Origin: a virus
Taxonomy: Duplodnaviria; Heunggongvirae; Uroviricota; Caudoviricetes
Direction: 5' to 3' (one strand)
IMG/VR virus record: IMGVR_UViG_3300021430_000416
Span: 18,435-82,434 of that record
Length of the DNA stretch: 64,000 bases
In this document: piece by piece, positions 1-64,000 of the stretch
How positions within the stretch are numbered: position 1 is the first letter of the stretch
Layout of the letters: each line of letters starts with the position of its first letter
Notes under the pieces: generated by a model
Seen by the model: the letters and a program-made list of their open reading frames with translations, nothing else
What the model was told of the DNA's origin: nothing
The model's database searches: none
Translations under genes and position numbers: made by a program

Positions 1-429
1 GTTGTTGCCGGTACACTGTACGATGACTTGGAAAGAAGAGACTTTACCTTGAACGCATTGGCCAAAGACGAGGATGGAAAAATCATCGATTACTTCAACG
101 GAATGGAAGATTTGAAACGAGGTTACCTACGTACACCGTTAGATTGTAAAATAACATTTAACGATGACCCGCTTCGTATTTTAAGAGCCATTAGATTTTG
201 TATCACCAAAGGATTTTGGATTGGACCACACATGGATGGTGTAATTCAAGATTACGATTATGAAAACAAAATGGGTGTGGTGTCTATTGAGAGAATCAGG
301 GAAGAGTTATATAAATGTTTTAAACATGACACAATTAAAACATTACAAACTTTACACGAATACCCGGCACTTAGAAACTATATTTTCAAAAACAATACCT
401 TATGGTTAAAACCAACACTTGAATTATAA
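1..429 (+). CDS. tRNA nucleotidyltransferase (CCA-adding)/poly(A) polymerase family protein, 3' portion; the 5' end lies upstream of the window
   Basis: Frame 1 is open from nt 1. It contains ERRDFTLNAL, matching the class II nucleotidyltransferase RRDFTINA motif, followed by the LRILRAIRF helix typical of this family. Confidence 0.6.
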   Translation, partial: VVAGTLYDDLERRDFTLNALAKDEDGKIIDYFNGMEDLKRGYLRTPLDCKITFNDDPLRILRAIRFCITKGFWIGPHMDGVIQDYDYENKMGVVSIERIREELYKCFKHDTIKTLQTLHEYPALRNYIFKNNTLWLKPTLEL

Positions 430-902
430 TGAAAAACAAAAAAGAACAACTACAATATAGAATGTACGGTTTAGTACCGTACAATATCAGCCCAATTCAA
501 CAAGGTATTCAATTTGGTCATGCTGTTGTTGAGTATGGTCTGAAACACGGTAAGACCGATGAATACCAAAGATGGGCAAAACACGATAAGACATTCATCA
601 TACTAAATGGTGGAACAACAAATAACTCAGGTTATTTGGATAGTATGGGTACAATGAATAAACATTTAGTAACCCTTCAGGAAAATAAAATACCATTGGC
701 AGTATTCCACGAGCCGGACCTCGGGAATCAATTAACCGGTATTGTTTTCTTGGTGGATGAAAGAGTGTTCAATAAAGACAAATATCCGTTGGATACTTTT
801 GAACCAGACCCTGAAAATTTTTGGACAGAGAAACTTCCTAAAAAAGAATTGAGGAAAATTTTGTTTTTACGAGAATTTTTAGTACAATTTAGATTAGCAT
901 GA
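429..902 (+). CDS. hypothetical protein; possible PTH2-type peptidyl-tRNA hydrolase
   Basis: 157 aa. Start overlaps the upstream stop (TAATG). QQGIQFGHAV and EPDLGNQLTGIVF weakly resemble the PTH2 AAQCxHA and DAGxTQ motifs. Confidence 0.35.
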   Translation: MKNKKEQLQYRMYGLVPYNISPIQQGIQFGHAVVEYGLKHGKTDEYQRWAKHDKTFIILNGGTTNNSGYLDSMGTMNKHLVTLQENKIPLAVFHEPDLGNQLTGIVFLVDERVFNKDKYPLDTFEPDPENFWTEKLPKKELRKILFLREFLVQFRLA

Positions 903-957
903 AAGACGCATTAGGAGATAGAATGAACTTTTTTATTCTATCACCATATTTATAAAT

Positions 958-1725
958 ATGGAAAATAAGAAAGATTACTATGTTTATGTGTATTTAAATC
1001 AATTAAAACCTGGAAAATGGTACTACAAAGATTTAATCTTCAATTATGAACCATTTTATGTTGGTAAGGGTAGAAAACAAAGAGACATCAACCACTTGTG
1101 TCCATATATGTTGAAAAAGAAAACATATAAAAGTTCGGTGATAAAATCTATAAAAAATAGAACCGGTGAAAATCCGATACATTATCGAATATTTGAAAAC
1201 ATTACCAATAAAGAGGCAATTGAAATTGAAATTGATTTTATTAAAACATTCGGAAGAAAAGATATTAATACAGGTATTCTAACTAATTGCACTGACGGTG
1301 GTGATGGTGCAAATAATTTCTCGAAAGAAACAAAAAAGAGAACTGGTAATAAACGTAAGAAAATTTATCAATACTCACTTGACGGAAAATTTTTAAAAGA
1401 ATGGGACGGGGTTACGAATGTTGATGTTGGTTGTGAATCCAACGGAAATATCACCACTTCTATTAAAAGAAATGGAACATGGTGTGGGTACATTTGGTCA
1501 TTTGAAAAAAAAGATGTATTTTTACCCAAAAAAAAGTATCAAATGCCGGTTAAATACAAAGAAATTAAACAAATCGATGTATCAACCGGTCAGGTGATTG
1601 AGGTATTTGATGATGCACTTTCAATTGAAAAGAAATTAAATTTAAGAGAAGGCGCGAGAAATAAGATTTACGAGAGTATTAGAAAAAAAATGAAAACGGC
1701 ATATGGGTTTAAATGGGAAGTTTAG
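958..1725 (+). CDS. GIY-YIG homing endonuclease (seg-like) with a NUMOD/IENR-type C-terminal DNA-binding module
   Basis: YYVYVY...KWYY...YVGKG is the GIY...YIG signature. KIYQYSLDGKFLKEW...W is NUMOD1-like. Confidence 0.75.
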   Translation: MENKKDYYVYVYLNQLKPGKWYYKDLIFNYEPFYVGKGRKQRDINHLCPYMLKKKTYKSSVIKSIKNRTGENPIHYRIFENITNKEAIEIEIDFIKTFGRKDINTGILTNCTDGGDGANNFSKETKKRTGNKRKKIYQYSLDGKFLKEWDGVTNVDVGCESNGNITTSIKRNGTWCGYIWSFEKKDVFLPKKKYQMPVKYKEIKQIDVSTGQVIEVFDDALSIEKKLNLREGARNKIYESIRKKMKTAYGFKWEV

Positions 1726-2542
1726 TAAAGATGCGTTAGGAACACGTCTAAAAACATATTATGAAGATAGGTTTAGATACCATCTTCCACGCAGAACATA
1801 TACCATTATTAGGATTGATGGTAAAGCATTCCACACTTACACGAAAGGTTTAAACAGACCTTTTGATGATGGGTTGATTGAGGATATGGATGAAACAACG
1901 GCATACTTATGTAAGAACATACAAGGGGTTAAGTTTGGTTATGTACAATCAGATGAGATAAGTTTATTACTTACCGACTTTGATGACATATCAACCGACG
2001 CTTGGTTTGATGGTAACTTACAAAAGATGTGTAGTATTGCAGCATCATTGGCAACAGCAAAGTTTAATCAACTAAGAATGATGAGAAAGTGTTGGGAGGG
2101 TAATGACGTTGAGGGATACCTCGACCAAAAAGATTTGGAGAATTTTAAACTGGCAATGTTCGATGCTCGTGTATTTCAAATATCATCACCAATTGAAGTT
2201 GAAAACTACTTTATTTGGAGACAACAAGATGCTACTCGTAACTCAATCTCTTCAGTCGCACAAAGCATGTATTCACCTAAAGAATTACACGGAGTAAAAA
2301 CCGATGAGATGCAAGAGATGATTTTCCAAAAAGGAACTAATTGGAATGATTTCTCACCAAGAAAAAAACGTGGTGGGTTCGTTACAAAGATGTTAATGGT
2401 TAATGGAAAACCAAAACAAGAAAATCAAGAAATCTATATCGAAGATGTGGTTAGGAACAAGTGGATTGGAATTGATTGTCCCGTGTTCACACAAGATAGA
2501 GAATTTTTAAGAAGTGGAATACCGGTACAACATGAAAATTAA
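1703..2542 (+). CDS. Thg1-like protein (tRNA-His guanylyltransferase / 3'-5' polymerase family)
   Basis: YEDRFRYHLPRRTYTIIRIDGKAFHTYT...PFDDGLIEDM...GYVQSDEISLLL matches the Thg1/TLP core, including the metal-binding D and SDE motifs. The 5' end overlaps the GIY-YIG ORF by 23 nt. Confidence 0.65.
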   Translation: MGLNGKFSKDALGTRLKTYYEDRFRYHLPRRTYTIIRIDGKAFHTYTKGLNRPFDDGLIEDMDETTAYLCKNIQGVKFGYVQSDEISLLLTDFDDISTDAWFDGNLQKMCSIAASLATAKFNQLRMMRKCWEGNDVEGYLDQKDLENFKLAMFDARVFQISSPIEVENYFIWRQQDATRNSISSVAQSMYSPKELHGVKTDEMQEMIFQKGTNWNDFSPRKKRGGFVTKMLMVNGKPKQENQEIYIEDVVRNKWIGIDCPVFTQDREFLRSGIPVQHEN

Positions 2543-3641
2543 TATATCCAACGCAACCTTTTCGTCAATTGTTGGGATAGGTCAAAAAGTAAAACGTGCA
2601 GCTAAGGAGAGTGGTGAACAATATTTAGAACTAAATCGTGGTGTAAATGCCGTTACTGAAATTGATTTGTCAAATGTGATGAATCAAGTTGATTTTAATT
2701 CAAAAGAGTTTCAGGTTTACGCACCGAACTTAGGTATCGAATCACTAAGAAAAGAAATTGTTAATGAATACTTTTATTCATCGAAAGATGACCCTGATTT
2801 CATTAACAATATTGCAATCACTCCCGGTGGGATGCCAGCACTTGATTTGGTGATTCAGTTATTGAATGTTGAGAATATATACTTCCCAAAATTTTATTGG
2901 GGGTCTTATTCTAAGATGGCAACAATAAGAAAGAAGTCATTTTCTTTTTATGATTCATTTTCTGATTTGGATTTCTCACAGTTAAATGAGTCGTCTTGTG
3001 TTTTCATTTGTAATCCAAATAACCCAACAGGAATCGCGTTAGACGATGTTTATCTAATGTCAACTATTGAGAGGATTAGTGAAACGGGTGCAATTGTTAT
3101 AGTTGATTGTCCATACAGAAAACTATTCTTTGAGGATGACTTTTTTGATATTGTTTCAAAGTTCCCGAATGTTATAATCACAGAATCATTCTCAAAGTGG
3201 ATTGGTTTATCAGGTTTAAGACTTGGGTTCATCTATTGTTCAAACAAAGATTTTAATTCCGAGTTAAACATTCGTTTACTATATGAATTCAATGCTGTTT
3301 CATCACCATCACAAATGATTGTTGAAAAGGTTATATCAACACCTGAAGGAAAATCCGCACACAATCAATTCAGGATGATTACGGTTGACAATATCACAAA
3401 AAATATTAATTATTTAGTGGACAACAACCTATTGGTAAATGAACTCTATCCTAACAGTAGACCAATTGGTATTTTTGCGGTGATAAACAAATCGGAAGAC
3501 TTTCTTTTCCAACATAAAATAGGTGCAGTTGGTTTAGACAAATTTGTTTACCACGATAAAGATTTTTGGTCATCCTATTCTAGAATTTGCGTATCAGTTC
3601 AACACGAACTATTCAAAAAATTCATAACAAATATAATTTAA
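2514..3641 (+). CDS. class I/II PLP-dependent aminotransferase
   Basis: FICNPNNPTG is the NPxNPTG motif. SFSKWIGLSGLRLGF carries the PLP-lysine SxSK...G.R.G motif. Confidence 0.7.
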   Translation: MEYRYNMKINISNATFSSIVGIGQKVKRAAKESGEQYLELNRGVNAVTEIDLSNVMNQVDFNSKEFQVYAPNLGIESLRKEIVNEYFYSSKDDPDFINNIAITPGGMPALDLVIQLLNVENIYFPKFYWGSYSKMATIRKKSFSFYDSFSDLDFSQLNESSCVFICNPNNPTGIALDDVYLMSTIERISETGAIVIVDCPYRKLFFEDDFFDIVSKFPNVIITESFSKWIGLSGLRLGFIYCSNKDFNSELNIRLLYEFNAVSSPSQMIVEKVISTPEGKSAHNQFRMITVDNITKNINYLVDNNLLVNELYPNSRPIGIFAVINKSEDFLFQHKIGAVGLDKFVYHDKDFWSSYSRICVSVQHELFKKFITNII

Positions 3642-3651
3642 AATAAAAAAA

Positions 3652-3870
3652 ATGCAAACATTATTATTCAACACAACAACAAAAGAAGCTAAACTTTACG
3701 CTGATGAAAAACACGCCTCTAAAATGTTAGAGATGTTCACAAATGTACCTACAGTAAGAATTTCTGAACAAGGATATTACGAGGTAATGAAAAAATTGGA
3801 CGGAGAAGAAAAAAACGTACCGGTTTTGAGAGTACCAATTGCAAACACAAACATGGTAATTGAAAAATAA
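3652..3870 (+). CDS. hypothetical protein
   Basis: 72 aa ORF with tight packing. Confidence 0.4.
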   Translation: MQTLLFNTTTKEAKLYADEKHASKMLEMFTNVPTVRISEQGYYEVMKKLDGEEKNVPVLRVPIANTNMVIEK

Positions 3871-4891
3871 CATGGAAAGAAAATTAGCAAGTGTAAGAAA
3901 AATTTTAAACCTATCACCAATCGAGGGTGCCGATAAAATCGAACTAGTAACAGTTGATGGATGGAAAGTTGTTGTTGCTAAAGATGTCGGTCACAAAGTT
4001 GGTGACTTGGTTATCTATTGTGAGATAGATTCATTTCTCCCGATTAGAGAAGAGTTTGAATTCTTACGTAAGAGTTCATACAAAAAAATGTCAGATGGGA
4101 CCGAAGGATTCAGATTGAAAACAATTAGACTTCGTGGACAAATTTCACAAGGTCTGATTTTACCAATGAGTGTCTTTGGTGATTTTGGATGGACCGCATA
4201 TGAGGGTCTTGATGTTACCGAAAGATTAGGTATCGTAAAATACGAACCACCAATCCCTGCGGAACTTGCTGGTAAGGTTAAAGGTATGTTCCCATCATTC
4301 ATTCCGAAAACGGATGAAGAAAGAATTCAGAACTTCACGAATGAATATGATGGTTGGAAATTACAATCTAAACATCAATTCTACGTAACCGAAAAGTTGG
4401 ATGGTTCATCATCAACATTCTACATTAACAATGGTGAGTTCGGTGTATGTTCACGTAATTTGGAATTACTAGAGACCGAAGGAAACACATTTTGGAAAGT
4501 TGCTCGTGAACTTGACCTTGAAAATAAAATGAAATCTTTAGGTAAAAACATTGCACTACAAGGTGAATTAATTGGTGAAGGTATTCAAGGTAACCCATAT
4601 AAAATAAAGGGACAAACTGTTAAGTTTTACACAGGGTTCGACATTGATGAGTACCGAAGACTTACCTTACCTGAATTCGTTTCATTAATTAGTAGTTTAG
4701 ATTTACAATGTGTACCGATTTTGGATGATAACTTCATGTTACCATCAACAATCGAAGACATGTTGAAATATGCTGATAATAAGTCAGTATTAAATCCCGA
4801 AACTAATCGTGAAGGTGTTGTAGTCCGTTCATTGGATTGTACCATTAGTTTTAAATCAATCAGTAACACATTTTTACTAGAAGAAAAATAA
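3860..4891 (+). CDS. ATP-dependent RNA ligase, DraRnl/Rnl5-like (N-terminal OB-like domain + nucleotidyltransferase domain)
   Basis: TEKLDGSSSTFY is ligase motif I (KxDG). GELIGEGIQGNPY and REGVVVRS are motif III/IV-like. The N-terminal GADKIELVTVDGWKVVVAK resembles the DraRnl OB-like module. Confidence 0.6.
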   Translation: MKNNMERKLASVRKILNLSPIEGADKIELVTVDGWKVVVAKDVGHKVGDLVIYCEIDSFLPIREEFEFLRKSSYKKMSDGTEGFRLKTIRLRGQISQGLILPMSVFGDFGWTAYEGLDVTERLGIVKYEPPIPAELAGKVKGMFPSFIPKTDEERIQNFTNEYDGWKLQSKHQFYVTEKLDGSSSTFYINNGEFGVCSRNLELLETEGNTFWKVARELDLENKMKSLGKNIALQGELIGEGIQGNPYKIKGQTVKFYTGFDIDEYRRLTLPEFVSLISSLDLQCVPILDDNFMLPSTIEDMLKYADNKSVLNPETNREGVVVRSLDCTISFKSISNTFLLEEK

Positions 4892-4892
4892 G

Positions 4893-6806
4893 ATGTCAAA
4901 ATTTACTCCAAGTAAGTATCAAAAAGAAATATTCAACTTCATATTAAAAGATGATAAGAATGCGGTTATCTCTGCGGTTGCCGGTAGTGGAAAAACAACC
5001 ACATTATTAAAAGCATTGGATATTATTTCTGATGATAAATCAGTTTTGTTTCTTGCATTTAATAAAAGTATTGCAGAAGAATTAAGTAAACGAGTTCCAC
5101 AAGATAAGAATAACATTTTGGTTAAGACTGTCCATGGTTACGGATACGGTATTCTTAGACAGAGAAACGACCCAAAGATAGATGATAAAAAGTATCGTAA
5201 ATTACTTTGGAGTGTAATTCATCACCTTAATGGTAAAGATGAAAATACAATACAAACTTATGGTTTTGATGAAAAACATAAGAAGTACATTAAGGAAATA
5301 TCAAAACTATTACCGGACGAAAATACAGATGCAAATAAATTTGTAACAGATGTTCTTAGTCTTTGTAATTTAGCTAGACTACATTTAATTAATTTTGATA
5401 TCAAACCAATTGGTGTTGGTGAGATTAATAAACTAGCACAAATACATTCAGTTAGTAATGAAGATAATGAATCTACCGTTGCTTGGTATCTTTCAAATTT
5501 AGGGATTTATTATGATAGGGTAATCGACTATACCGATATGGTGTCATTACCCATCATATTAAATTTGGATTGTGAGAAATACGATTTTGTATTTATTGAT
5601 GAGTGTCAGGATTTGAACACATGTCAGAGAATCTTGATGCAAAAATCAATCAAACCTGATGGTGGTAGATTCATTGCGGTTGGTGACCCGAAACAAGCGA
5701 TTTATGCATTTGCTGGTGCCGACCACGAATCATTCCAAAAACTAAAAGGTATTCCAAACACAATAGAATTACCACTTTCATTTACGTATCGTGTTGCGCC
5801 ACAGATATTGAATTTGGTTAAACACATTAATCCCGCAATTGTTGCTCACTCAAAAAACAAATCGGGTAAAGTTATAGACAACTTCTCATACAAAGATATC
5901 CAAGATGGTGACATGGTTTTGTGTAGAAACACATTCCCAATTGTTGCATTGTGTATTAAATTATTGAGTGAGGGTAAGAAATCTTACATCATCGGTTCTG
6001 ATATTGGTTTATCGTTGAAGAACATGATTTCAGGTTGTAAAAGAGAAAGAGAAGAATTCAACATGAACAATGTCCTTTGTCGATTAATGAAGGATAAGGA
6101 GAAGATGATTGAAAAAATCATGGCCAATCACAACATGAAAAAGAGTGAGGCGATGGAAGATAGTCAGGTTATCATTTTTAGTGAGAGAATACTGGCAATC
6201 GAATCAATTTCAAATGGTATTGACGACCCGAATGTTGTTATTGAAAAAATAGACACAATATTCTCGGATAAGGATAAATCCGGTATCTGTTTAAGTACGA
6301 TACACAAATCCAAAGGTCTTGAGGCGGATAGAGTGTTTATTATTCACCAAGATTTAATCCCATCAAAATATGCATCATTACCTTGGGAATTAGAACAAGA
6401 AAAGAACTTGGAGTATGTTGCTTACACTAGAGCTAAAACCATATTAGGTTTTGTAAATGACTTTGATGCGTTTAAGTCCCATAAAACAAGAGACATCGAC
6501 ACAACAAAAGTTAAGATTAGTAAATACGTCGGTTCTCCAAACATGAAGATGTATTTAACACTGACGGTTGTTGATAAAAGAACAGTTAACGGAATGTACG
6601 GTGAAACCACCGTATTTGATTTGGTGGATGATTCGGGTAACATCTTTTCTAAATTTGGTAATATTGATGCAAGTTACCTCGACGGTGATATTATGGGAAG
6701 TGAAGTTACCATTAATTCTAAGGTTTCTTTTTACGGTATCATAAAAGAACACATGGAATATAGAGGTAACAAAATCAACAAGTTAGGTAAGATATCACAC
6801 TACTAA
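4893..6806 (+). CDS. UvrD/PcrA-like SF1 DNA helicase with a C-terminal extra domain
   Basis: AVAGSGKTTTL (Walker A), FIDECQD (motif II), GDPKQAIYAF, LPLSFTYRV, STIHKSKGLEADRVFII (motif VI). Confidence 0.8.
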   Translation: MSKFTPSKYQKEIFNFILKDDKNAVISAVAGSGKTTTLLKALDIISDDKSVLFLAFNKSIAEELSKRVPQDKNNILVKTVHGYGYGILRQRNDPKIDDKKYRKLLWSVIHHLNGKDENTIQTYGFDEKHKKYIKEISKLLPDENTDANKFVTDVLSLCNLARLHLINFDIKPIGVGEINKLAQIHSVSNEDNESTVAWYLSNLGIYYDRVIDYTDMVSLPIILNLDCEKYDFVFIDECQDLNTCQRILMQKSIKPDGGRFIAVGDPKQAIYAFAGADHESFQKLKGIPNTIELPLSFTYRVAPQILNLVKHINPAIVAHSKNKSGKVIDNFSYKDIQDGDMVLCRNTFPIVALCIKLLSEGKKSYIIGSDIGLSLKNMISGCKREREEFNMNNVLCRLMKDKEKMIEKIMANHNMKKSEAMEDSQVIIFSERILAIESISNGIDDPNVVIEKIDTIFSDKDKSGICLSTIHKSKGLEADRVFIIHQDLIPSKYASLPWELEQEKNLEYVAYTRAKTILGFVNDFDAFKSHKTRDIDTTKVKISKYVGSPNMKMYLTLTVVDKRTVNGMYGETTVFDLVDDSGNIFSKFGNIDASYLDGDIMGSEVTINSKVSFYGIIKEHMEYRGNKINKLGKISHY

Positions 6807-6817
6807 ACTAAAATTTT

Positions 6818-6848
6818 TTTGGATATCACGAAATTTTGAGTATCTTTG
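6818..6848 (+). promoter_or_regulatory. Bacteroidetes-type promoter (-33 TTTGG, -7 TATCTTTG)
   Basis: TTTGG, 18 nt spacer, then TATCTTTG, about 25 nt upstream of the ATG at 6874. Confidence 0.5.
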
Positions 6849-6873
6849 TTTTTGTAAAATCAAAAATAAGGAT

Positions 6874-7476
6874 ATGATAGACAACATTGATATAGTAAAG
6901 TCACTCTTAAACTTTGAAAAGGAGGGTGACTTTTATATGCTGTACGTTTTCAAAAGAAAGAAAGACCAACCTGAAGGTGAGAGAGATAATCACCAATCGG
7001 TTAGAACCATCAAGACATATTGTGTTGAGAGTGTGGAGTATCTTGAGAAAAGATACGAAGAGATTAAACAACTATGTGAGATGTTTAAAGCTCGTGCATA
7101 TATTCATGTTCAAAAGCAAAATCATTATGATGTTTCTTTGGATATGATGGTCACACTTGCGGAAAGAATTCGTTGTGGTCAACACAAACAACAACACATA
7201 TTTGATTCTGTTGTTGGTCAAATAAAGACTCACGAAAAGAGATGGATTGTTGATTTGGATACCAAGGATGAAAGTGAATTGTTAAGAATGACAAAAGTAA
7301 TAAATGTAACTCGTCCTGAAGGTGATAAGATTGAATGTATCATACCAACAAAGAATGGTTACCACTTTATAACCAAAAGATTCGATGTGATGCAATTTAA
7401 GAACGTGTATCCTGATGTTGATATTGCTAAAAAGAACCCAACATTATTATATTATCCAACATCGTTGGATAGATAG
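6874..7476 (+). CDS. hypothetical protein
   Basis: 200 aa ORF downstream of the promoter. Confidence 0.5.
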   Translation: MIDNIDIVKSLLNFEKEGDFYMLYVFKRKKDQPEGERDNHQSVRTIKTYCVESVEYLEKRYEEIKQLCEMFKARAYIHVQKQNHYDVSLDMMVTLAERIRCGQHKQQHIFDSVVGQIKTHEKRWIVDLDTKDESELLRMTKVINVTRPEGDKIECIIPTKNGYHFITKRFDVMQFKNVYPDVDIAKKNPTLLYYPTSLDR

Positions 7477-7524
7477 TCTTTAAGGTTTTTCTTTTGGATA
7501 AGGAGAATTTTTTAGAAAGGTTTA

Positions 7525-7995
7525 TTGAGAATTTTTTTAAACAAAAATAACATGGCAGTAATAGGAATAAACTACGATGGTTGTGACCACGACTATGACG
7601 ATGACGATAACAGAATCGAAATAGACCCATCTGACCCACGATACTTGAAGTACGAGTCAGTGAGACTACATACTCAAAAAGAAAAGTTTGTATTTAACTC
7701 GGGTAATTTTGTTAAAGATTGGTACGATGCGAAAAAGAAATATATGGAAATTATGGACGAAGAACCATTTCTATCCGCATCTTCAGACGTACATCATTTT
7801 CAAGGAGATGGTGGTAAGTTTGATTCGGCATATCTTCACATCGTTGATGAAAAACCGGTGTTGAAATATGTGGATAGAACTGACCCAAATTACCTGTTCA
7901 CACAAAGGGACATTTATGAAAATGGTTGGGAATTTTTTGTTCCTGAAAATACTCAACCAACATGGGAAGAATTAAAAGAAATGTGTAAATCTTAA
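7525..7995 (+). CDS. hypothetical protein
   Basis: 156 aa ORF. Confidence 0.5.
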   Translation: MRIFLNKNNMAVIGINYDGCDHDYDDDDNRIEIDPSDPRYLKYESVRLHTQKEKFVFNSGNFVKDWYDAKKKYMEIMDEEPFLSASSDVHHFQGDGGKFDSAYLHIVDEKPVLKYVDRTDPNYLFTQRDIYENGWEFFVPENTQPTWEELKEMCKS

Positions 7996-8006
7996 ATATT
8001 AAAAAC

Positions 8007-8525
8007 ATGACACCATTTTATTATATAATAGGAGGTTTAGTGTGTTTGATTTTATTATCATCATTCTTTAGTATGTTGAAAATGAACTGTCGTAAAAGTG
8101 AGTTCAAAGATTGGCAAGTGGGTGATTATATCGTACCTCAAGACTACAGTGAAGTATGGTACGAAATTAAAAAGAGAAACCAAGATTATGTGAGAATAGT
8201 TGGGTGGACAAAAGATGATTTGTATTTTGAAATTGATGGTACGATTTGTAAAAGAAGTTGGAAAAACTTTAAACACAATAAGTCCGCATTATGGAGACGT
8301 AATCACGAAGAGTGTAAAAAACAAATGGGTAAAGAACCGGGATTTGACCCAACAGTTCATGTCACTGAATCGACCCGTTCATCAAAAGTATCAGGTCAAA
8401 TTGATGGTAAATCAATCGAAACGATGAATGAAACAGAATGTCAAATCTACTTGAAAAAAGCAATTGAGGAGGAGGATTACCACACCGCAGAATTAATAAG
8501 AAAAAGACTCGAAAATTTTAGATAA
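8007..8525 (+). CDS. hypothetical membrane-anchored protein
   Basis: 172 aa with an N-terminal hydrophobic helix. Confidence 0.5.
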   Translation: MTPFYYIIGGLVCLILLSSFFSMLKMNCRKSEFKDWQVGDYIVPQDYSEVWYEIKKRNQDYVRIVGWTKDDLYFEIDGTICKRSWKNFKHNKSALWRRNHEECKKQMGKEPGFDPTVHVTESTRSSKVSGQIDGKSIETMNETECQIYLKKAIEEEDYHTAELIRKRLENFR

Positions 8526-8526
8526 C

Positions 8527-8847
8527 ATGGCAATAAGATATTTGGACATAGTGAAAAGGTTAGAAACCGAACCACTAAACGAAGAAGAATTGAAGTTAGT
8601 TAAAGAGGCTGAAGAACATATCGACAATGAAATATTAACTAAATTTGGTGTTCGTTATTATGAAGTTGCTATTGATAACTGTATTGTCAACTTTGATTAT
8701 TCACCTAAAACCAAAAAACCTATTAATTCAAAACAACCGAGAAAAAATCTCATGTCGAAGACATTAAAACAAATGTATACTGAATTGGGTTGGAGGTTTC
8801 AATATCCTGATGATAGTGACTACACAATTTTAAGAGGTAAATCATAA
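8527..8847 (+). CDS. hypothetical protein
   Basis: 106 aa ORF, abutting its neighbours. Confidence 0.45.
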   Translation: MAIRYLDIVKRLETEPLNEEELKLVKEAEEHIDNEILTKFGVRYYEVAIDNCIVNFDYSPKTKKPINSKQPRKNLMSKTLKQMYTELGWRFQYPDDSDYTILRGKS

Positions 8848-9398
8848 TGAAAACAATCGAAGTATCGGACGAAATGTATGCTAAGTTAATTGACCTAGCA
8901 ACAGAAATGACAACACAAGACCCGAGAGGTACAAGAGCACCACACATGTTCCAAATTCGTGAGAAGAAAAAAGTTTACGATTGGGGATTGAATGGGGAGT
9001 TTAAAATATGGGTTGATGTTGGTAACCAAGTGGAAGTTGAAACTCTCGATGACTTCATTGAATACCTACAAAATTCAGGACACTTCAATGGTAAAGAAGA
9101 TTACGATGAACAATCTGAAATTGCAGAGATAACTAGGTTGTGGGAAGAAGATTACGATTTTGGTATTTCAGATTTTATCGAAGAAAATTGTAACGATTTG
9201 AAAGAGTGTACATACTCTTGGGAATATGTTTATCACAATCATTTCTTAACCGCCAAAGGTTGTAAAGAACACATTGAAAGAAACCATTACCACTACAATG
9301 AACCTGTTGATTATCTGAACCATGCATGGAGAAATCCCGAAATGGATTTGATATCAGAATTCCTATGTGGTTTGGTGGGAAAAAAACCACACAGTTAA
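8847..9398 (+). CDS. hypothetical protein
   Basis: 183 aa ORF; start overlaps the upstream stop. Confidence 0.5.
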   Translation: MKTIEVSDEMYAKLIDLATEMTTQDPRGTRAPHMFQIREKKKVYDWGLNGEFKIWVDVGNQVEVETLDDFIEYLQNSGHFNGKEDYDEQSEIAEITRLWEEDYDFGISDFIEENCNDLKECTYSWEYVYHNHFLTAKGCKEHIERNHYHYNEPVDYLNHAWRNPEMDLISEFLCGLVGKKPHS

Positions 9399-9444
9399 TT
9401 TTTAATTCACAAAAAAATTTCTTAAATTTTAAAAACAAAAGAAT

Positions 9445-10947
9445 ATGTTTAGACCAAATTCACTTTTCTACACTGACGGATACAAAATCGGTCACAAAAG
9501 AATGTTAGCTAAAGGTACAACACGTTTGTACGGAACATGGATTCCACGTAGCATCAAGTACGCACCAAAGGGTGTTAAGAAAATTGTATCATTCGGACAA
9601 CAACTTGTTGTTAAGTGGTTACACGATGAGTTCCAAGAGAACTTCTTTAATCAACCAATTGAAGTTGCTGAAAGATTCGGAAAAGATATGTCAATGTATC
9701 TTGGTATGGATTATGATGCATCACACTTCGTTGAGTTACACAAATTAGGTTACTTACCTATCCGTATCAAATCATTACCTGAAGGTATTGAAACAAATCC
9801 AAATGTTCCTCACATGACATTCATTAATACCGTTGATGGATTTGCGTGGTTGACATTATATTTGGAAACCATCATTAGTTCATTGTCATGGAAACCTTCA
9901 ACCTCAGCAACAATTGCTCTACAATACAGACGTAATGTTGTTGAATGGGTGATGAAAACCGACCCAGCTAACGCTTGGTTAATCCCTTTCCTTTGTCATG
10001 ACTTCTCGGCTCGTGGATTAAGTCCATGGGATATGTTATCAAGTGGTCTTGGACACGCATCATCATTCTTGGGTTCTGACACAATCATTTGTATCCCCGG
10101 TGCTCGTTACTTCTACAACGAACCTGAAGACCAAGTTTCAATCTACTCTGTGAATGCGTCAGAACACTCAGTATCGACAACTAAAATCTTTACTGTTGGT
10201 GAACAACAAATGATTGCTGATTGGTTGGAAGAGTTCCCTAAAGGAATCCTGTCAATTGTGTCCGACACATTTGACTTGTGGAAGTTGATTACCGAATACT
10301 TACCGGCAAACAAAGAAGCTATTATGGCTCGTGACGGTAAATTGGTAATTCGTCCTGACTCAGGTGACCCTGTAGATATTATCTGCGGAAAACCTGATGA
10401 ATCTGGTGTTTTCAATGACCAAGACTACGCAAAGGCATCTAAAAGTGGGTCACCTGAGCAAAAGGGTGTTATCGAATTACTTTGGGACATCTTTGGTGGT
10501 ACAATCAACGAACAAGGTTACAAAGTTCTTGACCCACACATCGGAGCAATTTATGGTGATTCAATCACATTAGACCGTCAATTAGAAATCTACAAAAGAT
10601 TAGAAGCAAAAGGATTTGCATCAACAAACATCGTGTTAGGTGTTGGTTCATTCACTTACCAAATGAATACCCGTGACACATTAGGTTTCGCAGCCAAAGG
10701 TGCTTGGTTTGAGGTTGAGGAGAACAATACCAAAGTTGGTTACGATATCTACAAAGACCCTGTAACTGATGATGGTACTAAGAAGTCTTTGAAAGGTTTG
10801 ATTTGTGTTACTGAAAACCATGAGGTGTTAACACAATGTACACCTGAACAAGAATCACAAGGTATTCTTCAAACGATTTATGAGAATGGACAGTTCCATA
10901 ATCAAATAACTTTAACTGAGGTTCGTGAACGTTTAAACAAACTTTAA
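9445..10947 (+). CDS. nadV: nicotinamide phosphoribosyltransferase family protein (NadV/NamPT homolog; alternatively a NARP1 Namat-type enzyme)
   Basis: FYTDGYKIGH (TDSYK motif), YSVNASEHS, IVSDTFD, VIRPDSGDP and IYKDPV all match conserved NAMPT blocks. Confidence 0.9.
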   Translation: MFRPNSLFYTDGYKIGHKRMLAKGTTRLYGTWIPRSIKYAPKGVKKIVSFGQQLVVKWLHDEFQENFFNQPIEVAERFGKDMSMYLGMDYDASHFVELHKLGYLPIRIKSLPEGIETNPNVPHMTFINTVDGFAWLTLYLETIISSLSWKPSTSATIALQYRRNVVEWVMKTDPANAWLIPFLCHDFSARGLSPWDMLSSGLGHASSFLGSDTIICIPGARYFYNEPEDQVSIYSVNASEHSVSTTKIFTVGEQQMIADWLEEFPKGILSIVSDTFDLWKLITEYLPANKEAIMARDGKLVIRPDSGDPVDIICGKPDESGVFNDQDYAKASKSGSPEQKGVIELLWDIFGGTINEQGYKVLDPHIGAIYGDSITLDRQLEIYKRLEAKGFASTNIVLGVGSFTYQMNTRDTLGFAAKGAWFEVEENNTKVGYDIYKDPVTDDGTKKSLKGLICVTENHEVLTQCTPEQESQGILQTIYENGQFHNQITLTEVRERLNKL

Positions 10948-10948
10948 T

Positions 10949-11203
10949 ATGAGTATATTAGAAAAAGCTTGGTTGTACTTTCTTATGTTGGTAATCGCAT
11001 CATTTATTGGTGTTGGAATATACTTCATTCTCTCATCTAAAAAAGTTGTGAGATATGAACTTGATGGTCGGTACTCTTATGGAGTACCTGCCATCAACGT
11101 AAATGTTGAAAATGGTATGGATTATACCATTCAATTATCCAAAGATGTTACATGGAATGATGCAGTTCACATGATTGATTCACTTAACAAAACAATTAAA
11201 TAA
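10949..11203 (+). CDS. small membrane protein
   Basis: 84 aa with an N-terminal TM helix. Confidence 0.45.
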   Translation: MSILEKAWLYFLMLVIASFIGVGIYFILSSKKVVRYELDGRYSYGVPAINVNVENGMDYTIQLSKDVTWNDAVHMIDSLNKTIK

Positions 11204-11204
11204 A

Positions 11205-11993
11205 ATGGGATTAGATATATATCTTTATCGTTACGATAATTTCGAAAAAACAAGAGAACTCGAAAAAAAACAAAGTGAGTTCGATGATAGAACATGGGCA
11301 GAAGCCGGTGAGTACGATTCATTAACCGACGAACAAAAAGATGAAGTACGTTCAAAAATTAAAGAACATGCTAAAACTTTAGGTTTGGATGAATGGGGTT
11401 CAGATGAAACAACTTGTGAACAAATCGAAGAACCTCACCCAAGTTATCCTGACCACTACTTCAAAATCGGGTACTTCAGGAGTTCATACAACAATGGTGG
11501 TATCGAAAGAATTCTTCGTAACTTAGGGTTACCAACTATGAGTGATATCTTCAACCATGGAGATGAGGACTATTATTTCCAACCAAATTGGGAAGAGTCT
11601 TTAGTTCGTTGTGAGGATGCCATCCAACAGTTTACACAGAAAGGTGCGTATCGTGTTCACCACGTTAGTAACAACATGTTCAGTGAACCAAAGATACATT
11701 CCGAAAAAGAAGCTCTTGATGTTTTCTTGGAGGAGTTGGGTAAGTACAAACCAAATGGTGAAGGGTACAACTACTCAAACATCAATGGTGAGTTTTCATT
11801 CCATGAACCACAAAAAGTATTGGCGATGATTCCGGGTACATACAAAATATTCAACGAACAACCATGTGTATATGTTGTAACTGAGAGTGATAACACTTGG
11901 TACATAAATGCACTTGAGATTGTCCGTGACACAATCAAGTATGTTTTGTCAAAGGAAAACAAAGAACAATACTACCTTCACTGGTCAGGATAA
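11205..11993 (+). CDS. hypothetical protein of the MGLDIYL N-terminal family
   Basis: The true start is probably the ATG directly after the upstream stop (MGLDIYLY...). Paralogous N-termini occur at 18121 and 52967(-). Confidence 0.5.
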   Translation: MGLDIYLYRYDNFEKTRELEKKQSEFDDRTWAEAGEYDSLTDEQKDEVRSKIKEHAKTLGLDEWGSDETTCEQIEEPHPSYPDHYFKIGYFRSSYNNGGIERILRNLGLPTMSDIFNHGDEDYYFQPNWEESLVRCEDAIQQFTQKGAYRVHHVSNNMFSEPKIHSEKEALDVFLEELGKYKPNGEGYNYSNINGEFSFHEPQKVLAMIPGTYKIFNEQPCVYVVTESDNTWYINALEIVRDTIKYVLSKENKEQYYLHWSG

Positions 11994-12000
11994 AAAAAAA

Positions 12001-12031
12001 TTTGGAATATTCTAGAATATCATTACCTTTG
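12001..12031 (+). promoter_or_regulatory. class-A promoter: TTTGG-AATATTCTAGAATAT (palindrome)-TACCTTTG
   Basis: -33 and -7 consensus at correct spacing. This 40-nt sequence recurs nearly identically at 36623 and in diverged form at 30723. Confidence 0.55.
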
Positions 12032-12060
12032 TAATGTAAACACAATAACAAACTATTATC

Positions 12061-13431
12061 ATGAGTACCCAATTACATAGAGAACTGAAATTATCGAGCG
12101 AAAAATATGTTTCATACGATGAATATTTGGGTGCACACTATACATTTGGTACCGCAAATGCCAAAGAGTTGAAACAATACCTATTGGATAATCTCGAATC
12201 ACAAGGTATTAATCCTGACGAATTTAATCGTGGGGGTGGTGATGATATTTCACAAAACCCACCTGTTGAGATTTATGAATACCAATTGTTTTTTCTATTG
12301 AGAAAAGAGAATGGTGATTTAATTCTTCTTGATGGTTTTAGACGTTTGTTGTGGTACAATTCTCCGAATCATAGAATTAATGTTAGAGTTTACGATGAGG
12401 GCGAATTAAGTAATCAACAAATAATGAAGTTGTTGATTTATTTGAACCACTTTAAATTTTATGGTAGTAGTGGAAAATATTTTGACCGTGGATTTGCACT
12501 TGGAATGCACACAATTTTTGGTTTGAACATACCAAAATACTATAACACTTTTGATGCATATCTCACGTTGAGTGATACTGAAAAAAAATATTGGAGTGAA
12601 AGTACTACCGACACAAAAGAGAATCTTAGTGTAAAGGAGAGAATGTTGAACCCAATGTTTATTTCCGACATGAAGTTCATTGAGTCTTTACTCGGTACTG
12701 ATGTGATGATTACCCCAATTATGGGAGCATTAATCCATAACACCAGACTTCAACACCCTGACAAAGAATTTTCAAGTGAGTTCTTTTTGAATAAGGTGAA
12801 TGAAAATGAAATCTTGAAAAAACTGCATGAGAAATTTCATAAAGTCGGTGATGGACACGGTGTAGATTCTCAGAAAATTGTCAATCAAATCGTACCTCTT
12901 TACAAAAACATTTTCAACGAAATGTTGGGTGGTGAAATTACATTAACATACGCCGAGAAAAAGGACGAAGTTAAAAAATTGGTTGAGCAATTGAAGAAGG
13001 ATAAAGCTCATACCAAACTAACTGGTAGTAAGAGCGCGTACCTAATGGAATGGGTTATGGAAGATAGAATCAAAAATAACCAACCAATCAATTTTAAATG
13101 TGTTATTCCCCCAAAGGAACTTGACCCACATCGTTGGAATCGAAATGGTGAAAATAATGACCCATTGGAACACGGTTTATTGAAACACGAGGTGAAAGTC
13201 CTTGGTAAAACGAGAGGGAAATCATATGGTTCATCAGAATTAAAAATTGGTTTTACCGATGAAGAAGGTCGTGAATTTATATTCCGACACAACTACGGAG
13301 ATTGGCACAGTTACGGTAAAAAATATACAACAATAGAAGGTGGTGGAATACCATGTATACGATATGATGTCGACCTTTTTGTTGATATCACCAAATCGGA
13401 AATTGAAGAAAAAGACAAAAACAGATATTAA
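12061..13431 (+). CDS. hypothetical protein with a ParB/Srx-like motif
   Basis: 456 aa. ILLDGFRRLL resembles the ParB nuclease-domain DGxxR motif. Weak. Confidence 0.5.
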   Translation: MSTQLHRELKLSSEKYVSYDEYLGAHYTFGTANAKELKQYLLDNLESQGINPDEFNRGGGDDISQNPPVEIYEYQLFFLLRKENGDLILLDGFRRLLWYNSPNHRINVRVYDEGELSNQQIMKLLIYLNHFKFYGSSGKYFDRGFALGMHTIFGLNIPKYYNTFDAYLTLSDTEKKYWSESTTDTKENLSVKERMLNPMFISDMKFIESLLGTDVMITPIMGALIHNTRLQHPDKEFSSEFFLNKVNENEILKKLHEKFHKVGDGHGVDSQKIVNQIVPLYKNIFNEMLGGEITLTYAEKKDEVKKLVEQLKKDKAHTKLTGSKSAYLMEWVMEDRIKNNQPINFKCVIPPKELDPHRWNRNGENNDPLEHGLLKHEVKVLGKTRGKSYGSSELKIGFTDEEGREFIFRHNYGDWHSYGKKYTTIEGGGIPCIRYDVDLFVDITKSEIEEKDKNRY

Positions 13432-13434
13432 AAT

Positions 13435-14358
13435 ATGGCAGAAGTATTAAACTTAGTCAACCCAAATGACACCTTATCTTTCAAGTATGAGATAAGTAGA
13501 TTCCCCGATGGGCAACAATCGTTACGATTGATTGAAGAGGGGTATAACACCTTTCACTCACTCAAAGATAATCCATACGGAATAACAATCAAATCACGTT
13601 TAAATGATTTCCGTGATTTGGAAATTATCATATGTGCAACACAAGCACTTAAAGAAGTTGGTGTCCAAAGAATCAGATTATATATTCCATATTGTACCGG
13701 AGCAAGAAGTGACCGTAAATTTATGGAGGGTGGAATTAATTATGTGAAACACGTAATCGCACCAATCATCAATTCACAAGGTTATGAACAGGTGATAATT
13801 ATGGACCCACATTCGGATGTTCTTGAAGCTTGCATCAACAACTTCGTTAAGGTTGATAACATTAGACTTGCGGAATTCACATTCAAAGATTATTTCTTAT
13901 CAAAAGGATTTGAAACTTGGTCAAATAGTAACTTTCAAAATGTTCGTTTGGTGTCACCCGATGCTGGCGCATTGAAGAAAGTGTTCCATGTTGCTGATAA
14001 ATTTGGTTATAAAAACGATATTGTTATTGCATCAAAACATAGAAATCTTGAAACTGGTAAAATTGATTTTACCAACGTACCTATGTCATTAAATGATGCG
14101 GATAAGGATGTGTTTATTTTCGACGACATTGGGGATGGTTTTGGTACATTTATAAACATCGCAAATGAAATTGAAGAAAAAAGAAAATTATCAAGTGATG
14201 TTCATCCATCACAACACGGAAAAAATTATTTGGTTGTCACACATTCAATACAAGAGATTGGTTTAAAAAGAGCATTAAATGTTTTTGATAAAATCTACAC
14301 CACAAATTCTATTAACGATTGGGAAATAGAGAATGTTGTTGTTTTAAATGTCTTTTAA
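13435..14358 (+). CDS. prs: ribose-phosphate pyrophosphokinase (PRPP synthetase) family protein, divergent (Prs or ADPR-pyrophosphokinase-like)
   Basis: YIPYCTGARSDRK matches PRS VIPYfGYARQDRK. IIMDPHSD, VSPDAGALKK and DDIGDGFGT match the PRPP-binding loop. The N-terminal FPDGQ region is divergent. Confidence 0.75.
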   Translation: MAEVLNLVNPNDTLSFKYEISRFPDGQQSLRLIEEGYNTFHSLKDNPYGITIKSRLNDFRDLEIIICATQALKEVGVQRIRLYIPYCTGARSDRKFMEGGINYVKHVIAPIINSQGYEQVIIMDPHSDVLEACINNFVKVDNIRLAEFTFKDYFLSKGFETWSNSNFQNVRLVSPDAGALKKVFHVADKFGYKNDIVIASKHRNLETGKIDFTNVPMSLNDADKDVFIFDDIGDGFGTFINIANEIEEKRKLSSDVHPSQHGKNYLVVTHSIQEIGLKRALNVFDKIYTTNSINDWEIENVVVLNVF

Positions 14359-15175
14359 AAAGTTCTTCCATATTTATGATAAATATGCGACCATGAAAGA
14401 ACTTAAAAAACCACAAATTAAATGGACAGAAGAAAAAAAACAATATCTAATTGAAAATTACCCATATGGTGATAAAAAAAAGATGTGTTTGGAATTAGGG
14501 TGTACATACAAATCTTTAAAAAGTATGGCAAGATTGTTAGGTGTAAAATCACTAACTGATAATAAACATTATAAATTAAAAACATTGATTGATGATAATG
14601 TTTATAACAATTACTGGTGGGGATACGTCTTGGCAGATGGCCATATAAATGAAAAAAATCAATTAAGTGTGGTTATTAAAGAATCTGATTCACATCATTT
14701 AAAAAAATTATCAGATTATTTAGGTGTAAATTTAAAATGTAGAAAAATTAAAACCGAATACTCTGAAGGTGTTTATTGTAACTTTACATGTCAAGATGTG
14801 ACATATGGTAAAATATTAAAAGAAAATTTGGGGGTAACTAAAAATAAAACATATGAATGTTTCGATTTTACTTGGATTAACACCGAAAAAAAATTTTTAA
14901 GTGTTTTTGCAGGATTTTATGATGGTGATGGGTGTTTAACATTGTCTAAAAACAAGACACCGGTAACAATGAAAATTGAATGTCACTACAATTGGTTCAT
15001 TTTTTTGGAGTTTTGTGGTTTGATGTTGAAAAAATATTATAACATAGAGTCAACGGTATATATCACAACAAAGGGTTCGTCGGCATTAAGGATATATGGT
15101 AAAAAAAACATAAATCTTTTATATGAAAAATGTAAAAAAAATAATTTACCTTTGTTGGAAAGAAAATGGAATTAA
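14348..15175 (+). CDS. LAGLIDADG homing endonuclease (two-motif, monomeric type)
   Basis: WWGYVLADGHI and FAGFYDGDGCLTL are two LAGLIDADG-like motifs about 100 aa apart. Confidence 0.6.
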   Translation: MSFKKFFHIYDKYATMKELKKPQIKWTEEKKQYLIENYPYGDKKKMCLELGCTYKSLKSMARLLGVKSLTDNKHYKLKTLIDDNVYNNYWWGYVLADGHINEKNQLSVVIKESDSHHLKKLSDYLGVNLKCRKIKTEYSEGVYCNFTCQDVTYGKILKENLGVTKNKTYECFDFTWINTEKKFLSVFAGFYDGDGCLTLSKNKTPVTMKIECHYNWFIFLEFCGLMLKKYYNIESTVYITTKGSSALRIYGKKNINLLYEKCKKNNLPLLERKWN

Positions 15176-15328
15176 ACAATTCACAGTTTGGTTAAACAAT
15201 TAAACGTATTTTAATATGGAATCATTACATCCCGCGGCTCAGGTAACTGCCATTATAGTGATTGGGGTAATTGTATGTGTTTTTATATTATCGGCACTAA
15301 CAACATTCTTCGATAAAAATTAAAAGAA

Positions 15329-15808
15329 ATGAAGACAACTAACAAACATGTGTTTTTTTGGAATGGTATATATTCCCAATGGCACAAAGCACCAATGACA
15401 ATCGATGGTGTTACATACAATTGTTGTGAACAGTATATGATGCATCAAAAAGCACTCCTTTTTGGTGATGTGGAAATTGCTCGACAAATTTTAAGAGTGA
15501 GCGACCCAAGAGAACAAAAAGAATTAGGTAGAAAAGTTAAAGGTTTCAATAAGGAGAAGTGGGATAAGGCTTGTGTTGGTATTGTTTACAAAGGTAACTA
15601 CGCAAAGTTCTCACAAAACGAAGATTTGAAAACCGAACTTCTAAACACAGGTAACAGAATTCCTGTTGAGGCATCACCCGTTGATTACATTTGGGGTATT
15701 GGAATGCATGAGGACGATAACGGTGTGGAGAACCCAGCAAATTGGAAAGGTACTAACCTTTTAGGTTGGTCAATTATGTTGGTACGTAACGAATTATCAA
15801 ATGAGTAA
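15329..15808 (+). CDS. NADAR (YbiA-like, DUF1768) domain protein
   Basis: FFW..SQWH, DGVTYNCCEQYMMHQKALLFGD, LGRKVKGF..EKW, KFSQNEDLKTELLNTGNRIPVEASPVDYIWGIG match the NADAR conserved blocks. Confidence 0.7.
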   Translation: MKTTNKHVFFWNGIYSQWHKAPMTIDGVTYNCCEQYMMHQKALLFGDVEIARQILRVSDPREQKELGRKVKGFNKEKWDKACVGIVYKGNYAKFSQNEDLKTELLNTGNRIPVEASPVDYIWGIGMHEDDNGVENPANWKGTNLLGWSIMLVRNELSNE

Positions 15809-16154
15809 TTTAATTTTCATATCATCACCATACTCAAATCCCGACCCTAAAGTTGTTGAAGAAAATTATATCAAGGTTGCAGAATTGGTTGCACATTTAA
15901 CACTAAATGGAATGACACCAATCTCACCAATAGTTTACGGTCATAATATTTTAAAGTTCGTTAGTCTTAATAATGATTGGGAAACTTGGAAGGACTTCTG
16001 TTTGACCTTCCTAAAAAAATCCGATGAGTTATGGGTCTACAAGATGGACGGTTGGAATCATTCGAGGGGTGTTGCAGAAGAAATTGAATTTGCGGTAAAA
16101 AACAATTTACACATAAAATATATCGAATATGAATACTTCAAAAAAGTTTTATAG
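15801..16154 (+). CDS. DUF1937-like protein (nucleoside 2-deoxyribosyltransferase/SLOG-like fold)
   Basis: N-terminus LIFISSPYSNPDP...GMTPISPIVYGH resembles the DUF1937 signature. Confidence 0.45.
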   Translation: MSNLIFISSPYSNPDPKVVEENYIKVAELVAHLTLNGMTPISPIVYGHNILKFVSLNNDWETWKDFCLTFLKKSDELWVYKMDGWNHSRGVAEEIEFAVKNNLHIKYIEYEYFKKVL

Positions 16155-16476
16155 GGTTTCACATGTCAACACACAACAAGGATTGTGGTACAACATGAAT
16201 GGCATCTTCACCGGGTTGATTCATAATGAATTCAATTTCTGTAAGAACAATAGTTTAGCAATGGATTTTGACGATACTATTGTGGGTTATCTATCGGCAA
16301 CACCAACACTTGATGAACTGTTTAATTGGTTCACAAAAGAAGACATTACAAAGTTACAGGAACATGATTATTATATTCATGTTTACGAATCTGACGACTA
16401 CAAGTTTTATGACAGATTCCAACACTTTGTAATCAACAAAGAATCATCCAAATTATTAGAAAAAATAGTATTATAA
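16129..16476 (+). CDS. hypothetical protein
   Basis: 115 aa ORF. Confidence 0.45.
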   Translation: MNTSKKFYRVSHVNTQQGLWYNMNGIFTGLIHNEFNFCKNNSLAMDFDDTIVGYLSATPTLDELFNWFTKEDITKLQEHDYYIHVYESDDYKFYDRFQHFVINKESSKLLEKIVL

Positions 16477-16913
16477 TGAAAGAATATTTCTATAAAAATC
16501 CGGAATCCATTCCGTACCTTGAGAGGTTAGAACAAGAATGGAGACAATATGGTAAGATAATCATCGCTTGCGATTATGACGATACCATTTCACCATGGAA
16601 AATGACTAACACAGATTTCAAACGAGTTTTTGATGTTCTGAATGTGGCAAAACAAACAGGTGCATATGTTGTAATCTTCACGGCATGTAAGGAAGATAGA
16701 TATCCTGAGATAACAAAATATTGTTTAGACAATGGTTTGGAGATTGACGGTATCAACACCACACCGATTGATTTACCATATGGTAACAACAAAAAGATTT
16801 ACGCAAACATCTTCATTGATGATAGGGCAGGTCTGAACGAATCATTAAACATACTCGAATTGGCTATGTACCGTATTCGTGGTAGTAAACAATTAAACAA
16901 TTTTGATTTTTAA
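16476..16913 (+). CDS. HAD-superfamily phosphatase-like protein
   Basis: IIIACDYDDTIS contains the DxDxT motif I, and the downstream VVIFTACKED resembles motif II. Confidence 0.45.
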   Translation: MKEYFYKNPESIPYLERLEQEWRQYGKIIIACDYDDTISPWKMTNTDFKRVFDVLNVAKQTGAYVVIFTACKEDRYPEITKYCLDNGLEIDGINTTPIDLPYGNNKKIYANIFIDDRAGLNESLNILELAMYRIRGSKQLNNFDF

Positions 16914-17373
16914 AATTATGGCAATATTTAAACCACCACACAACATTGCACATAGGAATACAAGAATGAAATCTGTATTTTTAGCCGGTTCAATTGAAAT
17001 GGGTAAAGCAGAAGATTGGCAAACAAATCTTTCAAATTTTTTCAACGACAATGGTTGGAATGTTTTTAACCCTCGTAGAGATGATTGGGATTCATCTTGG
17101 ACTCAGGATTTTGAAAACCCACAGTTTTACCAACAAGTAAGTTGGGAACTCAACGCATTAAGTCAATCCGATTTAATCATAATGTATTTTGCACCGGGAA
17201 CGCAGTCACCTATTTCATTATTGGAGATGGGTCTTTATGCAAATTCAGAAAAACTTCATGTGGTTTGTCCCGATGGTTTTTGGAGAAAAGGGAATGTGGA
17301 AATCGTATGTAATCATTACAACATTCCATTAACAAATACAATTGATGAATTATTAGAAAAATTAATACCATGA
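16903..17373 (+). CDS. nucleoside 2-deoxyribosyltransferase-like protein (start possibly at the internal MKSVFLAGS)
   Basis: VFLAGSIEMGKAEDW...NVFNP...SPISLLEMGLYANSEKLHVVCPDGFW matches the Nuc_deoxyrib_tr fold signature, including the catalytic Glu region. Confidence 0.6.
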   Translation: MIFKIMAIFKPPHNIAHRNTRMKSVFLAGSIEMGKAEDWQTNLSNFFNDNGWNVFNPRRDDWDSSWTQDFENPQFYQQVSWELNALSQSDLIIMYFAPGTQSPISLLEMGLYANSEKLHVVCPDGFWRKGNVEIVCNHYNIPLTNTIDELLEKLIP

Positions 17374-17876
17374 AAGAATTAATTGAAAATGCATTCGTTA
17401 TAATAATAGGTCTTATTCTTTTCTTTGGAATATGGTTGGTGATTGGTATGTTGATAGCATCTTGGTTTTCAAAATATGAATGGTATGAAAAAATTAAGTA
17501 CATTCACAAATTTGAAATACCAAAAAAATACCAAACCAAAGTCAGTCCAATTTACGAATTAACTGAAGACGATTGGAATAACGGGATGAGCATCAGGAAG
17601 TGGTCACTACGATATCACGAAAAAGAAGGACACCAAATACTATCACTATTTTTATTTTATCCGATTCAATTTTTAACGTATGGTTATCAAATTGATGATA
17701 CGGTTTTTGTATGTAAGAAAAAAGATATTGATTCTATTGTGGGAACTTTAGAAGAAAACTATGAGAGAATTTGGGGTAAAGAGAATGCGGAATATCTTCG
17801 AGAAAAAGAAATAAAAGACAAACAAAAACAAAAGATAAAAGATTTGAATCATATATTTGATGAGAATTATGAGTAA
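17370..17876 (+). CDS. hypothetical membrane protein
   Basis: 168 aa with an N-terminal TM helix. Confidence 0.5.
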   Translation: MKELIENAFVIIIGLILFFGIWLVIGMLIASWFSKYEWYEKIKYIHKFEIPKKYQTKVSPIYELTEDDWNNGMSIRKWSLRYHEKEGHQILSLFLFYPIQFLTYGYQIDDTVFVCKKKDIDSIVGTLEENYERIWGKENAEYLREKEIKDKQKQKIKDLNHIFDENYE

Positions 17877-18084
17877 GAAAAAATTTGATTGTCAGAGAGT
17901 GTTTGAGATGGAATCAAGGTGCAACGTACAGTGTGACCATTGTAAAGAATACTATAAAGGTAGAGACCCATTAACTTCGGATGATTTAGTTAGATTAAAT
18001 ATACTAAGATGGTTAAAGAAGAAGGATTTAATAACCGATGAAGTTGATGTTATTTGGTCTGAGTACGTTAAAGAGAATCCATAA
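17857..18084 (+). CDS. hypothetical protein (CxxC...CxxC)
   Basis: 75 aa ORF. Confidence 0.4.
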   Translation: MMRIMSKKKFDCQRVFEMESRCNVQCDHCKEYYKGRDPLTSDDLVRLNILRWLKKKDLITDEVDVIWSEYVKENP

Positions 18085-18120
18085 TTTTGTTTTCAGAAAA
18101 AAATTAATTATATTTTACAC

Positions 18121-18723
18121 ATGGGTGCGGACATTCACGTTTTCTTAGAAAAGAAAACCACAATCAACAACGAATCTAAGTGGGTCAACATAGACTACTG
18201 GCAATTAAATCCATACTATGACGGTGTGGATGAGTACGAAAAAGAATACGACCACGTACCGGTTTATAGTGGTCGTGATTACGAACTATTCAACCTACTC
18301 GCGGGAGTGAGAGGTTCGGGTAATGGTATGGTTGATGAACCTAGAGGTTTACCTGAAGATGTTTCGGAAGCAACAAAGAAAGAATCGGACAGATGGAGTT
18401 CCGATGGTCACACACATTCTCACTTTACTCTATTTGAATTAAAAGAGTATTTGGAAAAGAATCCAACAACTGTATATGGTGGAATGGTTACACCTGAAGA
18501 TGCCGAAAAAATTGATAAGGGTGAAGGTACACCTAATTCATGGGCAGGATGGGTTAGTGATAGTTTAGGTTGGGTATATAGAGATTGGTTAGAACCATCA
18601 CCACTTAATAGAATTGTTAATAAAATAAACGAGAGATTTAAGGATGAATTTTATATTTATGATGATAATAGACATCCTGAAAAAGAAAAATCAATAAGAA
18701 TCGTTTTTTGGTTTGACAACTAA
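18121..18723 (+). CDS. hypothetical protein of the MG(A/L)D(I/M)(H/Y) N-terminal family
   Basis: Starts MGADIHVFLEKK. Compare MGLDIYLYRY at 11205 and MGLDMYLHKK at 52967(-). Confidence 0.5.
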   Translation: MGADIHVFLEKKTTINNESKWVNIDYWQLNPYYDGVDEYEKEYDHVPVYSGRDYELFNLLAGVRGSGNGMVDEPRGLPEDVSEATKKESDRWSSDGHTHSHFTLFELKEYLEKNPTTVYGGMVTPEDAEKIDKGEGTPNSWAGWVSDSLGWVYRDWLEPSPLNRIVNKINERFKDEFYIYDDNRHPEKEKSIRIVFWFDN

Positions 18724-18952
18724 TATGGGTAACTACACAACAGAAACTAAAGACTACTACGAATGTGAAAGATGTGGTGTAACAACTGCAACCGAAAATA
18801 GGTTATGTCCTTGTAACAGAAGAGTCTGCGATGCGGTAAAAAAGGGGACATTAAGGATAACTAAGACTATAACCCTTGATGGTGAAGGTGGTAATTCGAA
18901 CCAGTTGTTTAATGATGACATCGGTCAAATGATTGCATCAATGAATTTATGA
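18713..18952 (+). CDS. small zinc-ribbon-like protein
   Basis: CERC...CPCNRRVC. Confidence 0.4.
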   Translation: MTTNMGNYTTETKDYYECERCGVTTATENRLCPCNRRVCDAVKKGTLRITKTITLDGEGGNSNQLFNDDIGQMIASMNL

Positions 18953-19007
18953 TTTGTAAATTGTAAATTCATTTGTTTTTCTCAAAAAAAATTCTTATAT
19001 TTTAAAC

Positions 19008-19259
19008 ATGAAACAATTCATTTTTGTTTGTTTGGTATCATTTGTTCTTGTATCGTGCAGTAATAACACACGTTACGATGAAATCAAACTTAAATACGTG
19101 ATTGACTCTGTGGAGTATCACCCCATAGGTCATGACAATACGTTACAAACCTCACCTTATTGGAAACTCCACATTAATGATGGAAAAAATAAAATAGTGT
19201 CACGACAACCTTATGAAAAGGGTGACAGTATTGAAGTTATTGTAAGAAAGATTAAATAA
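19008..19259 (+). CDS. small lipoprotein
   Basis: Signal peptide ending LVSCSNN (lipobox). Confidence 0.5.
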   Translation: MKQFIFVCLVSFVLVSCSNNTRYDEIKLKYVIDSVEYHPIGHDNTLQTSPYWKLHINDGKNKIVSRQPYEKGDSIEVIVRKIK

Positions 19260-19265
19260 TAAATT

Positions 19266-20132
19266 ATGGTTATAAATACTTTTTCACCTGAATGGAAATT
19301 ATGGATTTGGTCTAACATCACCAACGGATATGATAGGGAATCCATCTTTAATGTACTATTAAATTATGGTTTTGATTACCAATTAATCAAACGAGAATTG
19401 GAAATTGAACCAACAAACACATTAATTTGGCAAAGACAATACACTCAAGAAACTTTGAATCAACAGTACGAAGTTGAGTTGCATCCACTAAACAAATCGG
19501 TGTGTGATAACCCAAGGTCATATAGAATTGAAAGTAACTTCGTTGAGATATACCATTTCCCTGAAATGTTAACTCTACAGGAGTGTGATGATTTGATTGA
19601 GATTACCGATAAGAAGTTAGGTAAGAAACAAAAAGATGCACAAACACCTTTAATCCATAAATTAGATAAAAAAAGTGAACTTTATAAAACTATCGACCAA
19701 AGATTATGTCAAAATGTTGGTATGTCTGAGGGACTTGGTGAAGATATTTACATTCAAAAATTCACACCTGAGTTTGAATATAACGACAAATACGATTTCA
19801 CTTTACCAAATGCGGTTGATGAAATGTTCACGAAGCACGGTCACAGAGCGTGGAGTGTTCAAATCACTTTGAATAACATTACCGAAGGTGGTCATTTAAA
19901 TTTCCCATCAATTGACCGTAGTGTCAAACCGGTTAAAGGTGATGGTGTAATTTGGAAAAACATATACAACGATTACAGTCCAAATCCTTACACAAAACAC
20001 ACATACAATAAAACAGTTGAAGGTGATAAATATGTTTTATTCAAATACTTTAGACAAAGTATCGACATGACAAATTCGGTTGTTAAAGAAGGAACACAAG
20101 AAATCGAAATTGAATTAAATGAAGTTAAGTAG
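19266..20132 (+). CDS. 2OG-Fe(II) oxygenase-like protein (prolyl 4-hydroxylase-like)
   Basis: HGHRAWSVQITLNNITEGGHLNFP...VKPVKGDGVIW...KHTYNKTVEGDKYVLF resembles the P4H jelly-roll pattern, but the HxD motif is atypical. Confidence 0.4.
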   Translation: MVINTFSPEWKLWIWSNITNGYDRESIFNVLLNYGFDYQLIKRELEIEPTNTLIWQRQYTQETLNQQYEVELHPLNKSVCDNPRSYRIESNFVEIYHFPEMLTLQECDDLIEITDKKLGKKQKDAQTPLIHKLDKKSELYKTIDQRLCQNVGMSEGLGEDIYIQKFTPEFEYNDKYDFTLPNAVDEMFTKHGHRAWSVQITLNNITEGGHLNFPSIDRSVKPVKGDGVIWKNIYNDYSPNPYTKHTYNKTVEGDKYVLFKYFRQSIDMTNSVVKEGTQEIEIELNEVK

Positions 20133-20352
20133 TATTCTAATATTAATGTTGGTAATATTGGGTTCATGCCAGCAACCAAATGCAAGATATGTAATTGATG
20201 AGGAGAAACACCAACAAAAAATTATAACACCAAGCAAAACGGAATATGACCTTTATGAATGGGAACATAAAGGTCACACATATATCTTAATTGATAGACC
20301 TAATGGTTCAGGAATTGCACACGCAGGACATTGTAGATGTTACCAACAATAA
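20119..20352 (+). CDS. small lipoprotein
   Basis: Signal peptide ending ILGSCQQ. Confidence 0.45.
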   Translation: MKLSSILILMLVILGSCQQPNARYVIDEEKHQQKIITPSKTEYDLYEWEHKGHTYILIDRPNGSGIAHAGHCRCYQQ

Positions 20353-20426
20353 GTTGACACCTGAACAGGAAGACACCTTATGGTGGGAACATTACCAAAA
20401 AACAATCTATTTGGAGGAAAACGATA

Positions 20427-20927
20427 GTGGCACATTACCAATTTAAAAAGGACATAACGGACGGGGAAAAAGGTGAGAATTTATTAATCGAATACCTAAC
20501 CACGAATTATGGTGCAACTTTTATTGGTAAGTCCGAATCGGAAGAGTTCAAATTTTGGGATTTAAAGTTCAATAAAAATCAAACTGAGGTAACATACGAA
20601 GTGAAAACTGATGTGTATGTTGCTAAAGGTAGAATGTTACCAAACGGTCTTTACGCTAAAGGTTATGATACCGGTAACATATTCATTGAGTTCGAAACCA
20701 GAGGTAAAGATAGTGGAATCGGTGTGACTAAGGCGGATTGGTGGGCTAATATCTTCTATTACTTAGGTGAGATTTGGTTCATTAAAGTTAATGACCTGAA
20801 GAAGTTAATTTCAGAAAATGAATTTGAAATAAAAGCGGATGGTGTTGGGGATGAGGGTAGTAACACAAAGGGTTATGTCATTCCAAGAGAGAAATTTAGG
20901 AAACACTTCATCGTGAAGCGGTTTTAA
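20427..20927 (+). CDS. hypothetical protein
   Basis: 166 aa ORF. Confidence 0.5.
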   Translation: MAHYQFKKDITDGEKGENLLIEYLTTNYGATFIGKSESEEFKFWDLKFNKNQTEVTYEVKTDVYVAKGRMLPNGLYAKGYDTGNIFIEFETRGKDSGIGVTKADWWANIFYYLGEIWFIKVNDLKKLISENEFEIKADGVGDEGSNTKGYVIPREKFRKHFIVKRF

Positions 20928-21246
20928 ATACCAATCTCATTGTGTTAATTGCACCGACACCGATACATAGGTAAACACCCCAAATTGGTAAGTCATGTAA
21001 CTCGTGACACATCCAAAAGACGTTCATTAAAACCCAAGATAATAGTGTAATGTTCGCATCTCTATTATCTTTTTCCATATAGAGTATATAAAGTGTTAAT
21101 AAAATGGTTGGTCCTATCATAAAAGTGGCCAACCATTTTAGTTTTAAACACCAAAATACGTCTTTAAACAACCACGAGGTAAAATGGATTGTTTGAATAT
21201 TAGATAATACCTTCTTGAACAATTTTAGGGGATTCATTTCTATCAA
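20908..21246 (-). CDS. hypothetical membrane protein
   Basis: 112 aa with multiple hydrophobic helices. Confidence 0.45.
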   Translation of the reverse strand: MIEMNPLKLFKKVLSNIQTIHFTSWLFKDVFWCLKLKWLATFMIGPTILLTLYILYMEKDNRDANITLLSWVLMNVFWMCHELHDLPIWGVYLCIGVGAINTMRLVFKTASR

Positions 21247-21595
21247 TCATGACCCACTCGGCTCTGATTAAACCCCAAGGTCTAAAACATTCAACAACCT
21301 GTTCTAATTCAAAACACTTACAACTGTAGATGTCGAATTGTAACATTGGGAATTTTAAGTTATCCCAAATGTGGATTGATGCGTGTGATGTCGCTAATGT
21401 TACTGTTCCGGTTAACCCCTCATTACCGGGGTCTGATACGTAAACACTTGTTGGTCCTGCCACAACCTTCATTCCTACCGTCTCAACCAAGTTTACAAAC
21501 CAATTATTTAAAACTTCAACTTCTTTTGGTGGGTTCTCAACCCAGCATTTCATCAATAAATGTTGATGGAAAGGGACGAATTTTTCTGTATCCAA
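21200..21595 (-). CDS. S-adenosylmethionine decarboxylase-like pyruvoyl proenzyme (SpeH/SpeD family)
   Basis: GLTGTVTLATSHASIHIWDN matches the AdoMetDC self-processing motif (L.ESH.SIHTWPE), where Ser is the cleavage/pyruvoyl site. Confidence 0.55.
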   Translation of the reverse strand: MDTEKFVPFHQHLLMKCWVENPPKEVEVLNNWFVNLVETVGMKVVAGPTSVYVSDPGNEGLTGTVTLATSHASIHIWDNLKFPMLQFDIYSCKCFELEQVVECFRPWGLIRAEWVMIDRNESPKIVQEGII

Positions 21596-21644
21596 TGTTA
21601 TAATAATTTACATAACATATATATCGGAAAAAGATAAAAAAATA

Positions 21645-22046
21645 TCATTTACCTGATATGAAATCAGATAAAATTTTGTTCATTACATTAGCAAATTTCA
21701 TGTTAGGGATTTCCTCAGCGGTTACAAACTTTAGATATTGACCCTCATTAAGTGGAATCTCCTCAATAGGTTTATCAATTATACCGTGGAACATGTATTT
21801 TATATTTTCTGAAACATCACCATCTAAACAGATATACTTTTTCCAAAATCGAAAATCAACTAAGTTAAATTCAATTTCTTCCATTACTTCTCTTTTTAAT
21901 GCAACTACAGGTAATTCACCCTTTTCTACGTGACCACCGATTAAATCCCAATGATTGGGGAAAGGTATTGATGGGTCATTATCTCTTAGGTACACAAGGA
22001 ATTCACCCTTTGGATTTTGAAATATTATTTGAGATATCTTAAACAT
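21645..22046 (-). CDS. Nudix hydrolase
   Basis: GGHVEKGELPVVALKREVMEEIEF is the Nudix box Gx5Ex7REUxEExGU. Confidence 0.8.
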   Translation of the reverse strand: MFKISQIIFQNPKGEFLVYLRDNDPSIPFPNHWDLIGGHVEKGELPVVALKREVMEEIEFNLVDFRFWKKYICLDGDVSENIKYMFHGIIDKPIEEIPLNEGQYLKFVTAEEIPNMKFANVMNKILSDFISGK

Positions 22047-22262
22047 AATTTGGTACTTTAAAAATAAATACTTACATTTGAAACATGAAGAGTATTTTTA
22101 TCATTATAGGATTGATATGTTTAGTGTTTTGTTGGTTATTTTCAACATCATTAACAGTAAACGGAAAACACGACTCAACTGCGTTCAAATTAAAAACATT
22201 TTTTTTCATTTGTGGCGTTGTAATTTCATATTGTATCGGTTACGTAATTTCAAAATAAACAT

Positions 22263-22976
22263 ATGGACACAATAAAAAATCATCCAAATTTCGAAAAAAT
22301 GGTTCGGTCATTTGCATCTAACGATGATTTCCGAATTAGTATAACTCAACCAATTTGTTATGAAAATGGTTGGGTTGCATCAACAAATTCACATAAATTA
22401 ATTTGGTTTCACGACCCTGAGTTTGTGAAGAAAGAAAATATTTTAGACTACAGTAAAGGTGAGGGTGCCAATGCACAAGGTATTCTTGAGAAGTACCAAA
22501 ACATTTACCAAGGTGACCGACAACCAATTGGTAGAATTGATTTGGAAAAGGTTAGAGAAGTGTTTTCAGAAATTCAAAAAGAACCTGAGTACGAGAAAAA
22601 ATATAGAGACTGTGATGAGTGTGAGGGATTCGGTACTGTTGAATGTAACTGTTGTGGTCATGAAACTTCATGTGACGAATGTGACGGTGAAGGTACGGTA
22701 GAATGTGGTCAAGAGGAGACCGGTTATTATAAATTCCCTCAAGGACATTACATTAAAATTGGTGATAATCATTTCTCATTGAATGAATTTAGTGAGGTTC
22801 TTGAATATTTCGATTTGGTTGGTGTAAAAGAACTTGACGTTTATGTCGATAACGATTCCCTTAAATCGTTTTTCGGTGTACCAAATGACACAGTTTACTT
22901 GTTATTTATGGGTTGTATAGTTAACAACCAAGATGACGTTGAAAAATTTTATAACATCCCTTATTTATTATCATGA
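22263..22976 (+). CDS. hypothetical protein with a DnaJ-type CxxCxGxG zinc-finger repeat
   Basis: CDECEGFGTVECNCCGHETSCDECDGEGTVEC. Confidence 0.5.
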   Translation: MDTIKNHPNFEKMVRSFASNDDFRISITQPICYENGWVASTNSHKLIWFHDPEFVKKENILDYSKGEGANAQGILEKYQNIYQGDRQPIGRIDLEKVREVFSEIQKEPEYEKKYRDCDECEGFGTVECNCCGHETSCDECDGEGTVECGQEETGYYKFPQGHYIKIGDNHFSLNEFSEVLEYFDLVGVKELDVYVDNDSLKSFFGVPNDTVYLLFMGCIVNNQDDVEKFYNIPYLLS

Positions 22977-23383
22977 GAAACACAATTAACGTATTTTTAG
23001 AGGAAGCTCCGTTGTGGCAAGTTTTTGTTGCATTGTTCTTAATCATGACGGTAATCACATTCCCACTCTTTTTTATGTTTACGGAACTAACAGAGTCGGA
23101 GTTTAATTTGGGATTACAAGTTAAATTATCGGTGTCTATAGGTGTACTATTTGGTGCAATCGGAACATCATTAACATACCTAAGTAGGAAAAGTGGTCAG
23201 TTTTGGGATTTCGCTGAAAGGTTAGAATGTAAGGTTGAAGATGCCGATTGTAAGGAGTCTTTGGATTTACTTTATAACACAGACTTCCAAGTGTTAAAAA
23301 ACATGTCATTCGGACACCCACACTACGAAGAGTTAAGAAAAATACACACCATAATCAAGACCAAGTACAAGTATGTCAAATGA
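22973..23383 (+). CDS. hypothetical membrane protein
   Basis: 136 aa with TM helices. Confidence 0.45.
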   Translation: MRNTINVFLEEAPLWQVFVALFLIMTVITFPLFFMFTELTESEFNLGLQVKLSVSIGVLFGAIGTSLTYLSRKSGQFWDFAERLECKVEDADCKESLDLLYNTDFQVLKNMSFGHPHYEELRKIHTIIKTKYKYVK

Positions 23384-23610
23384 GCAACGAGGAAATTCAC
23401 GAGTACTATGGATGGTTAGCTCACAGGTTAGGTTTTTTCGAGGAATGGAGAGAATCGGTGGGTGAAAAAATAAAAACCCTACAAGTCATTGGACACCAAA
23501 TCTCAAATTATCGTGCAGATTATGCGAGACAGGTGTTTGATGAAATTTTAGTTGTTAAACAAGAAAATGGTGAAATATCCGATTTTAATTTAATCGGAAT
23601 AGTAGAATAA
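23380..23610 (+). CDS. hypothetical protein
   Basis: 76 aa ORF. Confidence 0.4.
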   Translation: MSNEEIHEYYGWLAHRLGFFEEWRESVGEKIKTLQVIGHQISNYRADYARQVFDEILVVKQENGEISDFNLIGIVE

Positions 23611-23614
23611 TATA

Positions 23615-23803
23615 ATGCAAACAATATTTTTAATAATTTGTGTCTTTTTAATACCATATTTGGTTGGTAAAACTTTTAGTTATGTCTTCAAACTTGAAGG
23701 GTATAACGATTACCCTAATTCTTGGTACTTAGGTCTAATTGGTATCGCATTAATGGGGATACTTTATCTAATTGGCACGTTGTTTTTCATTTTCCTTTTA
23801 TAG
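23615..23803 (+). CDS. small membrane protein
   Basis: 62 aa, two TM helices. Confidence 0.4.
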   Translation: MQTIFLIICVFLIPYLVGKTFSYVFKLEGYNDYPNSWYLGLIGIALMGILYLIGTLFFIFLL

Positions 23804-24278
23804 TATGAATTTTAAAGAAAAACTAAAAGTAACAACAGATAAGGTATATATCTCCTCACAGTATAAAAAACACAATGATAACTATTATTGTAACAAATGG
23901 TGGTGTTACAAGGGTAAACTTATTACGGTTGCGTTATCAGATTTAAAACCAAACGTTAAAGATGTACCATTTAAACCACACCACCGAGTTATCGAATATG
24001 AGATACTTGAAAAGGGATTCAATTACAATATGGGATATATCACAGTTAATGGTGATAACCGTATAATAGATGGTCACCACAGATATTTCATACTAAAGAA
24101 ACACTTTGATGATACCACACACATTACCGTGCTGAAATTATCGGAGATTAAAAGTATTTTCCCGAGGTTTATTATTAAAATGTCCGTAATTTATCTTTTT
24201 GTTAAAATCTATTCTCTTCTAACAGGTAAGAAAAAAACTGTTAGAGAAATAGAATTGGATATTCCAGAAAATTTATAG
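23772..24278 (+). CDS. ParB-like nuclease domain protein
   Basis: VNGDNRIIDGHHRYFIL is the DGHHR ParB N-terminal domain motif. Confidence 0.5.
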   Translation: MARCFSFSFYSMNFKEKLKVTTDKVYISSQYKKHNDNYYCNKWWCYKGKLITVALSDLKPNVKDVPFKPHHRVIEYEILEKGFNYNMGYITVNGDNRIIDGHHRYFILKKHFDDTTHITVLKLSEIKSIFPRFIIKMSVIYLFVKIYSLLTGKKKTVREIELDIPENL

Positions 24279-24346
24279 GTTGTTGAAAATATTTTTTTGG
24301 ATTTTAAAAAAATATTTTGTATTATTGAATAACGAAATTAATCGTT

Positions 24347-24673
24347 ATGCCAAATACACAAAAATTCGATACCAACATCGATGTAACAGAACATTTTTCC
24401 TCACATTATAAATGGGGTTTAGTCTCATTAGGATTCTGTGATAGAATCATGATGGTTATGGTTCTTCCCGGTTGTACAAAAACGGAATACAAAGGTATTG
24501 AAGATTATCTGTTGGTAAACTACTTCTTTAAAGATGGTCACAATAGTGTTTACTGTAGATTTAAATCGAGAGACGGGAATTACATTACACCTGAAGAGTT
24601 CGACAAAGAGAACTACGGCATCAGAGAAGAAATGACAAAAAGATTAATCGGTAAAAACAAATTATATGTCTAG
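24347..24673 (+). CDS. hypothetical protein
   Basis: 108 aa ORF. Confidence 0.45.
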   Translation: MPNTQKFDTNIDVTEHFSSHYKWGLVSLGFCDRIMMVMVLPGCTKTEYKGIEDYLLVNYFFKDGHNSVYCRFKSRDGNYITPEEFDKENYGIREEMTKRLIGKNKLYV

Positions 24674-25568
24674 AATTGATGATTTAAAAAGACAGAACCC
24701 ACAACTCAATGTTAATCTAATTGATTTGATTGCGGAAGCCGACCCTAGTGGGACTTACAAGTACTTGGGTTTTCTAATTAAGATGTTGAAAGAAAATTCT
24801 TCTAACAACAACATGAATATTCTTCGTCATCTTTTTGGTGAAGAAAACATATTGGCACTTAGTAAGTTTGAAGAACATTCAATCGCAAACCGAATTAAAG
24901 TTAAAGATATTGGTTTATACAACTCATTTAAACAAATTAAAGATGAGGTTGCTGAAGCTGATGAAATTGTCAGGACAAAAGAAATGGAAAAACAAGCCAA
25001 AGTTATCTATAAAGATGATGAATGGTTGGTTCTTATTCCTCTTTCATATGAGGCATCTCATCTGTATGGTAGAAACACAAAATGGTGTACAACCCAAGAA
25101 AAATATTGGACACAATATAAATCTGAATATAAATTAATATACATCATCAACAAAAAAAATGATAATGTGAAATATGCAATTTCAAGCAAAACATCACACG
25201 ATTTAGTTCAGGGATGGAGACCAGACGATTCTGAAATAAATCCTTTTATGATACCAATACCATCACAAATTTTAAGTGTTGTTATAATGGAGATTAGGGA
25301 TAAAGAATCCATTGATGAAATGGATGAGTACATAAAAATTAATGGTAGGTCCACACAACTTTATCAAAGTGAATTATCGGATTTAAGAACCTATCAAACA
25401 CCTCCTTATTTTAGTGGGTCAACTTATCATAATGATTTAGTTGAATACGCTTTTGATGCGGATAGTTTTATGGGTGACTTTATTCAAAATAGAGAAATGG
25501 ATATCAGTGATATTCTTGACACCAATAGGATAGCTCAAATCATCAATAAACTTAAAATAAGGCAATAA
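24666..25568 (+). CDS. hypothetical protein
   Basis: 300 aa ORF. Confidence 0.5.
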   Translation: MSRIDDLKRQNPQLNVNLIDLIAEADPSGTYKYLGFLIKMLKENSSNNNMNILRHLFGEENILALSKFEEHSIANRIKVKDIGLYNSFKQIKDEVAEADEIVRTKEMEKQAKVIYKDDEWLVLIPLSYEASHLYGRNTKWCTTQEKYWTQYKSEYKLIYIINKKNDNVKYAISSKTSHDLVQGWRPDDSEINPFMIPIPSQILSVVIMEIRDKESIDEMDEYIKINGRSTQLYQSELSDLRTYQTPPYFSGSTYHNDLVEYAFDADSFMGDFIQNREMDISDILDTNRIAQIINKLKIRQ

Positions 25569-25741
25569 TAAATGAAAACGAAATTACTCATAGTTAGTTT
25601 ATCACTATGTTTTTTCATGGTGGGTTTTCTAACATCAAGGTCAATTTACGGCAATACCGAAATACCATACTTTAAACTTTTATTGTATATAATGTTCGGT
25701 TTCTATTTTTTATACCAATACAGAACTGAAATTAAAAAACC

Positions 25742-26317
25742 ATGAAATATAAATTAAACTGTTATGGATGGGAAGGTGAGTTTCTCGCCAAGACTTTAAC
25801 AAACGAACAAGTTGAAAAAGTAAAACAATTTAAAGAAGAAAGAGGGGTTGATGAACTTTGGGAAATACGTTTCGACTTAGAAGAACTTGGTATCGACATT
25901 TGGAATGGGGATTTATTTCATATATCCAAACCTTTGGACAACGGTACTTTAATATTTGAAGTGGAGGATGAAAACGGTGAAATTGTTTTGAAGTTTGGGT
26001 ACGAAGATATCACTGACATTCATGACATGATTGAAGACTTCGATGAATATGTGTCACATGAAGCATATCCTGAAGAAAATAAAAACGTCTACATCAGTAT
26101 AGACGAATCTAAAGGTGGTTTGTTTTATTGTGAATTTGAATCTGACGAACCCCCAAAACCAATGGACTTTGCATGTGCACCGGGTTCGGTTGACACTCCT
26201 GATGGTGAGTGGGACATTATTGATTCGATTTATTTCAGAGGTCAAAAATTAGAAGTCACTGACTATCTTGACAATCGAGGAAAATCTTCGAGTGTGGAGA
26301 TTTATGAGGTGGAATAA
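25742..26317 (+). CDS. hypothetical acidic protein
   Basis: 191 aa ORF. Confidence 0.5.
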   Translation: MKYKLNCYGWEGEFLAKTLTNEQVEKVKQFKEERGVDELWEIRFDLEELGIDIWNGDLFHISKPLDNGTLIFEVEDENGEIVLKFGYEDITDIHDMIEDFDEYVSHEAYPEENKNVYISIDESKGGLFYCEFESDEPPKPMDFACAPGSVDTPDGEWDIIDSIYFRGQKLEVTDYLDNRGKSSSVEIYEVE

Positions 26318-26480
26318 TAATTTGTTTTTTTCTATATTTGATTATTATGGAAGAAGATTCACAAGGAAAAACACCGGAACAAATTAAGTTCAATGAAAAG
26401 GTTGCATTTTGGTCATTAATAGCTATCTTTTTAATTTATGTGGTTTACACAATTATTAACCTATTTTCAAATTTAAAAGT

Positions 26481-26717
26481 GTGAGTTTAATTCAAACAGT
26501 AAAAGAAGCATCAAGTAAAACATTTTACGAGATGGAAAAGTATAGTCAATTGGTTATTGACTTGATTGAAGAAATCGAAGACACCGATTTAGATAATGCA
26601 GAAAACAGAGGTGCATTAGTTTATGAAATCGAGAATGTGTTGGAGATTATTGACCCTAAAAGAATTGATGACATTAAAGTATTGTCCGATTTAAAATTGG
26701 CATTAAGGAGAAACTAA
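26481..26717 (+). CDS. hypothetical protein
   Basis: 78 aa ORF. Confidence 0.4.
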   Translation: MSLIQTVKEASSKTFYEMEKYSQLVIDLIEEIEDTDLDNAENRGALVYEIENVLEIIDPKRIDDIKVLSDLKLALRRN

Positions 26718-27121
26718 TGAAAAAGGTTATTAACTTTTTATTGAATCTGCAGTTCATATTCAGACCAAGTTATTGGGTGATGAACTATAGATACTCGAAA
26801 GAATGGGACGAACTTCTTAATCTTCTAATGGAGAAAGAGAAACCTGTTTTCGAAAGAATAAACGGTTTGGATGGTAAGATATATAACGTATCTTTTCTTG
26901 ACATCATGGTATGGGTAGGTAATTACCCATACGCATATGCAACACCGTCACCAACCGACACAAAGTATAGAGGGGAAAAAAGATTCAGACCATCAAGGTT
27001 AACAATTCTAAAGTTTCATAATTTTATTGAACCATTGAAAAGAGAATTGGAATATGAACATTCTCCCGATAAAGAATTTGTGAAGTTATTTGAGGATTAT
27101 AGTAAGAGACAAAGTAACTAA
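26717..27121 (+). CDS. hypothetical protein
   Basis: 134 aa ORF. Confidence 0.45.
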   Translation: MKKVINFLLNLQFIFRPSYWVMNYRYSKEWDELLNLLMEKEKPVFERINGLDGKIYNVSFLDIMVWVGNYPYAYATPSPTDTKYRGEKRFRPSRLTILKFHNFIEPLKRELEYEHSPDKEFVKLFEDYSKRQSN

Positions 27122-27180
27122 AAACTCGAATAGGAATATTTTTCAGAAATTTTGGATATCCCAAAAATACCCTTATATTT

Positions 27181-27765
27181 GTGTCAGAAAGGAGAAATAT
27201 TATGAACAAATCACAATGGTGTATAAATCAACACCACAACACAAATCATTACTACGACACGTACCTTCCGTATGAATTTCATTTACGAATGGTTCACCAA
27301 GTGGCGATGGATTTCAAACATCTTTTAGATGACACAAAAGACTACTTTACCGGTGAACGATACCGAGGACCCAATCAAGACCAAGTTACACTACAAGATG
27401 CTTGTTTAAATGCAACATGGGGTCACGACCTTATTGAAGATTGTCGTGTTTCATACAATGATGTTAAGAGTCATTTAGGTCAAGAAGCTGCCGATATTAT
27501 CTATGCAGTTACCAATGAGAAAGGTAAAACAAGGTCTGAACGTGCTAATGACAAATACTATGAGGGAATTAGAAATACTCCCGGTGCTGTATTTGTTAAG
27601 TTATGTGACCGAATTGCCAACGTACAATATTCAAAGATGACCAAGAGTCGTATGTTTGAAATGTACAAAAAAGAAAACGAACATTTTATCAAATCTTTGG
27701 GTGGACATCCACAACACGAACTCCATTCAATGTTTGATTACCTTATCAACCTCTTCAACGATTAA
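27181..27765 (+). CDS. HD-domain phosphohydrolase
   Basis: H..H...WGHDLIED and VKLCDRIANV are the HD and downstream D motifs. Confidence 0.65.
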   Translation: MSERRNIMNKSQWCINQHHNTNHYYDTYLPYEFHLRMVHQVAMDFKHLLDDTKDYFTGERYRGPNQDQVTLQDACLNATWGHDLIEDCRVSYNDVKSHLGQEAADIIYAVTNEKGKTRSERANDKYYEGIRNTPGAVFVKLCDRIANVQYSKMTKSRMFEMYKKENEHFIKSLGGHPQHELHSMFDYLINLFND

Positions 27766-27767
27766 TC

Positions 27768-28010
27768 ATGTCAGAATTAAAAGAAGAACACATGGTTTAC
27801 ATGTCGGATGACATGTACCTACCAATCCACTATAAAGGAATGAAAGTTGAACAACCTTTCTATTCGGGTGACGGTAATCATTCCGTTGCCGAACTTGAGA
27901 AGATTTGTCGACAGTTCCAAGAGTATACCCACCAACAACAAGTTATAAAACAAAATTGCATGAAGCATATTGTTGAATTGAAATTTGGTGTTGAATTTCC
28001 AAACGAATAA
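27768..28010 (+). CDS. hypothetical protein
   Basis: 80 aa ORF. Confidence 0.4.
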   Translation: MSELKEEHMVYMSDDMYLPIHYKGMKVEQPFYSGDGNHSVAELEKICRQFQEYTHQQQVIKQNCMKHIVELKFGVEFPNE

Positions 28011-28022
28011 ATTTTTAAAAAT

Positions 28023-28370
28023 ATGATGAGAGGAATATTTGGTTTCCAAATTTTAGTTGTTGTCTTGATTATTGTGGGAATTTTCTTTTCGGTATCAAGA
28101 TACAACAACAAACAAACTATAAAAACTAAAGTCACAGACAAAGAAAGAATCACTCAGGGTGGTGGGGACGGTCGAGTGGAATCATATTACTTGATATTCA
28201 CCGAAGCCGGCACATTTAAACTTGAGGATGATTTAATCTATGGTAATTTTAACTCTAGTGATTGGTATGGTAGAATCAAAAGAGATTCAACATACACATT
28301 TGATGTGATTGGTTATCGCATCGGGTACATGAGTGAGTATCCAAACATTGTGAATTTTAAGGAGAATTAA
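28023..28370 (+). CDS. hypothetical membrane protein
   Basis: 115 aa with an N-terminal TM helix. Confidence 0.45.
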   Translation: MMRGIFGFQILVVVLIIVGIFFSVSRYNNKQTIKTKVTDKERITQGGGDGRVESYYLIFTEAGTFKLEDDLIYGNFNSSDWYGRIKRDSTYTFDVIGYRIGYMSEYPNIVNFKEN

Positions 28371-28371
28371 T

Positions 28372-28590
28372 ATGGATATTGAAGTAACTAAAGATTGTCT
28401 ATGTGAACACTATGTTCACGAAATAATGAACTACCCAAGACCCGGGTTAGTTGAGAAGAAATTCACAGTTGGTGAAAAATTTGAAGATGTAAAAGAGTGG
28501 AGTAACTTTTATGGTTCATACTACCGAGTTAAGGTAGGTGATAAATACCATGACATTTCTACATTGAATGCAAAAATTATTAAACGATAA
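28372..28590 (+). CDS. hypothetical protein
   Basis: 72 aa ORF. Confidence 0.4.
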   Translation: MDIEVTKDCLCEHYVHEIMNYPRPGLVEKKFTVGEKFEDVKEWSNFYGSYYRVKVGDKYHDISTLNAKIIKR

Positions 28591-29006
28591 TGAAAACAAG
28601 AATAGAGGAACATTTTGATGTTAGTTCCATAATTGGAATTGAGATTACCGATAAGAGAGAAACAAGTTATCGTTGGTTACCAAAGAAACAAAAAACATTC
28701 TTCTTTGGAATGTGGAAAAGGGATGCGTGGCATTCTGAGGGTTTTTATGACTACGGTTCTTACTATGAAGGTTACATGGGTGATAGTTGGGATGCAACCC
28801 CATACACTAAAGAAGACCTCATAATGAATGGATACATTGTTGATGAAAACAACGTGGTATGGAGAAAACCATACGCAACGGTTTACCTTAGAAATAAGTA
28901 TGAAGTTACAACATACTTCAACACATTCGAAGATGGTATTGAGTGGTGTGAAAATCTGAAATTAAAGAGTGGTAAAAAATTTGAAATCGTGAGACATGAG
29001 AAATAG
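28590..29006 (+). CDS. hypothetical protein
   Basis: 138 aa ORF. Confidence 0.45.
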   Translation: MKTRIEEHFDVSSIIGIEITDKRETSYRWLPKKQKTFFFGMWKRDAWHSEGFYDYGSYYEGYMGDSWDATPYTKEDLIMNGYIVDENNVVWRKPYATVYLRNKYEVTTYFNTFEDGIEWCENLKLKSGKKFEIVRHEK

Positions 29007-29463
29007 TATTGACAAACAAGAAATGGCAGATATGATGAACAGTATTGTTCATTATGAGGGTATACCAAATTACTTTTCACAAATGGGTATGGGTGAAACT
29101 GTTGAAGGATTAGAGATTTATTGGAATACCAAAATTGTAAAAAGGGATAAATCAACTTGGATGACCCAATCCGAATACGAACAATGGAAAGATATTAATC
29201 TACATTTAGTTTCACAAACATGGGGTAACACTTCATGTGGTTGGGAAGGTATTGGTGGTTCGGCGATGAGTAGTGACTACACACTTATACTTGAGAACAA
29301 ATGGTACAACTTAGTATTCATTTACTACCGTGGTAAACTTGCATACATCTGTGAGAACGATGAGAAATACCAATCAATAAAACAAAAGAACTATCTAGGT
29401 TTACCGGGTTATAATAGTTGTTTAGATAAATTAACAGTCATCTATAGAAACAAGATACGATAA
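28996..29463 (+). CDS. hypothetical protein
   Basis: 155 aa ORF. Confidence 0.45.
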   Translation: MRNSIDKQEMADMMNSIVHYEGIPNYFSQMGMGETVEGLEIYWNTKIVKRDKSTWMTQSEYEQWKDINLHLVSQTWGNTSCGWEGIGGSAMSSDYTLILENKWYNLVFIYYRGKLAYICENDEKYQSIKQKNYLGLPGYNSCLDKLTVIYRNKIR

Positions 29464-29687
29464 TGAAATATCTAGGACAAAACGAATTAGGACAAGAAGT
29501 ATTCCATAACCAACCAAAAGAAGTTGATTGGGCTGGTGTTGATTATGATGGTGAGTTGAAGTTTGGTAGAGCAATCAATCCAAGATACACATGGGCATCA
29601 GAAGTTTGGAGAGGATACGAACCAATTGGTGAAACGGTTGAGAATAGTGGATATAAACCATTAACACAAATAAAGAGAGAACAATGA
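29463..29687 (+). CDS. hypothetical protein
   Basis: 74 aa ORF. Confidence 0.4.
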   Translation: MKYLGQNELGQEVFHNQPKEVDWAGVDYDGELKFGRAINPRYTWASEVWRGYEPIGETVENSGYKPLTQIKREQ

Positions 29688-29920
29688 AAAAGTTAGTTTG
29701 GAAATTAATTAATATCCTTGATAATAATCACGGGTATTCAACACCACTACAAAAGAGATTTGATGTTGGTGATATTGTTAAGATGTCAATACATAAGAAA
29801 CCCGATACCATTTTTAGAATAAACGAGGAAGTCAAGATATTAGAAACGGGAAGACATGACTACCTTGTTGAAAACATAAGAGGTTTAAAGGCGGTTGTTT
29901 ATCAATTTGAATTATCATGA
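29684..29920 (+). CDS. hypothetical protein
   Basis: 78 aa ORF. Confidence 0.4.
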   Translation: MKKLVWKLINILDNNHGYSTPLQKRFDVGDIVKMSIHKKPDTIFRINEEVKILETGRHDYLVENIRGLKAVVYQFELS

Positions 29921-30348
29921 AAATAAAACTATTATTAATTGCAACATTGTTATTGTCCGCATGTGGTCCTTCTTACACACCTGAAGAAGAGGTAAGACTG
30001 AAAAGAGAAATCACCCGTTTAAGTGGTGAGAGAAGTGGGTTGGTTCAAGATGTAAGAACACTCCAAGGTCAACACGATATCTTAAAGAATGAGGTTTCTG
30101 TTTACCAAACTGAAAAAAAGATTTACGATTCGGGAAAAACGCCGGTCTATATTTTAACTCTCCATTTCCAAGAACATAAGATGGAACTATCCTTTGATAG
30201 AATCAGTTTCAGTTTCGATGTTCCGGTTGATGAGCAGTTCTACAAGGAAAGTAAAATCGGTTCAGAATTGGGTCATGGTTCTCGTTCATTTAAATTATTC
30301 CATAGTGGTGATATTACAATTGAGGATAAGAGAATAGAATATCGTTAA
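29917..30348 (+). CDS. lipoprotein
   Basis: Signal peptide LLSACGPS. Confidence 0.5.
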   Translation: MKIKLLLIATLLLSACGPSYTPEEEVRLKREITRLSGERSGLVQDVRTLQGQHDILKNEVSVYQTEKKIYDSGKTPVYILTLHFQEHKMELSFDRISFSFDVPVDEQFYKESKIGSELGHGSRSFKLFHSGDITIEDKRIEYR

Positions 30349-30716
30349 TGGGTGGATTCAAATTCTTACGTGGTTACGAAGGGGTAAGATTTGTTCCGGT
30401 ATTAGAACCGGGTGTGAGGTGGATTGATAGACCTGAACTTGAAATAAGTTATTTTGATGGAGGTGTGATTCACACAAGAAGATATCATAGTCAAATTTAT
30501 AATTTACGAGATTCTTCATTAAGGTCTTTTATTGACAATAACCCCGATGCGTATATAGCAATATTCCAAGCGATGCACGTACCCACAGGTACTTTAATAT
30601 CGGTTAGAGAGGGAAACGTAGAGCAACTAGATTTTAGACAACCAGACATGAATTATAGAATGGTGGTCATTAACGATTTAACCATACCTGAAAGAGAAAT
30701 TGATAGAATATTTTAA
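30348..30716 (+). CDS. FKFLRGY-family small protein
   Basis: N-terminus MGGFKFLRGYEG. One of six paralogs sharing this N-terminal peptide. Confidence 0.55.
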   Translation: MGGFKFLRGYEGVRFVPVLEPGVRWIDRPELEISYFDGGVIHTRRYHSQIYNLRDSSLRSFIDNNPDAYIAIFQAMHVPTGTLISVREGNVEQLDFRQPDMNYRMVVINDLTIPEREIDRIF

Positions 30717-30722
30717 AAAAAA

Positions 30723-30754
30723 TTTGGAATATACTAGAATTCGTTTTACATTTG
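30723..30754 (+). promoter_or_regulatory. class-A promoter (TTTGG-AATATACTAGAATTCG-TACATTTG)
   Basis: Diverged copy of the 12001/36623 promoter. Confidence 0.5.
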
Positions 30755-30791
30755 TCTTCACAAACAAACAAACAATAATGGTTTAAAACTA

Positions 30792-30944
30792 TGGAAAAGT
30801 ACAAAGTAACACTTTTAAATTCAAAGGATGAAGAAGTGTTAGTCACATTAGTTTACGCTACAGATTACGCAGATGCCGACAGAAAGGCCAAAGCGTTGGT
30901 TGAAAGTTCAAGAGATAAGAGTGTTGTATCTTATAGAATATTAT
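30792..30944 (+). CDS. small hypothetical protein (50 aa, below the ORF-track cutoff)
   Basis: ATG about 38 nt after the -7 box. MEKYKVTLLNSKDEEVLVTLVYATDYADADRKAKALVESSRDKSVVSYRIL. Confidence 0.3.
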
Positions 30945-30949
30945 AACCA

Positions 30950-31156
30950 ATGATTAAGTGTACAGACAAAGGTAAGTGGACTTGTATTGGTAGAAACGGT
31001 GTACCAAAGAAATCATTTAATGATGATAAGTCAGCAATAAGTGCTGCGAAAATTATAAATGAAAACACACCCGACTCACCAACTAAACTGGTGGCTTATA
31101 AGTGCACCCATTGTCAGAAATATCATTTATTATCAGTTAGAAGAAAAAAACAATGA
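30950..31156 (+). CDS. small zinc-ribbon protein
   Basis: CTDKGKWTC...CTHCQKYH. Confidence 0.45.
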   Translation: MIKCTDKGKWTCIGRNGVPKKSFNDDKSAISAAKIINENTPDSPTKLVAYKCTHCQKYHLLSVRRKKQ

Positions 31157-31443
31157 AACTATTTGGAAAACTTTTAATTCTATTACTCATAGTTTTGAGT
31201 AGTTGCGAAGAAGGTAATGTGAAATATTCTTGTGTTGAAGGAAACATTAGGATATTAAATAAAGAAAAGTATCCTTGTGCTAGAGGCGGTGGTGATTGCG
31301 TTTTCAAATTTTATCTTTACGATGGGAAAAACGCATATTGGTGCAACACCGATAAAACTACGTGGGATAACTACAATGTGAACGATACTTTACCAACAAT
31401 AGTAATTACAAAAACAGTTGTAGTTTCGGAGGGACATCAATAA
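31153..31443 (+). CDS. lipoprotein
   Basis: Signal peptide VLSSCEEG. Confidence 0.5.
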   Translation: MKLFGKLLILLLIVLSSCEEGNVKYSCVEGNIRILNKEKYPCARGGGDCVFKFYLYDGKNAYWCNTDKTTWDNYNVNDTLPTIVITKTVVVSEGHQ

Positions 31444-31715
31444 CATGACACACTATCCAATATTAATCATCAGGAAAGATGACAACGAAGAGTTTATTCA
31501 TTTGGGTGAAGGTATGTACAGAACGAAGTGGGGACTAATGAATAACAGTATTCAAGAGACTCCACTTTCTGCATTTGATGCGAATCATTTCACATTCTAT
31601 TATAAATGAAAAAAATTCTTATCATAGGGTTATCGTTATTACTAATGTCTTGTTCTGTTAAGAAAAGACAGATGCCCTATCGATATCAATATAAAAACAT
31701 TCCACATTTTAAAGT

Positions 31716-32021
31716 ATGATTGCATATAAATTAATCAGGAAGTTGAAGGATGGTTCGTTATCACCATTGTTCATCAACAAGAAGAGTAGAATACCCGTTG
31801 GTGTTTGGATGGATGCTGAATATCACCCAACAAAAGGATATGCCGGTAGAAAAGGTTGGCATTGTACATTGAAACCCAACGCACCACACCTATCAGAAAA
31901 GAACCGAGTATGGGTTGAGGTTGAGGTGGAAAACTATGAATACTACAATAGACCCGAATCACAAGGTGGTACTTGGGTGTTAGCACAAAGAATGAAAGTC
32001 ATTCGAGAATTAAACTCGTAG
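31716..32021 (+). CDS. hypothetical protein
   Basis: 101 aa ORF. Confidence 0.45.
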   Translation: MIAYKLIRKLKDGSLSPLFINKKSRIPVGVWMDAEYHPTKGYAGRKGWHCTLKPNAPHLSEKNRVWVEVEVENYEYYNRPESQGGTWVLAQRMKVIRELNS

Positions 32022-32045
32022 AAAATAAAATATTTTCATTATTTT

Positions 32046-32077
32046 TTTGGATATTCCGAAAAAATCAATTACCTTTG
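32046..32077 (+). promoter_or_regulatory. Bacteroidetes-type promoter (TTTGG-N19-TACCTTTG)
   Basis: Consensus -33 and -7 elements about 24 nt upstream of the ATG at 32101. Confidence 0.5.
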
Positions 32078-32100
32078 AAGTCAAATAAAAAAGAAAAGTT

Positions 32101-32325
32101 ATGATGAAATTTGTAATCATTGTCCTACTAATTGTGGGAGTAATTTCGGCACTAGTTTACATTGGTCAATTGATATTTGGCCAAAAGAAAACCCCTAACA
32201 CCACACTATCGGGATTAAAGACCGAGGTTGAGGAAACCGTTTCTAAAGTGAAAGAAACAAAGGAAAAAGTAAAAGACATCAATCAAGAGGTTGATGAAAT
32301 AAACGAAACACTTAAAAACTCTTAA
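32101..32325 (+). CDS. small membrane/coiled-coil protein
   Basis: 74 aa with an N-terminal TM helix. Confidence 0.45.
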   Translation: MMKFVIIVLLIVGVISALVYIGQLIFGQKKTPNTTLSGLKTEVEETVSKVKETKEKVKDINQEVDEINETLKNS

Positions 32326-32353
32326 TTAATCAAAACAAAACAAAAAAACAAAA

Positions 32354-33547
32354 ATGGAAAATCAAGTAAAAAACATCATTAAGATTGTCGTAGTTGCGGT
32401 TTTAGCAATCACTACACTGTTCGTAGCCCCAAAATTATTCGAGGACGTGGATGCCGGTGAAGTTGTAATCATCCAAGACCCGTTTGATGGTGAACTACAC
32501 GTTAACACAGAACCTGGTTTTGTTTGGCAAGGTGGTGGACGAGCGACTCACTATCGTAAATCAAATCAGTTTTGGTTCTCAGCACCTACTGAAGAAGGTC
32601 AACCAAACTTATCAATCCCTGTAAAATGGAATGACGGTGGTCACGCATCTATCTCGGGTTCTGTTCGTTATGACCTACCTACCGACCAAGTGAGTTTAAT
32701 TAAGATTCACTCAATCTTCGGTTCACAAGAAGCATTGGAAACTCAATTAATTAAAACAAACATTGAGAAGGCAATCTACATGACAGGTCCACTTATGACA
32801 TCTAAAGAATCATACGCAGAAAAACGTAACGATTTGATTTTCTACATCGAAGACCAAGCATCTCGTGGTGTGTATAAAACAAAACAGATTGAGGTGAAAG
32901 AAGTTGATGCACTTACTAACGAAGAAAAGTTGGTGACTAAAGTTGAGATTGTTGAGAAGACACCGGGTCAACCTATTCGTCAGGAAGAATCACCAATTAA
33001 ATCTTATGGTGTTCGTTTATATAACATCTCAATCAACGGCATCACCTATGATAAAGCAGTTGAGAAACAAATCCAAACTCAACAACAAGCAATCATGAAC
33101 GTACAGACCGCTATCGCAAACGCTAAGAAAGCAGAACAAGACGCTATCACCATTGCTAAACAAGGTGAGGCTGAAGCAGCAAAAGCTAAGTGGGAACAAG
33201 AGGTTATCAAGGCTAAGATGGTGACTGAAGCTGAAGCGAAACGTAAAGTTGCTGAAGAAGATGTTAAAACCGCTGAATTAAACAAACGTCGTGACATCCT
33301 TGAAGGTGAGGGTATTGCAGCTAAGAAAAGATTGGTGATGCAGGCGGACGGTGCATTGGAACAAAAACTTGCGGCTTGGAAATTTGCCGAAGAAAAGAAA
33401 TGGGATGCATTCTCTAAATTCTCAGGTAATATGGTTCCTCTTTATCAATCAGGTAATGGTAGTGGTAACAACAACGCCATGAATTGGATGGAGATTATGG
33501 GAATGAAAGCAGCTAAGGATTTAAACTTAGACCTTAAAGCGAAGTAA
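32354..33547 (+). CDS. SPFH/band-7 (prohibitin/HflK-like) membrane protein
   Basis: N-terminal TM helix. GEVVIIQDPFDGELHV..PGF is an SPFH core. The C-terminus is an Ala/Lys/Glu-rich coiled coil typical of HflK/C. Confidence 0.65.
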   Translation: MENQVKNIIKIVVVAVLAITTLFVAPKLFEDVDAGEVVIIQDPFDGELHVNTEPGFVWQGGGRATHYRKSNQFWFSAPTEEGQPNLSIPVKWNDGGHASISGSVRYDLPTDQVSLIKIHSIFGSQEALETQLIKTNIEKAIYMTGPLMTSKESYAEKRNDLIFYIEDQASRGVYKTKQIEVKEVDALTNEEKLVTKVEIVEKTPGQPIRQEESPIKSYGVRLYNISINGITYDKAVEKQIQTQQQAIMNVQTAIANAKKAEQDAITIAKQGEAEAAKAKWEQEVIKAKMVTEAEAKRKVAEEDVKTAELNKRRDILEGEGIAAKKRLVMQADGALEQKLAAWKFAEEKKWDAFSKFSGNMVPLYQSGNGSGNNNAMNWMEIMGMKAAKDLNLDLKAK

Positions 33548-33599
33548 TAAATATGGGTGTTGTTACCCTTGGTTACGACCAAAAATAAAAACAAAAGTT

Positions 33600-33624
33600 G
33601 GGGAGACTATTCTCCCCAATATTT
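33600..33624 (+). terminator. rho-independent terminator after the SPFH gene
   Basis: GGGGAGA-ctat-TCTCCCC hairpin followed by a T-rich tract. Confidence 0.5.
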
Positions 33625-34345
33625 CCCCGATTGTCGGTCAGTCCTAAACACGGTGTTCGAGTCACCATAAAAACGGTAGTGTTGCGGATGGTAGGTTCGA
33701 GTCCTATGTCGGGGGCAAACCTCAGAAGTAATTAATCTGAGACTGAGTGATTCGAAGCACTCGATTGGTTATGGTGTATTGGGCACAGTAGAACGGAGTA
33801 CCGACAGTTCACATGAGGACGGGGAAAGGGGATACGGGATTGGGTTCGACTCCCTTTAATCAACTAAAGACCCCACAATTGACGGACGTACTCATCTGTC
33901 ATGGTGTGTGAACCCGGCATGAAGGCTCCGGGGCTATGGGGGAGGCTACACAAAAAGTGAAACTCACATAATCTCTAATAAACGGGGTTAACTGATTTGG
34001 GGAAGTTCAATCAGGTGTGTTGGAATCGAAACCATGAGTTCCTCATTATGGGTTGAGAGGGTTAGGGACTTTAATTAGTCGTGTTGTAATCCACAAGTCG
34101 TAAAGATACTGAACAACTTTACGGTACACACTCTTCTTCCGAGTGAGACTCCCACGTAACTTTGGGGGTAGGGTGAAGATGTTCTGAGGGTATCCCTGAA
34201 AGATGGGAGAGAGTAGAGACCTATCGTGGATGGTTACTAAGTCTTAACGAATCTTGAGACTATCGGTAGGGATATTATGTCGCCAAATATAACTTTCAAA
34301 AGGTTCTCCCAAAATGGCGTGGGGATGGTTCAGGACCTTTTTTTA
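33625..34345 (+). ncRNA. candidate large structured non-coding RNA (class unknown) with an embedded tRNA-like T-arm/acceptor motif
   Basis: About 720 nt with no ORF of 60 aa or more on either strand. Locally much more G+C-rich than the flanks. Contains several GTTCGAGTC / GTTCGACTC T-loop hairpins and many G-rich helices, and ends in a T7 run at about 34338. Confidence 0.4.
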
Positions 34346-34358
34346 CATTAACCTTAAT

Positions 34359-34790
34359 ATGAAAAAACAATTTATAAAAGACTTACCAATTTACCTAAAT
34401 GGGTTTGCAGTTGGATTTATATTTTGGAGTCTCCCGAAGTACGATATAATAAGTATATTAATGTACATTCTATCAATGGTGACTTTCTTTTGGTACGGAA
34501 AAACTTTAACCAAAAAAGAAGAAGGGAGATTCATACCAAGAAAGTACAGAATATTCAATGTTGATGTTTTCAACGAATGGTTTAATGATAAAGAGAACGG
34601 TGCGGTTTATGCTAACTCCGGCATTTTCCTAAGATTGGATAAACTTTCAATCTCACACATCGAAGATTATTTAGTTAAATGTCACGGGTTGGAATTATCC
34701 AATTGGGATATTGATGAGGATGTGAGAAATTTCTACGAGGAAATTAGAAAAGACTGGTTAAACAAACTTAATCAAAACGAAACAAAATAA
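34359..34790 (+). CDS. hypothetical membrane protein
   Basis: Start taken at MKKQF. The upstream in-frame extension overlaps the ncRNA/terminator region. Confidence 0.5.
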   Translation: MKKQFIKDLPIYLNGFAVGFIFWSLPKYDIISILMYILSMVTFFWYGKTLTKKEEGRFIPRKYRIFNVDVFNEWFNDKENGAVYANSGIFLRLDKLSISHIEDYLVKCHGLELSNWDIDEDVRNFYEEIRKDWLNKLNQNETK

Positions 34791-34948
34791 TGGAACAGAA
34801 ATTTTTAATAACAGATGACCCACATACTGTACAGGGTTATTTAGATAAGGGTTGGAGGGTAGTGTCTGTAACTGCACAGGTGGTATCAACAGGGAAAGAT
34901 TATTCTTCTGAGAAAGGTAAATTTGCAATTGTTTTAGAAAGAGCACTA
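34790..34948 (+). CDS. small hypothetical protein (52 aa, below the ORF-track cutoff)
   Basis: MEQKFLITDDPHTVQGYLDKGWRVVSV... ATGA overlaps at both ends. Confidence 0.4.
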
Positions 34949-35397
34949 TGACACCAAAGATAAAAAGAAAGTGGATTAAAGAGGAGAAACGAATCGTTTA
35001 TCTCTTATATAGAAAAGGACTCTTAAAAGATTTTAAGGTGTCCGATTTGTATTGGGCCGAATATCATTGGTATCGTAAAAAATGTTATAAAACTAAGAAA
35101 AACAAATACGACGGTAAAAGATATAGATTCCCCATATACATGCCGGAGATTCATTATTGCACCACAGATTATTGGGGTGAGAGTGATGAACATAGCATCG
35201 TTTCACACGTACTTGATATGTTGCATTGGCAACATGTTGACATGGATAATTGGGATGACACATCAGGTGAGTGGCCTAAGTCAACATTCAAGAAAATGAA
35301 TAGAAGTCAATTCATTCATTACCTGAAAAAACTACCGACAGTAGTTCCCGACAATAAAGTAAACAAACTATTAAAAAAATGTTCATATGATGAATAA
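34948..35397 (+). CDS. hypothetical protein
   Basis: 149 aa ORF. Confidence 0.5.
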   Translation: MTPKIKRKWIKEEKRIVYLLYRKGLLKDFKVSDLYWAEYHWYRKKCYKTKKNKYDGKRYRFPIYMPEIHYCTTDYWGESDEHSIVSHVLDMLHWQHVDMDNWDDTSGEWPKSTFKKMNRSQFIHYLKKLPTVVPDNKVNKLLKKCSYDE

Positions 35398-35857
35398 TAT
35401 AGATAAGAAAAAATACGTCACATATGACCAAGCCGTAAAACTCAAAGAAAAAGAATTCAATGAGGAGTGTAAGTATTTTTACGACATGGAATTTAAAGAA
35501 CTAACATTCCACATTGGTGATGTTGGGGATATATATAGGAATTCAGAAATTGTGAATGGTTATGGTAAATTAAATTACCCAATGATATCTGCACCTAGAC
35601 TAACAGATGTGGTTGATTGGTTATTAAAACATCACGATATATGGGTTTACACTTACCCGGTTAAACCATTCAATCCTTTTGAGGGTGATGAACATTATCC
35701 AAATATTGTGTGGGTTAGTAAGGTTTTGTCACTTAAACAAGTTAACTTTGAAAAGTTTATCGATGCGGACAACGGTCTTGCGGTGAATCATCATCACACA
35801 CCCGAAGATGCAATCTCTGCGGCGTTAGACTTTTTATTGAAAGATAACACAAAGTAG
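35387..35857 (+). CDS. hypothetical protein
   Basis: 156 aa ORF. Confidence 0.5.
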   Translation: MMNNIDKKKYVTYDQAVKLKEKEFNEECKYFYDMEFKELTFHIGDVGDIYRNSEIVNGYGKLNYPMISAPRLTDVVDWLLKHHDIWVYTYPVKPFNPFEGDEHYPNIVWVSKVLSLKQVNFEKFIDADNGLAVNHHHTPEDAISAALDFLLKDNTK

Positions 35858-35870
35858 AATTAAACGGTGA

Positions 35871-36350
35871 ATGAATAACATTTTCAAATTCGGTCGAGGT
35901 TATTTAGATGGTCTCAAATATAGAATCACTGAAGAACATGGTGTAACTTATGTTGTTCACATTGATTTTGCTGAATTGTCTGAATGTTTAGACAGAAATG
36001 GTGTGAACAGTGTTGATACTCTATTCAATTATTGGAATAGTATGAATCGAAACCATTACGAGGTTATCGATTACACAAGACCCACCGAACAGATTAGGGT
36101 TGGTGTGGTTACCAACACTAGAGATTCATTTAGACGTTGGTTAGAGAGTAACAACATGGCATCTGTTATAAGAACGGTTCGTCAATCAGGACAGAATGTT
36201 CGTTTGGGAAATACTTTTTATAGGAACATAACAACTTCAACCGATTTTAGGGGATATACTTTTGATTATTTTATTGATACCGATAGTGCACATCTGAATC
36301 GTGAATTTAATGAGATTAATGAACAAAAAAGATACCGTTTAATCCAATAA
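35871..36350 (+). CDS. hypothetical protein, diverged member of the FKFLRGY family
   Basis: N-terminus MNNIFKFGRGYLDG. Confidence 0.5.
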   Translation: MNNIFKFGRGYLDGLKYRITEEHGVTYVVHIDFAELSECLDRNGVNSVDTLFNYWNSMNRNHYEVIDYTRPTEQIRVGVVTNTRDSFRRWLESNNMASVIRTVRQSGQNVRLGNTFYRNITTSTDFRGYTFDYFIDTDSAHLNREFNEINEQKRYRLIQ

Positions 36351-36355
36351 TAGTT

Positions 36356-36604
36356 ATGGCATACAAAATATACACCGAACAAAACCTAGCCGACACATCA
36401 AGAGACCCCGATGATGTTGTCATTGAAGAATTGGGTTACAAAAATAACTTAGATGATGCATTATTGTTAGGTAACAACTTCATAAAAGACAATTTCTTTC
36501 ACAAGGACACCACAATTAGACAAAGAACTGATGACACATACACCGCAACAGATTTTTGTAGTTACGGTAAAACCTTGATAATCAAGGAGATTGTAATTGA
36601 TTAG
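36356..36604 (+). CDS. hypothetical protein
   Basis: 82 aa ORF. Confidence 0.45.
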   Translation: MAYKIYTEQNLADTSRDPDDVVIEELGYKNNLDDALLLGNNFIKDNFFHKDTTIRQRTDDTYTATDFCSYGKTLIIKEIVID

Positions 36605-36622
36605 AAAAAAATCAAAAAAAAA

Positions 36623-36653
36623 TTTGGAATATTCTAGAACATCACTACCTTTG
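36623..36653 (+). promoter_or_regulatory. class-A promoter: TTTGG-AATATTCTAGAACAT-TACCTTTG
   Basis: Near-identical to the promoter at 12001. Confidence 0.55.
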
Positions 36654-36679
36654 TGATGTAAAATTAAATTTTAAAAATC

Positions 36680-37030
36680 ATGGCAAACAAAAACATTACC
36701 AACGGAATGAAAGCATTAGAGCTTTTGAAATCCAACAAGACAGTAGCAGAACGTGCTGAGAATTATGCAACCGCAGTGAAGCGTAACATTCAACGTGATG
36801 TTATCGACACCCTAACCGCCAAAAAAGAGGCTATCGAAGATGAGTTGTTTGAGTTGACAAACTTCAATCTTGAGACCGATGTGAACAAAGGTTTTCAAGC
36901 GATGACCAAAGACTCTGTTGAGACTCGTTTCAAGAAAATCATCGACCTTGAGTACAAGTTGAAATTGGTTACTCTTGAGTTGACAGCAAAACAAGAATCA
37001 TTCAACAAATACTTCGGAGATGGCGAATAA
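36680..37030 (+). CDS. hypothetical coiled-coil protein
   Basis: 116 aa ORF. Confidence 0.5.
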   Translation: MANKNITNGMKALELLKSNKTVAERAENYATAVKRNIQRDVIDTLTAKKEAIEDELFELTNFNLETDVNKGFQAMTKDSVETRFKKIIDLEYKLKLVTLELTAKQESFNKYFGDGE

Positions 37031-37520
37031 ACGGATATACATAAGTTGTCCGATAGCTGTTGACGAAGAAGTATTGGACGAGTTCGCCGATTTGGTGGAC
37101 AGTATAGATGGTTTAACTTCATATCATTGGGAACGTGGAACAAGATATGACCAAAAGATGTTTGATACATCTGATGCGTATCTTTTCATCTTACCTTACA
37201 ACAAGTTCAAAGCGGGAAATTCTGAATTACCAATTGGACTAAAAAGGGAATTAGATGCGGCACATAAAACCGGTAAGAAAATCTTTGTTGGGTACATAAC
37301 CAAGAGTGGTGAGTTCGCAATCTATTTAGCATCATCAAATGGTTATTACATCGAAGGTATTCCCGGTACAACCCACGAGATTTCATCTATGGTTGATAAT
37401 GTGGTCACAACTAAATACGACCCAACAACCTTTGAGGAAACAACATACCTTAATGGGGAAAAGGTTAAGACCGATACCAATTACACATTCGATGAGAGAG
37501 CACTTCTAATGTTACTGTAA
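37020..37520 (+). CDS. hypothetical protein; possible third nucleoside 2-deoxyribosyltransferase/SLOG-like protein
   Basis: RIYISCPI at the N-terminus and ELPIGLKRELDAAHKTGKKIFVGY resemble the deoxyribosyltransferase fold. Weak. Confidence 0.45.
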   Translation: MANKRIYISCPIAVDEEVLDEFADLVDSIDGLTSYHWERGTRYDQKMFDTSDAYLFILPYNKFKAGNSELPIGLKRELDAAHKTGKKIFVGYITKSGEFAIYLASSNGYYIEGIPGTTHEISSMVDNVVTTKYDPTTFEETTYLNGEKVKTDTNYTFDERALLMLL

Positions 37521-37750
37521 TGAAGAAGCTAATCCTTACCGATGATGATTTTTATTCCTTATACAATGGGAGTTATGATGGTAGGGCTATCAGGGGTGGA
37601 ACTAAAAGACTATTCGATGCGGAGTTGGTTATTAAACTAAACCGAGACGGTAGTTACGAGGTTATCAAAGATAGGTTCGGTTTATCCAAAGAACAAATTG
37701 AATTGGAGATAAATCAACCCGATGAACGCCTACTCCTAATGTTAGGATAA
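37520..37750 (+). CDS. hypothetical protein
   Basis: 76 aa ORF. Confidence 0.4.
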   Translation: MKKLILTDDDFYSLYNGSYDGRAIRGGTKRLFDAELVIKLNRDGSYEVIKDRFGLSKEQIELEINQPDERLLLMLG

Positions 37751-37805
37751 AAAATAACAGTTTACTTGGGCAACGTTCTGTTAATTAAATAATCGGAGCC
37801 CGCCA

Positions 37806-37883
37806 TGGTCAGGTGGTGAATGGTAACACAACTCGCGGTGTACACAAAGGGGTGAAAATGCAGGTTCGAATCCTGTCTTGACC
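37806..37883 (+). tRNA. tRNA-like gene (no encoded CCA); anticodon arm not confidently folded by eye
   Basis: 7-bp acceptor stem GGTCAGG/CTTGACC. U8. D-arm with the GG loop. Canonical T-arm GCAGG-TTCGAAT-CCTGT. Discriminator A. The central 30 nt do not form an obvious 5-bp/7-nt anticodon hairpin. Confidence 0.45.
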
Positions 37884-37901
37884 ACAATAAAAAAATAAAC
37901 C

Positions 37902-38207
37902 GTGGAAACAAAATTAGAGAATCCATTTTGGATTAACGGTGATTTCAAATGGTATCGTGATGAGAAAACTCAGAAGTTTCTTTCATCGGAAAACGATTTT
38001 AATTTACCGGCATTGAGTGGACTACATTGTTGTATTGTCATCAATGAAAAAGAGGGTGTGAAGGATTATGTTTTGTTGGATGAAAAACAAAACATTATTT
38101 GTGCGTATGATTACCCAAGTCAATTCCACGAATACGAAACAAAAATTAAGATGTTAAAGATTATCAAACATTATGATGACAGTGAAAAAAGAAATGACAT
38201 TCAATGA
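37902..38207 (+). CDS. hypothetical protein
   Basis: 101 aa ORF. Confidence 0.45.
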   Translation: METKLENPFWINGDFKWYRDEKTQKFLSSENDFNLPALSGLHCCIVINEKEGVKDYVLLDEKQNIICAYDYPSQFHEYETKIKMLKIIKHYDDSEKRNDIQ

Positions 38208-38472
38208 TTTCTGTTATAAAATCATGGATGGTATGTATGAACCAAGATTACCATTGGAAAGTCAATGTACGGGTTACAAACTCTTGAGACAAATGGTGAT
38301 TAAGGATATCACACCGGCAACAAAAGAAGAGTTTGATAGATGGAAGAATAACCCAACAACCGAGGAACTACTGTCAGCACCTGATATCAAGTACTTAACA
38401 TTTTTACACGAACTATCAAGACCAATTGTTAGAGAACATTGGGATAAAATAAAACAGTTGAAGATTGATTAA
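38173..38472 (+). CDS. hypothetical protein
   Basis: 99 aa ORF. Confidence 0.45.
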   Translation: MMTVKKEMTFNDFCYKIMDGMYEPRLPLESQCTGYKLLRQMVIKDITPATKEEFDRWKNNPTTEELLSAPDIKYLTFLHELSRPIVREHWDKIKQLKID

Positions 38473-38687
38473 TGCGGGAGTTTAAATTCTTACGTGGATA
38501 TACCGGTAGACTTGAACAAGGTATTGTGTGGGTACCATATATTATACGTGAGACGGAACCGGTTGTGATTGAAACAAACATGGATTTAAGAAGACCCATA
38601 AGTGCAAGGTATTATGGAGCAATCGACCCGGCAACAAATCACTTTCAAACATTTAGAGTAACAGAACGAGATGGAAGAGAATTATAG
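38472..38687 (+). CDS. FKFLRGY-family small protein
   Basis: N-terminus MREFKFLRGYTG. Confidence 0.5.
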   Translation: MREFKFLRGYTGRLEQGIVWVPYIIRETEPVVIETNMDLRRPISARYYGAIDPATNHFQTFRVTERDGREL

Positions 38688-38934
38688 AATCATAGTTGAT
38701 GCTACAATAAAGGACGGTAGGATTTACCTAAACCTACAACAACCAACCGAGGGTTACACTTCAATATTAACTATTGAGGAAATGAGACCATTACTTGCTG
38801 GTGCATTGGCAATGACAATAAGAGCATCACATGACGAAGGTAAGGCAATGAAAGAAACTATGGATTATTTGACAGAAGAATTTGTTAATACAGATTCTTT
38901 TTCCGACCTTCGAAAAAGAAAATTTGGTGAATAG
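38671..38934 (+). CDS. hypothetical protein
   Basis: 87 aa ORF. Confidence 0.45.
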   Translation: MEENYRIIVDATIKDGRIYLNLQQPTEGYTSILTIEEMRPLLAGALAMTIRASHDEGKAMKETMDYLTEEFVNTDSFSDLRKRKFGE

Positions 38935-38935
38935 T

Positions 38936-39319
38936 ATGAAAGCAATCATCGCAGTAAACAATCTTGGATTCATTGGAATCGGTAACAGAATGTTATGGAA
39001 GTCGCCTGAAGACTTCAAACACTTCAAGGAGAAAACCATGGGTGGAAGACTATTGGTTGGTTACAACACATCATTGGAACTACCACCATTAAAAGGTCGT
39101 GAGGTTGTTATTGATACCCGAGGTTATTGGAATCCCGGTGTTGAAGTAATTGATTGGTGTATCGGTGGAAAGAAAACCTATGAGAAGTATTGTCATATGT
39201 TTACCGAACTTCATATCTCACACATTGATGATAATTCAATTGGTGACGTAACATTCCCTGATTTATCAAAGTTAAATTCGGACTGTAAAATATATCATTA
39301 TTATTTTAAATCTATATGA
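38936..39319 (+). CDS. folA: dihydrofolate reductase (short form); start at the internal MKAIIAV
   Basis: IIAVNNLGFIGIGNRMLW..EDFKHFKEKTMGGRLLVGYNT...IGGKKTYEKY...GDVTFPD match the DHFR N-terminal substrate/NADPH blocks and the C-terminal GG motif. Confidence 0.7.
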   Translation: MKAIIAVNNLGFIGIGNRMLWKSPEDFKHFKEKTMGGRLLVGYNTSLELPPLKGREVVIDTRGYWNPGVEVIDWCIGGKKTYEKYCHMFTELHISHIDDNSIGDVTFPDLSKLNSDCKIYHYYFKSI

Positions 39320-40026
39320 TTTACATACAATCAAATAACGAGAAGACATTACCACATCACTTCGATTGTGCATGTGGTTTATATGGTGCAATGGATTTGG
39401 GGATGGATTACAGATTGACAACCTTTGATGAGGTGTTGTCAGGTAAGTTCGATACCCTAATCAAAAGAAACCTATTCATTGGTTCAGTTGAATTTATGAA
39501 TGAAGTATTTTCTCGTGTTGGAAAGAAAGTAAATGCAATAGAGAATACCACAAGACCTTTTCAAGTTACATCTTTGGGTGAAGCATTATTGAGAGGTAAA
39601 TCGGGTGAAAAAATATTCATCAAACCAAAAGAAATAAAACTATTTACGGGTTTTGTGTTGGATGGGTACAATTATCCATCAATAGAATCCCTTCCACAGG
39701 ACACAGAGGTGTTTGTTTATGATGCATTTGATAGGAGTATCTTATCGGAGTGGAGAATTTATGTTCATAAAGGTGAAATTATCGATGCAAGAAACTATGC
39801 CGGTGATGTAATGACACTTCCCGATATCAATTTCATCACCCATATAATCAACACATACGGTAAAGATTTACCGGTTGCGTACACAATCGATGTGGGTATA
39901 TTAACATACACACAAGAGAACGTAGTAATTGAATTTAATGATATGTGGGCGATTGGTAACTACGGTATACCAAATGACCTATACATAAAACTATTGAGGA
40001 GTAGATACGAACAAATAATGTCATGA
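39316..40026 (+). CDS. hypothetical protein, possibly ATP-grasp-like
   Basis: KIFIKPKEIKLFTGFV...WRIYVHKGEIIDA...IEFNDMW resembles the ATP-grasp central/C-terminal pattern. Weak. Confidence 0.45.
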   Translation: MIYIQSNNEKTLPHHFDCACGLYGAMDLGMDYRLTTFDEVLSGKFDTLIKRNLFIGSVEFMNEVFSRVGKKVNAIENTTRPFQVTSLGEALLRGKSGEKIFIKPKEIKLFTGFVLDGYNYPSIESLPQDTEVFVYDAFDRSILSEWRIYVHKGEIIDARNYAGDVMTLPDINFITHIINTYGKDLPVAYTIDVGILTYTQENVVIEFNDMWAIGNYGIPNDLYIKLLRSRYEQIMS

Positions 40027-40232
40027 GAGAATTCAAATTCTTGAGAGGATATGAAGAGAAAAGGGTGTTCCATATTGATGTTGGGAATTTGGATGGTGAT
40101 GTGGAATACTTTACGGAACAATTGAGGAGAGCAATGTCAATTCCCGCTGCATATTTTAGACGAGAAATGTTGAACGAACCATTACAAGTAACAGAGGATA
40201 TTTTTATACCAGTAAGAAACAATGAACTTTAG
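40023..40232 (+). CDS. FKFLRGY-family small protein
   Basis: N-terminus MREFKFLRGYEE. Confidence 0.5.
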   Translation: MREFKFLRGYEEKRVFHIDVGNLDGDVEYFTEQLRRAMSIPAAYFRREMLNEPLQVTEDIFIPVRNNEL

Positions 40233-40590
40233 AACAAGAAAATTAGTAAAGCACGGTGACCTAAACCCAAATGAGACATTGTTTGGTGGTAGGTTACTTG
40301 AATGGATTGACGAAGAAGTTGCAATCTATGTGATTTGTCAGTTAGGAACAAAGAGAGTGGTTACCAAAGTAATCTCCGAGATTAACTTCATGAAACCAGC
40401 AAGGTTAAATGATGTTGTTGAGATTGGTGTGGATGTGGTTGAGTTCGGGAGAACTTCAATAACAGTTGAGGTGGTTGCACGTATCAAAGATAGTAAGGAT
40501 GAAATCCTGAGAATAAATAAGATGGTGTTTGTTTGTGTTGATGAAAATGGAAAACCAACCCCACATGGAAAAACAAAGAAAACTCGTTAA
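40222..40590 (+). CDS. hotdog-fold acyl-CoA thioesterase (4HBT/YbgC-like)
   Basis: LFGGRLLEWIDEEVAIYV...VVTKVISEINFMKPARLNDVVEIGVDVVEFGRTSITVEV matches the 4HBT fold pattern. Confidence 0.6.
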   Translation: MNFRTRKLVKHGDLNPNETLFGGRLLEWIDEEVAIYVICQLGTKRVVTKVISEINFMKPARLNDVVEIGVDVVEFGRTSITVEVVARIKDSKDEILRINKMVFVCVDENGKPTPHGKTKKTR

Positions 40591-40593
40591 AAT

Positions 40594-40836
40594 ATGGAAT
40601 TGGATGGATTTGGAAAGAAAGTGTGGAAACATAAAACAAACAAAAGATTGTTTTTGGAGCAATCATATGTTTGGAAAGAAAGGTTAACCTTAATAGAAGA
40701 GTTTAAGGATGAAAGAAATGTTGTTATGACATTTGATATTAACACATTTGATTTCTCAGCATGGACACCGATGACCAAAGAAGAGTTTAATTCAGTTAAA
40801 TCACAATATAAAGAAATATATAATGGACAATTATAA
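40594..40836 (+). CDS. hypothetical protein
   Basis: 80 aa ORF. Confidence 0.4.
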   Translation: MELDGFGKKVWKHKTNKRLFLEQSYVWKERLTLIEEFKDERNVVMTFDINTFDFSAWTPMTKEEFNSVKSQYKEIYNGQL

Positions 40837-41218
40837 ATTAAGAGATAAGGTTACTTGTGGTCGTGGATATAACCACGGAGAAGTATTCACGGTTGTTGGA
40901 ATTCGTGAACATGAATTGGAGTTGGAGGGTGATTGGAGTGGTGGTACTCATAATGTTTCCCAGAAGGATTGGGTTCCAATCGATGACTGCAAACTTTACA
41001 AAAGAGAAAAGGTTGTTGGTGATTTAGTTTGGTTGGATGGATATACCAGCATGGCACAACAAAATGCTAGAGAATATACAATTGAAAAGATTGAACATAA
41101 GTTCGACAAGGACACCGGTGTGAAATTCCCAATATACTTTGTTGCTGACAAATGGTTTGATGGAAGAGATGGTAGTCCATATGAGGATGATAAATCTATG
41201 TATTATATAGAATTTTAA
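40823..41218 (+). CDS. hypothetical protein
   Basis: 131 aa ORF. Confidence 0.45.
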   Translation: MDNYKLRDKVTCGRGYNHGEVFTVVGIREHELELEGDWSGGTHNVSQKDWVPIDDCKLYKREKVVGDLVWLDGYTSMAQQNAREYTIEKIEHKFDKDTGVKFPIYFVADKWFDGRDGSPYEDDKSMYYIEF

Positions 41219-41222
41219 TAAG

Positions 41223-41807
41223 ATGGGACAAAAAGGGATATTAGAAAAAAAGGATGACAAGTGGATGGTTAAATGGTCCGACTTACATTCTTTTGCACAT
41301 GGTACGCATTGGATGTACACGGAACTTTCACCGGAGTCAGATTCAATAAAGTATATTGATATGGGAGATATTATATGTAAACCATTGGAAGAGGGATTGA
41401 ATGTTGATTTCGAACTTCAGACCTTGGGTTATGATACCGAGAGTTTTGTTCCAACCAATATTGCTAAACTAGTATTCCCTGAAGTTGAAGAGTTTGAAAA
41501 ACAACAATGGATAAAAGAATATGTTATTAAAGGTAATCTTTTATTCTCAATAAGTGATGTCTCGGTAATGCGTGACGGTGGTACTATTATACTTTACAAC
41601 AGAGGTGCAAAACAAAAACCGTTCTATATCCATAAAGATAATTGGACATTACACAATGATTACCCAACAACCGATGATAACTTGGTAACAGATAAATCTG
41701 TACAAGTTTATGTTATGGATAGGTTGGGGAGGTATAAAGAGGATTGTGAATTTAATTTGAAAGAGATAAGAACCATTATTGAAAAAGTGAAAATATGCAA
41801 ATACTAA
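41223..41807 (+). CDS. hypothetical protein
   Basis: 194 aa ORF. Confidence 0.5.
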   Translation: MGQKGILEKKDDKWMVKWSDLHSFAHGTHWMYTELSPESDSIKYIDMGDIICKPLEEGLNVDFELQTLGYDTESFVPTNIAKLVFPEVEEFEKQQWIKEYVIKGNLLFSISDVSVMRDGGTIILYNRGAKQKPFYIHKDNWTLHNDYPTTDDNLVTDKSVQVYVMDRLGRYKEDCEFNLKEIRTIIEKVKICKY

Positions 41808-41971
41808 ATTTTTTAATCGTAGCAATATTCAATTTATATTGGTACTTTAAGGGTCCTGAGAATTATAAGAGACTATACAACGGTGGTTATTCCACATGGT
41901 TGAGTGCACTATTTTGGTTGTATGCGATATGGGGTGTGGTTAATTTATTCTACTCAATATTAACTCTATAA
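41795..41971 (+). CDS. small membrane protein (58 aa, below the ORF-track cutoff)
   Basis: MQILNFLIVAIFNLYWYF...WLSALFWLYAIWGVVNLFYSILTL. Two TM helices. Confidence 0.35.
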   Translation: MQILNFLIVAIFNLYWYFKGPENYKRLYNGGYSTWLSALFWLYAIWGVVNLFYSILTL

Positions 41972-42066
41972 TATGGTTGAAATTGCAAATGCGTTAGGGA
42001 TACTAGCTATCGGTGCGGCCATTTGGGGTCTTTATAAACTGTACAAAATAGAAAAGGAGATAAAAG

Positions 42067-42375
42067 ATGAAGAAATATAGATTCAAAATACAAAAATATA
42101 CCTTGAATAATGGTAGAATATACTATATTTGTAGGGTAAAGATTTTCCATCCATTTGTTTTGACTAGTGATGGGGTTGGTTTGTGGTTGAGAAACTACAC
42201 CGATAATGAGAGGAATCTCAATAAATACGGTGGTTCGTATTGGAATGAAGACAATGATGTGAAGTTTAAAAGTAGACAAGAAGTTTTGGATGGTATTGAA
42301 CTTTATATGAAAAACCGAGAAGATGAGGACGGTGATGAAATCAAATCAATTGAAACCGAAATAATTTGGAGGTAA
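42067..42375 (+). CDS. hypothetical protein
   Basis: 102 aa ORF. Confidence 0.45.
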   Translation: MKKYRFKIQKYTLNNGRIYYICRVKIFHPFVLTSDGVGLWLRNYTDNERNLNKYGGSYWNEDNDVKFKSRQEVLDGIELYMKNREDEDGDEIKSIETEIIWR

Positions 42376-42424
42376 TTGGATATACCATGATGATATCTCA
42401 CCCTTAAATAGATTAATTGGTAAA

Positions 42425-43906
42425 ATGAATCTTAAAGAAGAAAAATATAGAAAAAGAAAGAATTTCAGAACTAAGGAGGAATGTCACCAATACGCTCTGA
42501 AATATAAATCTATTAAAGAATTTATTGAGGGTGATGGTCATGTTTATTTATATGCTTCACGTAGAGGATGGTCACATGAGATAACATCTCATATGAGAAA
42601 AAATATCCGTTGGGTTGATAAAAAAGACGAGATTCGCCAAGCAGCATTAAAATATCAAAATAGAGGAGAATTTTGTTTAAAAGATGGAAGGTACTATGAA
42701 GTTGCTAGACGACGTGGTTGGCTTGATGATATTTGTGGTCACATGGTTTCGGTGGGTAATAAATTTAAAAGATTGGTGTATGTTTATGAATTTGAGGATA
42801 AAACGGTTTATGTTGGTTTAACATTAAATGACATAAAAAGAAGTCATTCACATAGTACATCAAACGATAGTCCGGTATATAGATATCAACAAGAAAAGGG
42901 TTTAAAACCTGTAAAAAAGATAGTAACCGATGGTTATATTGATTCAGAAGAGGCTAAGAAAGTTGAACACGATACTGTTGAGAAATATAAAAAATTGGGT
43001 TGGAATGTTCTAAATAAAACCAAAACGGGTGGATTAGGTGGGACAGATAGAATTTGGACAGATGAAAAAATAAAGGAAACAATATCTAAATACACGTATG
43101 AGAGTGAAGTAAGAAAGAATGAACCTAAATTGATAATGAAATTACGTAATATAGGTAAGATTGACGAATATTTAGGTGTTTTGATTAAAGATACTCCAAT
43201 TTATTGGAATGAAGAAAAGGTTAAGAAGGTAATTTCGGAACACACACATCTATTGGATTTTAATAATCAATATCCCGGTGCTAGAGCATGGATTCGGGTT
43301 AACAAAATGGAACATTTGTTGGATGGTTTGATTAGTAAAAATCGAGTAAGGCAAGTAAAGATTAGATGGAACAACAAAGAGGAAATTTTGAACATGGCAT
43401 CAAAGTATGATAACATCAGTAAGTTCCAAAAAGAAAACAGGGGGATGTATAATTCCGCCAAACAAAACGGTTGGTTAGATGATATAAAAAGGATTATACC
43501 ACCAAAGTTTTTATGGACAAAAGAAAAGGCCATGGAGGTTACAAAGAGATATACGGATTACCAATCGTTTAGGGTTGAGAATAAGAATGTATATGATGCG
43601 ATTAAGAAATATGGGTGGGACGAATGTTTAACTCACTTAAAAAGAACATTTAAAGAATTTTCATATGAATTGGTTAAAGAGGAGGCATTAAAATATAAAT
43701 GTAGAAATGATTTTTTTAATGGTTCCAACAACGCTTACGCATATGCGAATAGACATAATATTTTAGATGAGATAACAACTCACATGGAAAAAAGGAACGT
43801 AAAAGGACATAAAGAAGAAATTTTTACATGTAGTGTATGTGGTAAAAATGTGGGTGGTTATACCAATCTTAAAAGATGGCACGAAGATAATTGTAAATCA
43901 AAATAA
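42425..43906 (+). CDS. large tandem-repeat protein with a central GIY-YIG/T5orf172-like nuclease motif
   Basis: Central RLVYVYEFEDKTVYVGLTLNDIKRSHSH, flanked by at least 8 copies of a ~35-45 aa repeat (ALKYxxxxEFxxxxxxxYxxAxxxGWxDxIxxHM). Confidence 0.6.
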   Translation: MNLKEEKYRKRKNFRTKEECHQYALKYKSIKEFIEGDGHVYLYASRRGWSHEITSHMRKNIRWVDKKDEIRQAALKYQNRGEFCLKDGRYYEVARRRGWLDDICGHMVSVGNKFKRLVYVYEFEDKTVYVGLTLNDIKRSHSHSTSNDSPVYRYQQEKGLKPVKKIVTDGYIDSEEAKKVEHDTVEKYKKLGWNVLNKTKTGGLGGTDRIWTDEKIKETISKYTYESEVRKNEPKLIMKLRNIGKIDEYLGVLIKDTPIYWNEEKVKKVISEHTHLLDFNNQYPGARAWIRVNKMEHLLDGLISKNRVRQVKIRWNNKEEILNMASKYDNISKFQKENRGMYNSAKQNGWLDDIKRIIPPKFLWTKEKAMEVTKRYTDYQSFRVENKNVYDAIKKYGWDECLTHLKRTFKEFSYELVKEEALKYKCRNDFFNGSNNAYAYANRHNILDEITTHMEKRNVKGHKEEIFTCSVCGKNVGGYTNLKRWHEDNCKSK

Positions 43907-43924
43907 TGAAAATACATTTATAAT

Positions 43925-44194
43925 ATGAAAACTAATGAAGAAATAATTCAGCATTTAGAACCCTACATTAGAATGAAGGGTGAGGAATTGAGGACCAAGG
44001 TAACCATTGATAAGGTTACGAACCTATTTGAGGAGTATCTATGTGTCATGGTTGACATAAAATCCTCTTGGGTTGGTGTAAATGGAATCAACAACCGGGA
44101 TGTCACCATTAAGAGATTCCTAAAAAGAAATGGATTTACATATCATTCAATTGATTCCACATACAGGAGACCGTTTAATTATGAGAACATTTAA
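43925..44194 (+). CDS. hypothetical protein
   Basis: 89 aa ORF. Confidence 0.4.
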   Translation: MKTNEEIIQHLEPYIRMKGEELRTKVTIDKVTNLFEEYLCVMVDIKSSWVGVNGINNRDVTIKRFLKRNGFTYHSIDSTYRRPFNYENI

Positions 44195-44411
44195 TTATCC
44201 CGTTCCCGCATCGTTCTATGTAAAGAATGGTGGGAATATAATGGATAAGGTAATATTAACCACACCGGACATAACCGGTGCAAATCATCATATAAAGAAC
44301 CGAATCGGTGGGGATGGTTCTATTCTAAATCTCATTAATAAGGAAAACCCCGAAAATGAGACAAAGGTTCATATTGATATGTGTTGGGTAATTGCGGAGG
44401 TAAATCTCTAA
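44181..44411 (+). CDS. hypothetical protein (start chosen at MRTFNYP, overlapping the upstream stop)
   Basis: Alternative to the longer overlapping 44130 ORF. Confidence 0.35.
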   Translation: MRTFNYPVPASFYVKNGGNIMDKVILTTPDITGANHHIKNRIGGDGSILNLINKENPENETKVHIDMCWVIAEVNL

Positions 44412-44432
44412 AAAAACCATATATATGGATTC

Positions 44433-46505
44433 GTGATTTTAAAGAAAATAAATAACATGCCACGTAAATTAACATATGAATTATGTAAAGAAATAATCTC
44501 CCAATATAAAACCTATACGGATTTATATAAAAATGATGTTTCAGTTATAATGAAAGTGAAACAAAAAAAATGGGATGAGTTATTATCACACTTCGGACCA
44601 ATATATTCGAATAAAAATCCGAAGTGGACATATGAAAAGTGTAAAGAAGAGGTTTCAAAGTTTACTCACCTTAGTGAATTACAGGGGACAAGTGTGTCAC
44701 ACGCATTATTAAGAGAGGGTTGGTATGATGAGTTAACATCTCATCTTATTAGGGTACAACATAAAACATATACTAAAGAGGAAGTTTTAAATGAATCCAT
44801 AAAGTATAAAACAAGAGATAATTTTAGAGTGGGTTCTCCCAGTGCATATAATGCGGCAAAGAGATTAAACATTATGTTAGAGGCAACAAAACATATGGGT
44901 AAATCTCCAAATGAAAAACAATACACAAAAGAAGAAATATTAGAATCAGCTAAAAGATATGGAAACCAAAGGGATTGGAAAAATTCTGAAAGGTCAATTT
45001 TTAATTCTGCAAAGACTTACGATAAACCAAATGGTAAAGAAAGAGAATTTTGGTTGCAGTGTATAAGTCACATGGAGTATATATACAAACCTAACGGGTT
45101 TTGGACATATGAAAAGTGTGCGGAGATATCTAAAAAATTTAAAACTCTTAAAGAATTTAGGGAAGATTTAGAATTTAGAGTGGTTTACAGAAAAATAAAG
45201 GTTAATAAATGGGATGAATTATTATCTCATTTAGTATATCTCAATAAACCAAAAGGATTTTGGACATATGAAAGATGTAAGGAGTATGCTTTAAAGTATA
45301 CGTACCTTTCGGATTTTTATAATGAATGTGGTGCGGCATTAACTAAAATAAGAAAAAATAAATGGGATGAGTTAATTTCACATCTTAAACATAAATCAAG
45401 CAATCAAAACAGATACATATATGCGTTTGAATTTCCTGATAACCATGTATATGTTGGTTTAACATATAATTTGGAAAAGAGATTATCTGACCATTTAACA
45501 TCTAAAAGAGTAAAATCACCTGTTTTAATCCACAAGGAAAAGACGGGTTTGGATTTTGTTTACAAGAAAGTATATGAAGAAAAGTTCCATAAGGATATTG
45601 CGGGTAACATGGAAGGTCAAGCGATAAAACATTACCAAAAGAACGGTTGGATTTTATTGAACAAATCAAAGGCTGGTGGATTGGGTGGTGATAAAATGAA
45701 GTGGACCCACGAAAAAATACAACAGGAACTAATAGGTATAAAAACATTGACTGAAGTTAGAAAAAAACTACCTACACATGTTTTCAATGTTATCAGGAAA
45801 AAGGGTTGGTGGGATGAGTTTATCGCACCTCTTATTGATGATACTGGTAGAACTAAGTGGACGGTAGAATTGGCGATAGAGGAGATAAAGAAATATAAAA
45901 CAAGAAGAGAGATTCAACTCAATGCCAATGGTTTATATAAATTTCTTTACGCTAATGACTTATTAAAACACATACCCACTGTTAATTCATGGGCCCACAC
46001 GATAAAGGTAAAAGACATGTTCACCAAAGACGAGGTTTATGAATTTTTTCTACAGTTTAATTCGGGTGAAGAGGCTCGCAAAATTAATCATTCGTATTAT
46101 ACATGTGCCAAAGAAAATGGTTGGTTAAAAGACATTACCCGTTTATTAAAAGAAAAAAGGGGACCGGTTAGAATTAAAAAAAGAAACAATAAACTATTAA
46201 CGATATACACTAAAGAAATGTGTATTGAACGTGCATTGAATTATAAACATAAGATTGATTTTCAAATAGAAAACTCGGCAATGTACTCAGCGTGTAAGAG
46301 ATACGGGTGGTGGGAAGATGTTACAAAACACATGGTAAAAAAACCAAACAGGGTTGAGACTTATACATATGAGAAGGTTAGGGAATTAAGTAAAGGGTTT
46401 AAACATAGGAGTGAATTCCAAAAAAAACTACCGGGTGCGTTTAAATTTGTAAAAAAACACCAATTAATGGATGAATTATTCCCAATAAAATTTCGTAAAA
46501 TATAA
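44433..46505 (+). CDS. large tandem-repeat protein with a central GIY-YIG/T5orf172-like nuclease motif (paralog of 42425..43906)
   Basis: Central NRYIYAFEFPDNHVYVGLTYNLEKRLSDHL, with about 11 repeats of WTYEKCKE...KWDELLSHL / GWWEDVTKHM type. Confidence 0.6.
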   Translation: MILKKINNMPRKLTYELCKEIISQYKTYTDLYKNDVSVIMKVKQKKWDELLSHFGPIYSNKNPKWTYEKCKEEVSKFTHLSELQGTSVSHALLREGWYDELTSHLIRVQHKTYTKEEVLNESIKYKTRDNFRVGSPSAYNAAKRLNIMLEATKHMGKSPNEKQYTKEEILESAKRYGNQRDWKNSERSIFNSAKTYDKPNGKEREFWLQCISHMEYIYKPNGFWTYEKCAEISKKFKTLKEFREDLEFRVVYRKIKVNKWDELLSHLVYLNKPKGFWTYERCKEYALKYTYLSDFYNECGAALTKIRKNKWDELISHLKHKSSNQNRYIYAFEFPDNHVYVGLTYNLEKRLSDHLTSKRVKSPVLIHKEKTGLDFVYKKVYEEKFHKDIAGNMEGQAIKHYQKNGWILLNKSKAGGLGGDKMKWTHEKIQQELIGIKTLTEVRKKLPTHVFNVIRKKGWWDEFIAPLIDDTGRTKWTVELAIEEIKKYKTRREIQLNANGLYKFLYANDLLKHIPTVNSWAHTIKVKDMFTKDEVYEFFLQFNSGEEARKINHSYYTCAKENGWLKDITRLLKEKRGPVRIKKRNNKLLTIYTKEMCIERALNYKHKIDFQIENSAMYSACKRYGWWEDVTKHMVKKPNRVETYTYEKVRELSKGFKHRSEFQKKLPGAFKFVKKHQLMDELFPIKFRKI

Positions 46506-46511
46506 AAACAA

Positions 46512-46697
46512 ATGAGTAGAAGAACATATATTACTAAGTCAGAGTTAAATAAGGTGATGAAGTACCTCAAGGATAATACATTAATAACCGAAGTGGAAAA
46601 TGAGGTAATGACATTGAGGTTGTTGGATATTGATATAGAGGAGGTTTCACCCAGTCTAATGTCTAAAAACCATATATATAACATCGCGTGGGAATAA
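46512..46697 (+). CDS. hypothetical protein
   Basis: 61 aa ORF. Confidence 0.35.
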   Translation: MSRRTYITKSELNKVMKYLKDNTLITEVENEVMTLRLLDIDIEEVSPSLMSKNHIYNIAWE

Positions 46698-46720
46698 ACT
46701 AAATAATAATACTTCAACTA

Positions 46721-47059
46721 ATGAAATTAAAAACATTCATAGAAGAACTAAGGAATACAGATTTATATATCCAACACATATACACACAAGGAGGATGTTA
46801 TAAATTCTATATATTATTATCAAAGATGTATAAGAACTGCACCCCATATATATCCCAACATAAAAACCATATAATAACAAGGTACAAAAATAAGTACTAT
46901 GATATAAATGGAGAAGTAACAAACTTGGATGGATATACCCTATTAACCATAGAGGAAAAGTTAATGGTAGAAAGATGGTCATTCCATAAGAATAACCTAT
47001 TACAGTTAACAGAATGTCCGGTATGTGAAGAACCCATAGTATATGAGATAAACAAATGA
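46721..47059 (+). CDS. hypothetical protein (C-terminal CPVCEE)
   Basis: 112 aa ORF. Confidence 0.45.
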   Translation: MKLKTFIEELRNTDLYIQHIYTQGGCYKFYILLSKMYKNCTPYISQHKNHIITRYKNKYYDINGEVTNLDGYTLLTIEEKLMVERWSFHKNNLLQLTECPVCEEPIVYEINK

Positions 47060-47346
47060 TGGATGGTTTCAGATTATTAAGAGGGTATAATGTAAAAACC
47101 GCATATAATAATGGTTTAAAAGTAACCCTATATGAAGTTGGAAACAATAAGATGAATCTAACATTATCCTATTATGGTTTACCTAATCTATATGAAAGGA
47201 AAGATGTAATTGATATGGTAGGAACATTCAGGGAATATGAAATGTATGCAGATTTGATTGTAAGGATGCACAAACTAAATCCTGAAATGGGTCATTGGGA
47301 AATAAGACTTTATATGGAAGAACTATTCGATAATTTTGTAACATGA
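47056..47346 (+). CDS. FKFLRGY-family small protein (variant FRLLRGY)
   Basis: N-terminus MMDGFRLLRGYNV. Confidence 0.5.
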   Translation: MMDGFRLLRGYNVKTAYNNGLKVTLYEVGNNKMNLTLSYYGLPNLYERKDVIDMVGTFREYEMYADLIVRMHKLNPEMGHWEIRLYMEELFDNFVT

Positions 47347-47627
47347 TAGAATTTAAATTCCTAAGAGGTAACTTAAAGACGACATCACACTATGGAGATT
47401 ATACCCTGACATTGGAAACATTGGATGATAATTTACTCTTCATTGAGGTGACTCACAATAATGGAAATGAGTCCGCACTCATGTCCGAGATTATAGAAAT
47501 GGAGTATGATTATAAAGACTACTTGGAGTCAGGTAGAAACGCAATGGAGTACTTTAGTGAAGTTCCTGTAATGAGATTAAGGGAGAGAATGAGAAGGATA
47601 ATCAGTGCGACGTTTACGATAATGTAG
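47343..47627 (+). CDS. FKFLRGY-family small protein
   Basis: N-terminus MIEFKFLRGNLK. Confidence 0.5.
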   Translation: MIEFKFLRGNLKTTSHYGDYTLTLETLDDNLLFIEVTHNNGNESALMSEIIEMEYDYKDYLESGRNAMEYFSEVPVMRLRERMRRIISATFTIM

Positions 47628-47863
47628 GATGTAATACAAAAATAACCCCTAAAAAAACCCCGTTTTTAATAGTACTATAAAGACATTTTTTGTCGTAAGG
47701 ATTTTTTCCACCGGAAAGTAGTCGTATCCACAAAAAATCCATCTGGTCGTATTACAATCCACAAATACCCACTTTTTACCACTTAGTGACCTAGATACGA
47801 GGGATTGACCCTTTCGTGAAGTAACGGTTATATTTTTATATTTTTCAGAAAACAGTACCAAAT

Positions 47864-47897
47864 AAAAAACCCCGAGTGTTATACTCAGGGTCATTTT
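47864..47897. terminator. bidirectional rho-independent terminator at the strand-switch point
   Basis: AAAAAACCCCGAGTG-ttata-CTCAGGGTCATTTT: a hairpin flanked by an A-run and a T-run, lying between the convergent gene blocks. Confidence 0.5.
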
Positions 47898-47920
47898 ATA
47901 TATACATATATGTAATACAG

Positions 47921-48658
47921 TTAATCGAAAACGTAGATGTCTATGTCCTGTTTTTTAAATTTAGGTTTCAGTTCATCTGCGATGCGAACCACTAAATGAT
48001 GCGGAAAGTTTTCATCTTCGTGAGAAATTCCATCTATACTTTTCACTGTGGTTTCTATTTCGGGGTGAATGGTTGCGGGATTAAAAATGTTCCCATACCC
48101 ACCTCTCGGTGTTAGTTTTATTTTAGGGTCGTCAGATAGTTCATATTTCATTCCCCCTACTGTACCATTTTTAAGTAAGGTGTAATACACCATGGACTTT
48201 TTCTTTCTCGACTTTAACATGGTGGTCATATCATCGGTCAGGTTCAGAGTTGCGGTCTTAGGTATTACAAGAGAGTACTGAGACTTCAGGATACTAGACA
48301 CCGGTGGTAAATCATATTTCAAACGATTATATATCTCACGAGGTAATACACTGATACCTTCAACCTTTAAACCCGATTCGTGTTCCACCGTAAAATAGTT
48401 AACGGATATGGAAACCGATTCCAAGTCTGTGGTGTACCCTGCATTAAGAATCATCTCTGCAACGGTCCCGTAGAATATGTTAAATGTATCGGGGGTAAGT
48501 TCTCTCAATATAAGATGAAATTCGAAAATAACATACTTTTCTTTATCCACAACACTAACGTTAGTAACTTTAAATCTTTCGTTGTCTATGGTATAGAGGG
48601 TATCAATTAACTTATCCCAACTCTGTTCTTCGTTCAGTGTGTTCAATAATTTAATCAT
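47921..48658 (-). CDS. hypothetical protein
   Basis: 245 aa ORF, the first gene of the minus-strand block. Confidence 0.55.
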   Translation of the reverse strand: MIKLLNTLNEEQSWDKLIDTLYTIDNERFKVTNVSVVDKEKYVIFEFHLILRELTPDTFNIFYGTVAEMILNAGYTTDLESVSISVNYFTVEHESGLKVEGISVLPREIYNRLKYDLPPVSSILKSQYSLVIPKTATLNLTDDMTTMLKSRKKKSMVYYTLLKNGTVGGMKYELSDDPKIKLTPRGGYGNIFNPATIHPEIETTVKSIDGISHEDENFPHHLVVRIADELKPKFKKQDIDIYVFD

Positions 48659-48967
48659 CTTCTGTTCTCTAAGTTATTAAGACGGTCATGCGTCTTTCTG
48701 TTTATTCTTGCTTGGACTGATATGGTTACAAACTGCACCATTATAATTCCTAATAATATTACGTACATCATATATGATAAATATTCTTGCCAAACAATAT
48801 TGACCATCTCCTGTCCCGTCGATTCCCGCCAAACAAATTCCGGATTCGTCCTCCTCCCCGGGTCATCTGTCATACGCCAAACAAATTCCGGATTCTGGGA
48901 TACAGGTGAAAAAAAAATCCCATGATTTGTGGTCACGGGATTTGTTGCTAGAATCCAGAGGTCCGAA

Positions 48968-49240
48968 CTACGCTTTGTTCAAAAGACTCTTACGGAACTC
49001 GAACGCTTTCTTCTTAGATGAGAAGTTAGCTGAATGTTTAGTCCCGTTAACACTAGCACGTACACGGTATGAATAACCGTCGAAATAGATGTGATGAGAT
49101 ACCGGTTCGTATGTACTTACCGACTCTTTCTTAACAGTCAACTTCGCTGTTGCTTTCTTAGTACTTCCACCTTTCTTGGTGGTCGTAGGTTTAGCTGCAG
49201 GTTTGCTAGCTGGTTTCTTTGTGGTTTTCTTAGTTGCCAT
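48968..49240 (-). CDS. lysine-rich small DNA-binding-like protein (AP2-like C-terminus?)
   Basis: N-terminal KKTTKKPASKPAAKPTTTKKGGSTKK tail. C-terminal YRVRASVNGTKHSANFSSKKKAFEFRK is reminiscent of an AP2/integrase-type DNA-binding fold. Confidence 0.5.
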   Translation of the reverse strand: MATKKTTKKPASKPAAKPTTTKKGGSTKKATAKLTVKKESVSTYEPVSHHIYFDGYSYRVRASVNGTKHSANFSSKKKAFEFRKSLLNKA

Positions 49241-49488
49241 AATTAAATTTATTTGATATTCAAAATATAACCAAAAATTTCCACATTACCAAATCACCGA
49301 TGCAAAATATGTAAAAGAACTGGCCAAACAATATTCAGGGTCACCTGTCCCGTCGATTCGATTCTTGCCAAACAAATTCCAGAGTCCCTGTCTTCAGGAT
49401 GGGTCATCGACCGTGTATACCTGATAGAAGAGATGTTCAGGAGACCGAATCCCCTGAACACCACATGTGTTATTACTGTACCGAAGAG

Positions 49489-49932
49489 TTAGTAAGAGTT
49501 GAAGACATCCAAGTCACGAATACCCATTTCTTTCCTACTCTCCATTGCAACCTCCTGTAGGAATTCAACTAGAGTCTCACCCATGTCAGTTCCGTAGAAG
49601 ACCAATGTAGTTTTATATTGTTCTGAAGTACTCACCGAGATGATAGATAATCCGAAGAGTCTCATCCAAAGAGGTTCGTCCATCATTACGGATTTAATCC
49701 TGAAGTAGTTTACGGTCCTGCGGGAAACGTCAAATACTCCCTTCACCTCCACGACGTAGTCATCATAGAACTCGTACCTCCAACACATAATCTCCAAGTA
49801 CTTGTATCCGTATACTAAGAGACCACCGATTCCGGCGTATGGATGTACAAAGAATAATCCTACAGCTAAGATTAGCCAACCAATATTCAACCACTGAGAT
49901 GGTGAAGCTACGTGTTCAGGTTTCGTACTCAT
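49489..49932 (-). CDS. membrane protein with a bacterial PH (bPH_2/DUF304-like) domain
   Basis: Two TM helices, then YEFYDDYVVEVKGVFDVSRRTVNYFRIKSV. Confidence 0.5.
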   Translation of the reverse strand: MSTKPEHVASPSQWLNIGWLILAVGLFFVHPYAGIGGLLVYGYKYLEIMCWRYEFYDDYVVEVKGVFDVSRRTVNYFRIKSVMMDEPLWMRLFGLSIISVSTSEQYKTTLVFYGTDMGETLVEFLQEVAMESRKEMGIRDLDVFNSY

Positions 49933-49939
49933 ATCAATA

Positions 49940-50230
49940 TTATTTAGTTACCACATTACTATTGGAGATTTGTTTTATTGATGCACTTGTGGATGTCATC
50001 ACTGGTATTTGATAGAACATCACCGAGTCCACTAAGTGTGGTTTGGTTTCGTTACCAAATAAACCTTTGGTCCACATCCTGTGAATCATGTTTCCTGTTT
50101 CATTGTTCAAGAAGTAAACGTGTTTACCATTTACTGTTCTTTTTGCCACAGGTGAAACTTGGACACAAGTCTGGGTGCTTGAACACCCAGACATAATACC
50201 TACTACTAAGATTAAAATATATTTTTTCAT
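49940..50230 (-). CDS. lipoprotein
   Basis: Signal peptide IMSGCSST. Confidence 0.5.
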   Translation of the reverse strand: MKKYILILVVGIMSGCSSTQTCVQVSPVAKRTVNGKHVYFLNNETGNMIHRMWTKGLFGNETKPHLVDSVMFYQIPVMTSTSASIKQISNSNVVTK

Positions 50231-50232
50231 TG

Positions 50233-50805
50233 TTACAAATTTACGGGGTCTTTATAAAATTCAAAATCAATTGTTTCTTCTTCCTCCACACCGAAGTCGA
50301 TACAGAATCCAACCACGGTATCATCATCACTTGTAAGAACGAACAGTTGGTAAGAACCATCTCCGAATCCTGAAGAAGAAACCATACCCTCGTCATACGA
50401 ACCCCATCGTAATACACCAAGAGTTCGTTGACACATTTTCATGTACCATCCATCACCTTCTTCTTCTCTACCGTAATAAAAGTCCGCTTCACCTTTTTCA
50501 ATCGGGTGATTGTCGTTCCTGTATGACGCCATTGAGAAGATACCCGCTTGACCCGAGTCAACACCGACAGTTCCCCCGTGTTCAACCCATTCCAAGGATA
50601 ATTCATCTTCCTTACCCACATATGCTTCGTGGATACACATCAACATGGATGTACGATTACCCCAATCACCACAGTCGTGTTTCTTGACGAATGGTTCGTA
50701 ATAACCCGGTAAAACATTGTTGACAATAACTTGGCACCATGTCGGGATGGTGTAACAAGGGTCAGATACTACGACCTCTGTTCCTAATTTGATTTTTTGT
50801 GACAT
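50233..50805 (-). CDS. hypothetical protein
   Basis: 190 aa ORF. Confidence 0.55.
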   Translation of the reverse strand: MSQKIKLGTEVVVSDPCYTIPTWCQVIVNNVLPGYYEPFVKKHDCGDWGNRTSMLMCIHEAYVGKEDELSLEWVEHGGTVGVDSGQAGIFSMASYRNDNHPIEKGEADFYYGREEEGDGWYMKMCQRTLGVLRWGSYDEGMVSSSGFGDGSYQLFVLTSDDDTVVGFCIDFGVEEEETIDFEFYKDPVNL

Positions 50806-50899
50806 ATACTTGTTCGATTTAAAGTTGTTTCGAAATTAGTGAATCCGCTGGAATATTCCAAATAATATTATGATATAATTGCCAAACAATATCCGGAGT

Positions 50900-51385
50900 C
50901 TACTTCCTGAAGGTCGACTTGAAGACCCTGATGTTTTCCTCTATCTCAGCATCCATGGCCTGAATCAACTTGGTCTTAGCTCGTTCCATGAATTCTTCGT
51001 TGCCAAACAATATTTCAAGGTTACCATCTGCCTCGGGATGAAACTCAATCTTCTTGACAATTACACGTACATCTTTAGACTTCTTATCCTTCCTATAGAA
51101 TGGAGTCCTTGCGTAGATGTATTCACGTACCTGAGATAACTTGATATCCTCTAGGTTCTCACGTATACGCATTTGCATTATGATTTCTTCAAGAGCTGCA
51201 AGTTGTTCGAAAGTACTTTTGTTTTTGGTAACCATTCCTTTATAAACGTTTACCATGTCAGTTAACTCCTTAGAGTTGACCACTTCACTACCTTGGTTAA
51301 GGAATTGGTCATAACCACTTACCTCACTCGGTGACCCAACGATGTCGATGAATACACCTTCAATTGTTTTATTTACTCGTCCCAT
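50900..51385 (-). CDS. hypothetical protein
   Basis: 161 aa ORF. Confidence 0.5.
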   Translation of the reverse strand: MGRVNKTIEGVFIDIVGSPSEVSGYDQFLNQGSEVVNSKELTDMVNVYKGMVTKNKSTFEQLAALEEIIMQMRIRENLEDIKLSQVREYIYARTPFYRKDKKSKDVRVIVKKIEFHPEADGNLEILFGNEEFMERAKTKLIQAMDAEIEENIRVFKSTFRK

Positions 51386-51386
51386 T

Positions 51387-51647
51387 TTAAAATTGATTCA
51401 AAAAATTCTTTATGCCAAACAAAATTGAGGGCTTGGCTTCCTCCTGAGTCTTCTTCTCTCTCTCGAATTCCTGTTTGTACAATGCTGCGTCCTCTGCTTT
51501 AATTCTCTCCTCGATGGTTTTAGCGTGAAATTTACCCGACACTACAACATTGAATTCTTTTTTCAATGAGTCTACCCACTCGTGATATGAAAGTTTCACA
51601 TCAGGATACACAGTGGTTCTTGGTTTAGGTTCTTGAGTCTGTATCAT
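51387..51647 (-). CDS. hypothetical protein
   Basis: 86 aa ORF, translationally coupled to the upstream gene. A GCCAAACAA box lies inside its 3' end. Confidence 0.45.
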   Translation of the reverse strand: MIQTQEPKPRTTVYPDVKLSYHEWVDSLKKEFNVVVSGKFHAKTIEERIKAEDAALYKQEFEREKKTQEEAKPSILFGIKNFLNQF

Positions 51648-51652
51648 ATGTC

Positions 51653-52258
51653 TTATTTTTCAGATAAACTTGTTTCGTACATTTGTTTGATTTCGTTATA
51701 GTCTTCCTCATCAACAAAGTTAAACTTCTCAATGAAATCATCAAGTGATATATCATCATCAATTGCGTATTGAATATCACTTTCGACCTCATACCAAAAC
51801 GCCTCGTTGTCCAAATGATATTTCCCCTCAAGGAAACTATAATCCTCCTCGACCAAATTTTCATTCTCTATTGTGGTTCTACCACAGAAATCACAACCAG
51901 GTTCCTCATATTGAAGTTCCACATTCACACCATACTTCTCGTGTAACCTCACACCGAAACCGATTGGTGGCGACCACGCTGTTTGGGGACTCATAGTGAT
52001 GGTGTTCTCACTGAACTCGAATTGACATTCATTGTATGACACATCCCACTTCGTTCCAAACCATCCGATATTGGCGTTATACCATCCACCTTTGTTATAT
52101 TCTTCTTCACCAATTTCAGGTTCACGACCGATTAGGGTTTCAAAGACATTTGCGTTATCTCTTTCTTCCTGTGGGATACCTTCCAACACACGAGTTAGTA
52201 ACCCGATGGTTTTAGGGTCACCAGTTATTGTTATATAATTTGAACACCAGTTTGGCAT
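51653..52258 (-). CDS. hypothetical protein (MPNWCSNYITI N-terminus, DUF1281/Api92-like?)
   Basis: 201 aa ORF. The N-terminal MPNWCxN motif recurs in a plasmid/phage protein family. Confidence 0.55.
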   Translation of the reverse strand: MPNWCSNYITITGDPKTIGLLTRVLEGIPQEERDNANVFETLIGREPEIGEEEYNKGGWYNANIGWFGTKWDVSYNECQFEFSENTITMSPQTAWSPPIGFGVRLHEKYGVNVELQYEEPGCDFCGRTTIENENLVEEDYSFLEGKYHLDNEAFWYEVESDIQYAIDDDISLDDFIEKFNFVDEEDYNEIKQMYETSLSEK

Positions 52259-52280
52259 AATCTTGTTATTTAATTTATTT

Positions 52281-52359
52281 GTAGTCGGGATAGGACTCGA
52301 ACCTATATTAAGATGCCCTTATGGACTTACACTTTTCCTATTCCATTAGAAGACCCGAC
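52281..52359 (-). tRNA. tRNA-like gene embedded between the promoter and the start codon of the downstream gene; anticodon arm not canonical by eye
   Basis: On the minus strand: GGTCGGG acceptor, U8, D-arm TTCT/AGGA with the AATGGAAT loop, T-arm ATAGG-TTCGAGT-CCTAT, acceptor 3' CCCGACT, discriminator A, no CCA. It lies immediately after a TATCTTTG -7 box. Confidence 0.45.
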
Positions 52360-52421
52360 CATTTGTGATACAAAGATAAAACAGGGATACCATTTTACCA
52401 AACAATACCCCTGTTTTTTTA

Positions 52422-52967
52422 TTACCAAGAGGATTGGTAGTAGAAGTCACCACCTTTTTCTTCCAACAGTGGTTCGAGTTGGTTAATGGTATTGTCCAAA
52501 TCTTTTATATACCATTGGTCATACTCTGTTCCACCAAAGAAAAAACCTGGTTGTGTCGGGAGTAGTTCTTCCGCAAGTGATGTGTCCTCAAATACTTCCA
52601 CATCGTCATACATCTTCTCACCATTCTGCCAACCAACTTCCATCCGAACCTTCTTCTTCGGAGAATTTTCCAAACTCTCCTTAACTTTCTTACAGGTGTC
52701 CACCAACTCTCGAAGTTGTTCCCTGTCCACATAATACTCTCGACAGTTGTCTTCACCACCCTGAACATTCTCAACAAACCATTGGTGAATGTGGTTTGCT
52801 TTACGCCAATACGCCACACTTTCTTCGATTGAGGAAATACGTTCCTTCTTAATGTGGGGAACTTCTTGACCGTTCTTCTTCACGGTTATTTCGTGAAGTT
52901 CTTCGGGTGACATATGTTCCCAATTCTTAACATATGTCTTTTTGTGTAGATACATATCTAATCCCAT
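52422..52967 (-). CDS. hypothetical protein of the MGLDMYL N-terminal family
   Basis: Start moved to the internal MGLDMYLHKK. The annotated 5' extension runs through the promoter/repeat region. Confidence 0.5.
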   Translation of the reverse strand: MGLDMYLHKKTYVKNWEHMSPEELHEITVKKNGQEVPHIKKERISSIEESVAYWRKANHIHQWFVENVQGGEDNCREYYVDREQLRELVDTCKKVKESLENSPKKKVRMEVGWQNGEKMYDDVEVFEDTSLAEELLPTQPGFFFGGTEYDQWYIKDLDNTINQLEPLLEEKGGDFYYQSSW

Positions 52968-53055
52968 AATAGTATTTTGTTTTTTTGTTGATACAAAGAT
53001 ATAACTGTTTTTTCTTTTTACAAAATTTATTTTGCCAAACAAATTGTGGGTCTTC

Positions 53056-53394
53056 TTACCCCTGTAGGATTTTGAAGTAGTCAACTCCTTTTGCAATTAG
53101 GTCTTCTGCACGTTTCAATCGTTTTGCATCATTCCAAATATTATATGAAGACCTTTCAGGTTCAACACCCAAGTCCAACATTGAAAAAAGATGTTCCCAT
53201 TTACCACCAACGTAAAGTTCACCCGTAAATCTTTCGACTGCATTGTAACTTTCGTAGGTCATTTTTAATTTAACACCTCGAACAACATCAGATTGTTGAA
53301 CGATGCACACATCGTGTGATTTTTCTTTCTTGTGGTGTTCACTTCTGTAGATTTGTTTTACCTTTACCATATCTTGATTGATTTGTTGATACAA
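53056..53394 (-). CDS. hypothetical protein
   Basis: 112 aa. Canonical -33/-7 promoter plus box upstream. Confidence 0.5.
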   Translation of the reverse strand: MYQQINQDMVKVKQIYRSEHHKKEKSHDVCIVQQSDVVRGVKLKMTYESYNAVERFTGELYVGGKWEHLFSMLDLGVEPERSSYNIWNDAKRLKRAEDLIAKGVDYFKILQG

Positions 53395-53477
53395 AGATAT
53401 AACCTTTATTTCTTTTTACCAAATTTATTTTACCAAACAAATTCCACAGTTCGTCACCTCCGTCGGGTTCTGAGTAA

Positions 53478-53512
53478 AAAAGAAAACCCCCACCATTTCT
53501 GATGAGGGTTTA
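53478..53512 (-). terminator. rho-independent terminator (conserved AAACCCTCA..CAGAAATGgtGGGGGTTTT family)
   Basis: Hairpin plus T-run on the minus strand after gene 53534..54043. Similar hairpins recur at 58838, 60226 and 62551. Confidence 0.5.
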
Positions 53513-53533
53513 ACCAATTAAACAATATATGAA

Positions 53534-54043
53534 CTAATCAAAAACAATACGTCCTTGTTTTTCTGTAACATCGTTGTCAACAACAACAATCTTACCAATG
53601 TCACCACTATCTTCACCTTGCCATGTAACCTCACCATTGAGTATTACATCCCACTTTGAGAAGAAGTGTTTGATGAGGTATTCCAACCATTCTGTATAAG
53701 AATAGAATTTCTCACCACCATCCCACTCCAATTCAGTTCCTTCCTTATTGATAGTCCATTGACACCATAAACCTGGTTGTCCTTGTGGGGGTTGGTTGTA
53801 ATCTATGATAGTTATATCACTAAATGATTCACGTCCACCAACAAAGTACCCACCATCCACACCATATGTTTCCTCTTTAGGTAAAAAAGGGTTTCCATTC
53901 TCACCATTTTCAAATTCCATAAGTTTTGAAACATCTCGTTTCATTCTACGAGTTTCATTGAACTCCCTAATAAAGTTTCCTTCTTGCGTTGTAAGTGGTC
54001 GGTTAAACTTAAACGAACCACTAAAGTCTGTCGTATATCCCAT
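53534..54043 (-). CDS. hypothetical protein
   Basis: 169 aa ORF. Confidence 0.5.
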   Translation of the reverse strand: MGYTTDFSGSFKFNRPLTTQEGNFIREFNETRRMKRDVSKLMEFENGENGNPFLPKEETYGVDGGYFVGGRESFSDITIIDYNQPPQGQPGLWCQWTINKEGTELEWDGGEKFYSYTEWLEYLIKHFFSKWDVILNGEVTWQGEDSGDIGKIVVVDNDVTEKQGRIVFD

Positions 54044-54151
54044 ATTCTTATTGATTAATTGTACTACAAAGATAAAACATTTATTTAATTATACAAAATT
54101 TTTATTGCCAAACAAAATCCCCCCGTCGGTTCTCCTTCAGGGGGATTAGTT

Positions 54152-54754
54152 TTAATTTTCTTTCAAGTCGAAAACAATCTCGGTATAGTCCATCATACCG
54201 TGTAATACTTTCGGACTATCTTTCTCCACAGAGATAACATCACGAGCCCATGACCCAACAATACCTTTTTCATCACCTCTGAAATCTCCTCCACCTCTAC
54301 CGTTACCCTCACAAGTTAATAATGGTAACGGGTGAATCTTTGTACCTTCCCATCCCACAATCTCGGGGATATTGTTTTTATCCACGAACTGTTTTTTGGT
54401 GTGGTTCACCACAAACTGATACTCTTCTGTATCTGTTACCTTTGGATTAACTTTGTTTTCGTCATTACAAAGTGAATACAGATTTGCATCATACTCTTTA
54501 CCCTCATCAATAATTTTTAAACCCGGTTCTTCATCCGCATAATCACCAGCCCACACTACACGACTTTTGTAATGTCCACCTGTACGTGATAAAAGTTTCT
54601 CGAATGCCGAAACGAAGTTGTTCCCTTGATAGGAATGTTCCATTAATTTAAGACCGTTGTCGTATTCGTGTGAATATACCCATGCCTTAACTGTTTCGTG
54701 TTGTCCTTCTTCTGGTTTACTACCTAGAATGATTGGTTTGAAATACTGTCCCAT
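54152..54754 (-). CDS. hypothetical protein
   Basis: 200 aa ORF. Confidence 0.55.
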   Translation of the reverse strand: MGQYFKPIILGSKPEEGQHETVKAWVYSHEYDNGLKLMEHSYQGNNFVSAFEKLLSRTGGHYKSRVVWAGDYADEEPGLKIIDEGKEYDANLYSLCNDENKVNPKVTDTEEYQFVVNHTKKQFVDKNNIPEIVGWEGTKIHPLPLLTCEGNGRGGGDFRGDEKGIVGSWARDVISVEKDSPKVLHGMMDYTEIVFDLKEN

Positions 54755-54825
54755 AATATTGTTTGATTAAAATGTTACACAAAAATAAAACAGTTCAGGA
54801 TATAATCCAAATACTTTTTTATTTA

Positions 54826-55030
54826 TTTTGCCAAACAAAAGTGGGATACCAGACTCACATCCAGATTCCAGCTAGATTCACAGCGCGGTCCTGCTCCTGA
54901 TATTGTTTGGCGGAAACACTACCATTGATAATCAACAACTTAAAGAATGCCAAACAAATTCCGGAGCTACAGCTGAGCTGCGTGCAACCAGCAAGCAAAC
55001 TATATAGCAATAAAAAACCCCCTAATCAAG
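54826..55030. repeat. intergenic repeat element (family copy A), ~200 nt, containing inverted GCCAAACAA boxes
   Basis: Shares GTGGGATACC..TCACATCCAGATTC..CCAGC..TTGTTTGGCGG..GCCAAACAAATTCC..CAGCAAGCAAACTA blocks with 58633..58862 and 63466..63640. Confidence 0.55.
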
Positions 55031-55792
55031 GGGGTCAATTACAAACCTACTATTTTTATCGGGTCGTTTTCGGGTCGTCTTATACTTCAACCCTACAATT
55101 ATACCGCCCTTATCTTTGTACCTCATATCGTAAAGGTCACCATCGATAACTTCTCTACCCCAAAATGATTCGGGTAAATGTTTTTTAAATACCACTGCGA
55201 CTCTAACTCCACTATTCAACATATTAAGACAATCGGTAAAGTTCTCACCACTAAAAGAAAAGGTAAGGTCATAGTTGGTATACTTGTTAATAAGTTCCAC
55301 CCTCTTTGGTACTTTCGAATAATCATAAAACATTACAGTCGGAAACAATTGTAAGATGTTTTTTTTCTCACCGTTCACATCCATATAAAATGATTCGGGA
55401 GAGATGTCAGATGTATTGTTTAATCGAACACTGAAAGTGTATCCCAATTTCTCAGCTTTCTTTTTTGCTGCGGTTATTTCAGATACCATCCATTTCATAA
55501 AATACTCACGGTGTTCAAAAAACAATTTTGTTTTTTTGATTCTACCTTTGGTAATCATGTCATCCTTCATGTTCATTCGATTCATACCTGATTCGTTTAA
55601 ACACAATGCGGTACACTCTTGTGTTCTCATTGGGCAAACCTCATAACCACTCAACTTGGCGGGTGCAAGGTAAAGACTGTAGGTCAACTCATCATATTTG
55701 AGTGACTTAACGTGTTTGGTTGTCATTGATACCGAACCCAAATAATTGATGCCGGTTTCAATCTTGGCTTGTGTTCTACTTTTAAATTCCAT
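55022..55792 (-). CDS. hypothetical protein
   Basis: 256 aa. TATCTTTG -7 box 22 nt upstream of the ATG. Confidence 0.55.
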   Translation of the reverse strand: MEFKSRTQAKIETGINYLGSVSMTTKHVKSLKYDELTYSLYLAPAKLSGYEVCPMRTQECTALCLNESGMNRMNMKDDMITKGRIKKTKLFFEHREYFMKWMVSEITAAKKKAEKLGYTFSVRLNNTSDISPESFYMDVNGEKKNILQLFPTVMFYDYSKVPKRVELINKYTNYDLTFSFSGENFTDCLNMLNSGVRVAVVFKKHLPESFWGREVIDGDLYDMRYKDKGGIIVGLKYKTTRKRPDKNSRFVIDPLD

Positions 55793-56018
55793 ATGTATGT
55801 TGGTTTAACAGGTACAAAGATAATTCTATTTTTGGTATAATCCAAATACTTTTTTATTTTTTTTTTCTGAAGGAAGGAGATGACCTGAGATGGAAAATAT
55901 TGTTTGGCGTAATACGTGCCAAACAAAATCCGGAGTCTGAGCTATCCCCGGAATCTTCAGACATAAAAAAAGGGGAAGTAGAAACTCCCCCTTTGTCTAA
56001 GTTAAACACTATTAGAAA

Positions 56019-56765
56019 TTAGAAACGAAGATTAAGTTTTTCGTCATTTCGTCTACGATAGTTGTAGATTTCCTCAATCATTTCGGTGTATAATTCTACC
56101 GAACCACAAAGGTGAATCATACCCGGACGAAGTTGAACTTTGTGTAGGAACTCCTCGAATTTAAATTCGGGTTTCTTCGACATAATCTTAATCAACGCTC
56201 TAACGAAGATTGATTTATTGTAACCTTTCTCGAAGTAAGGTTTAAGTTGTTGAATGTTCTTAGCCCACTCCTTACCTTTCTCAATGTTTTTTACTTGGAA
56301 GTTTCCACTTTCAAATACATCACGATGAACCGGATTTGAATTGTTCTGTAAAAACATCAATGCCTCGGTTACACGGAAGTCGGGGAACTCATTGATGAAG
56401 TTATCTAACTTCATGTAGTGTGGGTTGTTTTCTTTTACGTAACCATGAATGTGGTCAGCTAAAGACCAATTCTTTTGGTTTTGGTTTAGTCCACGAATTG
56501 CATCAAAACCAGCTTTACGTTCAATGGTGTAAGTAATAGGTACTCCTGCATTGATAGCCGCTTTTACTCGGTGTTGTCCGTCAATGATTTCACCTTTCTC
56601 ATTGATAACAACATAAGAACCCGGAATCCAACCAGTGTTTTTCATTTTGTCGGTCAACTTGGTGATGTGGGTTTTGTTAAGAACACGATTGTCTTCACGG
56701 AATTTAAACATTCCGTAGTTTTTGGTTTGGAACACTTGGTTCACTTTTTTTGAGTTCTGAATCAT
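56019..56765 (-). CDS. ParB/DUF262-like nuclease-domain protein (start at the internal MIQNSKK)
   Basis: GEIIDGQHRVKAAINAG is the DGQ(Q/H)R ParB/Srx-superfamily motif. The N-terminal extension of the track ORF overlaps the promoter. Confidence 0.5.
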   Translation of the reverse strand: MIQNSKKVNQVFQTKNYGMFKFREDNRVLNKTHITKLTDKMKNTGWIPGSYVVINEKGEIIDGQHRVKAAINAGVPITYTIERKAGFDAIRGLNQNQKNWSLADHIHGYVKENNPHYMKLDNFINEFPDFRVTEALMFLQNNSNPVHRDVFESGNFQVKNIEKGKEWAKNIQQLKPYFEKGYNKSIFVRALIKIMSKKPEFKFEEFLHKVQLRPGMIHLCGSVELYTEMIEEIYNYRRRNDEKLNLRF

Positions 56766-57061
56766 ACGAAATTGATTTTTTATTTGTTGTACAAAGATAT
56801 AATTGTTTTTTCTTTTTTCCAAATACTATTTTATTTTTTTTCAAAAATAACTTTGACTTTGTTTTGAGAACCAAATGTAATAAGAATATCAATAAAATCC
56901 AAGAAATATTTTATCTTTTTTGCCAAACAAAATCCCACCTGAAATGACCCCGGCGTAAACAGAAACGGGGTTTTTAAACAAAAAAATGGGGGTAAAACTA
57001 CCCCCAATGTTAAACCAAACACAAATTACAACTATGAAATGTAACCGTATTTAAAAGTTAA

Positions 57062-57250
57062 TCAAACCAATTTATATTGTAAACCCCTTTTGATGTTTTT
57101 TTCCGAAATCTTTGTGTAGAGGTTTTTAAACTTCGGGTGTTCAACAAAGTAATCATTACCACTCTTGAAGTAATTTAACTCTGTATTACTTGGGAACACA
57201 ATGTCAAACTTCTTTGACTTTACTTTTCTTTTTAAAACGATGCAGTCCAT
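57062..57250 (-). CDS. hypothetical small protein
   Basis: 62 aa ORF. Confidence 0.35.
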   Translation of the reverse strand: MDCIVLKRKVKSKKFDIVFPSNTELNYFKSGNDYFVEHPKFKNLYTKISEKNIKRGLQYKLV

Positions 57251-57253
57251 ATC

Positions 57254-57679
57254 TTATCGTATTACGTTACCATTAATAAATTCACCATCACTTTTGAAAA
57301 GTTCTTCTGTCGGTTCACCACCATTATCCTCAACACTCATAACCTCTTTGGTGTCCATAACTTCATCCCACGGTAATTCTGAAATCTCATTCCCTTTTGA
57401 AAACTCTATCGCTTTAAGCTTTGCATCTTCTTCATCGACTGCATCAATCTCAAAGTTAGTTCTCATCCAAGTAGTTACCTTTTGGTCAAGGTAGAAGCTG
57501 AAGGTTGTGGTTGGAAGGTCATACAACATTCTCTCCACGATTAAGTTCCAAGTGCTCTCGGGTTCATCGTTCTCATAACTGATGTAGTTCTCCAAAACCC
57601 AGTTAATCTCTTTCTCGGTTAATTGTTTGTTGATAGAGTTACCTACACTGATAACATCTTCTCTTGAAATTCTTGACAT
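57254..57679 (-). CDS. hypothetical acidic protein (start at MSRISRED)
   Basis: The track ORF's N-terminal 18 aa are read through the promoter region. Confidence 0.5.
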   Translation of the reverse strand: MSRISREDVISVGNSINKQLTEKEINWVLENYISYENDEPESTWNLIVERMLYDLPTTTFSFYLDQKVTTWMRTNFEIDAVDEEDAKLKAIEFSKGNEISELPWDEVMDTKEVMSVEDNGGEPTEELFKSDGEFINGNVIR

Positions 57680-57748
57680 AATATTATTGATTAGTTGTGA
57701 TACAAAAGTATAATGTTTTTTTCTTTTTACCAAATGTTTGTTGCCAAA

Positions 57749-58066
57749 CTAATTCCAGTCTTCGTCCCTGCAACTGTCCATCGTTTTGTCCATCCCAACG
57801 TCATACGCTTCCAACTCGGTGTAGATGTCATGTAACAAATCATCGTTAAGGTCTTCATACTCCACAGTGAATGTATCGACCTCTTGTTCATGTACATAAG
57901 TTACCACCTCAACATAATCTCGGTAAAACCTTTCAATGGTTGAATAATGGTCTTTACTTATCTGGTTGTAAATCGGTGATGATTCACACTCCATATCTCG
58001 TGTGCTGATTGAACCCCACTTTTCGATAATGGTTTTAATTTCTCTGATGGTTGCAGTTCTTTTCAT
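57749..58066 (-). CDS. hypothetical protein
   Basis: 105 aa ORF. Confidence 0.45.
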   Translation of the reverse strand: MKRTATIREIKTIIEKWGSISTRDMECESSPIYNQISKDHYSTIERFYRDYVEVVTYVHEQEVDTFTVEYEDLNDDLLHDIYTELEAYDVGMDKTMDSCRDEDWN

Positions 58067-58070
58067 ATTG

Positions 58071-58346
58071 TTATAATGTTATAAATTCACAAAAATCTTC
58101 GAGGTCAAGTAAATCAATACGACCGTGTTTTGCTGAGGAATAATAACCCTGTTGTTTGTAGTTATCCTTCCACTTGTTGAAAGCCTCCATAGCCTTCTTT
58201 CTACTTGTATAGGTTACAACATCCCTTTCAATGGTGAAACCATCGGGTGATAATACCTGATACATTTTTCTTTTAGGAGTAAATGATGCAATTGCATTGT
58301 CGCAATTGTGTTTACCGCCATCCATTCCATCTAAATAAGTTGCCAT
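58071..58346 (-). CDS. hypothetical protein
   Basis: 91 aa ORF. Confidence 0.45.
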   Translation of the reverse strand: MATYLDGMDGGKHNCDNAIASFTPKRKMYQVLSPDGFTIERDVVTYTSRKKAMEAFNKWKDNYKQQGYYSSAKHGRIDLLDLEDFCEFITL

Positions 58347-58347
58347 A

Positions 58348-58572
58348 TTATTTTTTAATTTTATTCCAAAAATGATTAACTACTTCGGGTATATACTTTT
58401 TATAGCCTGGTTGATTATCCATACACCACTTCTTTAATTCCTCTTTTGTGGTAAAAGGTTTCTGCCACGAATTACCACTCATTATCTGATTAAACAAGGG
58501 TTCAAGGTCATTAATAAAACTACCTACTGTCCAACCTTCCCAAATGTGTTTGTTTAAATTGATTGATGCCAT
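58348..58572 (-). CDS. hypothetical protein (start at MASINLNK)
   Basis: The 5' extension (...RFIFVQQIK...) is promoter read-through. Confidence 0.4.
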   Translation of the reverse strand: MASINLNKHIWEGWTVGSFINDLEPLFNQIMSGNSWQKPFTTKEELKKWCMDNQPGYKKYIPEVVNHFWNKIKK

Positions 58573-58632
58573 AATTAATTTGATTTGTTGAACAAAGATA
58601 AATCTATTTTCGATATAATCCAAATACTTTTT

Positions 58633-58862
58633 TATTTATTTTGCCAAACAAAAGTGGGATACCGGGGTCACATCCAGATTCACCAGCAAAATCCCCAGCA
58701 GCAACCAGCAGGCAAGCCAGGTGATTTTGTTTGGCAGAAATCGTAGTATTGAAAATCAATGAGTTAAGTCCGCCAAACAAATTCTACAGTTCCAGCTGTT
58801 GCTGCTGGATAACAGCAAACTAGCAAGCAAGAAAAAACCCCCGACTTTCATCGAGGGTTTCC
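58633..58862. repeat. intergenic repeat element (family copy B)
   Basis: See 54826..55030. Contains inverted TTTGTTTGGCAG / CCGCCAAACAA boxes and ends in a terminator hairpin. Confidence 0.55.
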
Positions 58863-58911
58863 GACACCTGTCGCCAATTAATTGGTATTAGCAGGACTAC
58901 CAATCAATGTC

Positions 58912-59760
58912 TTACACCAACTCTACAAGTTGTTTGAAGATACTTCTCTCACGATTTCCGTAAGTACCGAACATTTTGTTCTCGGTATTATCTTCTTTAC
59001 TCAATGAGTGGGTTGTATATTTTGTTACACCACTGAACAACCCCCAAAGGTTATCACCTTTCTCTTTCAACTCACCGTTAAGGTCTACATAGAAACGAGT
59101 TAAACGATTTCGGGTAACTGATGATACACCATCTTCATCGTTCAAGTCAATTTCTCTTGCTATGTTGAACAATAATTTGGTAGCCCAATCTTCGGTTTGT
59201 TTTGAGAAACGAGTTTCAGCAAGTTTCTTAATGTCTTGGAACATTTCTTGTTCTTCTTGTAGTACACCTTCCAATCCACGACAAATGTCGTCAATCTTCA
59301 TTTGCATGTTCTTTGTGTGACGAACCTTTGTGTTCAAGTTGCGGAACGCTGCGAAGAACGTATTCATACAACTGATAGTAATGTTACTCGGTCCGAATGC
59401 CAAACTAGTTGAACCATCGAATGAGTTCACACCGGTAATGTAACCTTCGATACGGTCATCACCCAACTTCAAATCATTTGATTTAAGTTGTAGGAACACT
59501 TTCTCACCCTCACCAAAGTAACCACCTTTGTGAATAGGTAAACCAACTTGTTGAGATACCTTATCAAGTAACTCAATCATCTGATGGTTTTGGAATGGTT
59601 GATAACCCTCACCATGTACTGATAACACCGAATTGTTATCATCACGAATGATTGCTTTTGTTTTCGGAACAATGATACCACTTTCGGTAGTAACTGTTTC
59701 TTCACGGACTGTCCAATTCAAACCTGTTTGATTAAGGACTTGGTTAATTCTTTCTGACAT
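58912..59760 (-). CDS. DUF932-family protein (phage/plasmid-associated)
   Basis: LNWTVREE...AIIRDDNNSVLSVHGEGYQPFQNHQ...KVRHTKNM match the DUF932 N-terminal and central RHT blocks. Confidence 0.55.
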   Translation of the reverse strand: MSERINQVLNQTGLNWTVREETVTTESGIIVPKTKAIIRDDNNSVLSVHGEGYQPFQNHQMIELLDKVSQQVGLPIHKGGYFGEGEKVFLQLKSNDLKLGDDRIEGYITGVNSFDGSTSLAFGPSNITISCMNTFFAAFRNLNTKVRHTKNMQMKIDDICRGLEGVLQEEQEMFQDIKKLAETRFSKQTEDWATKLLFNIAREIDLNDEDGVSSVTRNRLTRFYVDLNGELKEKGDNLWGLFSGVTKYTTHSLSKEDNTENKMFGTYGNRERSIFKQLVELV

Positions 59761-59837
59761 TTGATTATGATTTAATTGTTGAACAAAGATAAATCTATTT
59801 TGGGTATAAACCTAATTTTTTTTTACTTTTTTTTGAA

Positions 59838-60035
59838 TTAACTTGCCAAAGGAATTTCCCTCCACTCTAGATTCCCACAGTAATCTTCGATGTACTCTTT
59901 TGCATCGGATAACCCGATAACCGAATAATCATGGTCTCCATTCTCTACCACGATTTTTTTAACAAAATCAATGAAATCATTTTCATTACCAGTGAAGATT
60001 GTTTTATCTTCTACGTTGTTGTAAACTGTTACCAT
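59838..60035 (-). CDS. hypothetical small protein (start at MVTVYNN)
   Basis: The 5' extension is promoter read-through. Confidence 0.4.
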   Translation of the reverse strand: MVTVYNNVEDKTIFTGNENDFIDFVKKIVVENGDHDYSVIGLSDAKEYIEDYCGNLEWREIPLAS

Positions 60036-60326
60036 AATTGTATTATTTGATTTAACGAGGACAAAGATAAATCTATTTTCGGTATAAACCAAATATTTTT
60101 TTATTTTTTTTTTTTAGGTGAGTCTAAATCCTGTCGTCGAGCTTGGGATATTGTTTGGCGTAATACAGTGCCAAACAAAATTCAGGCACCCGGGTCATCA
60201 GACTCACCTTTAGGTAATACAAATAAAAAACCCCCACATTTCTGTGAGGGTTTAACCAATTAACATTATGAACCACAACCAAATCTATTCAATCATATGA
60301 ACAAATTCAGATATTTTAAATACTTT

Positions 60327-60662
60327 TTAGTAGTTTTTTTCGTAGTTATGTTCACGAAAACCTCTTTTGTGGAATGAGTTCCTCTTTGGTCGTTCCGTGT
60401 AGTGATTGAATGATGTTTCAATCATTGTGTCGACTGACGGTGTTTCCCAATCCATGTTGCAAGAACCGTTCATCATCAACCACTGGATTTCAAATATCTC
60501 TTTCACACTTTCTTCCACGTTGACGTAAGTTCCATCCATGTACTCAATCTTGGTAACAACTTGGTTGTTCCGTTTATCCAATACGGGATAGATGTTCTTC
60601 ACATTTTGAAGATTAACCAATGTGGGAGTTCCCTTTCCTTGATACGTAAGTCTAATTAACAT
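60327..60662 (-). CDS. hypothetical protein
   Basis: 111 aa ORF. Confidence 0.45.
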   Translation of the reverse strand: MLIRLTYQGKGTPTLVNLQNVKNIYPVLDKRNNQVVTKIEYMDGTYVNVEESVKEIFEIQWLMMNGSCNMDWETPSVDTMIETSFNHYTERPKRNSFHKRGFREHNYEKNY

Positions 60663-60755
60663 TTTAATTTAGATTTAAAATTTGAACAAATATACAACTA
60701 AAAATTTATGATATTCTAATTTTGTTGCCAAACAATTTTTACTGTCCGGTCTTCT

Positions 60756-60995
60756 TCAGACATTCCCTGAGAAGACGAGATTGTTTTTTTCGGGTAATAC
60801 ATTATCGGGATGGTCGATAATCTCGTACTTGTCTTCACCGATTATAAGTCCGATGGTTCTACCGTTATCCCAATTCACATTGATTACACCTCCACCAACG
60901 TGTCTAATAGTTCCCATCTGTCCTTTCTCGATGGGTTGAGGGTCATTTGACATTGTTTCTGTCATACGAATTCTTTTACCTACGATGTTGTTCAT
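60756..60995 (-). CDS. hypothetical protein
   Basis: 79 aa ORF. Confidence 0.45.
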   Translation of the reverse strand: MNNIVGKRIRMTETMSNDPQPIEKGQMGTIRHVGGGVINVNWDNGRTIGLIIGEDKYEIIDHPDNVLPEKNNLVFSGNV

Positions 60996-61120
60996 ATCTA
61001 TTGTTCTTTTTTGTTATACAAATATACAACTTATTTCCGTTTACACAAGAAAAATCTTTAGGAAAGATGCCAAACAATTTTTGGAGGACCGCCGGTCTTC
61101 AGACTCAAGATACGGAAATA

Positions 61121-61150
61121 AAAAAACCCCGATGTTACTCGGGGTCTTTC
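61121..61150 (-). terminator. rho-independent terminator
   Basis: CCCCGAgtaacaTCGGGG hairpin plus T-run on the minus strand after gene 61152..61484. Confidence 0.5.
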
Positions 61151-61151
61151 T

Positions 61152-61484
61152 TTATTCGTTGATGTCTGTGTAGACTTCATCTTTAGTCTTAAACAGACTA
61201 TTCGGTCTACGTCTGTCACCTTTTTTGAGTTCATAGTAACCCTCACCATGTACCCCATCAGGGAAGTAACGATAGGTGGTGTCACCATACAACACATTCG
61301 GTGTGTCTTTCACGAAATCCTCCATAGAAATTTTGGTGTCACCCATTGATACTCGGTAACTACCTTTCTCAATTTTTTCCATGATGAAATCTTTCTTTCC
61401 GTTCTTTTCCTCGAAATGACGGATTGCTCTGTACGCCGCACTTGACGACTTGTACATCTTTGGGAATTTAACTTCTGTACTCAT
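61152..61484 (-). CDS. hypothetical protein
   Basis: 110 aa ORF. Confidence 0.5.
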   Translation of the reverse strand: MSTEVKFPKMYKSSSAAYRAIRHFEEKNGKKDFIMEKIEKGSYRVSMGDTKISMEDFVKDTPNVLYGDTTYRYFPDGVHGEGYYELKKGDRRRPNSLFKTKDEVYTDINE

Positions 61485-61578
61485 ACGATATAATTTAATT
61501 GTTGAACAAAGGTAATGCAGGTTTCCGATATAACCAAATAATTTTTTTATTTTTTTAGAATTATTATGCCAATCAAAT

Positions 61579-62361
61579 TTAGGATACCTTCTGTCCCGTG
61601 GTCATCTTCTGTGATAATCTCTTGATACCTCCTTTGGTGTAAGGTTCGATGAAGATAAACTTAAACAACTTTCTACCTTTACCATAAGGTTGTAAACGGA
61701 AGTGTCCTCTTACTGAAAATTCATCTAAACGAATAATAGTGGTGTTCCAATTCGTATTAACTAAAATAAACTTACTACGAGTGTCATTCTTAACCTTACC
61801 TTGTTTGTTAGTTCCAAACGATGCTCCGCCAATCAAAATGTCAAGGGTCACGTCGGTGAGCTCCAAGTAAGTCACAACAACTAAAAACTTCGAGTAAAAT
61901 TCCTCAATCATTCTCTCCAAGTTCATATCTTGTCCATCATCCGATTTCTTATTGTCGGTTGTAACTTTACCCGTAACCAAATTAACCTCGAAGAAATAAA
62001 GATAAATCATATCATCATTGGGTTTCGTGTAGTGAAACGATACCAATAACATCTCATCAGTCTTTCTGTATTTGATACAAGTCATCTCATCCAACTGAAT
62101 AACATCTTTTCGGTTGGGTAAGGTTCTCAATACATCTATTCTTAATTGTTTCGGTACGATATAGTTCTCCAAGTTCTGAATAGACTTCTTAGAAAATACG
62201 AGTTTCCTAACATCAGTTTCTTTTAATAAACTAATTTTATTTAAGTACACATCTTCTCTCGGTGAATCGAACACACAACATTTTGTCAAAAAATCTACGT
62301 GATGTTTGATGTAGTGTTCTTTCTCTACTACGTTGATAAGACTATCTTCTTTAATTCTCAT
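61579..62361 (-). CDS. hypothetical protein
   Basis: 260 aa ORF. Confidence 0.55.
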   Translation of the reverse strand: MRIKEDSLINVVEKEHYIKHHVDFLTKCCVFDSPREDVYLNKISLLKETDVRKLVFSKKSIQNLENYIVPKQLRIDVLRTLPNRKDVIQLDEMTCIKYRKTDEMLLVSFHYTKPNDDMIYLYFFEVNLVTGKVTTDNKKSDDGQDMNLERMIEEFYSKFLVVVTYLELTDVTLDILIGGASFGTNKQGKVKNDTRSKFILVNTNWNTTIIRLDEFSVRGHFRLQPYGKGRKLFKFIFIEPYTKGGIKRLSQKMTTGQKVS

Positions 62362-62604
62362 AACTTAATTGATTTAACGAGTACAAAAATAAATCTATTT
62401 TCCGTATAATCCAAATTTTTTTTTACTTTTTTTCCTGAAGAATCCGGGGACAGCGCAGACTCCACATATTGTTTGGCGTACTACAACCGATATGTAATAC
62501 GATGCCAAACAAAATTCAGACGCCCGGGTCATCAGACTCACCTTCGGGTAATACAAAAAAAAATCCCCGACTTTCATCGAGGATTTCCTAACCAAAAAAC
62601 AAAC

Positions 62605-63006
62605 CTATTCAGAATCTTGTAACTCACCAGTAAGGTACATGTCGTAAGTTTTAACTTCATTAACCAAAAGTTCGGTAACCTTTTCAATAAGTTTTTTGTC
62701 GATACGTTTAACTCCGTATTCCTCCCTAACTTTTTTCTTCGATACGAAAATGAAACCAACTTGTCCACTATCACAACGACAACTAAAACCTGTCGTGTTC
62801 ATAGTAATTCCCGAGTGGTCGTAAAGGTAAAGTGGTAAGATTACACAAGCATCTTCATTCTTGATAATTGCACTTTCCATTTCATCCCAACCACTATAAT
62901 CTCTGTGGTCGTATTCGTGTTTATCCCCCAAATCATAACGATTGTGGAAACACACCATTGTTCCTAAATTGTCCCAACTACGTGGGTTGTCGAAGTCTTG
63001 ATACAT
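62605..63006 (-). CDS. hypothetical protein (start at MYQDFDNPRSW)
   Basis: The 5' extension is promoter read-through. Contains PLYLYDHSG and CRCDSGQVGF. Confidence 0.5.
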   Translation of the reverse strand: MYQDFDNPRSWDNLGTMVCFHNRYDLGDKHEYDHRDYSGWDEMESAIIKNEDACVILPLYLYDHSGITMNTTGFSCRCDSGQVGFIFVSKKKVREEYGVKRIDKKLIEKVTELLVNEVKTYDMYLTGELQDSE

Positions 63007-63082
63007 AACTTTATTTTTAATTGGTTTATACAAATATAATACTAATAACCGAATACACCAAATCTTTTTTGCCAAACAATTT

Positions 63083-63421
63083 CTACTGTCCGGTCATCTC
63101 CTCATCCTTCTTGACCATCTCATTCATAATTGAGGGTACTAAGTCTTTCAATAGTGAAATCTTTTTCTTCTCCAATTCAATTAGTTCACATAGGTTATCC
63201 ACAACCTTTTTTACTTTCTCATATTCATCGGAAGTTAAAAGAAATACCATACGAGGTTTATTATTATACTCATACCCATTCAATGGTTTAGTAAACTCAT
63301 GTAACCCAAAGTTCTTTCCCTCTTCTCTGTTGAAGTAATAAGGGGTAAGACCCATAGATTTGAAACGTACCAAATCCATACTCTTGATGTTGCCATCCAT
63401 TAAACGTCTTGACTTTTCCAT
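63083..63421 (-). CDS. hypothetical protein
   Basis: 112 aa ORF. The true start may be an internal Met, because the -7 box lies only about 5 nt upstream. Confidence 0.45.
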   Translation of the reverse strand: MEKSRRLMDGNIKSMDLVRFKSMGLTPYYFNREEGKNFGLHEFTKPLNGYEYNNKPRMVFLLTSDEYEKVKKVVDNLCELIELEKKKISLLKDLVPSIMNEMVKKDEEMTGQ

Positions 63422-63465
63422 GATGCAAATATAAACCTATTTTTGTTATAGACAAATTCTTTTTT

Positions 63466-63640
63466 GCCAAACAAATGTGGGATACTGCGGTCCACCGGTT
63501 TCCACCAGCAAAATCACCAGAATTTCCCAGCAGGTCCCAGCCGAGAATTTGTTTGGCGGACTAATACGTTAGCCAAACAAAAAGTTGGATTCCAGCTACA
63601 GCCGGCGCAATCTTCAAGCAAAAAAAAAAGGATAACATTT
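63466..63640. repeat. intergenic repeat element (family copy C)
   Basis: See 54826..55030. Carries the inverted pair TTTGTTTGGCGGactaatacgttaGCCAAACAAA. Confidence 0.55.
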
Positions 63641-63679
63641 CTGTTACCCTCTCTTCATCACAACCATGTGTTAAACCAA

Positions 63680-64000
63680 TTAAATCGACAAGTATAGTCG
63701 GTTGTGATTATATAGTGCGACTGGGTTTTCTTCCGCAATCTTACCATAATTCTTTCTGATTTCTTCGTACATTTTCTCTTGTGGTTCGTTGATACATTCA
63801 GACAACAACTCACAGAAACCGAAGTTACTTTCATCTACCACCTCTTGTTTAGTTCCGGGTAAACCACAATAGTAAGCTTCTCCTACCTCACTGATGAACA
63901 TCCCGCTGAAAAAACCTTTCAGCTTAAAGTTATTTACGAATTGGTCAGCATTACACCAAATGAAAATTGAATTGTCTTTTTTGGATAACACCTCAACCAT
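63680..64000 (-). CDS. hypothetical protein; the Met codon sits at the window edge, so the 5' end may be truncated
   Basis: 106 aa ORF whose ATG occupies 63998..64000. Confidence 0.4.
   Translation of the reverse strand: MVEVLSKKDNSIFIWCNADQFVNNFKLKGFFSGMFISEVGEAYYCGLPGTKQEVVDESNFGFCELLSECINEPQEKMYEEIRKNYGKIAEENPVALYNHNRLYLSI

Follow-up and report, generated by a model that had tools for sequence, protein, structure and literature searches.

A recurrent N-terminal peptide on small phage proteins of otherwise unrelated sequence: a possible docking tag

Encapsulins employ cargo-loading peptides that are mostly C-terminal, RxLR and PEXEL are N-terminal host-targeting motifs in the effectors of eukaryotic pathogens, and MIX is a marker of secreted bacterial effectors; in phage T4, the capsid targeting sequence (CTS) is cut off by gp21. 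The 10-residue N-terminal CTS suffices to load unrelated internal proteins, as well as foreign ones, into the prohead, and among the relatives of T4 the internal proteins vary while CTS-like leaders persist (PMC9026906, PMC3012670). In the giant phages of the phiKZ/SPN3US type, propeptides are reported to target head and ejection proteins (PMC5694885).

In the window (the whole 64-kb stretch analyzed here, from a large phage that has not been cultured), six ORFs of 69–159 aa begin with a common peptide, as the earlier note had claimed. A scan of all six frames with the pattern F[KR][FL][LG]RG[YN] returns only these six, all with the match at the N-terminus, 3–5 residues past the ATG; there are no matches elsewhere in the window, and none arise when the residues of the six-frame translations are shuffled 300 times. 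Five of the six starts overlap an upstream stop codon (TAATG or ATGA). Both in the window and in related loci, the tagged genes are surrounded by accessory or early-looking, translationally coupled genes, with no head genes nearby; within these operons, the tag is missing from most coupled genes.

ORF 30348 (30348..30716, plus strand; 122 aa, beginning MGGFKFLRGYEG; tag at nt 30348–30383), with a TAATG overlap between its start and the stop of the ORF before it, has eight homologues at 64–100% identity, all of them tagged, with variants that include MNNFKLLKGY, MVNKYKLLRGY and MNEFKFGRGY; in this family, the body is better conserved than the tag, the sole invariant residue of which is Gly. The most degenerate of the six tags belongs to ORF 35871 (35871..36350, plus strand; 159 aa, beginning MNNIFKFGRGYLDG; tag at nt 35871–35912), whose orthologue in the related contig L107 (64% identity) starts with MNKIFTFGRGY. 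ORF 47056 (47056..47346, plus strand; 96 aa, beginning MMDGFRLLRGYNV; tag at nt 47056–47094) overlaps an upstream YunG-like gene (ATGA) and matches no family in Pfam or PHROG; its L107 orthologue (50% identity) carries the tag MEEFKFLKGYT, and P0016 is a further relative. It is followed in tandem, again with an ATGA overlap, by ORF 47343 (47343..47627, plus strand; 94 aa, beginning MIEFKFLRGNLK; tag at nt 47343–47378), with a 53% identical orthologue in L107 tagged MFDFKLLKGDLK; the two indeed close the plus-strand block, as had been noted before.

The conservation is at the level of the protein rather than the DNA, in agreement with the earlier note. The aligned tag DNA shows third-position differences, with CGT/AGA and TTA/CTA/TTG swaps, and codon usage across 121 tag-bearing genes is equal in tags and bodies (TTT, 68% vs 73%; AAA, 64% vs 69%; AGA, 64% vs 65%). 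Given this synonymous variation and the matching codon usage of tags and bodies, it is the peptide, not the RNA, that is under selection. Sought in orthologues, the motif is present in those of all six genes: L107 encodes the full set at 50–73% identity, with conservative changes in the tag, and the tag is also retained in L046 and in database homologues; for each of the six genes, orthologues show conservative replacements (F/L, K/R, Y/F/N).

The view that nothing is alike past residue ~12 nearly holds. Pairwise hhalign comparison of the six tag-stripped families yields no related pair (all probabilities below 8%), and the tandem ORFs 47056 and 47343 show no detectable relation to each other (0.2%), but 30348, 38472 and 35871 have a weak common extension to about residue 26, ‘LE.G[VI].W’ (E 1e-4 to 0.03). 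Structure prediction detected no common fold, with a usable AF2 model from one family, that of 30348 (mean pLDDT 65), and an unusable one for 40023 (pLDDT 53). In the 30348-family model, the predicted core (residues 30–108) is beta-rich, with pLDDT of 70–86, and the tag (residues 1–13, pLDDT ~33 from the same alignment) has no secondary structure and lies outside this confidently folded core; a Foldseek search of the PDB with the model gave no match.

Of the six bodies, at least two are, on sequence comparison, not anonymous effectors but fragments of T4-type head proteins; such an origin of some of the bodies is newly recognized here and had escaped the earlier note. ORF 38472 (38472..38687, plus strand; 71 aa, beginning MREFKFLRGYTG; tag at nt 38472–38507), with orthologues in L046, L107 and P0017, is homologous over residues 3–54 (nt 38478–38633) to the strands at the C-terminal end of major capsid proteins of the T4 type. 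Residues 6–56 match residues 370–422 of the Cr30 capsid protein in blastp (E 2e-4), the family aligns to nine capsid proteins in hhalign (probability 78%, E 1.9e-5), and the L046 orthologue scores 12.9 bits against the capsid-protein HMM, where the best of 2680 shuffles reaches 5.8. The hhalign alignment pairs ‘EFKFLRGYTG..LEQGIVWVPYI...RYYGAIDP’ with the capsid ‘SEYFVVGYKG..YDSGIFWTPYI...TRYGIVANP’, so that the tag is colinear with a strand of the capsid protein and with that strand's GYKG turn and therefore could be a structural strand, not a free motif. ORF 40023 (40023..40232, plus strand; 69 aa, beginning MREFKFLRGYEE; tag at nt 40023–40058), with an ATGA overlap between its start and the stop of an R2K ATP-grasp gene, is homologous over residues ~12–54 (nt 40056–40184) to a segment, ‘RRVWYVDxGN’, that is conserved in portal proteins of the T4 type. 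It scores 23.8 bits against Portal_T4 PF07230 (curated cut-off 22.9; E 2.2e-5), with residues 26–54 aligned to profile positions 285–312, and matches PHROG 213 (portal; E 4.6e-5); in blastp, its ‘EKRVFHIDVGNL’ pairs with ‘ERRIWYVDVGNL’ at positions 265–276 of the Cr30 portal. All six homologues (65–73 aa) are tagged, and the tag is not within the portal-homologous stretch.

Tagged proteins elsewhere match other capsid segments, the N-arm in m83 and m119 and the spine-helix region in m72 and m64. The m83 body corresponds to Pfam Gp23 profile positions 4–33, an N-terminal capsid region that includes the T4 ‘Gol’ stretch, and the N-terminal part of m119 (locus L097) scores 14 bits against a T4-type capsid protein (best shuffle, 5.8); the C-terminal 45 aa of ORF 35871 resemble m119 (E 2e-5), with no capsid-protein signal found within 35871 itself. 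The fragments begin directly after the tag, and the 38472 alignment also takes in the tag. Altogether, head-protein similarity is seen in ~5 of the ~35 body families and in none of the other four window members. The capsid and portal bodies come from non-overlapping parts of two proteins and, therefore, at least the 5' module must have moved between genes. Unlike complete Gp23 (PF07068) and Portal_T4 proteins, these are free-standing proteins of 64–157 aa that cover 30–100 of 450–550 residues, cannot build an HK97 fold or a portal ring, bear a foreign N-terminal tag and sit in accessory regions.

The tag extends well beyond this phage. The consensus M-x(1-3)-F-K-F-[FL]-x-[GK], or in fuller form M-x(1-3)-[E/D/P]-F-K-F-[F/L]-[R/Q/K]-[G/K]-[Y/N], starts ~130 distinct ORFs on phage-like environmental contigs, which fall into roughly 30 body families (37 clusters by BLAST) and often form tandem arrays of 4–6 genes (L097, L094, L060, L077, L076 and L049). 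Of the matches to the pattern EFKF[LF]RGY, 9 of 10 on viral contigs and ~37 of 79 in metagenomes are N-terminal, as against 0 of 19 within 596 Gb of cellular genomes; the tag is thus restricted to phage-like DNA. Neither a cultured phage, nor a Pfam or PHROG family, nor a published paper with this tag was found. Comparison of these sequences identifies the tag as a movable module that has been joined to ~30 apparently unrelated bodies and is conserved by selection on its amino acids. Past the tag, positions +10, +12 and +14 tend to be hydrophobic, and there is no conserved residue or protease-type cleavage site at a fixed distance. CL1, an abundant tagged family from outside the window (19 sequences), has a C-terminal transmembrane helix (tail-anchored) and, accordingly, fits poorly with capsid-internal cargo.

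Like the CTS of the T4 internal proteins IPI, IPII and IPIII, the tag is a conserved N-terminal peptide of ~10 residues on small (~70–190 aa), fast-evolving, unrelated proteins, which is retained even as the bodies change from one related phage to another, and the genes often lie in variable clusters (PMC9026906, PMC3012670). The T4-like targeting logic proposed in the earlier note is supported in part, by a widespread, conserved module that heads unrelated bodies, but the sequence of the tag is unrelated to the CTS, a conserved gp21-type cleavage position is lacking, and the tagged proteins show no sequence similarity to known internal-protein families. Furthermore, there are ~30 tagged families compared with a handful in T4, one of them membrane-anchored, some bodies are head-protein fragments, and no T4-type head genes are seen in the window. 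Giant-phage propeptides and encapsulin peptides represent a comparable principle, in that short terminal peptides load diverse cargo into an HK97-type shell; however, the propeptides have no word-like consensus common across the cargo, the encapsulin peptides are mostly C-terminal, and any loading or proteolytic processing of the tagged proteins would be hypothetical. RxLR, PEXEL and MIX offer an analogy in that a short N-proximal word marks a large, diverse repertoire of small proteins in tandem arrays, but they belong to other organisms and other machinery, and the tagged phage proteins have no signal peptide and no implicated secretion system.

Common ancestry could also account for the peptide, in which case the tag would have no addressing role and would be a small N-terminal hairpin's conserved first beta-strand with its turn; the strand may derive from the capsid ‘YF[VT]VGYKG’, the remainder having diverged or been replaced. 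The similarity of three members up to residue ~26, the placement of the 38472 tag on the capsid strand and turn, the hydrophobic tendency at +10, +12 and +14, as in a second strand, and a 30348-family tag no better conserved than its body all point this way. We nevertheless consider such divergence unlikely, given the unrelated bodies in 37 clusters, their derivation from non-overlapping parts of the capsid protein and the portal, the position of the 40023 tag outside the portal-homologous stretch and that of the modeled tag outside the core. Alternatively, it is the bodies that matter, as mimics of capsid and portal segments serving as decoys or antagonists of host sensors (Avs-type STAND, Lit/Gol-type or CapRel-type, recognizing head proteins) or as dominant-negative inhibitors of the assembly of rival phages, an activity that would require the tag, for instance as a portion of the strand being mimicked. 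The fragments are the most conserved head segments (the Gol-covering N-terminal region, spine-helix region, C-terminal strands and portal segment), purifying selection keeps them as free-standing genes in accessory regions, and bacterial STAND sensors are reported to recognize portal, terminase and capsid-protein folds (bioRxiv 10.64898/2026.01.04.697583). Mimicry is, however, rather improbable: most families, and four of the six window members, lack head-protein similarity, the reported sensors bind whole folds and not pieces of 30–50 residues, no defense gene or sensor is linked, and the tag on unrelated bodies is left unexplained.

Two further explanations have also been considered. The first ten codons or residues could be a ‘good start’ for re-initiation and early elongation of coupled small genes, which new genes would inherit or converge on. 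The overlapping starts, the A/U-rich codons of all tag residues and the likely host phylum, Bacteroidota (from the closest helicase matches), a group probably without Shine-Dalgarno pairing, are compatible with this possibility, and a start useful to any new small ORF would explain fusion to arbitrary fragments. It is improbable all the same, considering that tags and bodies do not differ in codon choice, so that there is no RNA-level signal, that the order F-K-F-[FL] is conserved and not merely the composition, that substitutions are conservative at the protein level and that most coupled genes lack the tag. Recognition by the host, with the tag as a peripheral membrane anchor, a site bound by the chaperones DnaK or trigger factor, or a degron read by Lon or, once trimmed, by ClpS, appears decidedly improbable. 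The F, K, F, F/L, R/K composition is typical of such sites, among which the targeting sequences of MreB and MinD are peripheral membrane anchors, and the N-terminal position suits co-translational recognition; yet, degeneracy is the norm for these sites, whereas F-K-F-[FL] is a fixed word, no N-terminus in the 596 Gb of cellular genomes carries the motif, and CL1 already has a transmembrane anchor. No clear amphipathic signal is evident either, with a helical hydrophobic moment of 0.45 in the tags compared with 0.39 ± 0.19 in shuffled ones, and the strand moment falls below that of shuffled tags.

Our tentative preference, held at somewhat less than an even chance, is for a transferable docking or addressing peptide at the N-terminus, by which many small accessory proteins would be connected to a single partner, possibly the head during its assembly. 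The strict N-terminal position, the constraint on the peptide, the restriction to phage-like DNA, the modularity, the head-protein fragments and the unstructured tag in the model favor docking; the 30348-family tag, less conserved than the body, and the colinearity of the 38472 tag with a capsid strand count against it. The lack of a conserved cleavage site, the tail-anchored CL1 family and the accessory-gene context speak against strict T4-like targeting; packaging or injection of the tagged proteins is conjectural. Dozens of unrelated small phage proteins begin with this one peptide, which therefore has the look of an address or docking tag not described before: a short, exposed motif at the extreme N-terminus would allow many different small proteins to engage one common partner. 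The most concrete candidate for that partner is the T4-type head of the phage itself during assembly (scaffold, capsid protein or portal), and the tag would then correspond in function, but not by homology, to the T4 capsid targeting sequence.

Six short plus-strand ORFs in the window open with variants of one peptide, approximately M-x(1-3)-F-K-F-[FL]-x-[GK] (the tag; the rest of each protein is its body): 30348-30716 (122 aa, N-terminus MGGFKFLRGYEG), 35871-36350 (159 aa, MNNIFKFGRGYLDG), 38472-38687 (71 aa, MREFKFLRGYTG), 40023-40232 (69 aa, MREFKFLRGYEE), 47056-47346 (96 aa, MMDGFRLLRGYNV) and 47343-47627 (94 aa, MIEFKFLRGNLK). All six were reported in an earlier note and are present as described there in the ORF list for 29.5-48.5 kb. 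The pattern F[KR][FL][LG]RG[YN], scanned over the 64 kb in six frames, occurs at six sites, which are these ORFs and no others, each time 3-5 residues past the ATG; none of 300 shuffled versions of these translations contained it, and scan and shuffles together exclude chance as the origin of the motif. The starts of five of the six ORFs overlap the upstream stop (TAATG or ATGA).

The aligned tag DNA differs at third codon positions, with CGT, CGA and AGA alternating, as do TTA, CTA and TTG. Among 121 tag-bearing genes gathered in the wider search, codon usage is the same in tags and bodies (TTT, 68 and 73%; AAA, 64 and 69%; AGA, 64 and 65%; TAT, 73 and 80%, respectively). Because of these third-position differences and the equal codon usage, selection is taken to act on the peptide and not on DNA or RNA, as the earlier note had argued, and an RNA-level element or a recent DNA duplication is excluded on the same grounds.

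The consensus derived from position-specific counts is M-[V/I]?-[K/R]-[E/D/P]-F-K-F-[F/L]-[R/Q/K]-[G/K]-[Y/N], with F0 and K1 almost invariant; the sample was ascertained through the search pattern, so that these frequencies are indicative only. In the position-frequency table covering -4 to +15, no residue is conserved past +6. The hydrophobic region that defines a secretory signal peptide or lipoprotein leader, some 10 residues or longer and preceded by a basic n-region, is missing from the tags: their hydrophobic run comprises just 3-4 residues, followed by R/K-G-Y and polar residues. When about 130 tagged proteins, the six window members included, were scanned for hydropathy, transmembrane-like segments turned up only in the CL1 family from outside the window, and an amphipathic helix, considered for the tag, gave no clear signal. 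A 101-aa ORF at 31716-32021 (+) starts with MIAYKLIRKLKDG, which faintly recalls the tag (aromatic-K-L-I-R-K), and scores 24.4 bits against DUF3896, below the 25-bit cut-off; it probably has no relation to the tagged proteins and was left out of the member count.

The tag is common, and confined to DNA of phage-like character. A degenerate DNA pattern for EFKF[L/F]RGY matched IMG/VR viral contigs 10 times, 9 of these at an ORF N-terminus on contigs of 44-298 kb (MREFKFFRGY, MVREFKFFRGY, MIEFKFLRGY), and metagenome contigs 79 times, about 37 of these N-terminal. Two examples of tag-bearing contigs are IMGVR_UViG_3300002835_000001 (297 kb) and 3300042474_001151 (176 kb). The 19 matches in prokaryotes, represented by one genome per species (596 Gb), are all internal or in tiny non-coding ORFs, and with none of them N-terminal, a host or cellular motif is excluded. 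A looser N-terminal pattern applied to the fetched loci brought the number of distinct tagged ORFs to about 130, with lengths of 40-170 aa; they fall into 37 BLAST clusters when the first 14 residues are masked. Tandem arrays are frequent, with six tagged genes in 4.3 kb and five in 1.6 kb in two of the environmental loci (L097 and L094, respectively), and five or six arrayed in each of four others (L060, L077, L076 and L049).

One array of three or four tagged genes is conserved on many environmental contigs (L009, 331-2164, -; L029, L030, L042, L106 and others). Its products are the CL0 proteins of ~120 aa, rich in Thr, Gly and Asn ('TNPGYIVPQPYTITTTPGTGT'), the CL1 proteins of ~150 aa ('DGETYATASLNDDTPEGH'), each of the 19 having a transmembrane helix at the C-terminus, and the Cys-containing CL2 proteins of ~74 aa ('FKFFQKNPYKDKCRL...GYYC...TPSAAGRQ'). 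The resemblance of CL0 and CL2 to capsid-protein segments is weak and unconfirmed.

A literature search with the motif strings returned nothing but an unrelated wheat-peptide paper, no Pfam or PHROG family matched the tag, and none matched four of the six window bodies; among cultured phages, neither the region nor the tagged families had a match by megablast or tblastn. Bacteroides phage SJC03, the best helicase match, has no N-terminal tag in its first 50 kb, and a profile of the first 40 residues, run against 1.84 billion representatives, recovered the window families and one spurious repeat protein, nothing else. Orthologues of all six window genes (50-73% identity) are present on a 26-kb contig from a Logan assembly (L107), and orthologues of two in another locus (L046). 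The earlier note had proposed looking for the motif in related phages, and all these orthologues carry it, with conservative changes (MNNFKLLRGYE, MRDFKFLRGYT, MEEFKFLKGYT, MFDFKLLKGDLK, MNKIFTFGRGY, MHKFNFIRGYIG).

Once the tag is removed, every pair of the six window families, including the tandem pair 47056/47343, aligns by hhalign with a probability of at most 7.4%. The earlier statement that no similarity extends past residue ~12 thus stands for the detagged bodies but not entirely for the N-termini, as a weak similarity up to residue ~26 joins 30348, 38472 and 35871. A single fold with a conserved first strand, under which the six would be ordinary diverged paralogues, was not found, within the reach of shallow alignments and one usable model. 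That AF2 model, of the 30348 family (mean pLDDT 65, pTM 0.61), folds residues 30-108 into a beta-rich core (pLDDT 70-86), preceded by tag residues 1-13 with pLDDT ~33 and no secondary structure; a Foldseek search of it against the PDB gave no match. The model of the 40023 family (pLDDT 53) is unusable, and the profile of this family, compared with PDB sequences, retrieved no portal, only insignificant KH-domain matches. In the eight members of the 30348 family, the tag varies (F/Y, K/N, F/L, L/G/I, R/K, Y/F) with Gly as its sole invariant residue, compared with 37 invariant positions in the body; judged from this alignment, the tag is maintained as a degenerate motif and is no better conserved than the folded part.

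Two of the window bodies are homologous to segments of T4-type head proteins. The 40023 product matches the T4-type portal family in Pfam (Portal_T4, PF07230; 23.8 bits against a curated cut-off of 22.9, E 2.2e-5, profile positions 285-312) and the portal family PHROG 213 (E 4.6e-5). The portal-like stretch excludes the tag: residues 265-276 of the portal protein of phage Cr30, 'ERRIWYVDVGNL', align with the stretch directly after it, 'EKRVFHIDVGNL'. With 28 of 433 profile positions covered by a protein of 69 aa, all of whose homologues have 65-73 aa, 40023 falls short of the about 430 profile positions of the portal fold needed for a dodecameric ring and, on sequence grounds, is a local Portal_T4 homologue, not a portal protein. 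The stop of an R2K-clade ATP-grasp gene at 39316-40026 (+; Pfam R2K_2, E 5e-27) overlaps the start of 40023 (ATGA). Enzymes of this clade are predicted to ligate amino acids to proteins. A link between R2K and the tag is not supported because the R2K gene is missing at the corresponding place in L107, where the tagged gene directly follows DHFR.

The 38472 product is similar to the T4-type major capsid protein (Gp23, PF07068). By blastp, its residues 6-56 align with residues 370-422 of the Cr30 capsid protein (E 2e-4), and the family alignment matches the capsid-protein alignment in hhalign over residues 3-54 with 78% probability (E 1.9e-5; reversed controls, E 0.08 or worse). The aligned part covers capsid-protein positions 367-420 of 448, the ORF has just 71 aa, and neither a Pfam match at E<=1 nor the whole-profile match expected of a full-length HK97-type capsid protein was obtained, so far as sequence comparison goes marking 38472 as a local Gp23 homologue and not a capsid protein. 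The hhalign alignment places 'EFKFLRGYTG--LEQGIVWVPYI...RYYGAIDP' of 38472 over 'SEYFVVGYKGPNNYDSGIFWTPYI...TRYGIVANP' of the capsid protein, such that the tag overlaps a capsid-protein strand and the invariant GYKG turn. The tag could be derived from this strand, or else the overlap could be a fusion junction with micro-similarity.

Further capsid-like bodies occur outside the window. Among 33 family representatives searched against Pfam Gp23, three matched, each elsewhere in the profile: residues 13-55 of m72 at positions 151-195 (E 3e-5), residues 14-63 of m64 at 173-214 (E 4e-3) and residues 15-44 of m83 at 4-33 (E 5e-3). With m83, tblastn retrieves capsid proteins of T4-like phages, and blastp aligns it with the Cr30 capsid protein (E 1.8e-6). 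An HMM built from nine diverse T4-type capsid proteins assigned 14.0 bits to another environmental tagged protein (m119), 12.9 to the L046 orthologue of 38472, 12.7 to m72 and 12.3 to m83, against a top score of 5.8 bits among 2680 shuffled sequences. A capsid origin of 30348 and 35871, for which blastp was suggestive (E 0.08-0.5), was not confirmed by HMM and hhalign, and the match of one tagged protein to a tube protein (E 0.014) lies inside the shuffle noise. The neighbours of the capsid-like tagged genes outside the window are glycosyltransferases and epimerases, with no head genes. Two of these proteins, m72 (L058 2778-2972, +) and m64 (L054 1612-1926, +), share the C-terminal peptide GGNRA behind differing middles, which may be a second conserved terminal motif.

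The window itself, which has no near match by megablast among cultured phages, is an accessory region of a large uncultured phage. A plus-strand block (1-47.6 kb) and a minus-strand block (47.9-64 kb) contain genes for accessory functions and nucleotide metabolism, which encode an RNA ligase, nicotinamide phosphoribosyltransferase, PRPP synthase, an SPFH protein, DHFR, a 4HBT thioesterase, the R2K ATP-grasp enzyme, a YunG-like protein, two GIY-YIG proteins and a ParB-like protein, along with one tRNA-Ser. No head or tail genes were found in these 64 kb of the 82-kb source contig; the only head-type sequences are the Portal_T4- and Gp23-type fragments inside tagged ORFs. The host is probably a member of Bacteroidota: the UvrD-type helicase (4893-6806) is 39% identical to proteins of Bacteroides phages SJC03 and DAC (167-179 kb) and also matches Chryseobacterium and Flavobacterium phages.

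Several other features of this region can be noted. The nicotinamide phosphoribosyltransferase gene (9445-10947, +; PHROG 448, E 8e-161) lies close to that for ribose-phosphate pyrophosphokinase (13435-14358, +), by sequence an NAD-salvage pair as seen in other large phages. A gap of ~750 bp separates the SPFH gene from the ORF block that follows, and the single tRNA-Ser (anticodon CGA; 33625-33716, +) lies in it. In the products of the ORFs at 42425-43906 and 44433-46505 (+; 493 and 690 aa), a GIY-YIG nuclease domain (E 4e-4 and 3e-7, respectively) occupies the centre, with many repeats of ~35-40 aa ('...GW.DE(L/I)..H(M/L)...') on either side. They look like inserted homing-endonuclease-type genes, and the spacing between 40023 and 47056 is about 6.8 kb in the window versus about 1.2 kb between the L107 orthologues. 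For the ORF at 61579-62361 (-, 260 aa), the public gene table lists a 'faint' precomputed Pfam hint of a putative AcrVA2-like protein (PF26125). The two blocks converge at ~47.6-47.9 kb (47627/47921), and the gap contains a strong terminator-like hairpin on the minus strand (47868-47892; 10 bp stem, then a T-run); scans for the T4 late promoter TATAAATA, sigma-70 promoters and terminators showed no enrichment of consensus sites.

The sole well-studied phage precedent for such a tag is the T4 capsid targeting sequence (CTS), on which the earlier note had modelled its proposal. The CTS is a 10-residue N-terminal propeptide that is enough to bring the internal protein IPIII, and likewise foreign proteins, into the prohead core, after which gp21 removes it; among T4 relatives, the internal proteins vary and CTS-like leaders persist (PMC9026906; PMC3012670). 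By analogy, the tagged set would work most like this system, as here too a conserved N-terminal peptide of ~10 residues is found on unrelated small phage proteins. In contrast to the T4 CTS, where processing determinants occupy fixed positions (PMC9026906), no prohead-protease site is found at the tag end, [LIV]-x-E triplets being irregular and present in some members only. Neither the six ORFs nor 27 other representatives match internal-protein families in Pfam or PHROG, and tblastn with the tagged families against cultured phages gave no match, so that no sequence relationship to CTS or internal proteins was found. As far as sequences can tell, two defining features of the CTS family, sequence relationship and cleavage site, are thus absent here.

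What has to be explained is the presence of the tag on ~30 unrelated bodies, arbitrary pieces of two head proteins among them. The explanation tentatively preferred is that the tag is a portable docking or addressing motif, through which many small proteins would engage a single common partner. Such a motif is the simplest mechanism because the word is N-terminal, is constrained as a peptide, is absent from cells and is attached to ~30 unrelated bodies in fast-changing tandem arrays. Since several bodies appear to derive from head proteins, the evidence points, loosely, to the head as the site of action, and a version in which the docking tag would target the head is about half as probable as docking in general. 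The lack of a cleavage position, the tail-anchored CL1, the accessory or early-like context and the fact that no head module is demonstrable argue against a strict T4-like mechanism. That the tag is instead an inherited structural N-terminal strand or hairpin is unlikely, though worth serious consideration: the similarity that runs to residue 26 and the colinearity of the 38472 tag with the capsid protein fit this explanation, but the bodies come from different proteins, and the AF2 model speaks against it.

The tagged proteins might also imitate head proteins and act as decoys or modulate assembly, the tag being part of this activity. Mimicry is an attractive idea, as portal and capsid-protein folds are reportedly recognised by bacterial STAND sensors (bioRxiv 10.64898/2026.01.04.697583); head-derived bodies are a minority, however, and it is quite improbable. 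Slightly less probable again is an expression module for coupled genes, given that codon usage is unbiased and the order of residues is conserved, and a generic membrane, chaperone or degron signal is the least probable of all, with no clear amphipathic pattern and a word that is too fixed. In a broader scenario, improbable as a whole, FKF[F/L]x[G/K] would serve an uncultured aquatic lineage of large phages as one universal handle, shared by dozens of miniproteins. The handle would have been exapted from the capsid strand 'YF[VT]VGYKG', strand mimicry would dock the cargo onto the nascent T4-type head, or onto host sensors of head proteins, and the retained capsid and portal fragments would be decoys or assembly modulators. 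If true, no described phage would offer a precedent for such a system of tagged miniproteins.

No description of the motif in the literature, no family model and no cultured phage carrier was found; N-terminal tags are known from various small proteins of phages, and what is unusual here is the scale and the presence of tagged pieces of head proteins. If the tag does no more than aid expression, or is simply an inherited strand, it is less important, and still usefully marks a fast-evolving class of genes. If it is an address or docking signal, it provides a sequence rule to extract the small-effector repertoire of many uncultured phages from metagenomes, a single degenerate pattern having already yielded about 130 ORFs here, and the principle of the T4 CTS, with a handle of 10 residues, would extend far past the T-even phages and to a larger scale. 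Free-standing, conserved pieces of capsid and portal proteins under purifying selection are unexpected, and bear on how phages cope with head-sensing immunity, or on the regulation or sabotage of head assembly.

Follow-up and report, generated by a model that had tools for sequence, protein, structure and literature searches.

The window, by which we mean the whole 64-kb stretch of phage DNA that was analyzed, includes helicase, RNA ligase, and NAD-salvage genes, as well as an SPFH gene whose stop codon lies at 33547. Downstream of the SPFH gene is a 766-nt ORF-free gap (33548-34313), the largest in the window (339, 296, and 291 nt for the runners-up on the ORF map); the longest ORFs within it are 45 and 43 amino acids (aa), and the original prediction that this region lacks ORFs is borne out. 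The switch to a G/C-rich composition that it described is also evident, with a GC content of 0.46-0.49 over 33600-34200 and 0.31-0.39 in both flanks. An inverted repeat (arms 33593-33606/33611-33624), to which no strand is assigned, forms the G+C-rich GGGGAGA/TCTCCCC hairpin (33593-33624) previously noticed after the SPFH gene, parting the protein gene from an RNA island. A consensus scan finds this hairpin terminator-like for the minus strand only, and because the plus strand downstream of it reads AATATTT, read-through from the SPFH gene into the RNA island is plausible. The T-loop motif GTTCGANTC is present six times in the window (1.55 expected; none of 100 shuffles reaches six), and three of the copies, at 33655, 33695, and 33844, are the three T-loop sequences already seen in this region. 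The description of the region as hairpin dense stands on comparative data, discussed below, but not on folding energy: compared with shuffles, the minimum free energy (MFE) of the whole region is not unusual (z-score, +0.32 on the plus strand and -0.69 on the minus strand), and since neither z-score is significant, single-sequence folding is uninformative.

TAG or TGA is recoded in some large uncultivated phages, and a protein-coding gene could be masked here by such recoding or by frameshifts, the latter having been raised originally. However, each of the six frames of the gap has 9-17 stops, with all three stop types represented and at least two types each occurring more than once in every frame, so reassignment of one stop codon rescues no gene. 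Moreover, the indels that separate homologues do not come in steps of three, whole domains are gained or lost, and substitutions track base pairing, including strand-specific G-U pairs, rather than codon positions. Together, the stops in every frame, the non-triplet indels, and the pairing-driven substitutions rule out a recoded or frameshifted gene, and we regard the chance of one as negligible.

The region is organized as three conserved modules on the plus strand: a tRNA-like unit (unit 1; 33625-33716), a pair of hairpins with a second tRNA-like unit (unit 2; 33721-33864), and a large structured RNA of ∼483 nt (33866-34348). The proposal of a single ∼720-nt RNA does not hold, as its first ∼320 nt fall into modules of their own, which other phages carry 0 to 2.2 kb ahead of the large RNA or even behind it. 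The two hairpins and unit 2 behave as an independent module that other loci have on either the 5′ or the 3′ side of the large RNA.

ARAGORN alone calls unit 1, as a tRNA-Ser(CGA), and draws it with an acceptor stem of 7 bp (CCCCGAT/GTCGGGG) and a T-arm (GTAGG-TTCGAGT-CCTAT), the same tRNA-like structure that had been drawn for 33625..33715. The position of the anticodon arm is occupied by a second T-arm-like hairpin (GGTG-TTCGAGT-CACC), with one C-A mismatch in the stem and a T-loop-like loop. The D-arm is degenerate and the variable region is unpaired; because the D-arm of the ARAGORN drawing is just 2 bp long and its variable arm has no stem, the earlier remark that a D-arm cannot be formed is correct. 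Unit 1 has no match to the Rfam tRNA model RF00005 (threshold, 29 bits) even at an E value of ≤10 and is not a cloverleaf tRNA by this measure. It is kept in loci L024 and L027 with an identical ARAGORN call, and L059 has a copy on the 3′ side of the large RNA.

The second module was folded from an alignment of 14 loci, which also provided its covariation. Hairpin A (33721-33741; CCTCAGA..TCTGAGA/G, with the palindrome TAATTA in its loop) and hairpin B (33744-33763; TGAGTG-ATTCGAAG-CACTCG) are both on the plus strand and have pairs changed on both sides (double changes) at 4/6 and 3/6 positions, respectively, with 5-9 double changes each for the hairpin B pairs. In the consensus fold of unit 2 (33765-33864), the acceptor stem (TTGGTTA/TAATCAA), D-arm (GTGT-ATTGG-GCAC), and T-arm (around GGG-TTCGACT-CCC) are conserved, and a variable insert of 20-70 nt replaces the anticodon arm. 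ARAGORN in relaxed mode makes four weak calls in the whole region, among them those over unit 2 at 33765/33779-33864. The window copy is not matched by the Rfam tRNA model, and the short-insert unit 2 of L031 (2075-2145) scores 24.8 bits, below the 29-bit threshold; an exact 27-mer of unit 2 has no match in viral contigs.

Units 1 and 2 are probably non-decoding tRNA mimics serving as processing handles, and they may have functions of their own as well. Like other tRNA-like handles and mimics, such as the mascRNA/MALAT1 3′ end and the bacterial YrlA Y RNAs (PMC4201824), they keep an acceptor stem and a T-arm, unit 2 also retains a D-arm, both units are missing a normal anticodon arm, and both sit exactly at the border of a longer RNA, as would be expected if tRNA enzymes define its ends. 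The Rfam YrlA and mascRNA models have no match at either unit, with weak matches only over true tRNAs elsewhere; no Ro60 gene is seen here, and cleavage at the two units is predicted.

The third module, the large RNA, is conserved from a 5′ (U)AAGACCCCAC to a 3′ hairpin and U-run, and all of its elements are on the plus strand. A family HMM (alignment A3) matches the window at 33849-34349 (HMM positions 5-488 of 494; 397.6 bits), and the window copy has every component of the working family definition, namely, the 5′ (U)AAGACCCCAC, GGCUAUGGGGGAGG, the hub GGGUGAAGAUGUUCUGAGG, GGAUGGUUACUA, the helix set, and a pseudoknotted hairpin at the 3′ end. All helices are canonical in the window sequence, with helix 4 in a shifted register (33913-17/33928-32). 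The RNA begins with a 5′ hairpin domain (33874-33910) composed of helices 33874-77/33907-10 and 33880-85/33896-901, the second of which has double changes at 3/6 pairs. The loop of this domain (33890-93, ACTC) pairs with 34036-39 (GAGT) to form pseudoknot PK1, which is 100% paired and is changed on both sides at two pairs in 21 sequences (ACUC/GAGU versus AUCC/GGAU). Helix 4 forms a short hairpin (33913-33932; CCCGG/CCGGG in the window and CUUGAA-GGC-UUCAAG in the family) that is 96% paired with little variation, and the invariant G-run GGCUAUGGGGGAGG (33931-33944) follows directly. The two motifs used to fish for homologues are invariant by construction, which bears on the pairing of AAGACCCC and GGCUAUGGGGGAGG. 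A three-helix domain (33948-34035; 33965-69/34015-19, 33970-75/33984-89, and 33992-96/34010-14) is optional, being present in ∼20 of the 64 representatives, the window included, with double changes at 10/16 pairs among its 19-20 carriers.

The segment 34040-34093 contains hairpin 34040-44/34057-61 (double changes at 3/5 pairs), pseudoknot PK4 between the loop of that hairpin (34049-54) and 34088-93 (4/6 pairs), and, between the PK4 strands, hairpin 34067-70/34077-80 (3/4 pairs). It is followed by three hairpins, 34097-105/34117-125, 34129-33/34141-45, and 34148-54/34163-69, with double changes at 7/9, 3/5, and 4/7 pairs, respectively, and by the near-invariant single-stranded hub GGGUGAAGAUGUUCUGAGG (34170-34190). 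The loops of the first two of these hairpins pair with the hub. PK3 joins GUUC (34181-84) to the loop at 34111-14 and is 100% paired, with A-U replaced by G-C in 26 sequences, and PK5 joins GAAGA (34175-79) to the loop at 34135-39, with double changes at 5/5 pairs and 86% pairing. A candidate sixth pseudoknot, PK6, would pair the loop of the third hairpin, GUAAC (34156-60), with GUUAC (34233-37); both strands are invariant save in L158, where C-G is changed to U-A on both sides. Beyond the hub is a short UCCC/GGGA hairpin (34193-34208; 4/4 pairs with double changes), which in most relatives is the base of a second optional insert of ∼60 nt that the window copy lacks; both optional domains are inserted at hairpin tips. 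The next domain (34220-34270) is closed by 34220-26/34264-70 and holds the invariant GGAUGGUUACUA and hairpin 34242-47/34254-59, these two helices having double changes at 6/7 and 6/6 pairs and being 98-99% paired. The 3′ end (34281-34347) has a terminator-like organization, with an outer stem (34299-306/34333-340), an inner hairpin (34308-11/34320-23) whose loop GGCG (34316-19) pairs with CGCC (34281-84) in PK2, and then the run of seven T's (34341-34347) with which the region had been said to end. The three helices at this end, PK2 included, have double changes at 4/4, 6/8, and 2/4 pairs.

Structure statistics were calculated for 64 representatives with less than 93% identity, using slid pairing partners as the control. 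Over 114 pairs in 21 helices, pairing is 96.8% canonical (34-46% for slid partners), compensatory changes on both sides are present at 76 of the pairs (24-33 when slid), and the both-sided-change cells total 692 (49-101 when slid); none of 500 shuffles reaches any of these measures. Five of the 21 helices are pseudoknots and the sixth pseudoknot is a candidate, so the fold that is under selection has ∼16 nested helices, five supported pseudoknots, and one candidate, arranged around the hub GGGUGAAGAUGUUCUGAGG with two optional peripheral domains. The large RNA is read from the tRNA strand, as its frequent G-U pairs would be C-A on the opposite strand. Several helices predicted by RNAalifold were dropped: P1 (33870-73/34171-74), in which changes are never compensated on both sides and many cells are nonpairing; 33913-20/34059-66 and 33927-30/34049-52, which show no both-sided compensation; and 33936-42/34040-46, which is never compensated. 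Covarying helices took the place of all four, those at 34040-34093 in the case of the last. The original prediction allowed that the region might be a fast-evolving spacer if related genomes showed no conservation or covariation, but both are present and covariation is abundant, and the outcome is thus favorable to a structured RNA rather than a spacer.

Homology searches with nhmmer profiles of the large RNA, together with motif searches, show that it is conserved across more than 140 contigs. The 19-mer hub alone is present in 18 IMG/VR contigs, a 5′-end pattern independent of the hub is present in at least 120 metagenome contigs, and the 148 other loci contain 105 full-length HMM matches, representing 91 different sequences. 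Family members are 0.41-0.55 kb in length, and the extracted representatives are 438-574 nt including ∼30 nt of flank. The whole region aligns over ∼800 nt with L024 and L027/28 at 79-80% identity, and the large RNA is about as conserved in nucleotides as the adjacent SPFH gene (0.82/0.83 versus 0.88/0.86). The family resides in uncultivated phages (JGI and ENA contigs), most of which are taken to be freshwater, and the host is probably a member of the Bacteroidota. In GTDB species genomes, the 19-mer has two matches, both in MAGs with 57-58% GC and both attributable to chance, and there is therefore no evidence of prophage or cellular copies.

The homologues are mostly inside phage tRNA arrays. 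Rfam searches of the member loci give 203 matches, almost all of them to tRNAs co-oriented with the large RNA, which is always in the same orientation as neighboring tRNAs. A same-strand tRNA is within 1 kb in 53 of the 64 representatives, starts within a few nucleotides of the 3′ end of the large RNA in 32 of the 64, and T-arm plus acceptor-like sequence is directly upstream in ∼17. A TAnnTTTG box is located at a fixed -18 to -21 in 14 of the 64, and the large RNA of L041 has a 60-nt 5′ extension with a TATATTTG box ahead of it. For the window copy, no promoter is recognizable within 33548-33866, and its transcription therefore depends on read-through past the SPFH hairpin. TAnnTTTG occurs 119 times in the window (90 ± 9 expected) and sits in gaps upstream of genes; this enrichment is a hint on the host.

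The large RNA belongs to a family that is distinct from every Rfam family. Of the searches suggested at the outset, cmscan with Rfam 15 gives no family for the large RNA, and relaxed ARAGORN gives just the weak calls described above. No family, GOLLD and ROOL included, matches the large RNA at 33400-34500 of the window at an E value of ≤10 or in eight other members at ≤5, and none matches it at gathering score in sixteen further member loci. Suggestions of a tmRNA, RNase P, or group I or II intron fare no better, the sole match being a 13-nt tmRNA fragment, the T-loop at 33842-33854, which scores 10.5 bits (threshold, 47), and ARAGORN finds no tmRNA in the region. By blastn, neither the region as it is in the window nor that of a consensus-like member matches any of 50,697 deposited phage genomes. 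The motifs appear in no paper in the open-access literature; catalogues that are unpublished or confined to supplements, for example, the 10,006 viral candidate RNAs of PMC10690425, fall outside that scope. The family is thus real and, apparently, an undescribed class of large structured phage RNA.

The resemblance to GOLLD and ROOL, the classes to which the region had been compared, is one of setting and architecture. GOLLD (RF02032), like the large RNA, is phage encoded, found in lake metagenomes, located in or beside tRNA islands and sometimes right after a tRNA, and has a multi-pseudoknot fold with variable inserts (PMC12286853). ROOL (RF03087) is encoded by phages and prophages near tRNA islands, is ∼0.6 kb long and rich in pseudoknots, and has an internal region that varies; it is believed to work without proteins and can reach very high abundance (PMC12286853). 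It shares with the large RNA the phage tRNA-island niche, the many pseudoknots, the variable inserts, and a similar size. Location in phages or prophages near tRNA islands is, however, insufficient for membership in GOLLD, which has a universally conserved 3′ domain, a variable 5′ domain, a linker that bears a tRNA, and a length of more than ∼800 nt. The large RNA, at 483 nt in the window and 0.41-0.55 kb in the family, is about half that size, lacks the two-domain layout and the tRNA-bearing linker, and has a helix order different from that of the Rfam GOLLD consensus structure. The known sources of ROOL are rumen, Firmicutes, and the like; the large RNA, by contrast, is mostly from contigs taken as freshwater and appears tied to TAnnTTTG promoters.

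These likenesses could mean that the large RNA is a highly divergent GOLLD or ROOL for which the Rfam models are too narrow, and the L031 GOLLD has CAAAGACCCCAACGGUAACGGA after its embedded tRNA, resembling the start of the large RNA. But the AAGACCCC likeness is restricted to the L031 GOLLD and is absent from the L045 GOLLD and the Rfam consensus, and it is therefore rejected as a family link. The GOLLD model (gathering score, 150 bits) does not match the window at an E value of ≤10, the eight other members at ≤5, or the L031 copy at ≤1, and the ROOL model likewise matches neither the window nor other members; the same runs find canonical GOLLD elsewhere on the L031 and L045 contigs (177 and 322 bits), where it co-occurs with the large RNA rather than replacing it. 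Conversely, the family HMM, run in nhmmer with filters off, finds nothing in two GOLLD regions at an E value of ≤10. A divergent GOLLD or ROOL is therefore very unlikely, and of the large ornate noncoding RNA originally envisaged, what stands is a structured RNA next to tRNA-like sequence in the GOLLD/ROOL niche, but neither a single ∼720-nt RNA nor a member of those classes. A ribozyme that serves the RNA island, whether RNase P-like or acting in processing or ligation, is compatible with a new family and differs in proposing catalysis rather than a scaffold or cage. Most known bacterial RNAs of comparable size and pseudoknot density are ribozymes or ribonucleoprotein (RNP) cores, a near-invariant single-stranded hub is stitched by tertiary helices, the RNA is always among tRNA precursors needing processing, and the phage encodes an RNA ligase. 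Nevertheless, we consider this unlikely, as there is no match to RNase P, group I/II intron, or small ribozyme models, neither the CR-I nor the CR-V consensus motif of RNase P can be recognized by eye, RNase P is already supplied by the host, and there is no signature of a flanking exon or cleavage site.

A decaying tRNA gene cluster, with tRNA pseudogenes and spacer that have no function of their own, would account for the three T-loop motifs, the four weak ARAGORN calls, and the failure of unit 1 against the Rfam tRNA model. Canonical phage tRNA arrays occupy the same place after SPFH in the relative L031 (5530-7658; 11 tRNAs) and have the same G+C enrichment and ORF-free appearance, but Rfam finds no canonical tRNA in our region, two-thirds of which is non-tRNA large RNA. 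The 3′ 483 nt are kept in more than 140 contigs with 76 compensated pairs and no cloverleaf, pseudoknots would not persist in pseudogenes, and units 1 and 2 also show both conservation and covariation. Covariation thus refutes decay for 33866-34348, and the most that can have decayed is the capacity of units 1 and 2 to decode; the degenerate tRNA cluster previously put forward is accordingly apt in part for the 5′ third of the region but not for the remainder, and functionless decay as a whole is highly improbable. We give the same low standing to a cis-acting element, be it a long 3′ untranslated region or terminator belonging to the SPFH operon or a riboswitch or 5′ leader that controls the gene at 34359-34790. 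The large RNA is between two co-oriented protein genes, its terminator-like hairpin and T7 run end 11 nt before the next start codon, and a family ORF at 34314 overlaps its 3′ hairpin. However, these neighbors are not conserved: 21 IMG/VR SPFH loci at 40-75% aa identity lack the region and show no synteny, only closer SPFH relatives (85-95% identity, by the protein database route) carry it, L023, the closest homologue of the downstream protein, is without it, and in L031 the large RNA is upstream of SPFH. Half of the family has a tRNA as the next gene, many copies come with a promoter box of their own, and there is no universal protein partner, with no flanking protein family present in more than 25 of 149 loci. 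A 131-aa ORF 4 nt upstream was considered as a partner and rejected, as it is found in one subclade only and is absent from the window.

We thus consider it likely that three noncoding genes on the plus strand make up a compact RNA island in a large lytic phage, the main part being the ∼483-nt RNA of a widespread, apparently uncatalogued tRNA-array family, with the processing and trans-acting role proposed here. The large RNA would be transcribed from its own TAnnTTTG-type promoter or within a tRNA-type polycistron. RNase P, RNase Z, or 3′ trimming could release the 5′ end of the window copy by acting on the upstream unit 2, and the built-in hairpin and U-run would set the 3′ end; in phages with a tRNA directly after it, RNase P cleavage would set the 3′ end instead. 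We infer that tRNA-type transcripts release it as a stable RNA that acts in trans, and its transcript ends, stability, and abundance are likewise predictions from sequence. The product may be a compact, stable RNA particle acting in trans during infection in the sphere of translation or tRNA, as suspected for GOLLD and ROOL, and could work by self-assembly or by binding a host component; the sequence points to no specific biochemical activity.

Bacterial and phage RNAs of such size and structural complexity are rare, and to our knowledge nearly all solved large examples are ribozymes, RNP cores, or, recently, self-assembling nanocages (GOLLD, ROOL, and OLE). With some reservation, we lean toward the large RNA representing a third class of large ornate phage tRNA-island RNA beside GOLLD and ROOL, with its own hub-and-spoke fold and at least five pseudoknots, abundant in lake phages of probable Bacteroidota hosts, delivered by tRNA-mimic handles, and maybe capable of its own assembly or catalysis. 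If so, an unrelated family in the same niche that co-occurs with GOLLD would point to phage tRNA islands as a general home for large functional RNAs. At ∼0.45 kb, the large RNA is a compact target for cryo-electron microscopy (cryo-EM) and for functional tests during infection, and a well-constrained one because it is highly covarying; the flanking tRNA-like units offer a testable case of tRNA mimicry punctuating non-tRNA phage transcripts. GOLLD and ROOL form homo-oligomeric nanocages (14-mer or 8-mer), that of ROOL being octameric. In the large RNA, conserved free loops containing UUAA (34071-76) and ACGU (34154-57) provide a lead, and only a lead, to a homo-oligomeric nanocage.

The gene-free region downstream of the SPFH gene (stop codon at 33547) contains, with high confidence, a member of a new, widespread, and strongly covarying RNA family of ∼0.41 to 0.55 kb with at least five pseudoknots, found in phage tRNA islands, and the finding is real and interesting. 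Greedy mapping of ORFs across the window leaves one gap of 766 nt at 33548-34313 as the largest (the next are 339, 296, and 291 nt); no ORF inside it exceeds 45 aa, the second longest having 43 aa, and the sequence of 33548-34358 was also read directly. A frameshifted or recoded protein gene is rejected: stop codons are present in all six frames (9 to 17 per frame), and because at least two stop types recur in every frame, reassigning one stop codon would open no gene. GC content is indeed raised, at 0.46 to 0.49 across 33600-34200 compared to 0.31 to 0.39 on both flanks, and the hairpin after the SPFH stop, three T-loop-like motifs, and a terminal T7 run are each present in the sequence. GTTCGANTC occurs six times in the window (1.55 expected), with three copies within 200 nt in the region. 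The region's structured appearance is confirmed as an observation, although its folding energy is by itself unremarkable against shuffled controls, with z-scores of +0.32 and −0.69.

The original prediction, that a large and structured RNA of the phage lies beside tRNA-like sequence, is right in its core idea but wrong in its boundaries and proposed family. There is not a single RNA of ∼720 nt but three modules, of which the large RNA (∼483 nt) starts at 33866/33867 and ends at 34348; homology common to all loci runs from (U)AAGACCCCAC at 33866/33867 to a hairpin and U-run at 34348, and upstream of this the sequence varies from locus to locus. A tRNA-like structure had been drawn at 33625-33715, and ARAGORN calls tRNA-Ser(cga) at 33625-33716 (unit 1), although with a 2-bp D-arm, an anticodon-stem mismatch, a T-loop-like "anticodon loop," and no variable-arm stem; neither this nor a second tRNA-like unit at 33765-33864 (unit 2) reaches the Rfam tRNA threshold. 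Unit 1 is conserved in the closest relatives, and one other contig (L059) has a copy at another place. Window positions 33690-33864 form a separate conserved module of hairpins A (33721-33741) and B (33744-33763) plus unit 2, which elsewhere is located directly upstream of the large RNA, 0.7 to 2.2 kb upstream with genuine tRNAs between, or downstream. Its consensus fold, with double changes in 13 of 30 pairs, has two covarying hairpins and then a tRNA-like body that keeps the acceptor, D, and T arms but has a variable insert in place of the anticodon arm.

A DNA search finds no match to the region in deposited phage genomes, and a consensus-like family member has none among 50,697 deposited phage records. 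IMG/VR relatives of the SPFH protein at 40 to 75% identity lack both the region and synteny with the window, and both are likewise missing from the single relative of the downstream gene (34359-34790). SPFH proteins at 85 to 95% identity in a large protein collection, however, lead to contigs that bear the region. Window positions 33553-34343 are 79.7% identical to contigs L027 and L028 over 853 nt, and the match to L024 is 79% over 797 nt; compensatory changes are visible already in a three-way alignment. In L031 to L034, pieces of the region lie upstream of the SPFH gene within a 2.9-kb gene-free stretch. The near-invariant 19-mer GGGTGAAGATGTTCTGAGG retrieves 18 IMG/VR contigs, and an independent pattern taken at the RNA's opposite end, AAGACCCCAC N48-64 GGCTATGGGGGA, retrieves at least 120 metagenome contigs, mostly from lake samples as far as can be told from record names; some of these contigs exceed 300 kb. 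Profile-HMM searching of the matches listed verifies the element in 148 loci besides the window (105 full-length matches; 91 distinct sequences). Two matches to the 19-mer in GTDB genomes, both in high-GC MAGs, are due to chance.

The alignment comprises 64 representatives (<93% identity). A first RNAalifold model from 18 sequences has 30 of 81 pairs compensatory; all column pairs were then screened for stacked covariation, other helices took the place of four in which no change had been compensated on both sides, and long-range helices were added. The resulting model comprises 21 helices and 114 pairs, with standard pairs in 96.8% of cells (34 to 46% when partners are slid by one to three columns), 76 pairs changed on both sides (24 to 33 when slid), 692 cells changed on both sides (49 to 101), and a covariation score of 0.310 (0.04 to 0.08); no shuffle out of 500 equals the model on any of these four measures. 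Pseudoknots or loop-linker contacts account for five of the helices (+ strand): PK1 (33890-93/34036-39), PK4 (34049-54/34088-93), PK3 (34111-14/34181-84), PK5 (34135-39/34175-79), and PK2 (34281-84/34316-19). A sixth, PK6 (34156-60/34233-37, +), is invariant but for one sequence, in which both sides are changed. In the final model, near-invariant GGGUGAAGAUGUUCUGAGG is a hub at which two hairpin loops dock. An optional peripheral domain (33948-34035) is present in the window, which lacks a second, a ∼60-nt insert at 34196/34205. Frequent G-U pairs assign the RNA to the + strand, on which all neighboring tRNAs also lie. Its nucleotide conservation is similar to that of the neighboring SPFH gene. 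Self-complementary UAAUUA, UUAA, and ACGU tracts occur in conserved loops of hairpin A (33728-33733) and the large RNA (34071-34076 and 34154-34157), and kissing-loop self-association could run through these, purely as a lead.

GOLLD, ROOL, tmRNA, RNase P, and introns had been suggested as the identity of the RNA, but none is supported by scans with Rfam 15 (4,227 families), used at gathering score for the whole window and at E ≤ 10 for 33400-34500. At gathering score the sole feature of the window is a tRNA at 37807-37884; in 33400-34500 there is no match to tRNA, GOLLD, ROOL, RNase P, or introns at E ≤ 10, and the only relevant permissive match is a 13-nt tmRNA fragment coinciding with the T-loop at 33842-33854. 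GOLLD and ROOL, which are also large, pseudoknotted, and encoded by phages near tRNA islands, are the obvious analogues, but the large RNA fails the tests of membership: size and helix order differ. No large-RNA member tested matches either covariance model, whereas true GOLLDs on contigs that also bear the large RNA score 177 and 322 bits, and the family HMM has no similarity to the two GOLLD regions compared. AAGACCCC, following a tRNA, was considered as a link to GOLLD, but the resemblance is local and confined to one GOLLD copy. The functions of GOLLD and ROOL are unknown, and nanocage formation was recently shown for both (PMC12286853). The large RNA is not described in the literature searched by topic and motif, although a catalogue of 10,006 candidate viral RNAs might include pieces.

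tRNA genes predominate around the large RNA, with 203 Rfam hits across 16 loci, and no protein family universally accompanies the RNA. A same-strand tRNA is within 1 kb in 53 of 64 representatives, and in 32 the U-run at the 3′ end is only a few nucleotides from the start of a tRNA. About 17, like the window, have T-arm and acceptor-like sequence immediately upstream, and ∼20 have a 5′ extension of ∼60 nt, preceded in contig L041 by TATATTTG. TAnnTTTG, the −7 element of Bacteroidota promoters, lies at a constant distance (−18 to −21) from AGACCCC in 14 of 64. Between 33548 and 33866 the window lacks this box, so its large RNA would depend on read-through transcription that starts with the SPFH unit; tRNA-processing enzymes would act on unit 2 to free the 5′ end, and the hairpin and U-run would set the 3′ end. 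From this context, our best guess is that the RNA forms a stable particle, released by tRNA-type processing, that acts in trans in the tRNA/translation sphere; a catalytic role is a live alternative.

Some of these islands are very RNA rich. In L031, a close relative, the gene-free stretch at 481-3418 contains a canonical GOLLD (980-1478; 177 bits) whose linker holds a tRNA-Lys, along with several tRNAs and tRNA-like units, a large-RNA homologue (2872-3345), and further uncharacterized sequence (e.g., 1574-2000 and 2150-2545). Phage tmRNAs, a group I intron, and "freshwater-1" RNAs are on other large-RNA contigs (L041, 13563-13958; L050, 3881-4263; L045, 8352-8575; L046, 8418-8479; L039, 996-1056). 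In one subclade an acidic protein of ∼131 aa (C terminus ...ADEAMSEVGVI), conserved in L143, L067, L119, L163, and ∼20 other loci, ends 4 nt upstream of the RNA; the window has no homologue.

The gene content of the window (helicase, RNA ligase, NAMPT, and PRPP synthase among others) confirms the phage as large and lytic. TAnnTTTG is enriched in the window (119 versus 90 ± 9) and recurs in gaps ahead of the minus-strand genes at 52 to 63 kb, nearly all of which have TATCTTTG on the minus strand; a Bacteroidota host is therefore likely from this signature. The RNA ligase (PHROG 968; 3872-4891), nicotinamide phosphoribosyltransferase (9445-10947), and ribose-phosphate pyrophosphokinase (13435-14358) represent tRNA repair and NAD+ salvage functions that are often linked to counter-defense. 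The tRNA at 37807-37884 (+; 41.1 bits) is called by Rfam and not by ARAGORN, starts with GGTCAGGTGGTG, and has an odd anticodon region; in roughly half of the other loci a gene of this type comes immediately after the large RNA (3′ flank ...ACCTTTTTTTA TGGTCAGGTG), and in the window ∼3.4 kb of small ORFs separates the two. An unannotated tRNA-like gene at 52283-52361 (−) lies in a 163-nt intergenic gap and is missed by both ARAGORN and Rfam. Its acceptor is GGTCGGG/CCCGACT and its T-arm TAGGTTCGAGTCCTA; a TATCTTTG box (52371-52378) and a terminator hairpin come before it.

Follow-up and report, generated by a model that had tools for sequence, protein, structure and literature searches.

Several RNAs that take the shape of tRNA without decoding have been described. 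MALAT1 mascRNA and the herpesvirus TMERs are tRNA-like signals for cleavage by RNase P and RNase Z, and are neither decoding nor aminoacylated. A tRNA scaffold in which the anticodon arm is swapped for arbitrary structured RNA was reportedly engineered by Ponchon and Dardel in 2007; in this construct the tRNA body supplies processing and stability. The rnaC and rnaD genes of phage T4 (species 1 and 2 RNAs) are non-coding and lie beside the phage tRNA genes, and we know of no hypervariable multi-copy family to which they belong. Their function is still unknown (PMC9697503). Plant mitochondrial t-elements are tRNA-like structures at which cleavage by RNase P and RNase Z sets RNA ends, and they are not aminoacylated or decoding (PMC1920247). 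LeuRS can dispense with the anticodon and the variable arm, and it still charges tRNA-Leu variants from which both arms are missing (PMC9976931). Phage tRNAs with altered anticodon loops evade anticodon nucleases (PMC10264068, PMC11464382, PMC11555353).

The window (the whole stretch of 64,000 nucleotides that was analysed) contains two tRNA-like elements, E1 and E2. Both had been recognised in the original prediction, and their coordinates were off by one nucleotide there. They were scored with R2, a covariance model built from elements of other contigs only, with the window left out. The features are as follows.

37807-37884, plus strand: E1, tRNA-like element of 78 nt (Rfam tRNA and leave-out model R2)
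37807-37813 / 37877-37883, plus strand: E1 acceptor stem, 7 bp, containing G6.U67
37816-37829, plus strand: E1 D arm
37830-37855, plus strand: E1 centre module AACTCGCGGTGTACACAAAGGGGTGA, in place of the anticodon arm
37838-37845, plus strand: 8-nt palindrome GTGTACAC within the E1 centre
37860-37876, plus strand: E1 T arm
37884, plus strand: E1 discriminator A
52378-52417, minus strand: terminator-like hairpin, a stem of 18 pairs with a T run after it, predicted to end the transcript of the upstream gene
52371-52378, minus strand: promoter-type (-7) box TATCTTTG, 10 nt upstream of E2
52360-52282, minus strand: E2, tRNA-like element of 79 nt (leave-out model R2)
52360-52354 / 52289-52283, minus strand: E2 acceptor stem, 7 bp, containing G1.U72
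about 52351-52336, minus strand: E2 D arm
52335-52307, minus strand: E2 centre, an interrupted helix with the hairpin GTCC[ATAA]GGGC (52326-52315) replacing the anticodon arm (from the fold)
52306-52290, minus strand: E2 T arm
52282, minus strand: E2 discriminator A
52258-51653, minus strand: downstream gene, 201 aa, with a DUF1281_C domain (Pfam PF18406, 1.2e-10)

The tRNA parts originally ascribed to the two elements were all present: the acceptor stem with a G-U wobble, U8, a GG-containing D loop, a T arm with a 5-bp stem and the loop TTCGAAT or TTCGAGT, and the discriminator A, with no CCA encoded in either. Acceptor and T arms formed in both in unconstrained minimum-free-energy folds. The TGTACA palindrome noted in E1 exists and is longer, extending to the 8 nt of GTGTACAC. 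A canonical 5-bp/7-nt anticodon arm was found in neither element, as had been suggested, and standard finders did not fold them as ordinary tRNAs. ARAGORN in default mode called neither. E1 scored 41.1 bits against Rfam tRNA (gathering score 29), in an alignment where the 15-nt core of the arm is swapped for a 23-nt local end; E1 thus passes the threshold only because the model skips the anticodon arm. E2 reached 14.9 bits (E=1.4). With R2, scanned over the whole window, E1 scored 54.3 bits (E=2e-11) and E2 52.1 bits (E=7.6e-11), and the best match after them was 16 bits. Both therefore stand far above noise, and their match to the family goes far beyond chance. The D arms of E1 and E2 deviate from the family's tRNA-Leu consensus; E1 has no clear A15, and the D stem of E2 is divergent.

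Pattern searches found the family in 12, and later in at least 119, viral contigs, as well as in 23 metagenome and 20 genome (MAG) contigs, including Bacteroidota MAG contigs, with up to 13 or more copies per contig; at least 216 distinct elements are among the matches listed from these sources. Their shared scaffold, AGTCAGG-T-GGCGGAAT(T)GGTAGACGC ... TACAGGTTCGAATCCTGT-CCTGACT-A, is kept and tRNA-Leu-like around a hypervariable centre, and retains the 7-bp acceptor stem, U8, the G18G19 D loop, U48, the T arm and A73. Its 5' half matches annotated phage tRNA-Leu genes. As the 3' half was preset by the search pattern, its sequence conservation is partly ascertainment, and independent support is restricted to the 5' half, covariation and model-based matches. 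The scaffold helices, for which covariation across homologous loci had been suggested as a check, do covary: 97.2% of cells are paired and 7 pairs are changed on both sides, values matched in 0 of 500 shuffles. Family members scored 45-79 bits with the family models, compared with at most 40 bits for canonical tRNAs of the same contigs (32-34 bits for their own tRNA-Leu(taa)) and at most 28 bits for T4 tRNAs. These sequence comparisons place E1 and E2 in a large phage family built on a tRNA-Leu frame with the anticodon arm replaced. Both the family and the conservation of the replacement itself go beyond what had been predicted. No earlier description of it was found in the literature, and such a family of anticodon-less tRNA-Leu-like phage RNAs is apparently undescribed so far.

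Centre length varies between 15 nt and more than 140 nt, and long centres can hold multiple hairpins. A GNRA-type tetraloop usually forms the cap; most hairpin loops have 4-6 nt, GAAA is the commonest, and 7-nt anticodon loops do not dominate. ARAGORN in default mode recognised 42 of 145 elements, with anticodons spread over many amino acids or undefined; when introns were allowed, their positions were scattered, and neither an anticodon nor an intron position was consistent across the family. Because anticodons and introns are scattered and tetraloops dominate the centres, the evidence favours reading E1 and E2 as non-decoding tRNA-like RNAs; of the possibilities raised originally, mimics or signals thus gain support and odd but genuine tRNAs lose it.

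The sequence-invariant E1 centre, with a 14-nt loop and a computed 8-bp self-duplex of -13 kcal/mol, is identical over 26 of 26 nt in two other, unrelated contigs (L177:254-330 and L214:4294-4374), despite different D arms and unrelated flanking genes. In the nearest E1 relatives, a stem of 5-7 bp is simply closed by a GAAA tetraloop. In clusters of related centres, loops are kept and stems are altered by compensatory substitutions. The identity of the E1 centre in three contigs despite differing D arms, and the compensatory changes in the clusters, indicate that these centres are under selection. This does not cover the E2 centre, as it had no relative among all fetched loci. None of the centres yielded a target, and within the window no antisense match to the centres exceeded chance.

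E2 lies where it had been predicted, as an insertion of about 80 nt with the TATCTTTG box on one side and the ATG of the DUF1281_C gene, 23 nt from its 3' end, on the other. At least 8 other minus-strand ATGs are preceded by the TATCTTTG octamer at a distance of 20-26 nt, and the octamer therefore behaves like a promoter box of this phage. TANNTTTG occurred 119 times against 90 expected, a count reached in 0 of 100 shuffles. Homologues of the DUF1281_C gene in other contigs had no upstream element.

We consider it moderately probable that E1 and E2 are divergent members of a phage-specific family of tRNA-Leu-derived non-decoding RNAs (TLEs) that are processed as tRNAs and stable. TLEs retain the tRNA parts that give the L-shape and are recognised by tRNA-maturation enzymes, their anticodon arm and variable region being exchanged for hairpins unable to present an anticodon. 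They would be co-transcribed with adjacent genes, E1 within a plus-strand operon and E2 as the opening ~90 nt of the DUF1281 mRNA, driven by its own TATCTTTG promoter. Excision by host RNase P and RNase Z would follow, leaving in the case of E2 an mRNA with a 23-nt leader, and CCA may be added by a host or another enzyme. The products would then pile up as stable L-shaped small RNAs, with the inserted centre as the working end that binds a partner and the anticodon playing no part. Transcription, processing by RNase P/Z, CCA addition, stability and action in trans are steps that we infer from sequence.

Like the proposed TLEs, mascRNA, TMERs and t-elements are tRNA-like structures in longer transcripts; they are isolated eukaryotic or organellar cases, whereas TLEs are multi-copy, share one chassis and carry centres that appear to be selected. 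The engineered scaffold has the same architecture but is man-made and based on tRNA-Lys or tRNA-Met, and a cargo role of the phage centres would be hypothetical. T4 rnaC resembles TLEs, which are likewise phage-encoded and non-coding, in its tRNA-type T arm (CCGGGTTCGAATCCCGG), acceptor-like 3' end and long non-tRNA interior without an anticodon. Unlike TLEs, rnaC and rnaD are single-copy RNAs of 119-139 nt from an enterobacterial phage and lack a D arm of the tRNA-Leu type; they were rejected as family members, R2 scoring part of rnaC at 21.8 bits and not matching rnaD at all. Defence-evading phage tRNAs are also phage tRNA-type genes with an anticodon region that deviates from the host's under the pressure of anticodon nucleases, but they decode through 7-nt loops with defined anticodons, whereas E1, E2 and most TLEs have no anticodon loop. 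Minimal LeuRS substrates keep A73, the D-loop/T-loop elbow and A15-U48, as TLEs do (PMC9976931), and share the tRNA-Leu-type D arm of the TLE consensus, from which E1 and E2 diverge; they are laboratory constructs, whereas TLEs are natural genes for which charging is predicted at most.

A less likely alternative is that the elements are cis-acting processing signals, at which RNase P/Z cuts split polycistronic phage transcripts into mRNAs with short defined leaders, the released tRNA-like piece being a by-product. Neither RNase P nor RNase Z requires an anticodon arm, which would explain a free-running centre. Elements in L192 alternate with ORFs of 48-95 aa (stop, 3-6 nt, element, 15 nt, ATG), an ORF begins 12-32 nt downstream of one third of elements (44 of 129), and the 23 nt from E2 to the ATG fall within the usual box-to-ATG distance of 20-26 nt. 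Such tight packing between ORFs is equally consistent with a purely cis-acting role, for which t-elements are a precedent (PMC1920247). However, a centre frozen over 26 nt in E1 while the D arm drifts is unlike a mere spacer, and other centres keep their loops through compensatory changes. E2 and the GAAA-capped E1 relatives in L036-L047 stand directly behind their own promoters, so that there is no upstream cistron to split off. Some runs of elements lack ORFs in between, and element position is not conserved beside homologous genes. The downstream ORFs share no homology with one another.

That TLEs are scaffold-directed decoys or sponges seems improbable. The tRNA-Leu-like body would then bind a tRNA-recognising factor (a tRNA-cleaving or -modifying defence enzyme, or LeuRS/EF-Tu after leucylation), and the blunt tetraloop-capped arm could be neither cut nor used in decoding. 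Titration would suit elements that are present in many copies in a genome, some of them behind a promoter of their own. The family consensus holds the published identity set of bacterial LeuRS (A73, A14, A15-U48, G18G19, A20a and T-loop contacts), and tRNA-Leu without anticodon and variable arms is still charged; A73 is found in about 90% of aligned members, but G73, a LeuRS anti-determinant, in about 10% (PMC9976931). Charging of E1 and E2 is doubtful, given the unclear A15 of the one and the divergent D stem of the other. The literature documents both defence nucleases that cut the anticodon arm and phage tRNAs able to escape them (PMC10264068, PMC11464382, PMC13056530), but the Bacteroidota hosts have no known defence target, and an inert cap leaves the long multi-hairpin centres and the invariant E1 centre unexplained.

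It is very unlikely that the elements are functionless, decaying tRNA pseudogenes or chance look-alikes, or DNA repeats for recombination or homing-endonuclease targeting. Homing endonuclease genes are abundant in the window, the T4 SegB site includes a tRNA T-arm motif (PMC2330249), and cassette shuffling could be driven by the conserved halves, which form direct repeats. Decay would be expected in scaffold and centre alike, yet every acceptor and T-stem pair is intact in E1 and E2 (97% of cells family-wide), and leave-out E-values are about 1e-11. The intact pairs and double compensatory changes point to selection on the RNA helix, not on the DNA sequence. Least probable of all are genuine decoding tRNAs with 14-15-nt anticodon loops or 7-8-nt introns, since, although ARAGORN with introns allowed at a 90% threshold calls E1 and E2 tRNA-Leu(aag) with 8-nt and 7-nt inserts, L148, L163, L099 and L116 contain members resembling real tRNA-Leu(taa), and an RNA ligase is encoded in the window, the inserts fall at positions 30/31 and 32/33 rather than the canonical 37/38, U33 is absent from the restored E1 loop, anticodons and introns scatter as above, the nearest E1 relatives are tetraloop-capped, and no splicing endonuclease was found among the window ORFs scanned.

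The original prediction also listed a CCA-adding-family gene; none was found among ~60 window ORFs searched with Pfam (~10 also with PHROGs), leaving the idea that E1 and E2 are substrates of the phage's own CCA enzyme unsupported. The Thg1 and RNA ligase genes it mentioned are present and are taken as context only with respect to E1 and E2.

1703-2542, plus strand: Thg1-family gene (3'-5' nucleotidyl transferase, tRNA 5' ends; Pfam PF04446, 4e-27)
3872-4891, plus strand: RNA ligase gene (Pfam PF21189 and PF09414)

The former also matched the PHROG tRNA-His guanylyltransferase (1.5e-83), and homologues of the ligase, 59-68% identical, occur in the element-bearing contigs L155 and L157.

The two tRNA-like elements of the window, called E1 and E2, are both present, and each lies one base to the right of the position given in the original prediction.

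37807-37884, plus strand: E1
52360-52282, minus strand: E2

E1 reads GGTCAGG-T-G-GTGAATGGTAACAC-[AACTCGCGGTGTACACAAAGGGGTGA]-AAAT-GCAGGTTCGAATCCTGT-CTTGACC-A and E2 reads GGTCGGG-T-C-TTCTAATGGAATAGGAA-[centre]-TAAT-ATAGGTTCGAGTCCTAT-CCCGACT-A (78-79 nt), where the centre is the part that stands in place of the anticodon arm; the remainder is referred to as the scaffold. As predicted, sequence and folds gave each element seven acceptor pairs, U8, a D loop with GG, a five-pair T stem with a standard T loop (TTCRANY), a discriminator A and no encoded CCA, and the acceptor and T arms of both formed in unconstrained folding. The predicted lack of a 5-bp/7-nt anticodon arm (with U33, an anticodon and a purine at 37) was borne out by ARAGORN, Rfam and folding. 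The best folds of the centres were a 3-4-bp stem with a 6-nt loop, or GTCC[ATAA]GGGC.

Identity as ordinary tRNAs was ruled out, as default ARAGORN called neither E1 nor E2 in the window and the Rfam tRNA model (RF00005) scored them only by skipping the anticodon arm. E1 obtained 41.1 bits against the gathering threshold of 29, with a 23-nt local end spanning the anticodon arm, and E2 obtained 14.9 bits (E = 1.4), below the threshold, with a 19-nt local end. Intron calls required ARAGORN with introns allowed and a lowered threshold; both elements were then labelled 'tRNA-Leu(aag)', with inserts of 8 nt and 7 nt at 30/31 and 32/33 instead of the canonical 37/38, and the E1 loop left after removal of the insert lacks U33. 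As the insert positions are non-canonical and inconsistent, also across 145 relatives, short-intron tRNAs were rejected. A tmRNA has G3.U70 in a tRNA-Ala-like end and encodes a tag in an internal reading frame. E1 and E2 both have U-A at 3-70 and, at 78-79 nt, are too short for a tag frame; ARAGORN found no tmRNA in the window. In the bacterial Y RNA YrlA, the tRNA-like domain is closed at the acceptor end, the termini lie in the Ro-binding stem, and an Rsr (TROVE) gene is located nearby. This identity was also excluded, since the termini of E1 and E2 are at the acceptor stem and no Rfam Y-RNA family matched either element; no TROVE domain was found among the approximately 60 window ORFs scanned.

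The common part of E1 and E2 (AAGGG...WAAT..AGGTTCGARTCCT.T), used as a first search pattern, matched 12 viral contigs, all with a 72-nt element in the same frame. In these 72-nt elements, the anticodon arm consists of 5-7 bp closed by a GAAA tetraloop (GGCTC[GAAA]GGGCC), and E1 aligns to them with a 10-nt insertion in the tetraloop; in most of the 12 contigs a TATATTTG box lies 7 nt 5′ of the element. A second pattern, consisting of the T arm and the 3′ acceptor strand only, matched at least 119 viral contigs, often several times each, and a metagenome scan yielded 23 further contigs. In all, 216 distinct elements were collected among the matches listed. The extracted elements share a strongly conserved 5′ part, AGTCAGG-T-GGCGGAAT(T)GGTAGACGC, together with U48, the T arm and A73. 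This 5′ part is the bacterial tRNA-Leu D arm and matched annotated tRNA-Leu genes of many phages in BLAST. The centre ranges continuously from about 15 to more than 140 nt and has no common sequence, and some members carry an extra hairpin in the D loop or additional T-loop hairpins in the centre.

The majority 3′ sequence was found in 20 of 185,579 species genomes, in MAG contigs throughout (mostly Chitinophagia, Sediminibacterium, Flavobacterium, Saprospirales and other Bacteroidota), which rules out a host tRNA origin of the scaffold. No cultured phage in GenBank carries both scaffold halves, the 5′ half alone matching tRNA-Leu genes, and the neighbourhoods of E1 and E2 gave neither a DNA nor a protein match to cultured phages. 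Apart from two loci sharing the E1 centre, neither the viral contigs nor the metagenome scan contained a close orthologue of E1 or E2, and there are no further copies in the window. Full-text literature searches gave no description of such a family, which does not prove that none exists. The elements constitute a large, apparently undescribed phage family of anticodon-less tRNA-Leu-like RNAs, designated TLE.

R2, a covariance model trained on 66 elements, all from other contigs and none from the window, gave 54.3 bits for E1 (E = 2e-11) and 52.1 bits for E2 (E = 7.6e-11); the next match in the window had 16 bits. With the family models R1 and R2, family members ranged from 45 to 79 bits and canonical tRNAs from the same contigs reached at most 40 bits (their own tRNA-Leu(taa), 32-34 bits); T4 tRNAs reached at most 28 bits with the family models. 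Compared with the tRNA-Leu type, the D arms of E1 (GGTGAATGGTAACAC) and E2 (CTTCTAATGGAATAGGAA) keep AATGG and have diverged in the rest, and those of the two relatives sharing the E1 centre are intermediate between E1 and the consensus. The covariation check on homologous loci proposed in the original prediction came out in favour of the scaffold helices: 97.2% of cells were paired, seven pairs had changed on both sides (e.g. CAGG/CCTG, CCTG/CAGG, CAAG/CTTG and CGGG/CCCG in the acceptor), and none of 500 shuffles reached the observed covariation values. Sequence conservation of the 3′ half is partly by construction because the search pattern fixed much of it; support independent of the pattern comes from the 5′ half, the covariation and the extra matches obtained by model only. 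We conclude that E1 and E2 belong to the TLE family, and that they are real, beyond chance, and not ordinary tRNAs.

Default ARAGORN called 42 of the 145 elements, with anticodons scattered over many amino acids or none, and the intron-allowing mode called 104, placing introns anywhere in 28-41. Under scaffold constraints, the hairpin loops of the centres were mostly 4-6 nt, GAAA being the commonest, and a few family members resemble genuine tRNA-Leu(taa). The E1 centre (AACTCGCGGTGTACACAAAGGGGTGA) recurs unchanged, at 26 of 26 nt, in a Saprospiraceae MAG contig (L177) and a metagenome contig (L214), both of which have the AGTCAGG scaffold. The D arms of the three elements differ (GGTGAATGGTAACAC in E1; GGCAGATTGGTATGC and GGCGGAATTGGAAAAAGC in the others) and their flanking genes show no homology. 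Loop sequences were kept in 16 other clusters of related centres, several of which show compensatory stem changes, such as GTCCA/TGGAC to GCCCA/TGGGC, TTGAA/TTCAA to GAGCAA/TTGCTC, and CCC/GGG to CCG/CGG. At the level of sequence comparison, the E1 centre and those of these clusters are under selection; the E2 centre had no relative in any fetched locus.

No target of the centres came to light, and the longest antisense match to them inside the window was 10 nt, equal to that of shuffled sequences. The palindrome in the E1 loop (GUGUACAC) could form an 8-bp self-duplex, which is no more than a lead. The same loop contains GCGGTGT (37836-37842; RNA GCGGUGU), complementary to ACACCGC, the universally conserved 16S rRNA segment at about 1396-1402 and the site of the 1392R primer. 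A match of seven nucleotides is no better than chance, and pairing between the E1 loop and 16S rRNA is therefore not claimed.

Across the family, the elements lie on the coding strand in tRNA-gene clusters and small-ORF regions, on contigs of up to 476 kb. The metagenome contig L192 (JACCDY010195119.1, 1-6100) carries at least 13 elements in 6 kb, in a pattern of stop codon, 3-6 nt, element, 15 nt and ATG, with alternating ORFs of 48-95 aa. Dense arrays are also present in L206 (seven elements) and L210 (five in 1.5 kb), and in all three contigs the elements alternate with very small ORFs or G+C-rich non-coding spacers. An ORF starts 12-32 nt 3′ of the element in 44 of the 129 elements with enough flank; the ORFs 3′ of elements are unrelated and do not cluster, which rules out a conserved downstream gene family. 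Directly 5′ of many elements there is a recurrent hairpin, GCTCGGAAAGACGAGC, followed by AA.AT (for example in L103:4297-4318, L138, L092:1927-1948, L067:5619-5640, L074 and L195), which may be a processing or termination signal.

The setting described for E2 in the original prediction, between a promoter box and a start codon, holds.

52417-52378, minus strand: terminator-like hairpin directly before the TATCTTTG box
52378-52371, minus strand: TATCTTTG box, followed by 10 nt and E2
ATG 23 nt past E2, minus strand: DUF1281_C protein, 201 aa

In the 52.9-60.1 kb region, the exact octamer TATCTTTG also precedes at least eight further start codons of the minus strand at a distance of 20-26 nt (52994-53001, 53392-53399, 54067-54074, 55815-55822, 56792-56799, 58593-58600, 59784-59791 and 60062-60069, all on the minus strand), and TANNTTTG was seen 119 times in the window versus 90 expected. 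This points to TATCTTTG as a putative Bacteroidota-type -7 promoter box marking a block of individually promoted genes. Given the position of the octamer before the other starts, E2 looks like an insertion of about 80 nt in an ordinary promoter-ATG spacer. E1 has no such box nearby and is located between two plus-strand ORFs. Among 35 viral loci fetched, none had an element 5′ of the DUF1281 gene homologue; the closest syntenic locus, L122, which contains homologues of the neighbours of E2, had no element, and no relatives of the gene upstream of E1 were found. Since the downstream ORFs are unrelated and L122 is element-free, the element, as judged from sequence, is a generic movable intergenic unit and not the regulator of one gene.

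The above results establish a selected, L-shape-competent tRNA body that lacks an anticodon arm, carries selected centres and is placed in transcription units. By established tRNA biology, RNase P, RNase Z and the CCA-adding enzyme recognise their substrates by the elbow and the helix formed by the acceptor and T arms, and ignore the anticodon arm. The elements would accordingly be cut out and matured in the manner of tRNAs, and would be stable. On balance, and with modest confidence, we favour a stable non-decoding RNA built on a tRNA chassis (the scaffold), with the inserted module (the centre) as its working end.

That the elements are pure processing signals is an unlikely alternative. E1 and E2 show, in sequence and predicted fold, the structural prerequisites of an RNase P/RNase Z signal of the t-element type (C and then A or T after the discriminator, no encoded CCA, and an acceptor/T-arm coaxial helix), and this reading has to be set beside the selection on the centres. 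LeuRS requires neither the anticodon nor the variable arm (PMC9976931), and the family consensus keeps the published LeuRS identity set (A73, A14, A15-U48, G18G19, A20a and the T-loop contacts; PMC9976931); therefore, many family members may be leucylated. E2 has A73, A14, A15, U48 and GG, and E1 has A73, GG and U48 and no clear A15; leucylation of these two is doubtful because their D arms diverge. With the identity set on one side and the selected centres on the other, we give a low probability to scaffold-directed decoys or leucylated mimics. Pseudogenes or DNA-level repeats are very improbable beside the covarying scaffold helices. Unusual decoders are hardly credible with such scattered anticodon calls.

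The reading as a stable non-decoding RNA can be extended, tentatively and with considerable doubt, to a natural 'tRNA-chassis' system, in which a tRNA-Leu body, present in many duplicates per genome, displays a different selected RNA module at the site of the anticodon arm in each copy. Host tRNA-maturation enzymes would release the copies, LeuRS would possibly charge them, and the modules would be effectors, aptamer-like or pairing, against host or rival factors. E1 would represent one conserved type, whose 8-nt palindromic loop would allow dimerisation or specific docking. If true, such a system would represent a class of phage small-RNA effectors not described before, and nature's equivalent of engineered tRNA scaffolds.

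Among natural RNAs, the closest analogues are rnaC and rnaD of T4, small stable RNAs adjoining the T4 tRNA genes, whose function is still unknown (PMC9697503). The T arm and 3′ end of rnaC are of tRNA type, and the likeness of this RNA to the elements is architectural only: R2 gave 21.8 bits on part of rnaC and no match on rnaD, which rules out both as family members. Minimal tRNA-Leu substrates, the engineered tRNA scaffold, the processing signals of t-elements, mascRNA and TMER, and phage tRNAs with altered anticodon loops each have one aspect in common with the elements and differ from them in others.

Phage tRNA genes are usually seen as a supplement for codon use or as a reserve against defences that cleave tRNAs. 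Because standard tRNA finders miss the elements or assign them arbitrary anticodons, published tRNA counts for large Bacteroidota phages, and arguments drawn from their codon usage, are likely contaminated. Should expression and processing of the elements proceed as proposed, it becomes testable how cells treat L-shaped, possibly leucylated non-decoding RNAs and whether the tRNA body serves phages to carry and stabilise other RNA modules, and the role of the 50-year-old T4 rnaC/rnaD RNA type would be opened to study. The conserved chassis and the E1 module provide concrete constructs for experiment.

Of the RNA-processing genes named in the original prediction, those for a Thg1-family protein (1703-2542) and an RNA ligase (3872-4891) are confirmed in the window, and no CCA-adding enzyme was recovered among the approximately 60 ORFs scanned. 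The 64 kb also contain four homing-endonuclease-type genes, three GIY-YIG and one LAGLIDADG (958-1725, 14348-15175, 42425-43906 and 44457-46505), and long stretches of both large GIY-YIG proteins (493 and 682 aa) lack annotation. A cluster of NAD/nucleotide salvage genes (9445-10947, 13435-14358, 15329-15808 and 16918-17373) includes an NAPRTase-family protein, a weak phosphoribosyltransferase match, an NADAR domain protein and a nucleoside 2-deoxyribosyltransferase-like protein. The ORF at 12061-13431 (456 aa) matched nothing in Pfam or PHROG; of the proteins without annotation in the neighbourhood of the tRNA-related genes, its product is the largest.

The region 33548-34313 comprises 766 bp without ORFs, with 45-49% G+C versus 35% for the window. 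The only default ARAGORN call falls here (33625-33716): an odd 'tRNA-Ser(cga)' of 92 nt whose D stem has 2 bp, on which the Rfam tRNA model gave no match even at E < 5. No Rfam family matched the region, which looks like one or more structured RNAs of unknown kind. A composite non-coding unit at 33720-33864, directly after a tRNA or tRNA-like 3′ end, is conserved in seven contigs and consists of three parts.

33720-33740: hairpin with a covarying 6-bp stem and an invariant 9-nt loop, AGTAATTAA
33744-33761: T-loop hairpin with a covarying stem and the loop GTTCGAAA
33765-33864: second kind of tRNA-like module, acceptor TTGGTTA/TAATCAA

Elsewhere, the unit is located at L039:2944-3030, L058:1634-1796, L085, L105, L119:5828-5985 and L067:3054-3198. 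The non-coding blocks 33867-33952 and 34039-34262 show 74-78% identity to L112:2492-2828, which lies between tRNA-like elements. This conservation suggests that an RNA of several hundred nt accompanies tRNA-like elements.
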